Shown one piece after another: positions 1-64,000 of a stretch of 64,000 nt of DNA. The stretch spans positions 1-64,000 of the forward strand of contig KZ538510.1 of the NCBI GenBank assembly GCA_000934665.2, given 5' to 3'. Each line of letters opens with the position of its first letter. Positions within the stretch are counted from its first letter, which is position 1. Below the pieces are notes generated by a model, which saw only the letters and a program-made list of their open reading frames with translations, made no database searches and had not been told where the DNA came from. Source of the DNA: Catajapyx aquilonaris (taxonomy: Eukaryota). The position numbers and the translations under genes are program-made.

Positions 1-1373
1 GAAACTTCCCAGGAGTATGTGCGACATGCCCAGGAATGGATGGTGTGATTTTCACGAAATTGTCAATGAATGGACTTAGCGCAAGAACTACCTTAATTGC
101 GGTACTCCGTCCGTGAGGCTATTCAAATAGGCGAATCAATATGCATTTGTATAGGAAGTGAGATATTTTATGGAAATTGTACTTTTTTTTGTTTTGATGG
201 AAGGGGTCCGTTTTTAAAAAGCAATATTAGGCCTATAACCTGATAATTGTATGCTATTCGATGGTTTGATATTATTTGAATTTTTTAAAAATGCTGCTTT
301 AAACAGTAGCCTATGCAACAGTCTATGACGACTCCTTTCCGGATATTTCACTTTTAATTTTTTGCGTAAAATTAATTACAACCTAACATTAAATTATGCA
401 GCTGCAGCTACCTTATTCATAATAACGAGTAATCAAGATATACAGTATTGTCTGCTGTTAACAAGATTACAGTGCAATAAGATGATCCAAAGTGTCGAAT
501 AACAGTGACTATTTTGTCTCTATGATGTCTTTACACTCTTTCGTAGACCTATACCGTACACAGTTGTACCTTTCGAAAGGCACAGAATATTCTATATCAT
601 TGGCTAATGGGCGGAATTCTCATAAAGTGAACACATTTCCCATGTCAAGCTTCGAAGCGTGTCAATACCACATATTGGCTGACGTTGAAAGCGTGAAAAG
701 AACCGGTACACTTTTAATATTCGGCACGCTGCTTTTCAGAGCGAGGCTGTAAATGCACGAATTTGGTGCGAATCCTGACCATTTACTAGTCATTCATTTT
801 GTTACCACATAAAAGCCTCCTTAGAATTTTTGGTCATACGATGCACTTGCTCCGAATAAAATGTATCGCATGAGCTGTTTTAAATGCAGTTAATCTTTGA
901 ATTAGTTTCATCTGCAATTAGTGGACGCAAATCAGCAAAAAAGTTTTAGCGAGTATATAAACGTTGCCCAATAATATTCTTGCAGCAATTTTGGTGTAAG
1001 TTCCATTTCCTGTATAACTATATGGTCAGTAGCCTGCAGCATTTTATATACCTGAACCAACCTCATGTGACAGCGCTTGCCACCTAGGCCTACTATACCC
1101 CCAACGCAACTTACCAGAGTGAGATATGAGACTCACAAAAACGCAGATATTATATATTATGGCATTCTTTTGATACAAGCCATACATCGAAAACTAATAT
1201 GCAAACAAGCATAATAATTATAAAACACAGCATCTTCGTGAGGCGTGTAGAGTGGTTTTAGAACTAGTTTTATCCAATCGGGGTGGGCCTCAGATCTTTG
1301 ACCCGGGCCAATTGGCGTATCCTTGACTAAAACTGCCTGGCTTCTATGGTTTTGTGTTGTCGCGTCTGGGTTG

Positions 1374-1374
<1 letters not shown>

Positions 1375-1445
<71 letters not shown>

Positions 1446-1790
1446 CATAATCCTGGGGGTAGTGCTTGACCTTACGGTATTCAGCACGGACCTTTATTGT
1501 GTCGTCGTAAAATTTTGGAACCTTTTTGCGAAGCGCCCGGGCCCACGGGCAGGATGACAGGAGGGGATGTGCAAGGTGCAGTGGTGCAGTGCAATGTCGT
1601 AGCTGTACGTGGTCATTTTGTGAACTCCCCCAGGTGGCTTAGTCTGTTGGAAATACCACCCGAAACAAAGCCAGAGGTGACCCAATGAACTCTGCACGAG
1701 ATGAGGTGGGTGTCCCCGGGCTGGGATCGAGCCCGGGACCTTAACATCCGTGGGCGCATACGTTACCGCAGCACCACTCCGTCTCCACCG
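1375..1790 (-). mobile_element. tRNA-derived SINE, family 1, full-length copy with (ATT)n tail
   Basis: Reverse complement matches the copy at 30070-30427 along its length. A-box-like TGGTGCTGCGG and B-box-like GGCTCGATCC head; tail appears as (AAT)n at ~1376-1450; 11-bp TSD GTCTGGGTTGG at 1364-1374 and 1791-1801. Confidence 0.9.
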
Positions 1791-2499
1791 GTCTGGGTTG
1801 GATTATGAAGTGGGTGTAAGAATCTGACGTATTTTTAGGATAAGTTATATTCTGTTACTCGCCAACGATAACTGACGGAGGAAAATTACTTAAGTCAGCC
1901 ATGATAGCCAACGCAGTGGATCGAATAGAGTACATACCGAGTGATAAACAAATCCCACTCTGTCTGTAAACTGCAAATATTTAAGTGTCTATAACAATAA
2001 AAATAAAGTAAAATAAAAGCAACAAGCACATATTAGTTGATTAAATAAATTACCACTGGCTTTTAAAAACCACCCTTATGGTATTGTGGCGAAGGAAATT
2101 AATACACTGCCCCAAATCCACTTTTCATTATCACGTGTGAAAATAATATACGGTATAAATTAGTATTGTTAGCCGCAACAGGTGTGAAAATTTAAAGAAA
2201 GTAACAACTGAATACTAGCTGCATAGTGGCTTAGTCAATGTTATCTCACATCAAAAGGTGGATCTTCATTTTTTCTATACATTATTTCACTTCTTCACCC
2301 TTTAAACAGTGGTCCTCTACCGAAACATCAAATATTCGAGATATATTATAATTGAATAGAGATTGCAAATATATACCTGATTTACTCCAATAACCTGTTT
2401 TTTGACAAGCAAAAATTGCTTCAATGATGTGAACTTGATTTTTGCTTCCAACTGGTTGCTTTTCTACTGGTCGCTGGGTATACAATACATTGTCTTCAT

Positions 2500-2561
2500 T
2501 CCTCCCTTGAACTGAGGCACTACAGTGACCTGTCACTGTAGTGCCTCAGTTCAAGGGAGGA
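2500..2561. repeat. Perfect 30-bp inverted repeat with 2-nt spacer
   Basis: TCCTCCCTTGAACTGAGGCACTACAGTGAC-CT-GTCACTGTAGTGCCTCAGTTCAAGGGAGGA read directly. Confidence 0.95.
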
Positions 2562-2791
2562 TGTATGTGAGAGAATCTAGGTTCAGATGTTGCTGGAACC
2601 CAAATAATGGATACACCTGCCCTGATGTAAATCAAACTCAACGATACCGGGCGTTTCTTTGGCGTAAAATGATACAAAATGATAATCTCACAGGAGGTGA
2701 GGGCCAATAATTAAATTTAATGCTCCTTACAAGAGAAAAGTGACGGCTCTATCCTACTGACCTAATATTAGTATTTCTTTGCTCCATTATA

Positions 2792-3227
2792 CAGGGTGTT
2801 CATGAAAAACACCGACACACCTATATCACCCCCGACCTAGGGACCAGACGATCACATTATGTAGATGAGTGATTATTCCTGGACCGCCTCATTACCGCGC
2901 AAATTGCCTTCAAACAGGTAGTATAAAATATCCTGGAAGTTAGGCCACCCATAGAACCCTCCCCCAGTCGGAAGGCTCTGGAAGGTCTTGGGGCCGGACT
3001 TTGTTGGTTTGTTGCCCACAGGTGGTAAGGCCTCTATGGCTAGTTACACCTGTAAATTCTATTTAAAAGTCAGAAGGAGCGATTAGGCAAAAATCGCTAA
3101 TCAGCAACGAGTCAATTATCTCAGTAATGAGGCGGTGTAGACATAATGACTCCTCTACATAAAATGACCCTCACGTTACCATTGGCCACTGGTTATCAGT
3201 TTGTCGGTGTTTTTCATGAACACCCTG
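2792..3227. mobile_element. Tc1/mariner-type MITE
   Basis: TIR CAGGGTGTTCATGAAAAACACCGACA / TGTCGGTGTTTTTCATGAACACCCTG, flanked by TA on both sides; no ORF. Confidence 0.9.
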
Positions 3228-6200
3228 TATTTGTCGTTCATAGTAACTGCTAAGCGTTACGGAAGAATCCCTTACAACCTGCTAACAAAAATAGGCATAC
3301 GCACAAAAACCGTACCAAAAAATGATTTCAACAATGCAGTATGGTATCGATGTCTCACATAATGCCCTGTAAATGAGGTAATCTTACTTCAAAGCTTTAA
3401 TGGGTTCTGGCAGGAGACCGCTATAAAGCGTTATATACCAAGAGCAATAAACTAGCATTTTGGTGTACCACTTTCCTCCCAAGTCACTTCAACTTCACAT
3501 TATTCAGTGCAGAGTCGACTCCTCCTCCGGCATCCAATTCTGTCAACTCCAGTTTCTTCGTACTGAAATGGGAGAAATTGTATTCCTTCGGAGAAACGGA
3601 ATCCTTCAGTCTGACACAGATGTCGTGCAGGAGGGATTTCTCCAGGAGAAAGCACTTCCATAGTGCCCTTGGACCGCACCCAAACCCCCTTCTGCGGGAC
3701 TCGGAATCAGGACTTGGTCATCATCCAGATGGGTCGACACTTGGCATTCTCGTAAAAATCTTCACCGCTTGACCAGTGTGTCAGATTCATATGAGGTATT
3801 TTTATTATGGATTTGAGCGATCACAGGAGCAATAAACTGAACATATGAGAAAATGAGATAATATTATAACATTTTATTTTAGATTTAGACTATGATACTC
3901 GAGACCATCTGGAGCCATTAATATCCTCATTTAGGAGAAGGCATTGAATATTACTATCATGTTAGTTTTTCAAGAAAAAAACCGCTCTCTAAAAAATTCA
4001 CCCAATCTGACCCAACCAGTTCACAATATCAGTTATGTTCGTGTGAATGATTATGAAACACCGTGTGTGACGGGTAGAATTTTTGCTTTGGAGTTTAAAG
4101 GTTCAAAGTCATTTTGAAATGTCGCCAAATTTTGTCACCCAACTTTGACCAAAAGAGAGATAAAGCCTCAATGCTTCCATAGAATATGTCCCTCTTTAAA
4201 CGAGTTTTTCCTGAATTTCCAATATTCTACACACATCTACACTCACGCTACTAACAAGAACACTGCGTTTTATTAGACTTAAGTGAAAACCCTTTATGAC
4301 ATCTGACAGTCAGATTTCGAATCGCGAGTGTTGGTAGACAAAATAATGAAGTTTGTGTTCTTGGTGTAGTACGTAAACCGATAGTAAATTAACATTGACA
4401 TGTGAAAATTAGAAAATAAAGAAAAGAAACACTAATAAAACACTAGAAAGGCTCGTGTGAATAGATTCTGTTATTCAGCCTGCGCGTCATTTAAATATGA
4501 GAAGAATGCAAGACAATATTTGCTGAGTAAATATTACCAGACATTCGCGCAATATGCCTTTTACTCGCATGATTTCCGGATAGTCATGTATAAGCACGAT
4601 GCTGCTGTAACTCCCTAAACGATATAAAGAGGAAATATTATGCAGCACGACTTTTTATTCAAATTAATTTTACTTTTTTTTTTGCACTCGAATGCAATTC
4701 CTGCAATTTCATTCGCCATTACAGGCATGCAATATGCAATAATTATGCAGTCCTCGTGAGTTCCAAAGTCTCCAATAAAACCACTTGAGTTGGCCATAAT
4801 ACATGAGAAAGCAACTGCGGGTAGTACTGTAACGATTACCTCAAGATTACTTATGACCACAAAATCAAATGTGATAATAATGTTGCTTCAAGCATAAGTA
4901 AAGAAAATAAAAATATTGATGGAGATATTGCATAACCCACATCCTTGACAACCAACGGTGTTAAAGTAGGTAAACACTAAAGTTTGCTTTCCCGGCATAA
5001 CTTTTCTAACCGGTTTTTACTTAATTCCATCCGAAACTCACTCTCACTTGTGTCATAAAAATAGTAGCTCTTGCATTCTAACGTAGTAGTTGAATAAGCT
5101 TCTGCATCAGGATGATAATATACCGCATATGTCTTAAAAAGACTAGGGAGGGGAAGGATAGTAGCGGTGAGATAAGACGAAAAGCTAGTTTGGTGAACAG
5201 GTATGACAGGTAAGTCGAGGCTCACTTATGGCTTTGAAAGTGTCAGCCACACTCTACAAGTGCTTACTGCTGTTGGCCATTGTGCCCCGTGACAATATCG
5301 ACGCAAATTCACCCCGATCAAATCATAACATCAGTGGCAGTTACAACGACAGAAGAATGTAACCTTGATCATCCACCAGTTGAACCTGTTCTTCGGCTTT
5401 CCGGTTGGACACTATATGGGTGAATAACAACCGCCTTGAGATATGTTGGAATTGTTCCCGCTTCCGCTATTAATAGAAGGAGAACTGTTGACACCACCTA
5501 TTGTGTGAGAGTGGTTTTCATAGAGTTGAGTAGATGTGAAACTTTCTTCGCTTTAAACTGAAGGTTTATTTGAGTTCAATTCCCTTGACGTTGTTACACT
5601 GGACTGGCTCTGGCAAGAAGATAATTTGATTTATGCAAGGTGACCATAAAGTTTTAATTGCCGGGCAGTTCAAAGCTGATGCGCTACTCATACTTGAAGT
5701 TAGATAATGATCATTTTAAAGGCGTCACCTAACATGCAACCCGTGAAGTTCCTGCTGAATAGACAATGCAGTAACAAATAAATAAAATATCTACATGACG
5801 TAAGTAATCAGTCAGTCTGAGATGCCTGCTGCCCATTCAAATCTCGATTAATTAATTAATTGTCACCCAGCTGTACAATGAAAATAATCATAATAAGCTA
5901 ATATTGCTCTCTTACATGTTGAATGCACAGCATATAAAGATATCAGTGTAAGGCATAGTTTTTCGCAATACGTTCATCAGCATGAAGTATGTAATTAAGC
6001 TGATCTTCGGTAAATTTTATTATTCACCCAACCCCAACATAAGACCCACTCACAATTCAGCCCAGACATCCTTCAAAAAGGGCGCCATGCCTATATGTAT
6101 ACCTTCCTCGCCTTTATGCAAATTGAAGCTTATGGATTTACCTATATAATACCGATGAACGGAGGCAGTTCAGTGGTGGGAATCAGTCCAGGTCCCATCG

Positions 6201-9169
6201 TGAATAATTTAATTTATCTTGCTGAAATATATGCTCTTCGTCTACCATCAAGATATGGCAAACTTAATGCACGATATACATAGAGTAAACCAACTGATAA
6301 TATTGGTGAAACATTCCGCTGATTATGCATCGCATGTTAGCACGGTGTAGCGACCCAGCACTTAATAGCTGGTTTTTGACAGAGCTAGTTCGGTGTTGCC
6401 CGGAGCTCTTCAATTATGGCTGAGGCGTATCCAAAGGCGACCGACAGTGATCTGTGTCTACCCGTCTCTTTCTGCCCAGAGGCTAGGGAGTCACCGCCAT
6501 ATTATTTCTCATGGTCAGGAGCTTGCTGGACCAGTGGAGGATGCAAAAACGAGATGCACCATTAATATTTACAGGGGCTAAAAAAAGAGACACTCAAACA
6601 AAAAAAGATACGAACTATAACCATATGGCATCCACTAGTGTGATTTGCACCACTGGAAGTTCCTATCTATTGTCAAATGGCTACATAGTTGTTGTCTACA
6701 GCTGCACTGACCTGTTGCATTGCTGAAGTAAAGGTCGTACAGTACTGCGATTAACTGTTGAGATTTGGGTTAGGGCAGTGTTAGTGTGTTAGTGTGAAGG
6801 CGTATTGGACCTTTACACATTCGATTTGATACGCGCATCTTTTATATGATATGACATGAAGTTAGTTTGCCAATTCCGCATTTTGCGCTACAAGTTTGCT
6901 GCCTTAGATCAGTGTACTGTACGGGACGAATAGGGAGAGTGGGACGGAGGTGCTCCTTATTGTAACCATTGAGTGACTCTCGCATACCTGCATAAAGAAG
7001 CAAGGTGACTAGGACCACATCAGGAGGAGATGAAGTCTCGACAGATTAATTGTGACAAGGGATTCTCATTCGAGTAGTCTCACTAAGGTGTCAAGTCATT
7101 GCTGAATCGTTTGGACAAATGTCATGCAACTTGCCCATGGCTATATGACCTTTTCTGCAGTCTTGGAACCAATTAGTAACAGTCAACAGCACACTCTTCA
7201 CGGTGCCGAATATGAGCAAAAAATAGTAGACCTGCTCTGGAAGGGAAGACCACCAGTAAAAAAAAACTGTTAAATCAATAATACTAAAGGAAATATCTTT
7301 TTTTGAGCAACAATACAAGATAGTAGACATAAGTTTTATGATGGTGTAGAGTGTATACCTATAAATTATACAATATAATAATACTGGAAGTAATTTTACA
7401 CAATGCCGGTGGGACAGAAGGTGGTAGGAACGAACACCTAATTTTTTCTTTGATTAGGTAAAAATCTAAATCTAGATGGAAAGTAAATCTCCTTAGGAGG
7501 AGCCAGGAACCTACTAATACCTCACACATGCAGATGGCGTGCAATATCCATATGCTACTCGCTTCTCAAACATATATGTGGTCTATTCGCTTTTTCCGAC
7601 CCAAACTTACAGTTAAAAAACCAAAAATTTCAAGTCACGCTTCTAGAATGAATGTGTGACCCCATTCCACATCTGAGGAGAGCCCAAGAGCACAAAAAAA
7701 AAATGAAGATGAAAACGAGATCTTCCGGGAGAATCATGTATAGTGAGCCCGAGCAAGCAGGGTGGCCATGGCCCAGGGGCTTTCAGGAGGGGAGCTTTGG
7801 AACAAGGTGAAGGAGATCCCCATCCCCCCGAAGCCAAGCGGCCGAAAATGAGCTGCCATGACCCACTTCTGGAGTGGTACTAGGCCTGCAGGCTAGGGCT
7901 AGCTAGCTAGCTAGCTAGGCCTAGCAGCCGCCCGCCATCATCACTCTCACTCTCTTGCCCACTGGCCTGCATTAGGCCAGCAGGTGTGCGCATGCCACTT
8001 TCGATTTTGCCCCCTGTCTGACTGCCCTAGGGGCTTATGAATGGGACCACAGACATTCTACGCTGCCCTTTTTTTTCATAGGGGGCAGCTCTTTTGTACA
8101 CTTCATTCAGTATGGGATGCACAGTGCGGTATTGGTAACCGGAAGGGATTGTTGCCTGGGAGGTGTGGTTAGAACATGGAGTGCAAACGTAATTCGAGGG
8201 CTTTGTGCTATAGTGCGCAGTTACTTCTATCGTTTGACGAGAATTTTAGGGAGTTCTTCAATGGGAGGCTGGAGGGAGATGAAATGTGATCTATTTAACG
8301 AAGGGCTTCGGTAAATGGAGAGTAAGTTAGGTTGAATTTTTTTACTGCCCAATGCAGCTTACAGTTAGTGGGTGTGATTAATTAGATGATGGGCAGGCTT
8401 GTACGAAAAATAAGTCGGAAGGAAATAGTCACAGCCATATGAAACATCGACGGCTACCAGCCAAAAAGAATCGCTGATATCAACTCGCAACGATCACATG
8501 CGATTTGTATTTTGCCGCAAAAAGTCTATGCATACGCAATAGGACTTTGCTGACGAAGTTTCACAGCCAACTCTATCATACTTCCACGTACACTGCATTA
8601 ACTTATTTACAGTGTTAATGTATCGTACTTGCAAGCCAATTATCCCTTCCATATTGCAGATATGTATAAAACTTTAAAATTATCCCATGTCTATATTCAG
8701 CGGACTCTTCACCGAGTCATGCGAATAAAGTTAGTTTACGAATATGAGGTTAAAGGAGGAAATGTTCGTCATAATGCGGCCTACCACAATCTGGGACCCT
8801 CTCCGACTACAGTGACAGCCTGTATATACGTGTACAAGAGGGTATACTTCAACCATGAACTTCTGGCAGTTCTGACTCACCGTCTTACCTCTTATCACCT
8901 TATCCCTTGTTTTTTTTTAGTAATCCTAAATTCTCCAGTTCAAATAGAATAACTTGGGCGATAAGGCCCTCGCGAATGCGCGGAGTTGTCAAGTCACGAA
9001 TACCTGTAGATTATGATGTAAGCTTATTTACATTTTGCGTGATGGCATGAGAACTTCGCGTAGAGTTGTAACGGCCTTATGGCCTTTTTTGCTCTTAGTT
9101 ATCGCTTACGGGCCAGGAGAGATCAACACTATCGGAAGCAGAAGGGATCGAAATTGAACTCGTACAGTA

Positions 9170-9419
9170 CACAGGGTGTTTCAAGTTCGTGGGTCGTTTA
9201 CTCGTTTTATTTATCACCAATATCGCCCGAAGTAGTTCTTTTTGTGAAACTGGTTGTGCCCCGATCCCGGTGCCTCAGTATACTATCAGGTGGTCGACTG
9301 TAGCAGTGGCTGTAGCATAGGGCAACTGATTATGGGCGCATAACAAGCTACAAAAAAAAAAAAAAATTGAGCGAAATTTCCTATAACTAAAAGGCCCCAC
9401 GAACTTGGAACACCCTGTG
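9170..9419. mobile_element. Tc1/mariner-type MITE
   Basis: TIR CACAGGGTGTTTCAAGTTCGTGGG / CCCACGAACTTGGAACACCCTGTG (1 mismatch), TA on both flanks. Confidence 0.85.
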
Positions 9420-9459
9420 TAAACATTCATTCGCATCGGTTGATCTGAGAGCCAGCATT

Positions 9460-9789
9460 TGATAACATATCATTCACCCAAACCATTTTCGAGACATATA
9501 TCGTCTGGCGGAATTCTTGTCCAATATATCGTACCCTTTCGTTCAAGGGACACTTCGACCAAACATTTTCGTCCACATCATATACTGATTGTACACAACA
9601 ATAAATATAATAGTAGTAATAAAAAATCCTCCGCCCATGGTCACTCTCAGTGCTGCAATTGGCCCTTTGGTATTTGTACATTTTTGGCCGAAATTCTACA
9701 TCGGATGAGAATAAATTCTACTTGAATAGATTTCATTGGATGAGACATATCTTTGGTCGAAAATGGCTTGGGCGAAGTGTTATGGAACT
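9460..9789. mobile_element. Degenerate MITE-like foldback with internal sub-repeats
   Basis: Left TTCACCCAAACCATTTTCGA is an imperfect inverted match to right TCGAAAATGGCTTGGGCGAA; inverted internal TTCGnCCAA / TTGGnCGAA motifs. Confidence 0.5.
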
Positions 9790-12700
9790 GTAAATATCTC
9801 ATGCTGAAAGCTCTTGAAATCGTCCACTTTCTTTCCTATTGTACTGTACAGTAGACTACATAGGAGTGAATTTCATGTGTAGAGTATGCCCTAAAACTAG
9901 GCGTACTGTGCGACTTGGGTGAATTCTTAAAAAAAAACACTGCTCAACACGTAGTTGCAAAAGGTCTGTACGTGTATATTCAGCAATATGAATGGTACGA
10001 GCGTATAGGCATTGCTGCGGATTGACTTTGACCGAATTAGACACAAACTAATGGCTACTGTTATACATGCCGCATGTCAATAACGAGTGTAAAGAGTGTT
10101 TTTAAAAACCCTACTTAAAGTCGTGTAGTGTACTGTATTTTGGACGATTCAGGCCTTACCTATCACAACGAAAATAACAAACCACGTGATCAATAAAATT
10201 ATTGTTGACTGATAAAAATATGGGCTGTGAATTTTCTTAGGGAGCCACTGATTCACAATGATCATTAAAGCCACTGTAGAATGTAGGTCACTTGATAACA
10301 ATGGAGGCATTACCACTTGGATACAAAACGGCATTCTTCAGGAATATTCGCTCTAATTATTTTAGGAGCAAGCATAATATTGTGAACATTGAAGATACAC
10401 TAAGTTTATACTATATATGGAATATAATTATGAAATAATATCAATTTTTGCCTTTAATCTTGTAACACAAAATGAATCATTTAGCAACACTATAGCAACA
10501 TCGACAGAATGATGTTGAGGGGGATCAATATAATTATTGTGTCATCCACAGTAATACTGACGCCACAATGGTCACATTAAACACCTACAGGTGCAGTACA
10601 TAATTTGCCTATCATTGCAAAGTATTTTCAGTATTTTGCTGAACTTAATATTTTTTTGTCTGTGATATAGGTTATACTAAGCTTTTGTTATACCATTCAT
10701 ATTGATTGCAAGAAGGACTTATAATATAGAAGCAGTATGCATAATAAAAACTACTGTACAAACATTGCGTACTATTCTGTACATAATATATTATTCTGTA
10801 CTATTCCTGTACAGTATCTTGTAATTCGGTAGAAACAGCAAGAAAATAATACTTTTTTTTTCTTCTTCCAGTCCTCTCCTTTTGAAATAGCCTCATGTGT
10901 GTAATAAACTAAAAATGCAGAAACATGCATCTAAAATATATTACAGAGTTTCAAAGGGGGAAAAACGTGTTGTCAAGTTCATTATTACATTCTATACAAA
11001 GGGCATGACATTGCTGCTCAAAAATGAAGGTTGTGGTTTCAGCGGATATATGTTAAGAGTCTACATAGGCCTGCAGTGATTATTTTATGGCCGTCAAGCT
11101 TCCTTATAGACCTTTCGAGATCATGATTTATTCGTGTAACAAAGAATAACACCACAAGACTCTTACAGTCCATCACAACATTTTATAGTGACTTGAAAAC
11201 TTTCCATCGTCGGAAATATATTGCAGCATGCATATCCCAACGATATTCTATGCTGCATAAGCCTCCTGCTCCTCTGATATGCAAATTAGGACCTTCACTC
11301 TTCTGCAAATAAAGAAGTAACCTTCATAACATTCAACACTCGACTTATGACAGGGAGAAACCGACATCTCCAAGCGGTACGTAAACTGTGCAGAAGTGAC
11401 TTGTATTTTCCCTCTATTCATGCAATGAAAGTCATCGTCCTGTCGACAACCTCACTTTCAGAAGACAATTTTGACACGCTCTAAACGACACCCATAAAGA
11501 ATATCCTACAAGTCGCAGTTTCACCAATCTGGCTATTATTGCCGCACCGTTAAAAAAAAATCAGATCTTTTTTTCACCGTTTGTTCCGGCCGTCTTTTCA
11601 CGGTGTCATTTACACCAGCTATTCCCAAAATAATATATCCTCATCCAGTCGGTCTGTTTTGGACACTCACAGCAAATGCATCAGGAATGTTGAGCTGCAT
11701 TTTGGCCCTGCCCAAATAATTTGCATAGCATGCGATAAAGGGTTGATGCCCATGGCCAGAGGTCGTGCCTTTTTTTGAATGGGCTGATGCACTTGGCAGG
11801 GTGAATGACTGCACGTTCGCCAAAAAAGACTAAGCCCACGCTCAACACAAGATGGATCACCTCTCCTTTATGCAGCAGTAGCAGGAGTTTTGTATAATTC
11901 GCCAAAGACATGGTGTTTTAGAGGTGGACAGTTTTGATCACAATAGCCGGATGTCCTGCTTCTGAAGATCGGTACAAACACCGGTTCAGCCTTGGACCCT
12001 GGTATGTGGCCATGGGCACAAAAATTCTATTCTTCTCCGCAAGAGTGATCACAAAAAAAGGTGATGAATGACACCCCCTGGCATAATTAAAGTCCATTAT
12101 GATATTTCCGGATGCAAATATAAAATTGTTATACAGCGAGGAAGGGAGATTTGTCTGTTGATTCTGGGGATGTGCCCGCCTTCCTTTGTTTCCTCAAGCG
12201 CAAGCGGTATGGATGTGAACAAAACGCGATGTCTCTCGCAAGAGAGATGGTTTCGTACAAATATGGTTTTAGTTGGTTTTTTTCCTTCTGGCTCGTTAGC
12301 ATGTAATGTGCTTAGGATTTTAACTGGGTACAACGTTTTAGGGTCATTAAGTATGTATCAACAATGCTAAAATGTCATATAGCCTTCGACATTTTAAGAT
12401 GGCAATTTGCGATGCCTATTCGCGCATAAGTCCTTCAAAAATGAAAATGACCTGTAGGTTACTGTACCATTTCATGGCAGTATAGGCATCTTCAGAAGAA
12501 ATCAATGTGCATCTTTCTGCAATGTTATGACAAGAGAGAAAACTGCCTTAAGGCTGGGATATAGAGAATCCGGACTTCTTCGAGTTCCAACTCTGGCCGA
12601 AAGAGGAGACACTCGATCCCACCCTCCCTACTCTACCAAAAGAAGGGTTTGCGGTTGACCATTCCCTCTAGGCACAATAAAAACCGTGACAATTAGGTTC

Positions 12701-14245
12701 TGGTAGTTCTCAAATCAGTCAAATTATGACAAAATTATTATTTGGCGAAAGGTTATAGCTAAATATAAAAATCAGCTTCACGGGTCCGGAGCCCCTAATT
12801 TTTCCGCATTTTTGGTGCTTGTTACGACATCACTTAAAATTTACGACGGCGTAAATTACTCCCGAATGCAAATGACTGTTTAAAATACTTCATTAAGCAT
12901 ATGGGAAAAGTACAGCACATATGTGTAAGACTAGTAAGAGAGAGGTCAGTTACACTTACACAGAAAAAATCGGTTCTGCTGTTGTTAGTTAGCGAGAACT
13001 TTACTCCCAAATTCTCATTATCCCCCCCCCCCTTAACGTCTTCAAATACTGTACATAATATAGGCTACATCACTAAATTATTATGATAATTAGAATAATC
13101 CCTGCAAATGCCAGTATATTCCATAATTCGGATCACATTATGGTAGGAGCACACATACATTACTTTCGAGACACACAGCTGAATGCAAGTGATACCCTTG
13201 AATAAATCTATTAGCATGCAAACAATGAATCCGTATTTCTTGATGGGGGGTCGGGGGAGGTTATTTAAGTGAATTCCTTAGAGGGCAACGGCAGTGTTCC
13301 AGAAATTCAACGTCACTGTAACCAAATTGCCCTGAAGAGACAAGGTCTAGTTGCAAATCACAGCGAGTGGCCTCATGCGCCCCGAATAAAGCCTGTATGC
13401 AATTCGAACACGGACCAAATATTCCGTCCTAAGGGTTACTGCTCTTCCAAGTGAGGAACCGAGATATTTTGGAACTTGCATTGCATGCCAATTAAGGCCA
13501 GACTCCTTATTTCCCTAGGAGATACCAGCAGTTGGAGCAAAGTGAAATGGTAGAGTATATTGTATTTAGGTATATTATGGATGAATTACCTTTGAGTACG
13601 CTTAACTATACTAGAAGATCACGACTGGAGAGCTTTATTCTGAGAAACTTTCTCCGTTGGAAGTGTGTAGAAGGGTGTACCGCACGCACACTATGTGACA
13701 TTCCTGCGTAGATATGGCATGTAAGGTGAACGTATCTCACTCTGTCCGTGGAGGAGAGCCAAGTTGGTTGTACCGTATATAAGATATCGATGGGAGTGAT
13801 AGAGAAACCCGTGAAACTGGTTGGAAGAGCATGAAGTGAAACGAGGGCGCATGCCAAATACTATTGCGGGCTTATTATGGTCTATGCAATGGCACAGGGA
13901 AGCAGTTAGTCTGCTCAATAACGTGTCCACTCAGAACAGGCGCTTCTGGAAGATTGACACGTATTATTTTTATTGTTGTAATTTCGGAGGATCAGGATAT
14001 TGCCCCCGCGTTTTCCGAGCTACAAAAACACGAGCATGGTAAATCATAGGGGGATTTATGGCTTATGGAGAAGTGGTCACTCTCCCAAAAATATTTTGGG
14101 CCGTTAACAGCTTTTAGTGAAGTTTTATCACCTTTAAAACATTTTACAGGTCTTTCCTTTCCTCCATCAGGATGAGCGGTACACAAACCCACTACCGATC
14201 TCATTTTATCACAGTTGCAGATAGTGCACAATATCCCCCCTATAA

Positions 14246-14333
14246 CAGTGATTCCCAACCTTTTTCGGGTCGCGACCCCCTTTTATGATAGTCAAGTAAC
14301 CTGCGAACCCCCCCCCCCCTCCCCGAGTGTTAG
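14246..14333 (+). mobile_element. hAT-like non-autonomous element end, copy 1
   Basis: CAGTGATTCCCAACCTTTTTCGGGTCGCGACCCCCTTTTATGATAGTCAAGTAACCTGCGA recurs inverted at 52421-52507. The CAGTG...CCCAACC terminus resembles hAT/Charlie-type ends (family is inference). Confidence 0.65.
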
Positions 14334-14790
14334 TAGATGTTGAAAATAACCTTCGTTATGAAATATACTATAGCATTTATTTTATTTATTTTTTAATTTA
14401 GTTATTCTTTAATTTATAAAAATAACCGTGGCCTCTCACGGCCCCCCTGGTAGAGTTAAGTAGGTTAGCTTATCTGTTGTCAAATAACTACTTGTCCATA
14501 CATGCTATTATAGAGTTATGGAAATAGGCTATTAGAGTTATGGAAATACGAATGCATGCGCTGATGAGCTGATGAACTGTTTTATGTACGAGTGAAATAT
14601 CTTTTAATAATAATTATGCATTTGTATCGAGAAATCGTGCCTCTCCATGATTTTCACTGCCCATGACAAGAAAAGCATTTCTGAATGAGACTCCTTCGAC
14701 CTTCCGAAGTTGCCAAAGTACTTCTGATCCTGCATGCATGCAGCTGTGCATTCGTAAAGGTGTTACGGTAATTTATTCATCTCGTTGCAG

Positions 14791-17700
14791 GCTGTCGTTT
14801 ACCTTGCAATCGCAGTCGTGTCGGTGTCCACCTCCCGTAAGTAACGACAGCTCATTGCTTTGCGGAAAAACGAAAGCGATTCCCATTCTAAGAGTGGTTT
14901 GTCCTTGCAGATGAGGTGGTTCGCCGAGATGCAGGATCCCCAAAGGTCGTATTCTGCTACTACACCAACTGGTCCGTATATAGGCAAGGAACGGCCAAGT
15001 TTGCACCTGAGAACATCAACCCTTATCTCTGCACTCATCTCATCTACGCTTTTGGTGGCATCAACAACGACTTCCAAGTCAGGCCGTTTGACAAATACCA
15101 AGACATTGAGAAAGGTAAGACGTTCACATCCCCTGAGAGAATCGTGTGAAAGTTGCTATTGTTATAACTTGGGTGAGAAAACTGGTGTCGTCAATCCCTC
15201 AGGTGGGTACGCCAAATTCAACGGATTGAAGACATACAACAAGGCTTTGAAGACGTTGCTAGCCATTGGTGGCTGGAATGAAGGCTCCAAGCGTTTCTCC
15301 CACCTGGTGGAGGAAGCGGATACTAGGAAGGACTTTGTTCGAAGCGCGATCCGGTTCCTGCGACAGTACAACTTCGACGGGCTAGATCTGGACTGGGAGT
15401 ATCCGGCCTTTAGAGACGGGGGTCGAAAGCAGGACCGAGAGAACTATGCCCTCTTGGTCAAGGTAGGCGATGCCCACTTCCCACACAACAACAATAATAA
15501 GGATAATAAAGAAAGGGAGGGAAAACGCTATCGAAAAGAGTGGCGATGTGAGCGTGAGAACATCACAAATCATGCGGCTCAAACCTGGGCGCGCATTTTG
15601 CATTGTGTGCCAATTATTACCAGGTGGAAACAAGGAGGACTCATGGTGTAATGGCAGCACACTGGGCTTTTTGTCCAGCGGTCCGAGTTCGAATCTCGGT
15701 GAGTCCTTCCAAATTCCGCACGGGTTTCATACAAGGTAACTACAAAAGGTCACATTTAATCATTATACTCGTAAACTTAATACATATATTATCATGTATA
15801 TCAGGATGTCCTGCATCATCCAGTTGAAGGTAAATTACCCGTCTTTGCAGCACAGGCTTAATATATGAAAGTAAGGACTAATGCTTATCCAAGGATATCA
15901 GACATCATCCCATTGTAATATTGATAATAAGAAGGTTAGATGTAATAAATAATAATTTCTTATAAGCAGAAAATGACGCTTTAGTGTTATTGGCATACTA
16001 TAGTAGTAGCCAGTAGTGTTTAGAAAAGGAGTTCTCAGTTGTTTGCTTGCCTCTAGAATGACTCGATCGATCGGTCATCGTGGGGGAGAGATAAGTGTGT
16101 CCCCCAGCAATGTTCCACAGACATAGCTTCCGGGAGCCAGAGCATCCGAACTCGCCGGTTAATTACTCGGAAGTCAAGCTGTCTAATTCGTATGGTCACA
16201 TTCTGGCCAATCGTTCGTGATCTTTCCGCCACCTCTCAATGGAATATTTCTTTAAACTGAAAGCAGAGTATAATTCCACTGGACTGCACATTTCCAGCTA
16301 TATGCACAGGATGATTACCATGTTGGTCCAATGCCAGGCTTGAGGAAAGAAACATTGTCTGGGATTTACTCATTATCCCCTAATCATGTCCATGAGTCTA
16401 CTTTGTGACTACATACTGTATAGGTATAGAAATCCTAATCTCGATCCAATCGAACCAAATTCTGTGAAAAATATTTTGAATTGTGGCTGTCGTGAGGTAT
16501 GTATTGGGAAATTCCATAGCAAATTTGCACCAACAGTGGCAACTGCAATATTTTCTGCTAGAATTCCCATTTCTGCACAATGAGTTATATTTCCAGAAAC
16601 AGGAACCAAAGGTCCCACTTTTCCACCTTTCTTCACGTGCTCAATGGAAGAAAATGAATGATTTCTGTGCAAACTTACCTTTAGATTATACTGTACAATT
16701 AAAAGCATCTTTACAGACACAATTTTCTCCTCCTTGTAGTAGCCTATACACCAACAGAAGATTGATAAAAATTCGCCTCTTCAAAATTCACACTTAAAGT
16801 TAAATAATATTGCTGTCCCCTTCACCCTTCTGCAGGTGAAACTGTGGCTATATTTACTTGATAATTACGTCGCATATGATTAAGGTGAAGATTATGCATA
16901 TAATTTGCTCTATCGGTGCGACACCCTGATCATATTATCAATGTCGAACACTACAAATGGAATAGAATTCCCATTTTCTAGGATCTACGAGATGCATTCG
17001 ACTCTGAGAGCCAGAAAAGTGGCCGCAACCGGTTAATTCTAACTATGGCAGTACCTGCCGGAATCGAATACATCGACAAAGGATACGATGTGTCGGCCCT
17101 CAACAGGTAGGGTTCCCAATCAACCAGTTAGAATCTGACACTGACACCATCCTTGCTCAGGTACTTGGATTACTTCAACCTGCTGAGCTACGACTACCAT
17201 TCGGCTTATGAGCCGGCAGTCAACCACCATGCCGCACTTAGGCCCACCACAAAGGCCCTGTCAGAGTACGACGTAGAAGATCAACTCAACATTGTAAGTC
17301 CGACCTATTTTGTGGTTCTCTTTCAATATTTTCGGCATCTTTTTCTCGTTTGTAGGAGTATACCATTGAGTACTATATACGAAAAGGAGCTGACAAGAGC
17401 AAGCTGGTTGTTGGAATTCCGACTTACGGTCGTTCATACACACTTTTTAATCCGGATGCTACCGATTTAGGATCACCTGCTGAAGGTCCAGGCGAAAAAG
17501 GAAAAGCTACTAAAGAGGCTGGCTATCTAGCCTATTATGAGGTAAGTGGATCGTGTTATGGGCTGACTCTTTCAACTAATCCTCTTGCCAATGAGAAAAG
17601 TTTTCTATTGATAAAGTTCATACTATAAAAGGACAGTAACATTCCCCTCATCCCCCTCAAATAAAAGGGGGAAAAAAACAAAGTCCAGCAAAAGTGATAT

Positions 17701-20700
17701 CCATTAAAGATTTCCCATCGATTTCCGGGAACTAGTGGAGTAAATGACACACTTGGGTCACCTCAACACCGAAGTTATTAGTGCGACCAATGGCTGCTAG
17801 TTATTCACACCAAATCAGAACTCATCAGTGAAAATGGCTGTATGCCTTCAATTCGGTCAAGGACAACGTCTCCTTTGATCAACGTTGAGAGTCTATGACT
17901 TTTCATTTCACATAATGAGCTCAGTGAAACCTCGTTACGATGCGGTTGAACTGGCGTCAGTAAGCGGGATAAACAAGGAGATGAAGGCGGAAATATTGCT
18001 ATGAATATTCCAGGAAAAGAGGGCAACGTCTTTCGAAACTCAATTCTGTCACATTTTGGACAACAAAGTTAACGTTGGCTTTTTTGCCTTCTTTTTTACG
18101 AGAATAGAAACCTTTCATGGTGGTCAAAATGGTCACTAAACCAGTGTCGTTAAAGAGGTGAATAACATTTTTGCTTTCATCTTTGATCCACTCCACCTGA
18201 TTGGGGGCAGGGAAGTTCCAACTCTCAATATCTCTATTATAAGTCAAATCGACCCTTAATATTTATTATTATTGATACAAATAATATTTATTAATTATTA
18301 GACATTAAACATGAATCAATAATAATAAACCAGAAAATAAACGATACCCACTCCTCGCAGTAGCTGCACAGTTAATTAGAGCATTGAGCACGTAGCCCTA
18401 ATCACCGAGCTTCAGTTTTCCAGCCTTAGACCATCCGTAACAAATCCGTGCTACAAACAACAAATATAGGATAATATCTCTTTGCATCGCGGAATGAAGC
18501 TTAGGGAAGTGATTTACAATCTTTACAAACACTTTCTCTGCGTAACAGGACTTCCTGAGATTGTTTCGCCCATTATGCGCTGTTCATTACGACTCTCGGT
18601 GAAAGTCAACATCTCGCTAAAGCAAGACATGAGCCGCGTGAATTCCTCTGCTCACTAATGATTACAACATCAAAAACGATTCTTCTCAGTTTTCAGCCAG
18701 TACAGAGAGCCCTCTCAAGCCTAACGTGATACCTACACTCTGTGCATGTGGTGGGCTAAATGTCTTCTAGTTAGAAAATAATGGAAGTGCAAAAGAAAGC
18801 ACATTTTATCACGATCGCCCCAATTCTATTCATTAGCAAACAGACACACACAAAACCTCACTTAGTAATCCTTTGTTAGTGTATTTACCACAATTAACAT
18901 TGCAGATATGTGACAATGTACTCAATCATGCTTGGCAAGTAACAAAGGAGTACCCTCAAGCACAAGGTCCGTATGCATTCAAAGGAAACCAGTGGGTAGG
19001 ATACGATGATGAAGACATCGCACGAGAAAAGGTAACCACGTTCTACGTGCACGACACGAATACAATTGCGGTAACATTAGACTTGAGTAATTCACTGATT
19101 GAATTAAGCAGGGTAAACAATGCAACTTTAGCCACCTCACTCTCCACTTGCGCCAATTGGAGCATCCTGGAGAGTTTGATGAATTTTTCCAGCTTGGATT
19201 CTCAAGTCTATAGTTACAGACCTCGTATTTGCATTAGTTCCTAGCCATGTATGCAAATAAAGTCACAAGTATAATTTCAACACAGGCCAAATTTGTACGA
19301 GAGGAGGGTCTTGGAGGAATTATGTTTTGGTCAATTGACAATGATGACTTTCGGGGCACTTGCCACCGACGTCCCTATCCACTCATCGAAGCTGCCAAGG
19401 AAGCGCTCTTCATGGGAGATGCCAAGCATAATTTGTGAGTGTCTTGGAATAACACTATAAATTAAGGTCCCACCAAAAATAAACACGTGTCCAAGATGCC
19501 AAATGTGTGGGTTTATTTACTACCACACAGTTACATGGCATCATATTGTGCGAGTGATAGCATAATTTTTTTTGAGACAGGTCGGGGCATTTGAGGGATG
19601 TCAAACTATAGTAGGCTAATAGTAATAAGTCTCCAACTTTTCAGAAATGAAGTGAGCACAAATTCAGTGAACAAGCCATCACGTCCTACAAGCAGCCTAT
19701 TCAGGCCTCCACAGTCCCGAAATCGGGGTACAACGTCGTCTTACAGTACTTCAGCTTCACGATCCATATTTTCTCGGCCTCGTCCATCTCGACTAACATC
19801 TCCCACTACTTCTACTACCACTACTACCACCACGCAACAGCCAAGAACGACCAGACCACGCTCTGGCCAAAGAAGAAAGAGGCCAACGCGTAGAAGACCA
19901 GGATCGAGAAGGAGAACAACTACTGCACCCACCACGACTACAACAACCTCTACTACTTCTACCACTACTACCACTACCACCCCTACACCGCCATTTAATC
20001 ATCTCAGCACTCCGGAACCACCTACAACTCCAGATCCAGGAACAGGTATAACTTAAATCAGTCCTTGCCTACTTATGACAATAATATTGTATGCATAAAA
20101 AATTCGCTGCCTGATTTTGGAATTTTTCAGATTTCGAGTGTAAGGATGAGGGATTCTACCCGCATCCACGTGACTGCAAAAAGTACTTCTGGTGTCTGGA
20201 CAGTGGCCCATCCAGCCTGGGCCTCATTGCACATCAGTTTACCTGCCCTTCTGGTACGCATACCTGCCCTTCGTTATTAAACCATTATTTTTATGATTAA
20301 ATTAATTACACTTCAGTTTCATATCCTATGGCATCTCCTTTCAGGCCTATATTTCAACAAAGGGACTGATTCGTGTGACTACAGCCGTAATGTGGTATGT
20401 CGACAGCCCACAACAACCACAACGACGACATCAAAACCAACAGTGACAACTACTACACGCTCTCCCATCACCCTGAGGACCAGACCTCCCACAACCACCA
20501 CCACCACTACCACCACTACAACTACCCCACCTCCACCCCCACCTCCGGAAGAAGAGGAAGACTACGAATACTACGACGACTACAGCGATGAAGAGGGCGA
20601 TGGCGAAAACCCAGCCACTCTGAAGGAATTGGTTGATCTGATCAAACGGTTCGGAGGAATCGAAGAACTGGAGCGTTATTTGGAAGGTGCCAATCCGGAA

Positions 20701-23700
20701 TCCGGATCCTCCTTGTCTACTGACACCAGAAATAGGCTCAGCAAACTCCTGCCCGGACTGGGAACCACAACTGCGGCGCCAGCCAGTCAACCGGCTTACA
20801 GCAGAAGGTATTTATTTTCAACGTAATAAATGAAACACAGACTCTGAAGATAACGGTGGTCAAAAAATCAATTTTTAGATTACTATACACTTCTACATGG
20901 CTCTAGGCCAATACCAATAAGTTATACTGGGCGCTAATCTCTAGTTACAGTACAATTCAGCGTAATCAGCCGCAAAACCCGCAAGCCGATGCTTCCGAGG
21001 CCGAAATAAAAGAGGAGGCACCACCAAAACGAAATGGGCTTCCTTTCTCTAGGAGACCACAATATGTCACTCTTCAACGAAGCAGGTAGGTCTGAGCTGC
21101 ATTTCATAACACTGCTACATATTCATTATTATGAAAATTGTATTCGTGTATCAGCAGAGTTAATGTGATAATATTTGTCTTTGTCGTTAGGCCGACTGTG
21201 GTACAAGAGGATGCAGAATCGTCCATAGAGGAGGAGAGTTACGATGGCGACGTGCGTGGAGGAAGCATTTCTTCAAAACCGGTCCAATCACCAGAAAGGA
21301 AATATGTTACCATAAACAGGGTACGACCAAATGTACCCACAGAATCGGAGGAAGAGGACGGTCAGAGGAACCAAAGAACGGGAGTGGACTCGTACAATGA
21401 TCGGAGGTAATGGAGCACAGCTTTCTTCTTTAAATTTATGCCTGCTTAAGTAGTGCTAAAGCCCTAGTAAATTCTGAAAATGCTGCACTTTCATTGAAGA
21501 ACGGTTCGGTGCATAAACAGGTGAATCCCATTATAGTGTAAGATGGGAAAAGAAAACGGGGTCGTTCTCTAAATGGGAGGTTAAGAATTTGCGACGTGCC
21601 GGTCTGGCGGTTACTGAATATTGATGCCAATGTCCAAAAATGTACCGCTGAGAGGAAAATTGACAGTACTGAATGTCCTATCTCTACTAAAAATACCGTA
21701 ACATAAATAGAAAATAGTAACCATCTGATATATTATTTACATATAATTTTTCAGGTACGTTACCATCCAAAGACAGAGACCTTCCACAACACCAAGTGCC
21801 GAAGATGATTATGAGGACGAAGAAGAAGTAAGTGTTTCACGCAACTAGAGTATAAAAGAAGAAAAATCAATCATCACAGACCGTAACTGTATGGTCTGGT
21901 CCATGCTTTCACGAGATGAGTAGGTCTACCGGTAATTGAAAAGCCTGTGCGGTGGTAGCTTGACCAGCATCATAACGAGCTTGCCTGGGTTTGGCCAAAT
22001 CGAAAACGTGGCCATCAAGCAGCAGGCGGCATAAAGAGAAGCTTGGAATAATCATCGAGGGGATGATTATCTCCTATACCAGCCAGATGAGTTTCACTTT
22101 ACTATCGATTGACACTGCCTATCGCCGAGGCGCATCGAGTCCAGAGAGGCTATAAAATCTCAGCGATTTCCAACACTATACTAGTCATGTCAACAACATT
22201 TTTCGAGCAACTTTGTAAAAGCGAATGTTGTCAGCGAGATTGTACGAGTAGAGAAGTGCTAGGTTATTTTGAGGGGAGAATGTAAAAGGTGGTGTAAAAG
22301 GACTAGGCTATTCCCAAAGTCATTTGGCGGGTATTAGCTCACGATGATGGACTTTATTTTCCGAAGTTTAAGAGTGGAGGGATGTGACGAACAGAAGAGC
22401 CGTTTGAGCACATTGCCTTCGTTTTATGTCGACTTTCGCCACATTTACACATACTAAAGGGAAGAGACTTCGCCACACTGTTACAAAAGCTATAAATGCA
22501 TCTTCTTTCAGCCCGTCCCTACAACGACTACTACAACTACCAGTACCACCACGGCTCGTCCGGTGCGAATCAGGCCACGACAACGTCACCGTCCTCGACC
22601 TACCACACCTAGACCGTTGACCCTGCGAACCACAACCGTCTTCTCTCCGGAGCCACCAACTACTCAAGCGCCAGTACGCATTCGGGCACGGACCAGGGGC
22701 CCAGCCGTACGTCGACGGCCCACTGCTGTTTCCAGACATGCCAACTCCTTCGTTAGGAGGCAGGGTGAAGAGGCAACATCCACAACTGCTGCCCCTGCAC
22801 CAGTCCAAGATGATGTGGAGTCTCCTCAAGAGCTGGTGGTTGTTACCACTAGCACCACTAGATCGGCTCGACGATTCAGCCCTTCCGCGAGGGCATCTAC
22901 CAGAAGGGTGTCCACTCCAACTGCAACCGAACCGGTAACTACTACCAGAAGAGTACCGAGCACCACAGTGTTGGTGAGTACCACCCGCAAGGTGTCCACC
23001 AGCACTAGTCCGGCCCAGAGAGATCCAGATGTGATTTCGTCAGCGTCGTCGGCAGCGGCGAGTACTCCAACCGCCTATGAATACGACGATGAATACGATT
23101 TGTCCGAAGAGGAAGCCGTGAGTCGGGTGTTGGCGACAGAAAGTGTCAAAGAGGAGGAAGTGACCGCGCCATATGGCACCCTTCTGGACGGCGAAATACA
23201 AGTCGGATCATTCGCATCATTGGCCAGCTCACTGGACACTACACCTAGGGCTATCCCTCTGCGAACCACTTCCCGAGTTATCCCATTCCAGTCCACCACA
23301 AGAGTTGTCCCACTACAGACCACAACTCGAGTGGTCCCACTACAGACCACATCACGAATAGTCCCACTACAGACCACGTCTCGACTTGTGCCAGTACAAA
23401 CAACCCCGAGGATCATCCCTCTTCAGACCACCTCAAGAGTTGCCTCCCGAGGCGATCGCGTGTTGTCGTCTCGAGAAGACTCAAACGAACTGTCCGGCGA
23501 CGACGAAGACGACATTGTGACTACTACAGGTCCTGCCCTGCGCAAACCCACCTACAGACCGACCAGCAGTACTATCAGAAGTACCCTCAGGCCAACTGCT
23601 AGTCTTCCACGAGCATTCAGCAGGTCACCCCTTCGAAGACCTACACCCACCAGCACCACCCGTCGCACCACAACCATCGCTGTCGACGACTACTACGACG

Positions 23701-23957
23701 ACTATGAAGACCCCATCCAATATGCCCTCTCTTTGGTACCTCTTTCGGACAAAGTGTCGGTCATGCCTGATGGAGAAATCGCCTGCTTGGACCGTGGTAC
23801 TTTTCCACATCCTCAATCTTGCCGAAGATTCATTCATTGCGCCAGAATGGAGGATGGCAATATTCGAGGATGGGCCTACACTTGCCCCAAACGTCTGGTG
23901 TTTGATCCCGTGGGAGGCATTTGCAACTGGTCAGGTGGATATACCTGCAACGAATGA
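14791..23957 (+). CDS. Cht6: Group VI (Cht6-like) chitinase: signal peptide, GH18, CBM14, Ser/Thr/Pro-rich linker, C-terminal CBM14; start exon uncertain
   Basis: Phase-consistent GT-AG exons: 14791-14836, 14911-15114, 15203-15462, 16982-17106, 17161-17293, 17356-17541, 18906-19031, 19286-19434, 19645-20045, 20131-20253, 20345-20807, 20945-21085, 21191-21406, 21755-21827, 22512-23957. Motifs: CYYTNWSVYR, KTLLAIGGW, catalytic FDGLDLDWEYP, SYDYH, GGIMFWSIDNDD; CBM14s FECKDEGFYPHPRDCKKYFWC...C and CLDRGTFPHPQSCRRFIHC...C. One phase-compatible start candidate is ATG|gtaaat at 14036-14038 (unverified). Gene symbol is from architecture and recalled similarity. Confidence 0.9.
15637..15707 (+). ncRNA. 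tRNA-Gln-scaffold cloverleaf, copy A (chitinase intron), aberrant anticodon loop CTTTTTG
   Basis: GGACTCA-TG-GTGT AATGGCA GCAC-A-CTGGG CTTTTTG TCCAG-CGGT-CCGAG TTCGAAT CTCGG-TGAGTCC-T. All four stems pair; A and B boxes present; internal T5 run. Confidence 0.75.
23238..23441 (+). repeat. Coding 27-bp tandem repeat (9-aa unit TTxRxxPLQ, about 7.5 copies)
   Basis: TTPRAIPLR TTSRVIPFQ STTRVVPLQ TTTRVVPLQ TTSRIVPLQ TTSRLVPVQ TTPRIIPLQ TTSRV in the last chitinase exon. Confidence 0.9.
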
Positions 23958-26900
23958 ACTCGCTCATACCTTTTCAGAGACTTTTGCTCAACGCTTCCCC
24001 AGTTTTTTTGGCATCTGAGAGCAGGAACGATGGACCAGTGTGATATTGTTGTTCTCTAATACCATGCACCTAGCTTCTTCTTAAAAATATATTTTGCAAT
24101 TTCAAGACCAGTCTGGGAAACCTTTTAGCATGTGTGTACTAGACTATTGAGGCTAAGGTTGGAATTGCATTTTTTTTTGTTTTTAAGGAGACGCTAGGAG
24201 TACACTTAACGGCAGTACGGTTGTCTGTCCTTCATTCTTAATTATTATTATTATTATTTTTTTTTACTTTACCGAATCCAGCGTGACGATAGTAAGTAGA
24301 GGATAACCACAATGTGTGCAAAACAATCTGCATGACGACACAATGGCAACAAATGCTGACCATCAGGGCATAATCTAGGTTAAAGTTTGTTTAATAAAAA
24401 AAAGGAATGAAAACCATTTGCAGTTTCAGACTCTTAAAACCTAGACTAAAGCTAGAGATTCGCACGGTACTGATTTATCCTTGGAAATGCTGGAGGTTAT
24501 TTTCTGCTGGATCAACGTCCCCTAGGGAATGCCTCTTCTGTTCTTCGACGAAAAACTTGTTCCGTCGGAATGAAGTCTACGCACACTCCCAAGTCTCTAT
24601 CCCGCTTATTATGCCGCAGATGATGAAAGATCACCAGAAAAAAAACGGTGCACTTTGCCAGATTTTTCTTCCAGAAAAATCGAAAGAATGCTATACCGGT
24701 ATATACTAGCATTTGCGTCGTTTTAAAATTCCAGAACCATGCAAGTAGCTATTTTCAGACACAACAGCCATACGTTCCTCTTCCGTCAGATGTGACAGGT
24801 AAGTGCAAAACATTATGATGCGTAGGGCCATTCCGTCAGTTCTGGTAAAGTGCGCAAAGGATGAAAATAAACAAGACCTTGTCCGAATAAAGCCACCTGG
24901 CTTGGCTCCTTGCCTACGTAGGTTTCATCCTCAATTGTTCCGTGATGTTCCGTCCAATTTTGCGGCTTCTTCAAATCGCAATTAACATGTCAAAAGTGCC
25001 ATCACAGCGCCATAACTCTCAACCAGCACTTAAACAGCGATAAGCATAAATCATGTAAAGAACCGGCAGATAGGCATATGCAGAAGCGCAATTGCTACAA
25101 AAAAAATGTTCTAAGAATAGTACTTTGTGAATTTACCGCTCCGATAAGAAAAGTGATGGGCACTAAACCCACGTCAGAGTAGATAAACCCATTTAATTGA
25201 CCAGTCACGACCAACAATTAATTGGGCATTATGTTAGCTTCCAATATGGGGAATGATATCATATGTGAGGTCGAGTGTGGTTGGTGGAATCCGGGCGTTA
25301 GTATGTTAGGATGTGAAAACGGAAACTGCGGGCAGGAAAACAAAAGCTTCGTTCCAGTTCAAGGTTCCTCAAGGTGATAAACGAGAGGGTGAGTGTAACT
25401 TTGCAGTGAGCGAGTTACTGAGTGTGAGGCACCGCGCCGGGTGTGAGGCATATTCAGGGGGCGACTCATGGTAAGTACTTTTGAATATAAAGGTACTGAT
25501 GTGATAATATACGTACATTTTATTTAAAAATTAGCGAACATATAGATGAACAGGAAAATGTAATGTCACGTAACACTGAGCTAGTCAGCATCTGACGTCA
25601 GACCTTGGAGTCATTATTTATACTGTATAGGTAGCACAGAAAGCTCGGAAAATAAACTGTCACTAAATTTATCGGCAAAAAAGATAAGCAATTGCATGCT
25701 GCTAGTTATATGCTAGTAATTGCCTAATATTGCATGGTATTGTGGGGGCAAGTCATTATACATTGAGTTATTCACTGAAGTCACCTTCATGAGCACTAGA
25801 GGGGGAAAAATCGCTTGCCTAACTCATTTTTTCGCTATTAATTATTTTATCCATGACATCGGAGTAGTTGAGGTGACGGTGATGGATTTTCGGCTTAAAC
25901 AGGTTTCAGAATTATTTTTTTCTGTAAAATGGATACCACAGGTAAGTGCCGGGAAATTATAAAGACTCATCTTTCTCCTGCCAATATCCCTGAACTAGTC
26001 ATCCAAAATGTTCATTAACCTACAGTACATATACTGCCACATTAATTACTCCAACGTACCAAGGGTTCAATTATTTACACACCGAAGAACAGTAATTATT
26101 ATTACCATACTGCATTTTTACATTCTTCTGCATATTATTTACTTAGAGATGCAGATTATGCTATGCTTTGACCCTTATTACGACACTCCTTCGCTATGCC
26201 GCTCCCTAGAGCTCATAGAAAAACACAATTTACATGTCATGAATTGAAGTCAGTATTCTGTTTGCATGAGGGCAGGGTATGAAATTAGGGGTTGGGACTA
26301 AAGTCAGCTGAGAATTTTTCGTCGAGTTGCGGAATTTTAAGAAAATAATCAGTCCTTCCACTGAAGTCACCTCAACATCAAATTAGAAGCCAATTTCACC
26401 TCACTTGCATCCGGTTTTGTTCGCACAGACGCACTTCATCGCCCACCTGTAATTAAAAAAAGAAAAATATCCAAGGCTGCCAATTGCCAAGGGCTATCGC
26501 GGACTTTCTGAGGAGTTCTCAGAAAGCACCAAGAACGCTCTCTAATCAGGTCCGTTGTTTTCTCCCCCTCCTTTTCCATGCCGCAGCTTTCAACCCAAGA
26601 CCATGTGCGTCATGATTATTTTTTGGCCCAGAAAAATTCTTGCCGGTCAAGAGCGTGTCCAAAATGTCGGCTGGCTTGCCTTCCGGCAAATAAAGTCGCA
26701 TACTCAAACATGGGTCACTGGGTCCCTATTATGATATAGGCTACCTTTGTTACAATAGTGTCTAACGCCCACAGTGTCAAGGTCACTTTAGTTGTCAGTC
26801 ATGCTACGAAGTTGCCTCATTCCTGTGCTACCCATACACGGATGTGTCACTGTCGAGTGCAAAATAGCAATTTGTAATCATCCCCAGCGAAATAATCAAA

Positions 26901-27798
26901 AGGAAGTGCATCCGTCACAAAGTCGTACACAAGCCGTATATCGCAACTCTGTCGGCCAGACCAGTCGCCATTTGTTTCTATAGTCTTCCTGGTGATTATT
27001 CAATTCACTTCGTTACGGCCTCTTTTGTAACCTCCCTCGAGTCACCAGATGAAGGATGGTTGCTGGCAGCCCGAGTGGAAGTGTACAGACAGGCAAAGAA
27101 GTAAAAAATGAAAATCTAGACATGTTTGTCTGACAACGTCATATGTATATGAGTCTGGTAGCATTTTTGTAGATTGGACGTAAAGATAATGAAGAAGCAC
27201 TATTAGAACAAGTCCGCACTTGTTGGCTATATTAGCCAATTATGAAGTGCTGTAAAATATAGAGCAAATACTACTTCACGTCGATATAATGAGGCTGCAC
27301 TTGCATGAAATAATAAGAAGCATGTAGAGGTTTGTTCAAAATTAAATAAGTGAAACATAGGCTACCTAATCCTTAATTGATAATGTGACTGATGTAAAAT
27401 AAATTAAGCGAAACAGCAGCGGATTTAACTCAATCGAACACGAACATGTAAGTGACTGACAGTAATATTCCTTTAAAAGTTATCCTCATTTTTAATGTGG
27501 GGTTATGTTCTCCTAATTTGCCCATTCCTAACTTATAACCCGGCCTGAATGCAAAAGATTGAGTTTTAGTTGGAGCCGATGAGTTTGTCTGTGATAAGGC
27601 CAGTAACCTATACTTCACACCCACTATAGGCGTAACAGCTTCCCCGGCACAAGTGTATGATTAAGTCAGACGGCGTGGAACAATTGCTCATTGATTTTAG
27701 ATGGCGGAATAGATTCGCCTCTATCCGTTTACACTCACTCATATACGTCACTTTACTCTTGACCATCAATTCCATTGATCAAAATATTGAACAGTAAT

Positions 27799-28101
27799 AG
27801 TTATAATTAATTATAATTCATACACCGTTATCAGCCATCGGCTCTTTAGGGGGGAAGTTTGTTTTGCCTGGAACTCTTTGCTTTCATTTTACTGTGCTCT
27901 TTGGGATAGGATAGGGACGGAAGGAAGCGGCTGTGGCCTATTAATTACGGAAGCAACTCCGGAATTTTCCTGGAAGGACCGTGGGAAACCACAGAAAACC
28001 ACGGTCAGAGTTGCCAGCCCCGGGATTCGAACCCAGGACCTCCCGATTAGCAGTCGGACCGAGAGTCGGACGCCTTATCCACTATGCCAACCTGCTTCGG
28101 T
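27799..28101 (-). mobile_element. tRNA-derived SINE, family 2, full-length
   Basis: Minus-strand head with A box TGGCATAGTGG and B box GGTTCGAATCC; AT-rich tail; 15-bp TSD ATATTGAACAGTAAT at 27784-27798 and 28102-28116. Confidence 0.9.
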
Positions 28102-28133
28102 ATATTGAACAGTAATGTAGGCAATTGAGGTGT

Positions 28134-28300
28134 GGAGCACGGACCTTTATTATACTTATAGTACAATGCAGTACAATGCTTGAACCTTGAACGAATCGCC
28201 CTGGTCCAAGGGCAGGGTGACTGGGAGGGGATGTGCAAGGTGCAAGTGCAATGTCTCAATAGTGGTATACATTTCGTGAACTCCTCCGGGTGGATTAGTA
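28134..28300 (-). mobile_element. 5'-truncated, diverged copy of SINE family 1
   Basis: Shares AGCACGGACCTTTATT, GGAGGGGATGTGCAAGGTGCA and GTGAACTCC..C.GGTGG blocks with 1375-1790. Confidence 0.8.
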
Positions 28301-29042
28301 CTTTCTACTAGAGTCTAGTTAGAGCTGGTAATTATTATTGCATATCAATTTACAGCAACATCGAATAACCTTCCATTGGCAAGGCACAACTCCATGAAAC
28401 TCATATAAATTATTATTAGACAGGCTGTCATTTTTTTTTACAGAAACCCTATACAATAGTAGGCTATTGTACGTATAAAAGACCGCTCAAGTTTCTACAC
28501 ACAATATACAGTACAGTACATCATTGGTTTCAAAATGACAGTGGTGAGTCAGTCTGGAAGAGATAGACTACATGAAGCAAGCCGTAGGCCTAGGCCTAAT
28601 GATTTATGTTCAAGATAAAAATTTCCACGTAAATTGCCACTTGTTACAAATGTCACTAATTAAGCCTGTGTTATCAGGTAAATATTGGCACACTTATCAG
28701 GAAGATGCGATAACATGATAATCGGCTATAAGACGTGATTTCGCAACAATTGGTACTACCCTACTGCAAAAAAGCACAGTGCAAATATTTGACTCATTAT
28801 ACGATTAACATCAGCAAAATTACTTTGCTGGCTTCCTGGCATACGATACCGTATCTAAATTGTCAGAATACTTGTCACAATAATAGCACCTTTCGGAAAA
28901 TCACCAATCAGCTATTTCCAAACACTGCAACCGGGCAAAAATTTCGGTGCATTTGCCAAAACCAACGATTTTCGTATACCCTCCGCACTTGATGTGGAGT
29001 TAGAGAGCGTGTGGGATGCTGGGGAGAGGGAGTGGGGAGGGG

Positions 29043-29173
29043 GAGAGAGAGAGAGAGAGAGGACGGGAGTGCAAAGAAGTGCGCTCAACCTGTAACTCAG
29101 TTCATAGGAGTGACTCGATGGGAAAGGAAGCCTTCGGTCCACCAGGCACCGCGGAGCCCAACCACGTGCGATT
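29043..29173 (+). promoter_or_regulatory. Candidate core promoter and non-coding first exon (probably of the LRR gene)
   Basis: (GA)n tract at ~29043-29060, arthropod-type initiator TCAGTT at 29097-29102, consensus donor GTAAGT at 29174. Assignment to the LRR gene is inference. Confidence 0.4.
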
Positions 29174-29514
29174 GTAAGTTCTACCTTTCTTCGTGTGTTT
29201 GTTTGTTTGTTTACAGGGTAGGTGATGCTGATTTGCGCAAACGGGGGAGTGTTTATAGTACCCGCCGGAAGCAATTTGTAGGCGTTGGAGACAAATAAGC
29301 GAGAGAGTTATTGAGCGCCGAATTTTATTTATGAATGGCTGTGACTGTGTAACATTTTGTCAAATTTAATTTATCCGGAGTAATACTTACCGTATAGGCC
29401 TAAATCCAACGTTTGCCATTGTTAGAGAAGTTTGGAAGCGATATGTGCGGTAGGGTAGCTGTATTTGAAATCGATGCAAAAAGTATGGAAAAATCACTTA
29501 ATTCAGGTATTTTG

Positions 29515-29519
29515 TAGTT

Positions 29520-29579
<60 letters not shown>

Positions 29580-29600
29580 ATAATCATAATAATAATAATC

Positions 29601-29672
<72 letters not shown>
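29515..29672. repeat. Compound microsatellite (TAG)n(TAA)n
   Basis: Directly visible. Confidence 0.95.
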
Positions 29673-30069
29673 GAAACTAGCAGCATGTTATGTCTTGGCC
29701 GTATAAGACGCAAGTACAATGGGCGTAAAAAATTTAGTTTCAAAATATCTCCTTCAAGTCCCACGTAATTTCGATCATGACCGAGATTATTTTGCGTGCG
29801 CTGCAGCAAAAAAACAAAAACAAAAACAAACAAAAAACAGTAAAAGCAATGGCTATTGGATGTTGAGGAATCGAGCGATTCTTGCAGGTGGGAGGACATC
29901 TAAAAATATGTAGGCCTATAAAAGGTGTCCCAATTGTCAAGGTAAGTTTTAAATTTTAGCCAATATCGCCAGAAGTTGTGATTTTTGTGGAGCTTCTTGT
30001 TCTCCGAGTCAGGTGCCCTATCATTCTCAGGTGGCCGAATATAGAAGTTCTTATACTCGTATAACATGG

Positions 30070-30392
30070 GGAGGCGGAGTGGTGCTGCGGTAACGTATGC
30101 GCCCACGGATGTTAAGGTCCCGGGTTCGATCCCAGCCCGGGGACACCCCCTTCATCTCGTGCAGAGTTCAGGGTCACCTCTGGCTTCGTCTCGGGTGGTA
30201 TATCCACAGACTAAACCACCCGGGGGAGTTCACTAAAAATGGCCACATAAAGACATTGCACTGCACCTTGCACATCCCCTCCTGTCATCCTGCCCGTGGG
30301 CCCGGGCGCTACGTAAAAAGGCTCAAATGTACTTGATGTAATAAATAAAGGTCCGTGCTGCATACCTCAGATGAGGTCAAGCACTACCCCGG

Positions 30393-30427
<35 letters not shown>
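30070..30427 (+). mobile_element. tRNA-derived SINE, family 1, full-length copy with (ATT)n tail
   Basis: A-box-like TGGTGCTGCGG, B box GGTTCGATCC, (ATT)n tail; 16-bp TSD TACTCGTATAACATGG at 30054-30069 and 30428-30443. Confidence 0.92.
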
Positions 30428-30430
<3 letters not shown>

Positions 30431-33400
30431 TCGTATAACATGGCATCTGGATCGGGGTGCGAAAAGCTACGAAAAATAACAGATTTGAGAGAAATTTTCC
30501 TATAATTGAAGCGACCCGCATACTTGGAGCACCCTGCCTATGTGCTCTGCTTTACGACCACATATTATATCCAATCGAAATTTCGGTTCATGCAAATGAT
30601 CTGGTGTGGGCACAGGAAGCACCTCCTCTAGGCCTATATAATATTCAGCCTTGGAAACCCTGGGATTTACGATGCCAGGCCAACGCACCTGCAAAGAAAC
30701 AAGCCGGCCTGGAAGTTACGCCCAGATTAATCAAAACAGCAGGAATCCACCTCCGGCCATGAATATTCACCTTCCAGGGAAATATGTGCCTTCAAAAAAT
30801 CTGGTTGCAAAATGGGTTTGCAGTCTTTGCATTTCCTGTCCAAAATTCACAGTCCTCATTAGTACATTTGGTGAGTCTCCTGGTAGACTTGTTGGCTTTA
30901 GCGGAACTGACGGGACCACACGTTCCTGGTTCGATTCCCGATTCGGGCATCAGTGTTGTCCAGTGAGGAACTCCGCCTGAATCCAATAGCACCCTCTACC
31001 GCGACTCGTAGGAATATATTAAATATATCGATTTTAAAATATACACCATTTTGCTTACAGGTATTGTTATTGTAACTGGCAGGAATTGCTTATGGCAATA
31101 TCGAATGTGTAAGTATGTCGTGAAAGATGATACAAACAGTAATGGGATATGAGTGGAGAAGGCCTGCGTGTGCAGTAATTCCAGACCTTAGAGAAGGACG
31201 GATCCCATCGAGACATCTAGGTTACCACAAGACTATTATTTTGTTCTATTACATCTACGATTGTTGTGCGGAAGCACTAGCCTTTAGAGTACAAAATTAA
31301 CAGCATTCTAGTCACGAACGCTGTTTGTATTCAGAGAGATACTTGCAGATGAGATGAAGATACGTGCTCGTTTTTTGCTTCTTCTTTCTTCTGCCCTTTT
31401 TTCTTGGTCGTCTCAACGGCTTTTCCCTTATATATGTTGTAGGCATACCAATTGTCAGCGCTAATGGCAGCTTGTGGCATCCCTCTCCTGACAGCACATT
31501 CATGTAATTTATTTTAATGAGCGCCATTGATATTTTTTGATATTGTTATAGACTCTACGGTATGACATACCTAGCTGTAGCCGCACATTAAAATTAAATG
31601 GGTGTCACCTGCATCGGTATAGGTGATTATAAAATGTCGCTATATTTTATTTCCTTTTATAATGCAAGCGTCATATATTGAGAAATGAGAGTTCAAACCT
31701 ATAACTGCAGCGTATGGGCAGGTACTACTCTATATGCATCATAGCGCCGGACAGTAGCACATAATCACAGTTTATAAACACTCTACTTGATATTATATTT
31801 ACATTAACTGAAGACACGTTCTCTTTCCATGAAACTGGGTTCCGCCCCTGAACACATCCTGGCACCTACATAATCTTGACCCTGCCCTTGAAATTATGCA
31901 CAAGGGCCCCATTTGCGCAGCTTTTGGCCGAAAGAAAATAAACTGAATCCATCGCCTAAACAGATTACCGATATATTCAGCAGCCATGCATCCTCCATTA
32001 AATTGCCTGAGCTAACCAACCTTTCCGCGCAAAGTTTCGTAACAATCCTGTGCTAGTGAGATTAGGCTCTAACAGTATACAAAGATGGACTTTATAACCG
32101 CTCGAAGGCTGATAATACGGAGAGCTGAAGCATGTGGAGGAATGTGTCTGGGCGGGGATGCTGTTGTTTATATACGTATGGGTTGTGGTGCGTGGGAGGT
32201 TTGCTTGCAGGAGGTTACAGCCTAGCAAGTGAAATACAGCACGTGTGCTCAAGAATATTACTCATTTCCTTTCATGGAACTTGTGCACAAGAGGAGCTTT
32301 GGAAAAACTGCTGGGTGTTGGGCTGATCAGTAGTCAGGCAACTGAGGTGACCAGTGGTAGTGGTCAGTTAATACAAACCTGATTGACCAATGATCAGCAA
32401 ATTGAGTTGACGGAATTGCATGAGTTGCATACATATTATATGTGTAATTAAATGTTATTTTGAAATAATTTTAAAATTAGGTAAAGTAGCATACTGGAAA
32501 GTCGCGAGATTTTTTAAATTCTGCAATTATGCAGGTTCATATATGAATAACTCATTCGTGCATTCCGAACAATTGTGAGTAATTTGAATATGCATAACAG
32601 AATAGTATAATAGGCTTCTGTGCATTAGTCAGTCGAATATTTATAATTATGCATATTGATATCCATCTTTTTGAAGGGCAAGTAATAACTTAACCTATTC
32701 GCTATTGTGGACAATAGGATAAAAGTGTGGGTAGAAATTGCCAAGTAACCACCTTGGCAGCGACCTACCGACTTCCTGCCTAGCTTATCATTACTGATTT
32801 TTTCACCCTCTCGGGCCTTCGGTCTCCTTTCGACTGTTCACAAGAAGTGGAACCCACAACCTTGGAAGCCCTTGGTTTCCTTGACAACCTTTTCAATCTG
32901 AAGGTGCTTACCAGAATCTTTTCCATTGTGCGTATATTGTGTATACTGCACTAAAAGAACAGACATCCTGCCTGTTTACCTCATTCACTTATTTTTGATC
33001 CAAGAAGGAGAAAGTTTGCTGGCAATATCTGCCTACTCCACAAAATGACAATTGATCCTCGAGCTTTACTGTACATTACCTTCAGCTATAACTTTAATCA
33101 AGGAATGTACTCTTAGTTTCCACTTTTCAATGAGCTCGATTCGCCTTTCATGTGCTTTTTGTATCGAAGCTTCTATAGGCTGAAATTCACACTGCCTTCC
33201 GGAAGAGGGTATACGCCCTCGGATTCATGTGAGTGTGTAGAGTTGTTTTTTTTTGTAATCTCTATCGTGGCCTACATCCCACACGTACACCCACTCGTCT
33301 GACACGTCAATTATATGTTTCCATGATGATCGAAACTGGTACCCAATGATTGTACAGTACACAGCCCTAAGGAATAAGATGATATCTGGAAAGTTGGGAG

Positions 33401-33728
33401 TAATATTATTATATAAATACATGTGAAGCACAGACGGACTTCAAGAGCGAGTTATAACCTTTCTAGGAATAAGGCGACTTTCAATCTGGTTGACTGAAAG
33501 GTTTATAATAAGCTTTAGAATGACAAAACCAGTTAAAGCAATCAAGATGGCATTTGGCGTCTCGACAAGATCGATTTTGGTCTGCGGATTGCCGACACTA
33601 TTTGTCAGAATGATGGAAATATATTATGAAAATGTGCCCAGTACTATGAAGGTCAATGTCACGTTTCATTCAGCAGCATATTGCCAGAAATACAGCGGTA
33701 TTTCTCGAGAACTTTCTGAAACGTTTTC

Positions 33729-33872
33729 TATACGGCATTAGTACAGTAAAATAATTTAATATTAGTCCACTCTACTTGTATGTGAACTTCATTATTTTGC
33801 GCAAAATAATGAAGTTCACATACAAGTAGAGTGGACTAATATTAAATTATTTAACTGTACTGATGCCTTATA
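33729..33872. repeat. Spacer-less palindrome: 52-bp perfect arms, about 72-bp arms with 3 mismatches
   Basis: Centre between 33800 and 33801 (TTTTGC|GCAAAA); arms checked block by block. Confidence 0.95.
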
Positions 33873-35361
33873 AGCTTGGAGTTACTCTTTGTACTAATAT
33901 TAGCTCAAGATATACCTTCGATATTAAACTTTAAATGAATGTTAATAACATGTAATGAAAACAGAATAACACATCATAACAATAACATTATAACAACTTT
34001 TACATATACAGCTTCAGGCAACCCCTACCATTCCGAATGTCAAAAGAAACGTATATGAAATGACAGATCAAAAAAAAACTTCCATTCCAATTTGAGCTCC
34101 TATTTGCGGTAATCAAGTCCGGACAAGCAGCATCTGCTGCGAACAGAATTTGCAAAATTAAACCTATCCCAAGCAGGAGCAGGGGCAGCTACGGGGTTCA
34201 TTTCGAGTTGTTTCACCCCGTCGAATTGTCCTTGAAGATGCGAGTCACATCCGAGAAAGAATCTCTTCGAACGAGCGACAAGGTCAGTACGTCCCATCTC
34301 ATTAGTCTCCACATGATTTCCATTCTAATTCCACGCATCATAAATTTTCGATTCTGTCAATAATGAGTAGCGGTCATACCATCGCGACGTCACCTTACGT
34401 GACTGATCGCGTGACTGCGATGAATTGATGCATTGACAAACACTCCATGAATTGATGACCATGAATCCGCACATTGATGAACTGATGGCCAATAATTGAT
34501 GGCGATGAACCCCCCATTAGTTAACCCCGAAATGCATCGCTCTAAAAATATGCTGCAATTAATTGATAGAATCTCCGGAACATTGTCAACACAATTTTCA
34601 GCGATATCGAAGTGAGCCAGGCTGCACTGTTCTTTTGCAAGATAAATTGTTCCAAGGATGAAAAAAAAAAAAATGATCACGTTCCAGAAAAATCGACATC
34701 GCTTACTTTCACACCATGCCTCTCACAATTCGGGACTAACAGCACGAAACCTCTCTTAAAAATCCAGCAAGACGTCGATACCAGCAGTACCAGTATACCT
34801 TGAATAGATTTGGCTTCCTCTCCGTTTAACTCAATCACAGTTTCGACCTAGAGATTAATCTGACAGATGCCCCGACTTGAAAGGCTCCTGCAATTAGCTC
34901 TAAGGAAACGCTTGCCTTTGAGTTAGGAGTTTAGGATACCACGAGATGGTTAGGTAGGATAGGTATAATTAAATGCTTCGCGTTTATATTAATATAATGC
35001 GCCTCTTTGTGTCGGTGGAGCTGTTGGTTATTGATATGTTTATTGTGAAAGTTTGCTGTGAAACAGCTGGTCATGCGAATTGTATCATAAGGATACCTGT
35101 GTGTGTGCTTTCGCAGTATACTTGGCTGGTCTTTGTCGCGACAGTACACGTGGCTGAGTGGGCCGTATGTTCCAATTACAGTGAACATCACCGAGCAAAC
35201 TTTTGCTGAGTGGTATGGTAACAGTCTTGGATTCAGGCGAAGGTCAATTTATGAAAAGGATACCATATTATATTCTCTGATTTATTTTTTATAAGAACTG
35301 CACGAAACGTGCCTCTATGCAGTACTCGGTTGACGTACATAATAATTGCAGATAATTATGC

Positions 35362-35400
35362 TGAGTGGGTAAACCATAAAGCATATGGTTTACCCACTCA
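35362..35400. repeat. Perfect 17-bp hairpin, 5-nt loop
   Basis: TGAGTGGGTAAACCATA-AAGCA-TATGGTTTACCCACTCA. Confidence 0.9.
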
Positions 35401-36492
35401 TTTGACAGCTTATATTTTGAAATCAGTAGGCTAATTAAATAGCCTACTAATACCGCTATTTCAAGAACTAGATGAGATAACGTTCTACTTTATAGCATAA
35501 TAATCAATGCGAGTGTATAAGTCACATTCATTATTAAGAAAGATGCATAATTACAAATGGGTGTTAGTCACTATTTTAACTATTGACCTATAATCAAGTT
35601 TAGATCGTGAATGTGGAAAGAAGGTGCATATCCAAACATTACGTAAGTTAGAACTTGAACCATCTATTGCAGGAAAATCATTTCTTACAATCTTTTCAAC
35701 ACTCCACCAAAATTGCCCTTTCTGATCTATTGAGAATTGCAACATGTGCTTCTACTACAACATCAATTCAGTCGTCCCATCGTAAGAATACATCATCACA
35801 TGACTGTTGACAGCTGGGAGAACCTCCTGCACCGCATCTATTTGCATTCGTCGACCTTCGCGCCAGAGTTGACAGTAATGGGAAGTGATTGACAAGATCA
35901 TATACTTCAAGATCGTCCTCTACATTTTCCAACCTCCAATCTGTCACATTGGCTTTCCTACCGTTCGACTAAGCGCAATTATTTCATCATTCGCATGTCT
36001 GAAGGTCGACAGATACCATCATTCGGGGAAAATAATACACAACTTCGTAACACTCCTGGGAAAACGTGGAAGCAGATGCAAAAATTCTGTTTATTCAACA
36101 GGTGTACCGGCACGGGATATGCGATTACGTTGTCACACGTTCGGTGCATGCTGTGCTGTACAGTATTCCAGCGAAATTTCCGCATCCAGAGAGAAATACA
36201 TCGGGCCTTTTGAACCGAGCTAAAATTGTAAGCTCTCAATTGGGCCAACCTGAGATAGGACAGTAAGGTTCCACATTAGCATAGGTTATTAACGCGTCCT
36301 TGCCTGTTGTTTGCTCAAGTACACACAACCGCCCTTGATCAACCTAAATTTCCCTTCCTCTCTTCCGCCATTTTCCTTCCTCAACAGGACACTGTTTTGG
36401 AATTGAAGGTGACAACCACGAAATTACACAATTGGGAAATCTATGGAGCGAATTCGCTTCTCACGCCCAGGCTTAAAGACTAAAGTCATTTA

Positions 36493-36710
36493 AGGTGAAG
36501 TGGGGTAGGTGCATACATGGGGTAAGTGCATAAACTGGCCGCCATATTGGAATGAAAATGGCTGACATGCTCACCTCTTGTGGGGATGTGATGTGCAGCT
36601 ACACAAAAGAGTGCCTGACGTGTTTTGGTGTCGTCAGCCATTTTCACTATTCCAATATGGCGGCCCCGTGTATGCACTTACCCCGTGTATGCACTTACCC
36701 CACTTCACCT
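36493..36710. mobile_element. MITE with long imperfect TIRs and TA TSD
   Basis: AGGTGAAGTGGGGTA...TACCCCACTTCACCT, duplicated sub-terminal GGGGTAAGTGCATA-like unit, further inverted GGCCGCCATATTGGAAT / ATTCCAATATGGCGGCC; TA flanks. Confidence 0.88.
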
Positions 36711-37337
36711 TACTCGAAATCGAACCGCTACACTGCCACTGTACAAGCAATAAATGCCGATAGTAAATAGAACGATTTCCGCATAATTGATTTATTTATA
36801 TTCAATTTACCCCGGTGGGCAATATAGTTATACGCTAACTTTTTAGATAGCAGGATAGTCATTAGGTCCCAGAGCTGTTTGGAAAAAAGAAGTGGCTCTT
36901 GTATAATATTATAGACCATTTCCCTGCGACTGCTGCGGTCTGATTGATCCTTGTCAACATGCCAATGCAAATACCGTCCCGATATTGAATCCGTGCACAA
37001 AAATTCATCACCGTCGAAAGGTGAGGGCCATGACGGCAGTAAAACCAGATCTGACGATCACAGCAGCGATCAAGTTTGCACGTGTGGATCCAATCACCTT
37101 GCGAATGGCGCGAAGCCTCTTGTGAAGTGGACTAGAGTATAAAAAATTCAGCAAACCTTGCGTTTCTTCCAGGCCGATAGACTTCCTGACAAGCTAGATT
37201 TACTATCCTAAGTTAAGTTGCACTTTGGCCATTACAGTGGATGCACGAAAAACAAATGACTCTCTGAGGTCGTGCTGAATTGACTGTGTTTTGTCTTTCG
37301 TGGCAGCCATGTGCCAGCTAGTGGTTGAAAAGTGGAG

Positions 37338-39847
37338 ATGAACAGCAGCCGTACTACTACCCTATCATGGGCTGCTGCTCTGGGACTATGGATTGGACTC
37401 TGCGTGACTGCGGAGAAAGGTGCGTGTCCGGCTGGTGACCCCTGCACTCAAGATCGGTCATGGAGCTACCATAGGAATGGTTCAAGTGTCTACATTTATG
37501 GTCTCAGGTAAAAAAAAAAAGAATAATCGTTGCTTCTGTAATGAGTCGAGGGTAAAAACATGACTATAAATATTCACAAAATGGTTTAAAAAAATCATTC
37601 GCATATAAGTTAATGTTAACAACTATTGATGTTGCAGGAATTTTGTGGCGCCATTTTAAGCGCCAGAAGTGTCTTGCAAGTGGAATTTTTCTCAAAGTGA
37701 AAATTACTAATAATCGAAAAAATTCATTCAATCACCCCCAATATTGCTTTAGAAATTTGTCAGAAGCGATGAAGCGCCTAGGAAACGACGTGGAACATCT
37801 CGTCATAAATGGAAGTTGCTTGGAGACACTTGATCTTAGTCAGTTCTGGCTGCCGCTATTGAGCCAAATTACAGTGACTCACAGTGGAGTGGAGGCCATT
37901 GTTGGAAGCTTCCTCCCAAACAACAACATCACTCGATTGGATCTGTCATGTAATCGGCTGAGTAACTTGGGCTCCGACATCCTCAAAAGTGCTCCTTCGC
38001 TTCGTGAACTCGACATTTCTTACAACAAACTGGCATATCTCCCAGACGAAATCAAGAGACTCGAAAACCTAGCCATTGCAGGTAAGCTGGTCAATGTCCA
38101 GTTAATATCTTATTTATGTTTTAAGTGCCTCAGTTTTAAATGTTACAGTTAAATGTTACCAATCTCCAACAAAATTTTGTCAATTAACTAGATAACCCTC
38201 TGAACTGCACCGCCGTTTCAAGTCACCTGTACGACTGGTACCAAAAGGAGAACGGAAGTGCTGTCCTAGGCGACCAAGACACCTACGTCATCTGTCCCAA
38301 AGTGAAGGACACGTGGTACAAAGTGAACTACACACTTAGGGATGCCTTCAGAGGAGAACAGGCAAAGCTCCCAGCTCACCAGTATGACTCCATTTTGGAA
38401 TCACGGGGGGGTCACACCTCATGCTGTTTTTTCTCTTTCTTCCCACCCTTCCCCCTACCCAAATAGGAGAAGGAATGGAGCTGTGGACCGCTGATCTGGT
38501 ACAATTGCACCTGCAAGTTCATCAGGGCCAGTTACCATTCCAAGAGTGGTGCTAGCAAACAAATTGGCAACCATCTCTTTGATGTCGACTGCTCAGATGG
38601 AACATTGACAAATCTGCCGCCTATTTCCGAGGCGATTAGATGGCTCAACGTCTCCGGAAACAAGGTCTGACATATTGCCTTTTTTTTGTTATTGCGTTGT
38701 TCGTGAAAATGGGAAGGTCAGAGCCGTGGTTAGAGCGCACTAGATATCCGAAATGCGAGTTATGAGGGAAACTGTGCTGCACAAGGGAGTTTGAAAAATT
38801 GACAAAATATATGATTCATTAATTATAATACTAAATTACAGTATAAAAGTAGCATGATCGTGTTTTGAGCATGTCTCTCCCTGTAGTGTACTTGCACCCA
38901 TATAGTATGTTAGACCTACCAGTTATTGGAGTAGTAGTAGACATTAATTTCTTGTATCAGATCAGAAGCTTGGATATCCTTCGGAATGAAACCTACAAGT
39001 ACCTGGAAAGGCTGTATGCTGATGATAATCTGATTGAGTCCTTGAATTTTTTGGAATTTTCTCACGCCAATCTCCAAGTGCTGAGTCTCAAACGGAACCG
39101 AATTAAATCAGTACGTATATATTGCACACTACTGACTTAAACCGGAATATATAAAACGCCACATTTGATTTTTTTTTTCTTTCAGATTCCTACCTACATC
39201 ATTGATAACGTGCTGCAAAGAGGAAACTTCGAACACATGTACCTTAGCGACAATTACTTACACTGTGATTGCATGACAGTCAGTCATTTCCAGGTAAATT
39301 TGACGAGAAATGTAACACGTGGGTATTATTTTAATAAAATTTTGATTTGTTGCAGAAAAAACTGGAGCTATACAACCAATTCTACACCGATAACGAGAAC
39401 CTCATGTGTGAATCGCCACAAAAAAGGGTATGCCTATAGTTGTTTTAAATATTTCTACCACAAACGTATGTCAAAGATGACACAACAACCTCCCGCATGT
39501 CGTTACAGGTGATGGAAATGACAATTGAAGAAGTGTGTCAGCAGGAACAAGAAGAGTTATGGATCACCCTTCTGTACTTTTTGGTGGCTCTGGAAGCAGT
39601 TCTGGTGGTTGGCCTATTGGCACGCTTGATCTATGATGCCAGACGCTTCCACCGCACGGGATATTTGCCGTGGTTATCGGCCAAGATGCCACCTCTTCCT
39701 TGCGATTGCATGCTAGAAACCCTTTCGCCATCCGAAAAAACCAGCACATCCAGATCGTGGAGTGGAACATCCGACACCCAATGGGATGGTTCCACCAGGG
39801 GTCCTCGTAGGGCCGAAAGGGTGCCTTTGAATCACGAGGATATTTGA
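37338..39847 (+). CDS. hfw: Single-pass leucine-rich-repeat membrane protein, halfway/singed wings-like
   Basis: Exons 37338-37507, 37753-38081, 38192-38361 (donor uncertain), 38467-38664, 38961-39110, 39186-39293, 39356-39427, 39509-39847. Signal peptide, LRRs (ITRLDLSCNRL, LRELDISYNKL, LQVLSLKRNRI), Cys caps (DNPLNC, CTC..VDCS, DNYLHCDC), TM helix and juxtamembrane YD..RF..TGYLPWLSAKMPPLPCD recalled from the halfway/swi2 family. The symbol is less certain than the CDS. Confidence 0.8.
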
Positions 39848-40324
39848 TTTGGTTCATTACATGAGTTTCTTCTTATACGAACAAAATGGACCGTGTCACT
39901 CTTCAGTGCTGCGCTCTCTATCACACTTTTAACATTGTTTTCACTCTGCTCATCGCTGCTCATGAGCCATAGCACGTTCATTCATTTTTCTGAACTGCAG
40001 CAGACACATGGGCATGATGCCCATGACACGGGGTTTCTGATAAAAGTTGCTGTATTTTCCCGCTTGTGCCATATCGTGACCACGTGTTACCCAGGTATGG
40101 CGTTCAGTTATGCCAAAGCTTATGTCTATTATTTGTCTGGATATATGTTAACTTAACCAGTGCACAACTATGTCGTATGTTCCTCTCAGTTAAGTATTCC
40201 TTAATATAATGGAAGCAATTATTCCGCAGACAGAGAATGTTTTAATTCGTGGTCAACAAACAGAAGTTATTTTCTCATGAAATAAATGCATTTATAACAA
40301 GAGTTGGACGTCACTTGGCTTATA

Positions 40325-40397
40325 GGTCCTATAGTGTTAATGGAGAGCACTCTGGACCCACGGTCCAGAAGTCCGAGTTCGAATCTCGGTGGGACCG
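40325..40397 (+). ncRNA. tRNA-Gln-scaffold cloverleaf, copy B (just 3' of the LRR gene), aberrant anticodon loop CCCACGG
   Basis: GGTCCTA-TA-GTGT TAATGGAGA GCAC-T-CTGGA CCCACGG TCCAG-AAGT-CCGAG TTCGAAT CTCGG-TGGGACC-G. All stems pair; lacks U33. Confidence 0.75.
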
Positions 40398-41261
40398 TAA
40401 GATGTGACCAACTATATACTTATAGAGGTAGGCTATAATGTCTCATAATCGAACTAGTATTTAAACAAATAGCACTTTATAAGAGGAATCCTATCCTTGT
40501 AACTTGTACTCCCTTCATGAGGAAGGACCATATAAATAAATATATTGCAACTGATGAAACCAAACCTTCTCTCAGATAGCGTTCTTGACATTTTATATCC
40601 TCACCTCTCTGGTGTAATAAAAAACAAACAAGAAGAGTCTGAGCCTTCAAGACAGCAGTGACTGGCGGCTTAGAAGCGCTTCGTAGAAGAGTGTTACTCG
40701 CAGGGCTTTTTGTGCCTTCCTGTAAGTTTTGAAAAACTTTCCTTCGAGAATGTTGACTCATCTTTATTGCATTTCTAATGTATCTGGCAGAAAAATATTA
40801 ATTTTGTTTTCTAGGGGAATATGCGATTCTTAGCAGTAGACTTATATAGAAATGGAAATGTTTTCCCTAAATACCGTAGGCCTATTGGATTTTTCTATCT
40901 TCCATGTAAATCTCCAATACAGATTGAATGACAAAAATAATTATGATAGTAGAAAAGACAAAATTATCTATCGCCTGAAATGATTGCCTTCAGCGTAAAA
41001 TTATTACAGGTGACGGAAATTAAGTTTTAAATAAGTTATTGCGGACATTTTCAGCTATTGATTAACGTTTTTAAAGCCATGCAAGGAAATATCTTTTTCT
41101 TCTGCGCCTATGCTATTATCACAATCAACCCAGAGAACGAGTGTCACGGACCCGCGGAAAACTCATCAAGACAGGTGGAGTACGGTATACAATCATACCA
41201 GTGTCTATTTATGTGCAGAAATATTTGCGTCATTTACGTGGTAGGCTACCATAAACAACTA

Positions 41262-41807
41262 CCGTATTTACTCGCATATAAGACGCAACTTTTTTCCGAT
41301 TTTTGTAGCTCAAAAAGTAGGGTGCGTCTTATACGCGAGTGCGTCTTATACGGCAGGGCACAACGGGTGAAACCCATGAGAAATCGTGAAAATCGTTTAT
41401 TGAAAAATTTAAGCTTGTCGGTTTGATGTCCTGTCAGTACAGTTGATCACTTTCCTCTTGAAATCGGCACGGTACGACCTGCGTTTCTCCTTCACTTCCA
41501 TTGATATGCTCTCCCCGTCCATACACGTGCACAATTCCGGTGTGACCTTGCCACCTATACGTTTCAGATGCGTAGCATTGTCCCATTTTCCACTCCCCCC
41601 CCCTCCCTTTTACTGGATTCTAATGGATTCCACACGCACATGCATTGCACACGAGGTTGCTGCCGGCAGCTCGAGGCCAGTTCCCAAACTACGGCAATAA
41701 ATCTGGGTGCGTCTTATATGAGTCAACAACCGATTTTCCACGATTTTTCGCCTCAAAACCGGGGTGCGTCTTATACGCGTGTGCGTCTTATATGCGAGTA
41801 AATACGG
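41262..41807. mobile_element. pogo/Tigger-like MITE
   Basis: TIR CCGTATTTACTCGCATATAAGACGCA / TGCGTCTTATATGCGAGTAAATACGG, repeated internal GTGCGTCTTATA motifs, TA TSD. Confidence 0.9.
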
Positions 41808-44800
41808 TATGCAAAATAAGTGATCTCATTTACCTTGCTATTGATGATACATCACTACTCCTTCCTGATCAACATCGAGGCCGAACTCCTGGCGACGCTT
41901 GCTATAGTTTTGAACTGCAACAAAAGCACAGGAAACTAACCTGCACTGCATGGAAATCAATCAACCTCACTTGATTTTAATGTCAATTTGAAAAGGCGCC
42001 CGTGTGTATAGATTAGAGTGATCATAAAATCGTATAGGGATTGGCCAGAAGCTTCAATAGATCCAATCAAGTGAGTGTGGTTCAACACCTCACAAAATGT
42101 ACAGAGACTACTATTGCACACTACTGAAGAAATTATCCTATACTATATACATGATTGTGACATGCTGAAAATCTGGTAGACAACTTCTGCTCAGCTTGAG
42201 TGTGGCCTCTGCCTCTTATTTTATATGGGACGCTGGAGTCACTTGTTTACATTTCTCCCGGGTGTCCCATCTAAACTCTATTTCATATGGGACATTCGAG
42301 AGTTTTTCAAGTGGGAAGCTCCTTGATTACTTAAAATCACACAAAACTTTAAACATTTTGCATTTTTTTTTAAGGCAGCTCCCACCCGCCGCCTTACCTG
42401 AATCCCACCCACTCCAGATAACATAGCATTACTAAAGACGATATGAAGCTCGGAAAGAAGCGGGGTTGTCATGCTATGCTTATGATAATTTCCGAATTAA
42501 ATTGGGTCAAATGCATGACAATATATTATGAGTATGACAGCCAAAAGCAGTGCTGCACTGTAACTTAGTGTAGGCTACTGTAGAGGAGATAAGGCAGAGT
42601 GACATAATCCCTTTATCAACTCCTCCACAATCATCAACAAAAAAATTTCTTTCATACATGCACTGTAGTTGACTCATTATGATGTGTGTACACTTCTGAC
42701 TGGCCCAAGTAAAAAAAAAAAAATTATCTCGGCTTTTTGTCATGTCGAGATATTTGCGTTTGAAGTTTTTTGTTACCATTATCATATACAGGGTGTTCGA
42801 AGTTTGGGGGTAACTTCTTCATAACTCTAGGCATAACCAGGCATGCCAATTGTCAGTGGTGTCTGAAATGTTGGGTGACATTTTGTGGGTGATTTGTCAT
42901 GGAATGCACCCATAACAGTGGGATAGACTTAATATGAATGCTTTTCCTGTAGTATTCTGCTGGAATATTAGCACCAGCTCATTGATTAGCACAAATGCAG
43001 ACACATAAAATAATGATTGTACTGTAGATGTTCACTTGGGCAACTGAAGAGTCCAGTTTAAGGCCATGCTTTCAGATTTTCACAATTTTTGGTTCGACAC
43101 CACAATTGACCAGAAAATCAGCATCCTAGAATTAAAACACTTCCATGAAACATTTTGAATATTTATTCACTTTAGAAACAACAACAAGTTCATCTGGCAC
43201 ACCACATAATATAGCGACATGTATTGTCAAATGACTAAAAGTACCACTGCCTGTCCCATACAAAAATCCGCTTGTGTGAAAATAGGTGCTGCTCAACTAT
43301 CGCCACTTTTTCTCCATTTCCTGCAAATACATAAAAACTTGGCACCACGTAGTCTTCTATTCAATGAGTCCGTGCTTGGAATAAATGCCGTGGTTACGGC
43401 TCAAACGCTTCATCTCAGTTTGGGCTTTCAAGGTCACAGAGCACCTTGAACAACAGAAAACCCGACAATATACAGAGACTTGTGTTTCTTTGTACCTTCT
43501 TTTTAGTGACACAGCAGTGTAAAGTTTCGATGAACAAAACTGTTAGAAATCAACCACCATAGCCTCATCATCTGATGCTCATGAAAGGATTGCATTTTGT
43601 ACCATAAATATATACAGAGTAATTCCAAATCTGTCAAGAGTTGAACTGATTGCCACCTGAAGCAATGTAATATTGCATTTTTATGCAGTGAGTTTATGGG
43701 CACCAAGTCACTTTCAAACCATCACAAAGTGGGAAATCCTGCTGGCTGCACAATAATGCAATTACATTGACCCAAACTACCTCCATGATCTATGAAACTC
43801 CTTGATAACTTGAGAAAAATGCTATGAATATATGTATATTCAAGGCAAATCACAAAATCCCTTGCAAGTACTTGACCATGCCATAACAGCTATAACCTAT
43901 GGATCAAGAAATTCACCAGACATGGTACATCATTTATGAACTCGTTTGGAAATACTGTAGAATTGCATGAATGCACACTTGTCAAATTGAATAATGTTTT
44001 ATGTCATTGTGGAGGGTTTTATGATTCACCTTGTACATATACAATACAAACATCATCAGTTAAAGGTCATATTTATGAATGAAACAAAATCCCCAGCCAC
44101 AGCATATGAGAATCACTACAAGTTGCAATATCAAATGACTGCTGATGTTTCTTAACAATTCCACTTCAGAAATTTCTTGTATTGACAACTTTAACATCTT
44201 TCCTGTTAATGGACATAATTATGGAGTGACTAACCGAATCAAAATCAAACTGTCATAACATACTTCTATAGTTTCATGGTTTGAACTTGGATCCCTCAGC
44301 AACATCAACAGATGAGAATCTAAAAAGTTACGAATTTTCTAGCAACAGTCATATGCATTGCTAACTTTGTAGTTAATCTGATTGCTTTAGTTCACATGTT
44401 GTAACAGTCAAAATGCAGAGTAACAACTGAATGTTTTAGTGAATTTCCCAGTATAGACATTCTTCCTTTCATTTGACTCTGCAATTATACTGTTATAACA
44501 TTATGAGAGATAAATCTGTTTCATTTCATATGATTCAAGTTGTCTCCACAACACTTCATGCTCTCCATTGACATATATTTACAGATTCACATCTTTCTGA
44601 CATCAACGTGGTAAGTCCATGCCACAATATTTTGATGCTTCAGATATTTAAAAATGCATGGTTACACCATCGTGCGGTAAGTACTGGATCTGTAATTGAA
44701 TGTGACTGATTATCTTGCGACGCTCTTCTCTGGATAATTTTTGTACCTAAAAATGAACAAACTCCATCAATTAAATAAAAACGGCCACTTGGGCTGCCAC

Positions 44801-44947
44801 TTGTATAACGTGGCACAGGCGCCAAAAAATAAAAGTCAAACTGTTGTCAGTCAAGTAAGTTGAGTAAAACAGTCAGACAGGACAGAAACATTTGCCTTGC
44901 TGGTTAGTTTCAGACTGCAGAACCTGAGTGACAGCATCTTGTGACTC

Positions 44948-47900
44948 TCACACTACACTCTCTTCAGGAGGAAGGTCATTGTATCCATTCTGCACACTGG
45001 CACCTGCAATACCCTTACGCAGCGAGGCATCACTCCCAGAGCAGGTCCCTGACTGCCCACCACCAAAGAGGTTCCGCAACCACTTCTTAAGCGAGGTTCG
45101 TGGTGTCGATGCTTGTGAAGAGGCACTTGCCACTTCTTCAAGTGAACGCCACCGCTTGCGGGGCATTCCTCTTGCACCAGATGCTCCCATCAAATTATCA
45201 TTGCAGAGTAGCAAAGGAGTGGTAGCTTCAATTTCCTGCATGCCTTGCAGGTCGCCATTGGGAAATGTGACACGGCATTCAGCTGGTGATGTGGTGGCTA
45301 CTGTGAGTGACGTGAATCCGCCTCGACTCACCTTCCGCAACAGTGCTCGGCAATTTTCAAGTGAACGGGACTCACGCCTCAGTTGTTGTGGGACAGTGAG
45401 ACGCTGTACTGCTTTTGGTCGAGGAAATAAGTCTAATGAACGTGACTCACGAATGTTGGTTGCTGTGGACCAGACTCCAGGGTCGTGCTCAGAGATAGCT
45501 CGTGTATCATCTACTGGTGCACTTGGACGGCGAGAATCACGATAGCAGGCATCTAATGTCTCGGTTGATTCAGGGAGACGATGCAATGGCCCTTGAATCC
45601 CTCGGGCATCGGAGAGCTTGGGACTGCACCGGCGAACATCAGTTGGTCGGCAAAAGAGTGGCGGGAGATCCGGTAGATCCATTTCCCGCTTAAGCACTGA
45701 ACCTTCACCAGCACCATGTAACCAGTGAGTCATGACTTCACCTTTGCCCTTCAGATGAACTAATCCACGTTCTTCAATGCAGTAGCCACCCAGCTTTTCC
45801 AATGCTGCCCGACATTCATTGCTGATATGAATTTTGAGAGGCTCTCCATTTGACTCCATCCGCGATGCTGTGTTGACAGTATCACCAAAGAGGCAGTAGC
45901 GTGGCATTGTCAGTCCAACTACACCAGCTACAACTGGGCCTAAATAATTGAGATATTTGTTAAGACCAAGTATTAGTGTAATCTTACTCCAACAAAGACC
46001 ACATACCTGTATGAATGCCTATGCGCAATTTGAGCATATCATTAGGTCGGTGGGCAATTGTGTAGTTCCGCACAGCATCTAGCAGCTCGAGGGCCATGGA
46101 TGCTATGTGCCCAGCATGATGATCGCCATTTCGAATGGGTAGTCCTGACACCTGCGGGTAAAGCCTCATAAGATTAAGCAGAAAACAACTATTGGAATTC
46201 ACATACCACCATGTAGGCATCCCCAATGGTCTCCACCTTGTACACATCATAGCTCCGTATGATGCCATCAAACAAAGTGTAGAGGTCATTCAAGAAGTTC
46301 ACGACCTACAAGAGCAATGAGTTAGATGTGTCCTGCAAGATCTAATATATTCAGCCTACCTGAAGGGGTGATGACTCAGCTGACATGGATGTGAATCCAA
46401 CAATATCACTGAAGTAAATAGTCACGGAATCAAATGACTCAGGTTCAACACCAGCTCCGCGTGTCAATTGTTCTGCCACAGGCCTAAGGAACACACAAAA
46501 AAAAACCCTGATACATATGTTAGGTTCAAACCCGGAAAACGGCCATACCTAGGTCTGGTCATTTCCAAACCAGCCGGAACTAGGTGTGGTCATTTTAAAA
46601 CAGCCACAGCTAGTTCTGGTCGTTCCTGCTTATCAATATGCCTATGGATATGGACGTGATGGGGCGATGAATGGTGAATAAGAAGTAATGACCAGAACTA
46701 GCTGTGGCTATCTTAAAATGACCAGACCTAGGTATGGCTGGTTTAAAACGACCCCACCTAGATCTGGTATTGTTTCGGCCAGTGGCCGTTTTCGGGGTTC
46801 GAGCCTAACACATACACCAACAAAGCTACAACTGCACTCCAATGCTTACGCTGGCAACATGCGGTGAAGCAAATCTTCTGTCTTTAACTTTTCCTCATAA
46901 AGTAGCCTCGTGCGCTCATTGACTAGATCCTCGAGGTTGTTAGCATATTTTTCCATCATGGTCATCATCTGATCCATGATATTTGCCTGCCTGTAAGAAC
47001 ATAAATATCTTGTACATTATTACATTTAAAAAATGTTACAATATATACACAGTACAGGTAGGCCCTGTTCCATCAAAACAGGTCGGTGGTAAAATGAAAA
47101 GCCATAAAACGAGGCCTACCAGTACATATCTGTAAACCTGCAGCAATGCACCACAAAAAACAAAAGGGGCACATACAGTGTGTTTGGACTCAGAGGTGTT
47201 AATATTTTGATTTTCAAAAAATCATCAAATTAATTTACAATTTACAATTTTTAAATGCTTTACAGGTCATTTAAAAAGGTAATTAATGTGAAATGCTGCA
47301 AAATGAAGCCTCATAAACAATGTCTAGCTGTACTTCAACACTGCATATAATTTATATTTGATAAATTAAAATAATTGGAATTGCATTTAAGCCAACACAT
47401 AGAGATATACATAGGCACACTATGCATATACCTCCAAAAATCATTGCAAACATGTCCAATCCAATAGTGCAACTTTTCAACATGTCATAGAAGGAATGCT
47501 CTAAATACAGACCCATATTTATTTGTTCCTGGAAGCTCTAGACAAATAAACTCCATAGACCTTCTTAAATCTACTCCGCAACAAGCAGTTCCTAGAAGTT
47601 ATTCAATGGAATGCTCTTAGAATCTGGATCAGGGCAAACCGGACGCAATCAATCAAAATGAGACCCCAAATTTGCCTACCTACCACAGTTATGTAAAAAA
47701 AACTCCTATTCACCCCCCACACTGCAGTAATCATACTTGACTGGTCTACAAAAAATAAAATAAAACGGAAAAAAGAGAGCCTCTCATCAATGGAAGAAAA
47801 AGGGTTGCCGACCTCGGTAAAGAAGCGGTGGAGTGAGTTACACTACAACACGCGTTGGGAGGGCAAGGGCAAGAGTGCCCCTTTTTAAGAACCCACTCGC

Positions 47901-50900
47901 ACCTGCCATGCATATAACTCCTTTACCCCCTGATTTTTTGCTTGCCTGTGAACCTTGAACCGGAAAACCACAGAATCCCGAAAATCCAGCTTAGCCTAAG
48001 GCATGGCTGGAAATAGCCATGCAAATAAAATAAAATATCAAATTGGCTTTCATGTACAGGTGTGTGGGGCAGGGAATGGGTGGGAGGGGCATGGAGAGTG
48101 CATGGTGGCAGACAACTTGATGAGATGCAATGCTGTAACCAGCAAACCGGTGTTCCCTACTCTCACTCTTACTATAGGCCAGACAGTAGGGAGAAAGGGA
48201 AACAATAAGAATGGGAACGCCTTGCAGATGAAGAACATTAAGCTTGAACTAGTATATCATTTCACTCCTTGTTACTAGAGAAGTGTAAAATCACTGCTAC
48301 AAGCATCATACTGGTAGTACTTACATGCCCTCCCTCATAGGCTTCAAGCGGTCCCGAATCACGCGAAAGTTTGGCCTCAGCTCTGGTGGCTCCAACCAGC
48401 AGTCTTTCATTGTGTCTAACAGGCACTGGAATTTTGGTGGCAGCGTGTTGTACTCTTTCAGTATCTCAATGTTGGGCCGGAACGGTTCTCTTCCAATGGT
48501 TGGTCCCATCCGCACCATGTCCACAATATCTGTTGAAGTCGAGGAAGTAAGACACTCTGATTGTACCACCAAAAGATAATGAAATGACTATGTGACTGCA
48601 AAAAGGTCACTGACAGAAACCTCATAAAGTTCACATAATCTTTATGATAAGTCTCTTTGCTATAGAAACCATGTTCAGAAGAAGTGTTGCACATCAATAT
48701 TTGTTTGTATTTTGTCACTCTCTAAGTTCACTCACTACCAATATGACCAACTACCTTTTGGGTCTAATCCGCACGATCCATACGGGCCTCTTCGTCCCAC
48801 TATCTCGTACAGTATGACCCCAAAAGCATACACATCCCCCTTCTGGGTACCCCGCACTAAGTTAGGATTCCGGAGCAGTTCTGGTGCCTTCCATAATTGA
48901 TCTGAGGGAAGTAGTAAGCATTCGCCTTTTAATGTACAGTAATTTTCTAATCACGCATACATAACTTGCGGCCTCATAGGACAACACTAATGTCACTCAC
49001 TTTGATAGTAGTGGTGAGGGCCATCTAGGCCAGGCTCTACTGACTGACGCAGCTCATGCAGTCCAAAATCAGTAATCTGTAGAATCCAGCGACTAGTCAC
49101 TACGCAGTTAGAAGACTTCAGGTTGCCATGGACGCCCAAATCAGTGTCATGCAGAAACGTCATACCCTGAAATCAATGTGAGGGTTAAAACAGCACAAAT
49201 AACTCCCTGAAGAGCGAGGTTGAAGGAAGAGGTCAAATTTCGCCTTTCACTAACTGCTTCCATTTGACATGAGGCAGACAAATATTTTCCTCTCCATCAG
49301 TGTTCGCCTTCGGAACAATTCCATCATTCTTAAATTTGTTTATGTCTGAGCCGTGACTGTCCAATGAACTTGTCACAGCTACAGTTAATCGGGTGCAAGG
49401 CTGGGTGTGTGCGTGTGAGTGGGGGGGGGGGGGNNNNNNNNNNNNNNNNNNNNNNNNNNNNNNNNNNNNNNNNNNNNNNNNNNNNNNNNNNNNNNNNNNN
49501 NNNNNNNNNNNNNNNNNNNNNNNNNNNNNNNNNNNNNNNNNNNNNNNNNNNNNNNNNNNNNNNNNNNNNNNNNNNNNNNNNNNNNNNNNNNNNNNNNNNN
49601 NNNNNNNNNNNNNNNNNNNNNNNNNNNNNNNNNNNNNNNNNNNNNNNNNNNNNNNNNNNNNNNNNNNNNNNNNNNNNNNNNNNNNNNNNNNNNNNNNNNN
49701 NNNNNNNNNNNNNNNNNNNNNNNNNNNNNNNNNNNNNNNNNNNNNNNNNNNNNNNNNNNNNNNNNNNNNNNNNNNCCCCCCCCCCCCCCCCCAATGGCTA
49801 CACAGCAATGTAAACAGCCACTCTATCTGCTCTGTAATTACGTTACACAATTTGCCACACGCCAAATATTTCTTTCGCCTCAAATTAACTCTCGACAGCA
49901 TCCTTTTGATGCCTGTTTTTGCCGACGTGCCAATCTCGGTTTATAGACTGCCGATTGCGCGAAAATGATTCCATCACTTCCCTGGTCAACGCCTTGATTA
50001 TGGTATTCCCCGCACCCCCCACCTTTCCTAGAGCGTCACGAACGGTGTTGGTGTAAGGGAGTAAGAGGGTGTGGGTGGGGGAGGGGGCATACCTGCAATC
50101 AAGTGGGTCAGCCAAGGTAATTGACCAGCAGCCAAGAGGAAAGACAACAAAAAAACAGGAAGAAAACGGGGAAGTCCAAAGCTTAATACTGATTCACGGA
50201 AAAAAAAATTGTCACGTGGTCCCACAAACAACGTTACATAACCGGCTTATCCCAGAAATTACAATCTCCCCCCCCCCCCTCCCCCCTCCTCGATCTCTGA
50301 AGAGATGGAGCCTGGTGCCAGCCACGATATCCCTGCCACCTCTGGTTGGGTGAGACAGACAAGCCATCCTGGGAAGGCTTTACAGTAGCAATACCTGCAT
50401 ACGAAGTCAGATTGGCCACTTACATTGAGGCTGCCCTTGGCACAGTATTCCGTGATGATCCGGATCCGGGTGGGTTCCACTAGGGCACCCAGGAAGGAGT
50501 TGACGTTGTCGTGTCTCAGCTCTCTCATCAGTCTCATCTCTTTCATAGTCTCCCTGGAGATGTCCTTCTTCCTGCTGTAGAGCAGGTCCTTGACTCGGAC
50601 CAACGATCCCCGGTACGTTGCTCTCCGGGCAAACACCTGGTCCATGCACCGCGATTCTAGAGACACCATGCTGACCAGGCTGCCCTGTATTACAGGATTC
50701 AGGGGAAAAAGCAACATCATCAGTCAGAATTGGCCGACTTGTAAGACAGGGCCTGCCTGGAGGGTGATACCTGTCCCATACCACGAGTACTGTACAGTAC
50801 ATAGTAAAATATGATGCTGATGTACTTTACTTTAAAGGGGTTAAGGACTGGTCAGCCAATGATGCCGATGTACTGTACAGTACATGCATTCCCAATACAT

Positions 50901-53900
50901 AACCACATTTCCTAATTACGAGTATTTTGATATGATACAATGGGCCATGAATAAATAAATAATAAATAAATAGTAGACCCTAATTGAAATCTAGGGGAAA
51001 ACTTCTAACTTCCGTCAATTTCAGCTACATGATCAATTCAAGCCAAGCCATTCGACGACGATGCTTCTCATAGAACTATACTATTCTCTCGAGCGTAGCC
51101 TAATTAGGTTATGACATACTGTAGGTACCTCTTTTACGTAGCAGTTTAATTTCGGCGAATACCGGCAGCTAAAGCGCATCACAGGAAGTCCCACGCGCTC
51201 TCATCATGATTCCAAAGTAAATTACACTTACAGTATAACATCGCTCTGCAATCACGGCTCGGATAAAATTTAGGCAAAGGATCGCGATTAATTCGCACAT
51301 TATACTATACCATTATTATATGTGATTTTATGCAACTGCTTCACATGTACGTATATGTTACCTAGTGATGCTGCTATCTTAAGTAGGATGTTTTCAAGAG
51401 ATAGTGCAGGGCTCAAAATAGCATAACCTTACTTGGGGTGCAATGTTTTCCTTTCAATAGCACTCATGCATGCACAATAGGCCTATTATTTTATCGGCGA
51501 AATTTTTCCATACAGTCTCGGTTTTTCTAAAAAGAGTCCAAAGATCCATGACCTGTTGTAAAAACAGTGGTGTCAATAATCGACCTCGTGCAACTGTGCT
51601 TGTCCATATAAGAACTTATGACACCCTTAAAAAGGGAAACACGATTATATTGTTGATATAGCAGACTGGCAAATACGTGTAACAAGTTTTGTAAATAATA
51701 TTTATATATGTTCGCACGCTATACAAAGAGCACTGGCTACTATAAGTCCTTTATCGATTAAGAGCATCGACATTAATTACTTCACAGTATCAGGCTAGTA
51801 TCTATCATCAGGGATCCTTAAGCCGCGGCCATTGGGCGACATCCCTGGGACATGAATAGTGTTTTCACTGGTTATACTGTACAGTTTCTTTATTCTACAA
51901 GTACTTCCCCTAAAATGTGCAACTTCGAGTGTGCAACTTCGTAGGAAATAAACTGAAATATTCATAAATTTAATCAATTTTATTCGCCTGCTTATTTTCC
52001 CATGAACTCCTTGTTATTCTTAGGGAGAATGATGAGGGGGTTGAAGGTGGGGAGAGGAGGAAGGAAGGAAGGACGATATATCTCTCAACCCACACGCAAG
52101 TCAAGTCCCGCTGTTTACATAACGTTCTGAGTTAATTTTACACAAATGCCCCGAGCATGTTTACTGACGATACTCATACAGTACGTTATGTTTCATTCTG
52201 AGCACAATTACTGCTCTCAATTAATGACTTCCTCTGAAAAATTAGAGAATCCCTAACCTGTATAACATTGCTTTTCGCCATAACCATTTCTGTATAGCAT
52301 TGTCGCCATTTACTCTAGTAACCACCTGCACCAAGCCCGATCTGAAGTAATTATATCCATTCAATGCAAAAATAGACAGGTTAGAATAGGAAATTTCATC
52401 GCGAAGGTTTTTTTAAAACACCTAACACTCGAGGTAAAGGGGGTGGTCGCAGGTTACTTGACTATCATAAAAGGGGGTCGCGACCCGAAAAAGGTTGGGA
52501 ACCACTGGGTTAGAGCAATTTTACAAGTTGTGCCTACTTGTGTGTCAAAGCAGTAGTGTATTGTATACCTGCTCGCTATAAAAAGTCCTCGCCCATTTGA
52601 AGGCTACCATATCGCCCGGCACGGCGCTGTTGGGATATTTGTCGTGATTCACCATTCGAGCTCGGGCATTGCTTATCGTGCCCAAAGAAATGTTCCCAAT
52701 ACTCCACTAGTCAGGTTTATCCAGCTCGCCTACACAAACAGTCTGCGATCCGATTTGAAGCGCATGCTGCTCAACAGTATATATAGTATATATAGTATAT
52801 AGTAATATTACGCTAAAGGAAATCCAGCAATACGTCCGAAACGTATGTAGTACAGAGCAATTTCAAACTTTTAAAAAACAACACATAATAAACACAGCAC
52901 TCGATACGCCTGTCCACGTAATGTGAGCCACGAATGTCCAGCAATTAAACCTCGCAACGGCCATTTTATCAATAATAAAAATACGTCACCGTACCAATCA
53001 GGCTATGGCATTGTGCGATTTGATATATCAACGTGTGCTCACCGTTAGGCCTACCTTGCTGTAAACAACCTTCCCCCATTACATTAATATTACGTGCACA
53101 CTTGAATAAGCTAAATATGTAGTGCGCATTTGAATGGTGCGTTGACCCTCTAGCCCAATGCTATTGAAAAGGGTCAGGCGACCCCACATACACGCCCACC
53201 CTTGCCCGTAAGCTTCGTCGCTAACGGCAACGTTTGTAACTGTACGCAGTATAGTCTAAATCAAGTCGAGTTTTGAACTCGAGGTAAATACTACGCTCAC
53301 TACTTGAGAAGGTCGATTTCGTTTCCCATAAGTGTTTAGCTTTTGCCATGGCAACTCTGAATATAGGCTTGTTATGAACTGTACGGTACAGCTTCCGGAT
53401 AAAAGGTCCTAATCAAGACTCGACAAACAACTTTTTGTTCGCTCGCTAGACCAACACAGCAGGTGGGTACCTGGAATTTGCATACAATTAGACTATTTCA
53501 TCCTTCTATGAATCTTCCCACTATCCCACTGCGTCGCCCAGCCTGATGCTTCATTACACACAAGCAGCTCGTCATTTACATGTATACCGTATATATGCTT
53601 TCTCTGAATACGCCGTGGACTGTATATGTTACATAAATCATACTTTCAGCGAAATTCCATGCTACAAGTACATGATTTCTAAAGCTCTCACCGACAGACT
53701 GGAAGATCTTCATGCGCATTATTTAAAAAAAAAAAACTTTCCAGGTACTCAAGGACACGAGTTCCTGATACAGTATAAACCAACCGAGATTTTTCCTGAT
53801 TTCCTCGTAGGCCTACAACATGTTTACTGCATTTCTCATAACTGCACCACATAAATCGGAACGTTGCTACCCCTCAAATGTTATCCAGTATCATTTCGGT

Positions 53901-56900
53901 GACTAATTTCATCATCCGCGTAGTTGTCTTGCATCGCCTACGTACAGTATATCCCGCCACAAAATGTGTCGCAACATAATATGTAAATTCCATCTTTACC
54001 TTACTGGCCGAATTAGGGTCTCTTCCGCCAATGTTGACCAAGTCCCTCGGATCGATCTTCCAGAGTAACCCTTCGATCTCCTGCTCGATCTTCCACTTCC
54101 GGTACAGGGAGATGGCAACCACCGTGGCGCAGAAGAGAAGTCCTCCCAGGGTGCCCGCAGCTATTACCCCAGCAGTCTGCTTGTTCCGGGTATTCCGACA
54201 CTTCTTCCCGTTGAATCCGCACATGGGCTCGTCTTCTGGCTTGTGTCTTTTCGGCCAATCCACCTCCAGAGTCGGACGGAGTTGCTGGCAAGAAACGGGC
54301 ACGTCCGTATCACTAGTTATATACTCGCTAAGAGCAGAGCACTACTTGTGAGATATTTCCAGAAGGCGTTTGAGAGGGCAATCAGTCGCTGTTAATTATT
54401 AATTACAAACTGGGTCATGATAAGGCACACTGAGAGTCGAACTCAGGATTATCATCAAACCAGAAGGCTACCATTACACAAAGTCCTAACCAAGTCTGGC
54501 AATAACTGGGGCTAGCCTTGGACGAGAAGCGCAACAAGAACATGAGGATGAGGGACATTTCGCAAATTTTTTTGACGGCCAAGAACGCCCAAGAACGTCT
54601 TAATTTTGACATCTGCGAGTCACGCGATGCCACACATGTGGACAATGTCACTGGCGCAAACTATGCCGCCTCTACTCCGCTAACAAGCTCCACAAATCAT
54701 TGAAATATATGGGCCTTCTCCTAAAGCTCTCACGATGACAAGAAAACCAGTCCGCCGGCTGGAGAAAGGAAGGCAATTTCTACGTAACGTGCCCTTGCTC
54801 CTTATTAGCAACCGTTCCCATTTGGGTTCTATTTTCCCGCTATGGACGTCAGCAAAAAAAAAAAAAAAAAAAAGAAAAGAAAAAAAAAAACTGAACACAT
54901 TACAGGTAGGCGTGAAGGCCCCACCGAGAGTCGAACTCGGACCGCTGGATTTTCAACTAATCCAGTGTGCTGCCGTTACACCACCGGACCTTCGTTGCCT
55001 ACGTTTTAACTCTAAGTACAATATCGTGTACCGCACTGTGCGGATGGCTGACTTAACACACAATAACTGAAACAGCTTACCGGCAGGGCCGTTCCGTCCG
55101 TTTTCCAGAACTGTGCTACTGGGATCATGTGGTAGTTGCACAAGAATGTGTAGGAATCTGTGCTGTAGGTGTAGTTGTGAGCTTTTAGAGACACTAGAGT
55201 GAAGTTGCCCTCGGAGTCGCCATTCTCATCCATGCGGATGTCGGCACCGGTGATACCTGTCAGAATCAGTCGTTTACAAAAACCCCAATCAATACACATG
55301 CTGAAACTGTCGTATTTTGTTGTCTGGAAATTGCATGAATGAGTCAAGTTTAATGAAAATCGCGTCATAACATTAAGTAATTTCCTGCCGCACATAAGTG
55401 ACAATCAAACAAGCGGCTGGCCACCCAGTCCTGCACATGCGCCTCCATCGCAAAATCTCATAAACACAAATAAGATGGCACATGCGCAGGAGGTGGAGTC
55501 CAGATGTGCTGCTTTCATTTTCCTTGTATGCTAATACTCTCTAACAAACTCCGAACAAGCGCCATCAAAGATTATACTCATCAGAAAGAACTATAGTTTG
55601 GTAGCAAAATCGAGCAATATCTGAGCAAGTGACTCATACAGTACAAGACTCCATGCTGCGAATTACCTAACATGCATCTTCCTCAAAAATCTGCAATGTA
55701 AGCACCAAGCAGACCCACGCACACAAAAAGCCACACTTACTCTTATACGTCATGTTGCTAATCTCCTTCAAGATGAGAGTGCCATTTCGAGCCAGCGATT
55801 GCACTATTGTATCGTTGTCCGCACCGTACCGCTGCATCAGTCTGTCCAGGGCATGAGCGTACAGGAACACCGAATCGTATAAGTTAGCCGCATAGATACT
55901 CACAAACTGCAAAAAAGAAAAAGAAAAAAAGAACGGGGTTCTTGATTACGTAACGATTGTATATTTAGCAGGAATTCTACACTTTTGATCGTTGTGCTCT
56001 TTGCAAAACTTGGGGCTTCCCAGATTATGCAGTCATTCAAGTCGTCCTTCACATTCCGGTTATGTATATGTCTTTCCTCTCTCAGTCTGCAGGCACGCGA
56101 GCAAATACAATCGACATCCGTCACAAAAACCTGAGTCTAGTGCAACGCATCCAATATTTTGGCCCCCGTACAACTCTGGAATATTTGCAACCTTGCCAAA
56201 GTTGGCTCCCACGACTAGTCAAGTGAGGATAATAAAAAAAAAGTCGATGTTGTAATCGCGACGTCAATGTCTTCCTAACAAACGTGCCAGGTTGCAAATC
56301 AAGGGCAACCGGTGTGAATGACTGTAGCTTCAGTTAAAGTGACATAACCTGCATTCGCAATATACATTGTATGAATATGCTAATAGACGAAACACTATAA
56401 ATTACATATATCTACGGTACTAAAGATATAGCATATTTCATCAGTCTGTAGCTATGTATAGAATACCTTATAACGCCCACGCCTGCTGTATCATAGAAAG
56501 GAGTTTAGACTTCCTTACACTAGTCTTGGCAGCTTGTTCGTGTATATTTTGGACTGTAATTACTACATGGAACATGTTAATTAGGAGGCAAAAGTATTCA
56601 GTAAGTATTCCGCATGACGGTCATGTTTGACAATGAGATGAAACTACGTATATGAATGTTGAGCGAATAAGTCAGACAGTCCCATAGAATACTGTCTTCA
56701 ACAGTTATCTAATTCACTAGTATTAATAGGCTCAGTCCAGAATATTTAATGCGGTAACTGACATATATAGGGCTTGTTTTAAAGAGATTACATCAAAGCG
56801 AGTTATGTGACATTATTCCCCAAACCGCTCTAATCCTTTCCCTATTATGACTTACTGCGGCGATTAATCTCGTCAGAGCCACCCCAAGATCACGCTGGGT

Positions 56901-59900
56901 AAGTCGAAGGGACAGGATGAAATACATACCAACGGCATAAAAAAACGATGTTCAACGAGTACAAATATCCGATATTAATTGAAAAAACGATTCACAAGCG
57001 ATCCACAGGATATTACACAAACGCCTAGATCCGCGTCGTGATGGTCATTCCTATACCATAACTTAAACAACGACGGTCTCCCAGCACAGTAACGTTAGCA
57101 GCGCCTGCGATTTAAAACTGCGTCTCAAATACATTGCCAGTGCAGATATAGGTATCTCGACTGCTGGAACATCGGATAAGTCAAGGCGCCGTATACGCCA
57201 TGAGTCCCATGACCTATTGTTTCGGGAGCGGTTGTGATCGACAGTCCTCTCGTCAATTCCCCCAAATACGTATATCTAAATGGTAAGAATAAAGTTTGAG
57301 AGGTTCAGTCAAGGACCAGGGGTCCTGCCACAGGAAAACATGGAAGTTCACAATGCAATTATGCAATTTGGAGCACCCACTCACCCCCTGGGCTCTGTGG
57401 CCCTCATTCAATCTCGCCAGCTAAGAAAAGAACAAATAACCTAGCCCAGAGCATAACCTTCCTTTCTCCATCCAGCTAGTCCTATCTGAATAATCTAGGC
57501 AGCAAAATCAACCGCCAGGCATTATGGCATATTCGCAAAGCCACTCCCTAAACGAACTTCAGAAGCTCAATTTACATATCAATGCCAAATTGAGCTTTTA
57601 AAGTTCTCTTGGACAAAAAAGTGGCTGTATGAATAGAGTAATAGACCATTACCTCCCTTCCTTGTACTGTACAGCACATGACGAGAAACAAATGATCTTT
57701 GAACACATCTTTGATTCTCAAATAACATATAGGAAACGTACTGTGCTGGACATTAACTGTACAGCACTGTACCAGAAATGACATAAAGGACATACCTTCT
57801 TCATTCCGAAGACGGACGGATTCGGAAATTTGAAAGGCTCTTTCAATGTGTACTCCTGAACTTCGCTGGAAAAATTGGTGAAGTCTTGATCCGGCGGTGT
57901 AGCCGCTACCACCAGCAGTGACCTGGCTGCCTCCAAGTTCAGCGCATTGTTGCAATGCATATGTTCCTTGCTACCAACTATCTCACGAGCTAAAGGTGAA
58001 GGAGGTAGTTAGTTGGCGAGGGAAAATGGGGGTTATGACTTTTATGAATATGTAGAGTAAGCATCCAGATATGGTCGGGACAATGTCCCTGAAATCCGTT
58101 GCAAAAGGGCCTTTAAGTGCACGAGGAGGGCCATCGATTTTCCCACCCTCCCACCCACCCACTCTCCACAGGCTCATATGCCCAAAAAACGCCCTGGGGG
58201 ACGTTAGCCCCAGTTTCTGTGGAGAAGTTCATTCACGGAACAACCGCATTTTCTCAACACTATCGATCAATTACGTGAACCTGTCCTGGAGCTTAGGTGC
58301 GAGACGCTCCTGGTCTAGATTTATAATTGCTGCCAAGGGTTTAAAAGACGAAAAGATTATACGCTCAAAATTGGCGGCTTGACATCACCGAACACTCGCC
58401 ATCTCCAAGTGAATTGGCCCTGTCATTTATGCATGGACACATTTTCTTAAGTCTCGAACGGGGTTCATATATGATCCGGTGTATGGGTATGGCACGGGTA
58501 TAGCGGCCGGTGGATCCTCCAACTACGTTTCATAGGTACTGGGAGGCACGTGTGGCAGTTATTGGATTGCCGCAATGTGGGGATGGGGGTCCTGAACCTA
58601 AACCAGTCTTGCAAATAAAAACACCGGCTCGTGCCCAAAGGATAAAGGCCTTGAGGCCAATGGATGACAACTCTGAGTCGCACGGTAGGACTACCGACTA
58701 CGGAGTGAATTCGTCTGGCAGCGTGGCTCAAGAGCTTTCTGGATGAGACAACCAAGATCGACAAGCTCCTGTCGCGACGGTTTTCACAAACTTGGTGGTC
58801 AGAAACAACGACATACCAGGACGGATACATCCTCCCGAATTTTGATTACAGTATAAAAGTTCCTACGGCAGTAGGATGACCAGCACATTACTATACCCTC
58901 AATCACATGTGACGGGAGGTAGGTCGTACTTCTCAGAGCTCTTAAGCCATCGATATGAATCTTCTCTTACAATTTCTGAACCAAGAACATTTCAGGTCGC
59001 CTCTTTTATTTAGTATAAGCCTGTCACATTTGGCGGGCTCAAGAATACAGGCGAGTCCGAGACATTTTCACAGATATGAATGTACTTGTAAGCTTGCTTA
59101 TGAAACCCACCACATGCAGGATCAAAATACTCACAGAAAAGGTACCGGTACGCCTCTCGCTCAGTGTACATCATGAGATCGACGTATATGACCATGTACT
59201 CCCCCTTGTTGAACAAGTTGATCCGCTTCATATTGGTCATCATGGCCATGAAGTGCTTGTGCTCGCCCAGAAATACGTACACTGCAATAGTTCCGAGAAA
59301 GAGAGTCATCGCACACCCCAAAACCCATCAGTGGTGGCCGTCAACCGTGAGCGACAGAAAACAACTGCTCGTGTAAATGCATGCCGATATAAAATGACGG
59401 TAAGAATTTGGCAAGACTTGTAAATGGCACGATTTTAATTTAATTAATTCAAATTTTAAATGAATTTCTACACGATATCGGAATGATATGTTGAAGAAGT
59501 TGCTTCCCCCTCGCATGAACGTGCACAGTACTCACACCTGGTGCTGTCTTTGGTCTTCATGATGACATCGTACCAGTAGCCCGCCTTGCAGCATGGCTTC
59601 TCCTCTTGGCAGCACATGTTCTCGTCGTAGAACTCCTTGAAGGCGTTGATGGTCATGTTGTTGTCTAGCGCAAGTTTTCGCAGGGACTTCCCCACCGTCT
59701 TCCATTTGTCACTGCTTTCCACCAGGATAGTGAACTTGCGCCATTCGTAGTACTTTAGCAAAGCGATCACGGATTTCGTTATCTGAAAACCGGAAGGAGG
59801 CATCCTTGTTATTCGCCATTCTTTTCGGGTCACATCGATTATTTTGGATGTCGGAAGGTACAGAAATTTCAAGCATTCGCAAGTGCTGTGAAAGCTGTTT

Positions 59901-60179
59901 ACATGCCTATCAGTCAGCGACGCATGTGTGTTGTTTTAGAGTCAAGACTGAGGGTGAACTTTGCACAAGCAGTGACGTCCAACGCGGATATATTCCCATT
60001 TAACCCTCGAAATGTTGGCACAATACCGGACAATGCAAGTAGTATGACGTCACCGACAGAACCTCCCCAGATTCCAATATAGCAAAAATAGGAAACAAAC
60101 ATACCTGAGTATCTGGGGTGTCAGTTCGTGCGAAGGTTGGAAATTTCTTCTTGTCCGAAACCGTGTTGTCTGAGCATTT
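44948..60179 (-). CDS. Gyc76C: Receptor-type guanylyl cyclase, Gyc76C-like (5'-partial; one exon probably in the assembly gap)
   Basis: Minus-strand exons 60179-60105, 59782-59536, 59281-59135, 57989-57796, 55906-55741, 55256-55081, 54284-54000, 50684-50424, [missing], 49166-49001, 48901-48755, 48529-48325, 46990-46850, 46483-46360, 46305-46207, 46151-46007, 45939-44948; all located junctions are GT-AG and phase-consistent. ANF-receptor ectodomain ([26 protein letters not shown]), TM helix, kinase-homology domain ([22 protein letters not shown]), coiled coil ([12 protein letters not shown]), cyclase ([39 protein letters not shown]) with the GTP-specifying E and C, C-terminal ESVV. Confidence 0.92.
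46518..46810. mobile_element. Ginger-like foldback MITE in a cyclase intron
   Basis: TGT...ACA termini, TIR TGTTAGGTTCAAACCCGGAAAACGGCCA / TGGCCGTTTTCGGGGTTCGAGCCTAACA, 4-bp TSD CATA (46514-46517, 46811-46814), arrays of CTAG-centred sub-terminal repeats on both arms. Confidence 0.8.
49434..49775. other. Assembly gap (342 N) between a G run and a C run
   Basis: Directly visible. Confidence 1.
52421..52507 (-). mobile_element. hAT-like non-autonomous element end, copy 2
   Basis: Inverted near-identical match to 14246-14333. Confidence 0.65.
54916..54990 (-). ncRNA. tRNA-Gln-scaffold cloverleaf, copy C (cyclase intron), expanded anticodon arm
   Basis: Minus strand: GGTCCGG-TG-GTGT AACGGCA GCAC-A-CTGGA TTAGTTGAAAA TCCAG-CGGT-CCGAG TTCGACT CTCGG-TGGGGCC-T. 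One G:G mismatch in the acceptor stem; long T run about 25 nt downstream. Confidence 0.7.
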
Positions 60180-63100
60180 CTGTAAAAGAACAATCGTTAT
60201 TATTTAGCAAGTGCCCCTTGAGAGCGCAACAATAAAACATGGCCGGAACATGTACAGAGGAATGTAGAAAAAACAGCAGATGAAAATCCCCGTGGCGCCG
60301 AGCTGGCTTCAATATTCCACGCCCCTGATTATATCAGTCCGGTCTAACCTCAGCAATGCAAAATCAAAAAGTTGGCTAACAGCTCAGACAGACCTCAAGA
60401 GATAACAGGAGATAAGTGACCGGCTTCTCTGATTGCATCTTCACACCCAGTGGAATGGGATAGCCTACAGATGTAGTGACGTACAATGTTTTCAGCCTTA
60501 TGGTACTGACGTCATAAGTTCTTATATTTAGTTACATTGTTGATATTGTTGACAAACCTTGTTGCCCAAATGTTCTGACGTTATTACTGAGGCTGAATAC
60601 GTTATATTATAAACTCACAGAACCCATTTAGGGCCGGGTATCCAGTGGCCCGCAAATATTTTTCTTTTAGATAATTTGAAAGAAAAGTGGAAAATTTCAG
60701 TGTGGTCGTCAACAATAAACACCAATTAAATTTTCCATTTTCCCGTCTAAAAATGTTTCCTGGTCTCGGCACAACAGGTCCTTACTGGAACATGGGACGT
60801 TTTAAATAATCAACATGTCAGGCTGGAAAAACAGACTTAGCTATGAGCAGTATATAGAAGGAAGTTGGACAAATCTAGTTTTTGGACGCCACGTTTTGTC
60901 ATGTCAAGCACCTTGTCGAGTCTTCTCCATTAGCGGGTGTCTAAGCATGAGTATTCGGCCTTGAAATTCTAGCTACTAAAAACGTTCACGGGCCTTAGAA
61001 ATGATAGCAGTAGATGGCCCAACATACTATAAAATATGTACTATAAATATGTACTATGTGTGCCCAAAGCTCAGTTGTATTTTTACACTGTACAGCAAAA
61101 TTTTATAAGCAATGTACCTTCGTTGTTGGACCACCTTGCATCTGTGCATTCTATGCATCATCAATAGTATAGTAGAAGTAACAGTTGCGTGATTTAGGCA
61201 CATTCTCAAGGCATATTAAGAAGATGAGGTATTAACAGAGCATAAACTGCAGTGTCACAACGCGGTGCTCTAGTGTACTGTCACTGCTGTGTAAGAGATT
61301 CATTTACATACCGCAGCTTCATTTTGACAAAAAAATGACCAGCACGTGACAAAACGCTGGCTACGACACCGACAAGGAATGACCTCGCCGTAAACAAAAG
61401 CGGAAGACACGTGGGTGACGGAAAAGGCGTTTCCACCACAAGGGAGACATGATGAAGTCACTAATCACCAGAGGTTTATGACACGCACTGTTATTTTTTC
61501 CATCGAAACTAAATAGTCCACAATGAATAACGCATGTTGTTCACATTCTTCCCGAAAATAATCCCAATAAATGAAGAGGTGACTCATGTCATAATAATAT
61601 GTAACCATTAATATCTCTACCAATAAGGGCGTCAATTGGCCAATCCGTTATCTAAAATGCAGCCAAAGATGAGTTTATTTGCCTGAATAGGAAAGAAAAA
61701 TGTGATGAGTTGTGGTATCAAAGGAGGTCAGTTTTTACGATATCACATGCAATGAGTTTATTAACTTCAAGTAAAACGCGAAAAAACATGTGGGCAGTGA
61801 AATTAGGCCGGCTTATACCACATGTGACAACTGGGGACGTTGTGACATCGCCATTTTATCAGAAATGCGAATGACCCCTGATATTACGAAACCAAGAAGA
61901 GATTCAAAATGCACTTCCTTCATAATTTTTAATTCAGATTATTTTCATCATTTACATATTTTACGCATTAAAATGCCCGTACAATAATTATTACTGACGC
62001 AACTAGTTCTCTCATGACTCATTTCCCTTCCATGTCCTGATGCCAAATGCCTTTTCTTTTCCTTACTCGCTTGGGCTGGAATCTCATGTGTTCTTATGAT
62101 GGGTTTACTCTGATTACATTAAACCATAGAGGAAGTCAATCAGCACTATTTCTTACCAGAAGCCACAAAAATCACAATCGCCTGAAACATTTAGTCAGTC
62201 ACGGCATCAACTGCTTAACTTAATAAAAATAAAACTTTCAGAGTAGCTGAAATGGATAGAGCTGGATGGGCAGTGGAGTATTGGATGTACAATATTGCCC
62301 GCGGCCTCTATTGTGACTTGGGGGATTAAAAGACCCGCTTCCCTATTCCATCCATCTGTCTCCTTGAGCCTTAGCGACACTGAACTGAATCTGTTTCTCG
62401 AAAGTAAAAATATTTGCTTTTGATCAAAATGGGAAAATAAAGCGCTTCGTTTTCATAGTTAGCACGACTCGCATATACGAATAACAACACATGATTACTG
62501 TCCGCATGCAATAAGCGCATATGATAAGCACTTCCCATACATTGAAGCGTCATAAAACTCGACATCCTCTGCTTCATAAACTACGTTAACTACCAGATAA
62601 TTTTCAAAATCATGCACCATCCGCTTCCCCTATACATTTGCGAAATCCCTCTTTCACAAACGTTACGCAATTTGAGGGTCGACGCGACGCGTCCCACCGC
62701 GTTTCCTACCCAACCGTGACACGTCACCTCCCTCGGTCTATTTAATGTGACTATACATTATACTATTATAGCACTTTAGCTCCTTATCGTCTCCTCCAAA
62801 AATACTCTGGGGGGCTTCCAGGATGTTAGGCTTCCCCACAAGCCACACACTGCGGCACAACATCCTCCGCTTCTACGAATTGTTCAAGTGGTCGTAAACG
62901 CTCTGTACTCTACTTCCCTAGAATTCACTCCTTTTCAAGCTGCCATATTGCATATTGCCTCCCGTTTCAAAGAACCTTCAATATGAGGAAGAGGAAGATG
63001 GAAATGATCAAACATATACGTAATTCGTACATAACCCTGCGACTCACAGTACAGTTCCGGAAGCATTCCTATAAGCTAGCCATTAGACAGCAGCAGGATG

Positions 63101-64000
63101 ATGCAATTTTACCATTCGGCAAAATAGTGTGCATAGCAAGGTATCGCTGTGAAACGACGATAAGCATATAATATCAGTTGTATGCCCATAAAATTTGACC
63201 CTTACCCTTGTTTACGATCAGTATTACTCTTCCGCTTCTTCTTTTGTCCTCTCGTGGCACTGAACCCCCCCCCCCCCTTCGGATTTAAACCACTGTGTGC
63301 CAACAGGAATCAGCAAAATAACCCCGGAATCGCAGTGCCCAGTATATTGACACCACACGACCTTTTGCACACTCCCGGGTTCGCTGTCCTTTGCTATATA
63401 TCGCTCGACAGCCCTATAATTTTCTTTCGCCAAAACTATAATTTCAATGCTATATAGCAGCCGGCTGCTTTTAATATCCTGCCCTCTTGTCACAGGTACG
63501 TCACGTGAATTGATTCTTACAAGGAAAATAGCACAGCAAGTTTGCCTCGCGAAGTGGAAAATTTGCTTTGCATAACATTGCATATTGAATATTGGCTGGA
63601 GCTTCCGGATTCTTCCGATGACGTTTACGGCCAATATCTGTGCGGAAACGGGACTTCGCGTCCCTGATATTTTCAGAATGTGGCAGAAAACATGACCACG
63701 CTATTTTTATATTCTACCAGGCAGAGAGAATAAGGAAAGAAAATCGCATAGAGTCGCCCCTTTTTTTCTACTGGCTCATTACAAGTACTACTCGTTATGA
63801 TGACTCATCCCATCAAGTTTAATGACACCGAGGCAATGATGCCAAGTACTGGGCGCAAAAGGGTTGGGTCTGCAATATGTACATGTATCTACCAGTGGAT
63901 AATGACGTGCCCAAATTTCCCGTAAGTTCTGGCTGATAGATAGTCGCCGCCACGTTTAGACGTAGTGGCTGGTAGGCCAGACTCATCACACTTGAACCGG

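Follow-up and report, generated by a model that had tools for sequence, protein, structure and literature searches.

Three tRNA-Gln-type cloverleafs and a decayed relative

The window analysed here, a stretch of 64,000 nucleotides from Catajapyx aquilonaris, holds three cloverleafs built on a tRNA-Gln body and lying in or near genes for a GH18 chitinase, an LRR protein and a Gyc76C-like guanylate cyclase, together with a decayed fourth member of the same family. The features are as follows (Rfam scores are for RF00005, whose gathering score for tRNA calls is 29 bits).

15637..15707, plus strand: copy 1, tRNA-Gln-type cloverleaf with loop CTTTTTG (Rfam 57.3 bits, model R1 92.7 bits)
40325..40397, plus strand: copy 2, tRNA-Gln-type cloverleaf with loop CCCACGG (Rfam 49.8 bits, R1 85.9 bits)
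54916..54990, minus strand: copy 3, tRNA-Gln-type cloverleaf with an 11-nt loop, TTAGTTGAAAA (Rfam 40.6 bits, R1 80.1 bits)
54854..54890, minus strand: T-rich run of 37 nt (35 T, 2 C), starting 26 nt past copy 3
54422..54486, minus strand: decayed fourth family member (R1 17.8 bits, E 0.012 with filters off; alignment)

The coordinates that an earlier note gave for the three cloverleafs are right, and all three are detected by both RF00005 and ARAGORN. Comparison with reference tRNA-Gln genes confirms that the body is that of a eukaryotic tRNA-Gln, and the A-box and B-box positions are intact, as in working tRNA-Gln genes. The D, anticodon and T stems are the same in all three copies, as had been claimed, bar a single A>G that yields a G-U pair and keeps the pairing, and their common T arm occurs three times in the window against 0.01 occurrences expected.

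Each copy had been placed on the sense strand of a different gene, which holds for the two intronic copies. Copy 1 lies in sense inside a GH18 chitinase intron, 175 nt past the exon end and 5' splice site at 15462 (exons from Pfam GH18), and copy 3, also in sense, lies within the Gyc76C-like guanylate cyclase gene, in an intron whose 5' splice site is about 90 nt upstream (exons by tblastn). For copy 2, which sits about 480 nt downstream of the stop codon (39847) of the last recognisable ORF of the LRR gene and 44 nt downstream of the first AATAAA (40281), inclusion in the LRR transcript is only putative. One copy per gene is not what is found, since the intron of copy 3 also holds the relic, about 430 nt further downstream on the same strand, with copy 3's TTCGACT T-loop variant, a partly deleted anticodon arm and a broken acceptor stem. 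As for transcription signals, copy 1 has a T5 run inside its loop and then no T4 for 766 nt downstream, a distance reached by 2% of random places, while the first T4 of copy 2 comes at +194; of the three copies, just copy 3 has a nearby run that resembles a Pol III terminator, the T-rich run past its end. Given the T5 of copy 1 and the distant T4 of copies 1 and 2, a full-length RNA from these two would need host transcription.

The family is small and locally clustered, with three good copies and the relic within 40 kb. In a contig set of about 256 million letters, just 11 contig pieces in run X1 and 10 in run X4 resemble copy 1 at 80% or more, contrary to the large family that had been suggested, and the window copies are therefore a local cluster rather than a sample of a big dispersed family. 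At least three further genomic copies outside the window have an altered loop, and a copy lacking part of the D arm also exists there. Since decayed members exist (the relic and this D-arm-deleted copy), the earlier note saw just the well-kept end of a spectrum.

These elements are not ordinary SINEs, and the reported absence of a SINE body, tail and target duplication stands: likeness between copies stops at the tRNA borders, no shared flanks were found within ±150 nt or ±1.5 kb, and neither an A-rich tail nor a direct repeat was found at the ends of copies 1–3. A tRNA-derived SINE or other mobile family, comparable to Sm-alpha of Schistosoma mansoni, does of course have precedents. In S. mansoni 2,342 of 2,368 tRNA-Gln-TTG predictions were classed as SINEs, and Sm-alpha is likewise tRNA-Gln-derived and present in more than one copy (PMC2770079); arthropod tRNA-based expansions are also known, for example of tRNA-Ala in a centipede (PMC4244043). 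The window family, however, has neither a shared body nor a tail nor a target duplication, and its copy number is tiny, so that this reading is close to refuted and nothing favours the minimal mobile family proposed before.

Rewritten loops on a preserved body

All 16 reference tRNA-Gln genes (retrieved from other organisms by patterns that left the loop unconstrained) carry the anticodon loop CTTTGAA or CTCTGAA, against none of the three window copies. Their loops CTTTTTG, CCCACGG and TTAGTTGAAAA differ just as described earlier, and can indeed extend the anticodon stem, by 1, 2 and 2 pairs in copies 1, 2 and 3; the chance of at least one added pair is 0.37 and of at least two 0.137, giving a joint value of about 0.007 for the three copies. 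The copy 2 loop can close to leave a 7-bp stem and a 3-nt loop, and that of copy 3 is readable as a 7-bp stem with the loop AGTTGAA, in which TTG is still present. Loop lengths vary, being 7, 7 and 11 in the window and 7, 10 and 15 in other genomic copies. Copies 1–3 cannot read codons: their loops are rewritten and partly closed.

It is very improbable that these are remolded decoders, that is, working tRNAs of new identity on a Gln body with the anticodons TTT, CAC and TTG, even though ARAGORN gives each copy an anticodon (TTT for copy 1, CAC for copy 2 and TTG for copy 3, the last called Gln-ttg) and one other genomic copy has the well-formed loop TTCCAAA. Position 37 is a pyrimidine in copy 1, which also contains a T5; position 33 is C in copy 2, where tRNAs almost universally have U33; the loop of copy 3 is 11 nt long; and terminators are not near copies 1 and 2. 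In addition, nuclear tRNA genes that have switched amino-acid class reportedly turn out to be pseudogenes in nearly every case (PMC4981973).

Somewhat better, but still quite improbable, is the idea that the loops are site-specific scars, left when a Dada-like transposon or a nuclease acting at the anticodon region recently inserted into and left, or cut, many tRNA-Gln copies, so that the genes would be intact except for a rewritten local stretch whose length varies. Variable loop lengths and intact bodies speak for this, and Dada elements, whose hosts include water flea, oyster, polychaete and fish, enter tRNA genes either around the anticodon or at the A box, with target duplications of 6–7 bp and, in some cases, replacement of the target sequence (PMC3706591, PMC8869645). 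However, no transposon, terminal repeat or 6–7 bp duplication was found in or beside any loop of copies 1–3, tRNA-Gln is not among the Dada targets named in the available parts of these papers, which leave excision footprints unmentioned, and neither stem extension nor flank helices (see below) are predicted.

The contrast between loop and body is pronounced. Measured from the nearest reference, the bodies of copies 1, 2 and 3 differ at 8/65, 8/66 and 8/65 positions and the loops at 3/7, 6/7 and 8/11, with loop-versus-body Fisher p values of 0.067, 1.1e-4 and 8e-5 (combined 1.5e-7), which bears out the earlier claim of lost decoding with retained shape. Standard pairs are kept in 21/21, 21/21 and 20/21 cases (62/63 in total, the exception being one acceptor-stem mismatch in copy 3), when 8 random hits would leave 17–18 of 21 on average and the probability of 21/21 is 0.003–0.017. 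In copy 1 both sides of the acceptor pairs 3:70 and 5:68 have changed, and only one of the eight body changes of copy 2 is located in a stem. Within the 35-position core (T arm, D stem, anticodon stem), copies 1 and 3 carry one change each and copy 2 none; for 8 random hits, the probability of no hits there is 0.0012 and that of at most one is 0.015. The 17-nt T arm is changed at 0, 0 and 1 positions in copies 1–3. Pair-preserving stem changes are mostly G-U and the reverse strand scores 10–12 bits against 86–93 bits, and the constraint therefore reads as acting on RNA of the given strand.

This constraint is one that we infer from three copies set against references from other organisms. Part of the eight body differences may be the ordinary tRNA-Gln sequence of this species (copies 1 and 3 have D-loop and position-26 states in common), and the differences may have arisen while the genes still decoded. 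The changes in copy 3 are compatible with drift, and there is an ascertainment effect in that the copies came to notice through good folding.

Could DNA rather than RNA be what matters? The copies might be TFIIIC-binding A and B boxes which, inside Pol II genes, act as boundaries of chromatin or as sites where Pol III factors land, with the RNA irrelevant, and both the box positions, which are as in working tRNA-Gln, and the nearly unchanged T arms would suit this idea, as does the insulator function raised as a secondary role of remolded tRNA genes (PMC4981973). Nevertheless, we think it improbable, as acceptor and anticodon pairing is not needed for binding, yet has been kept with both-side and G-U changes, and closed loops and flank helices are left unexplained.

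Flank helices and the dying-gene alternative

In all three copies the flanks can pair with each other and lengthen the acceptor helix (supported by a clamp-hairpin test and by folding).

15622..15636, plus strand: 5' flank of copy 1, partner 15707–15721; 3 bp, 4x4 internal loop, at least 4 bp
15708..15721, plus strand: 3' flank of copy 1, partner 15622–15636; discriminator base 15707 also paired
40310..40324, plus strand: 5' flank of copy 2, partner 40397–40411; 4–5 bp, internal loop, 5 bp
40398..40411, plus strand: 3' flank of copy 2, partner 40310–40324
54991..55005, minus strand: 5' flank of copy 3, partner 54902–54916; 3 bp, small internal loop, 6 bp
54902..54915, minus strand: 3' flank of copy 3, partner 54991–55005

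At L=15, 20 and 25, the test gave p values of 0.009, 0.010 and 0.027 for copy 1, 0.036, 0.095 and 0.044 for copy 2, and 0.002, 0.013 and 0.036 for copy 3; the helix of copy 1 is retained in the minimum-energy fold. Thus 3/3 window copies have the extension (p 0.003–0.037) against 0/16 canonical tRNA-Gln genes at p<0.1, by a test designed post hoc, after the flanks had been inspected. By our reading of the folds there are about 27 extension pairs, all but one Watson-Crick, which is consistent with a process making palindromes at the DNA level no less than with RNA selection. A paired leader and trailer would be expected to hinder simple release by RNase P and RNase Z, and this counts against the reading that we prefer (selected, non-decoding RNAs), as does the decay seen in the family.

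The main rival, which we regard as possible but on balance unlikely, is that these are functionless pseudogenes: a dying local tRNA-Gln cluster under fast birth-and-death turnover, its loops disabled by clustered multi-base changes, its body differences older than inactivation, and both helices lengthened by template switching in replication, so that stems stayed paired without selection. The relic, the D-arm-deleted copy, the small and local family, the lack of a nearby terminator in copies 1 and 2 and the T5 within copy 1 are all as this would have it. So is the extension of both anticodon and acceptor stems by almost exclusively Watson-Crick pairs, absent from the 16 working tRNA-Gln genes. 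Moreover, tRNA genes in primates and flies copy and pseudogenise rapidly, and it is mostly in very young copies that the anticodon has changed (PMC4981973), and single template-switch events reportedly produce several compensatory changes along with longer stems and altered or inverted loops (PMC8794818). The window copies are like the alloacceptor-remolded genes and tRNA pseudogenes of animal genomes in being local duplicates that lost identity through anticodon-loop changes and include decayed members; the difference is that in remolding the anticodon itself changes, in very young copies (PMC4981973), whereas here 3–8 loop positions, length and closure are affected and 62 of 63 pairs persist. 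Stem extension, clustered loop changes and both-side stem changes are likewise listed as footprints of template-switch hairpins (PMC8794818, PMC5453318), which are a mutation mechanism rather than a kind of element, and whose descriptions in the available parts of these sources concern rRNA and the human genome rather than copies of tRNA genes.

Several points count against the pseudogene explanation. The same 7-nt loop must have been hit in 3/3 copies and in at least three others elsewhere, and for copy 2, whose loop differs at 6/7 positions, we could reconstruct no single hairpin-templated step that yields CCCACGG. Between human and chimp, 4778 candidate template-switch events stand against about 14.5 million base differences (the latter derived from 3.84 million being 26.4%), or some 3 per 10,000 in this one data set (PMC5453318). 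Several switches per 100-nt locus, with a T arm left unmutated, are unlikely without selection, and T-arm changes of 0, 0 and 1 are hard to obtain by drift; template switching protects neither the T loop nor the D stem, leaving the untouched T loop unexplained. That such events are so much rarer than point changes is one of the points in favour of selection.

Proposed tRNA-shaped RNAs that no longer decode

With loops changed beyond the body, stems (including both-side pair changes) kept beyond random expectation, and elements that are not ordinary SINEs, the non-decoding role proposed in the earlier note is therefore a fair inference. Our preferred version, to which we give a probability of about 0.4, is that the copies are tRNA-shaped non-decoding RNAs, still under selection and carried in host transcripts. 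The sense placement of copies 1 and 3 in introns, the terminator situation of copies 1 and 2, the flank helices that canonical tRNA-Gln genes lack and the GUT15 precedent (see below) also speak for it. DNA-level duplication of tRNA-Gln genes would have produced the small, clustered family, whose members would then have lost decoding and retained their shape because the RNA, not the anticodon, matters. Copies 1 and 2, and perhaps copy 3, would be transcribed within the host Pol II transcript and not as normal Pol III units, and the cloverleaf might be recognised by RNase P, RNase Z, the CCA-adding enzyme or other readers of the acceptor and T arm. This would give rise to a stable non-decoding RNA of tRNA-like form, or else the structure would act in cis within the host transcript. 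The 1–2 extra pairs that close the anticodon loop would exclude the RNA from translation, and the flank helices may delay or gate end processing.

Two known systems offer useful comparisons. mascRNA and the MEN-beta tRNA-like RNA are the 3'-terminal cloverleafs of MALAT1 and NEAT1, single conserved vertebrate loci; in these long non-coding RNAs an A-rich tract and a triple-helix module immediately precede the cloverleaf. Upstream of copy 2 neither was seen, copies 1 and 3 are intronic, and the window family is tRNA-Gln-derived and multi-copy; the likeness lies in a non-decoding cloverleaf, which in mascRNA and MEN-beta resides within a Pol II transcript and is read by tRNA-processing enzymes (see also PMC6152437). 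The Arabidopsis GUT15 tRNA-like RNA is intronic, derives from a Pol II transcript, is not Pol III-transcribable and is CCA-tailed, with a conserved T loop and a non-canonical anticodon arm (PMC6152437). It resembles the window copies as a tRNA-shaped sense element in an intron of a Pol II gene that is not a usable Pol III unit, with standard acceptor, D and T parts and a well-conserved T loop. In contrast, GUT15 RNA accumulates with a non-encoded CCA, while any RNA from the window copies is putative; its A box is altered, while theirs, like their B box, is as in working tRNA-Gln; and the available part of that paper describes no flank helices, which all window copies have (PMC6152437). The window also holds several tRNA-Gln-descended copies, each with its own loop, in an animal rather than a plant.

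The fourth copy, the flank helices, the T5 of copy 1 with no T4 to follow, and the small, local nature of the family are first given by this analysis. The three arthropod tRNA-Gln copies may either have been kept for another job or represent an unusual kind of dying gene.

The cloverleafs, their tRNA-Gln body and their genes

In the 64-kb window the Rfam tRNA model gives exactly three matches that pass its gathering score, and on re-extraction their sequences agree with those transcribed in the earlier note, with Rfam and ARAGORN placing them at the same coordinates.

15637-15707, + strand: copy 1, loop CTTTTTG; Rfam tRNA 57.3 bits, ARAGORN Lys-ttt
40325-40397, + strand: copy 2, loop CCCACGG; Rfam tRNA 49.8 bits, ARAGORN Val-cac
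54916-54990, - strand: copy 3, 11-nt loop; Rfam tRNA 40.6 bits, ARAGORN Gln-ttg

The T arm that copies 1-3 have in common occurs three times in the window, against 0.01 occurrences expected by chance. Reference tRNA genes were fetched by patterns built from the window copies, with the anticodon loop left free, and the metagenome scan returned seven loci, two of them eukaryote-type tRNA-Gln(UUG) on one contig and five of them Leu/Lys tRNAs, which have only the T arm in common with the window copies; no relative with an aberrant loop was found among the seven. Prokaryote genome records yielded 14 matches at 12 loci, every one a canonical eukaryote-type tRNA-Gln located in metagenome-assembled contigs. 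Across the body (the cloverleaf minus its anticodon loop), the window copies are identical at 57-58 of 65-66 positions to L003, the nearest fetched tRNA-Gln(UUG) reference, so the tRNA-Gln scaffold proposed from the sequence alone is a sound assignment. The loops are abnormal for such a scaffold, since all 16 references carry a canonical one (CTTTGAA in 10, CTCTGAA in six) and none of the three copies does, the 7-nt CT-YTG-AA loop of a working cytosolic tRNA-Gln being absent from each.

ARAGORN's fourth match, at 28012-28095 (-), is a separate, unrelated tRNA-derived element (28011-28096), which we rejected as a member of the family. It scores 25.2 bits with the Rfam tRNA model, under the gathering score of 29, and is called Glu-ctc (84 nt) by ARAGORN, as against GCT at the anticodon position in the Rfam alignment; the 7-nt word TCCGACT of its anticodon arm occurs twice, 12 nt apart, and a T4 run lies at +14.

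Three protein-coding genes, whose closest protein matches come from a scorpion and many insects, none of them close, surround the copies and mark the window as arthropod DNA.

About 14.8-24 kb, + strand: chitinase GH18 gene with a chitin-binding domain
37.5-39.8 kb, + strand: leucine-rich-repeat (LRR) gene
44.9-59.8 kb, - strand: Gyc76C-like receptor guanylate cyclase gene

Copy 1 starts 175 nt past the chitinase exon end at 15462 (AAG/GTAGGC), the next GH18 exon running from near 16982, and copy 3 lies about 90 nt past a GTAAGC donor in the guanylate cyclase gene, with tblastn-mapped exons on both sides, so both are placed in sense within an intron of a Pol II gene. Copy 2 is downstream of the last ORF of the LRR gene, about 480 nt past its stop codon and 44 nt past the first AATAAA, a position that could be 3' UTR, read-through RNA or intergenic DNA. 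Relative to the nearest gene, every copy has the sense orientation that had been reported; as evidence, three independent cases are weak. Very long Thr/Pro/Ser-rich (mucin-like) linker exons occupy 19600-23960 (+) of the chitinase gene, before its C-terminal CBM_14 chitin-binding domain, and an intron of the guanylate cyclase gene holds a run of N (an assembly gap, about 49430-49790) with poly-G/poly-C on either side, which is the source of artefactual 'inverted repeats' and X-filled ORFs.

The intron that holds copy 3 also contains, near its 3' end, a decayed fourth member of the family, the relic, which shares the strand of copy 3 and follows it at about 430 nt.

54422-54486, - strand: relic; 17.8 bits, E 0.012 with the family covariance model, filters off

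It has the TTCGACT T-loop variant of copy 3, part of its anticodon arm is lost and its acceptor stem is broken, from which it follows that the family does decay and that copies arise by local duplication. The second T-stem pair of the relic is T-A as against C-G in copy 3, and the two bases of that pair have each changed by a CpG-to-TpG/CpA transition, the CpGs concerned lying opposite one another in the stem, so paired CpG decay can mimic compensatory change; the CpG observed/expected ratio of the window is 0.77.

Several other repeats occur in the window. A near-perfect palindrome at 33729-33872 (72-nt arms, 96% complementary, with no spacer) matches the plant microRNA precursor MIR5512 at 70.6 bits, below the gathering score of 139, and is probably a foldback repeat or MITE-like hairpin. 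An inverted pair of a few-hundred-base repeat lies at 1375-1786 and 30070-30436, some 28 kb apart, with 101-nt and 69-nt arms at 94-96%, and long (TAA)n/(TAG)n microsatellites adjoin each copy of that repeat. The 69-nt inverted pair at 14246-14314 and 52439-52507 (96% complementary, 38 kb apart) is probably an unrelated short repeat family, with one arm 1.3 kb away from copy 1, the other 2.4 kb away from copy 3, and no consistent arrangement relative to them. About 1 kb downstream of copy 2, 59-nt direct repeats at 41292-41350 and 41734-41792 are 78% alike, each with a doubled GTGCGTCTTATA word.

Altered loops on a little-changed body

We aligned 19 sequences, the three copies and the 16 references, to the covariance model and counted differences from L003.

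Differences from L003 in body and anticodon loop, with one-sided Fisher p
Copy 1: body 8/65; loop 3/7; p 0.067
Copy 2: body 8/66; loop 6/7; p 1.1e-4
Copy 3: body 8/65; loop 8/11; p 8e-5

Combined over the three copies, the contrast of loop with body gives p 1.5e-7, a figure that is to be read with the references being tRNA-Gln genes of other organisms rather than of this species; the D-loop and position-26 states common to copies 1 and 3 may simply be this species' normal sequence. Standard pairs are kept at 21/21 in copies 1 and 2 and 20/21 in copy 3, with the proviso that good folding is why the copies were noticed. Eight random substitutions simulated on a reference body leave a mean of 17-18 pairs, and the full 21 in 0.3-1.7% of trials, varying with the transition bias. 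At acceptor pairs 3:70 and 5:68 of copy 1 both sides differ from the references; a single one of the eight body changes in copy 2 falls in a stem, where it leaves a G-U pair; and the one mismatch and two G-U changes of copy 3 are compatible with drift. The 35 positions of the D stem, anticodon stem and T arm show one change in copy 1, none in copy 2 and one in copy 3, and the model scores 86-93 bits on the given strands versus 10-12 bits on the reverse strands. Pairing can also run on from the anticodon stem into the loop, by 1 pair in copy 1 and by 2 in each of copies 2 and 3, where canonical loops add none; the chance of at least one added pair is 0.37 and of at least two 0.137, or about 0.007 jointly for the three copies.

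So many loop changes beside a near-untouched T arm, D stem and anticodon stem cannot have come from point mutation in a dead gene, which leaves two ways to the pattern, either one rare clustered event per copy in the same 7 nt, or constraint on the body after decoding was lost. The second is the one we favour, at a probability of roughly 40%: judging by the substitution pattern, copies 1-3 would be tRNA-shaped non-decoding RNAs, in which decoding has been given up and the body kept under constraint.

It is possible, if on the unlikely side, that these are functionless pseudogenes whose helices were lengthened by template switching, with no selection at all. In the parts of the literature available to us, tRNA genes turn over fast, anticodon changes being found mainly in copies that are very young and probably dead (PMC4981973), a picture that the decayed relic fits. 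Template switching during replication is reported there to make more than one compensatory change in one go, to extend stems and to alter or invert loops (PMC8794818), so that it would account both for Watson-Crick helices that have grown longer and for acceptor pairs changed on both sides. Such events are rare, however: the available part of one human-chimp comparison gives 4778 candidates versus about 14.5 million base differences, a total derived from 3.84 million being 26.4% (PMC5453318), which makes several per locus without a change in the T arm unlikely, and template switching gives the T loop no protection. Nor did we find a single-step derivation of the window loops from the canonical loop, for copy 2 by any single hairpin-templated step. 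Loop inversion, tried as a source, yields none of the three: reverse-complementing the canonical loop gives TTCAAAG, to which, among the matches listed, just one other genomic copy (TTCCAAA) comes near.

Two further explanations address the anticodon directly. Scars of an anticodon-targeting agent are quite improbable: Dada transposons do target the anticodon region in several tRNA genes, a water flea being among their hosts, but tRNA-Gln is not among the targets named in the available parts of those reports (PMC3706591, PMC8869645), and neither a Dada element nor a 6-7-bp target duplication is seen in the window loops. That the copies are remolded decoders is more improbable again, given the T5 and the pyrimidine at position 37 in copy 1, the C33 of copy 2 and the 11-nt loop of copy 3. 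A remolded pseudogene would be an intact young copy with the anticodon alone changed, and here the loops differ at 3/7, 6/7 and 8/11 positions and, in copy 3, in length.

Terminators and flank helices

The terminator pattern of a working gene, with T4 or more shortly downstream and none inside, is missing for copies 1 and 2. Copy 1 has T5 within its own anticodon loop and the next T4 on that strand at +766, a T4-free distance reached by only 2% of random window places, and the first T4 downstream of copy 2 is at +194, all of which makes these two copies poor Pol III units. Copy 3 is followed by a T-rich run of 37 nt from +26, the sole nearby T run among the three. In the non-decoding reading that we prefer, copies 1 and 2 would be made within the transcript of their host gene by Pol II.

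A TFIIIC-only (ETC-like) site carries TFIIIC on its B box without a Pol III product, and the A- and B-box positions of the copies are intact, so one could see them as TFIIIC-type DNA elements; such elements do not need stem pairing, however, and on the sequence pattern we regard this as improbable.

The 15-nt flanks on either side of the cloverleaf pair with one another in 3/3 copies, extending the acceptor helix around a small internal loop by 3 + at least 4 bp in copy 1, 4-5 + 5 bp in copy 2 and 3 + 6 bp in copy 3. Both flanks were folded about a fixed clamp and the energy compared with that of 4000 random flank pairs from the window, in a test on three copies that was devised post hoc, once the flanks had been inspected.

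Flank-helix p against 4000 random window flank pairs
15 nt: copy 1 0.009; copy 2 0.036; copy 3 0.002
20 nt: copy 1 0.010; copy 2 0.095; copy 3 0.013
25 nt: copy 1 0.027; copy 2 0.044; copy 3 0.036

None of the 16 canonical tRNA-Gln genes falls below 0.1 (p 0.12-0.84), and by the same test neither the relic nor the tRNA-like element at 28 kb (p 0.80) has a significant flank helix. Minimum-energy folds of 111-115-nt stretches retain the cloverleaf with longer acceptor and anticodon helices, and of about 27 extension pairs read from these folds all but one are Watson-Crick. The flank sequences are unlike between copies, so that it is the pairing alone that they have in common. No bulge-helix-bulge motif was seen in the flank helices by eye. 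Cleavage by RNase P and RNase Z is expected to be slower with paired leaders and trailers, and the flank helices may therefore gate end processing rather than help it. On the preferred reading, tRNA-handling factors would read the acceptor/T-arm half, with processing and perhaps an effect on the host gene as the outcome.

Family extent, known relatives and significance

Contigs of two DNA runs (X1 and X4, about 256 million letters each) were matched to copy 1 and its flanks at a likeness of at least 80%, which gave 11 and 10 contig pieces resembling copy 1, respectively, two of them being its own locus; most others match only the 3' half. A further run, X5, of unspecified kind, gave no match to the copy 1 stretch, which has no bearing on expression. 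Because some records are filtered, contigs collapse repeats and summed depth is not copy number, this is a rough bound, and it points to about ten loci, not hundreds, so the large family that the earlier note expected is not supported, and three good copies and a relic within 40 kb amount to a local cluster. Loops of other genomic copies are known from 30-letter contig ends, and the matches listed include one with TTCCAAA on a G-U-closed stem, one with TCTCAAGTGG, a closing pair changed on both sides and a D arm partly missing, one that is copy-1-like with 8 extra loop bases, and one whose loop has a T>C change and whose acceptor stem is of canonical type. Among the contig ends listed there is no canonical loop, and hence no canonical tRNA-Gln gene of this species.

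Could the copies belong to a SINE or other mobile family? In favour of such a view, tRNA-Gln-derived SINEs exist (PMC2770079) and tRNA expansions occur in arthropods (PMC4244043), to go by the available parts of those papers. A tRNA-derived SINE would have a tRNA-unrelated body and 3' tail common to its copies, target-site duplications and many dispersed copies, features that the window loci seem to be without: likeness between loci ends at the borders of the 71-75-nt cloverleaf, both within +-150 nt and within +-1.5 kb, and a border repeat search over the three loci found no shared body, A-rich tail or direct repeats at the ends, the flanks being complementary instead. The absence of a SINE body, tail or TSD noted at the outset therefore stands, and the mobile explanation is close to refuted.

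The better comparison is with Pol II-derived tRNA-like RNAs such as mascRNA, which is released by RNase P cleavage followed by CCA addition to the small RNA. In the MALAT1/mascRNA module the tRNA-like element lies directly downstream of an A-rich tract and a U-rich triple-helix element; by eye, there is none of either in the 100 nt upstream of any copy, and copy 2, AATAAA notwithstanding, was rejected as a poly(A)-site/triple-helix module of this sort. GUT15 of Arabidopsis is the closest described case, and the available part of its report (PMC6152437) has it as an intronic tRNA-like RNA that comes from a Pol II transcript, that Pol III cannot transcribe and that bears a CCA tail; its T loop is conserved, its anticodon arm non-canonical, and it inhibits splicing of its host intron. 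GUT15 resembles copies 1 and 3 in being sense and intronic in a Pol II gene, and the window copies in combining a standard acceptor/T part with a non-canonical anticodon arm (Rfam, folds, pair counts); it differs in that its CCA-tailed product is known, whereas the window copies are known from sequence, the only hints of a host-made RNA, indirect ones, being the T5 of copy 1 and the terminator distance of copies 1 and 2. By analogy, then, the loci would work most like GUT15 and mascRNA, which is a likeness and not a membership.

The pattern itself is real, with two features not noted before, and a function for it would rest on three copies. A larger proposal, which we offer tentatively and as the doubtful one, is that of a small arthropod family of hairpin-clamped, tRNA-Gln-derived modules in protein-coding genes, their cloverleaf and T arm selected, their anticodon arm deliberately closed and variable, with locus-specific flank helices, made by Pol II and acting via tRNA-handling enzymes, whether as small RNAs that are stable and do not decode or as signals for gated processing or decay of the host transcript. 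If true, such a family would be without precedent among animals outside the MALAT1/NEAT1 type, and its flank clamps would be a first for elements of this sort; word searches of open-access main text turned up no arthropod copies of tRNA-Gln descent that combine closed, rewritten loops with flank helices particular to each locus.

To our knowledge, only a handful of non-decoding tRNA-shaped RNAs exist in eukaryotes (mascRNA, the MEN-beta tRNA-like RNA and the GUT15 tRNA-like RNA), and we know of no documented stepwise origin of such elements from tRNA genes. These loci may catch the passage from tRNA gene to non-decoding element in progress, with the path visible as a clear tRNA-Gln body, decoding lost, pairing kept, loops closed, flank helices gained and a decayed sister adjoining. 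Should selection not be confirmed, they would be a clean natural case in which to ask whether hairpin-templated mutation can keep and lengthen RNA-like stems in dead genes, which bears on every covariation-based claim of RNA function; should it be confirmed, they would offer an animal system for studying how tRNA-handling enzymes treat a cloverleaf that is part of a pre-mRNA.
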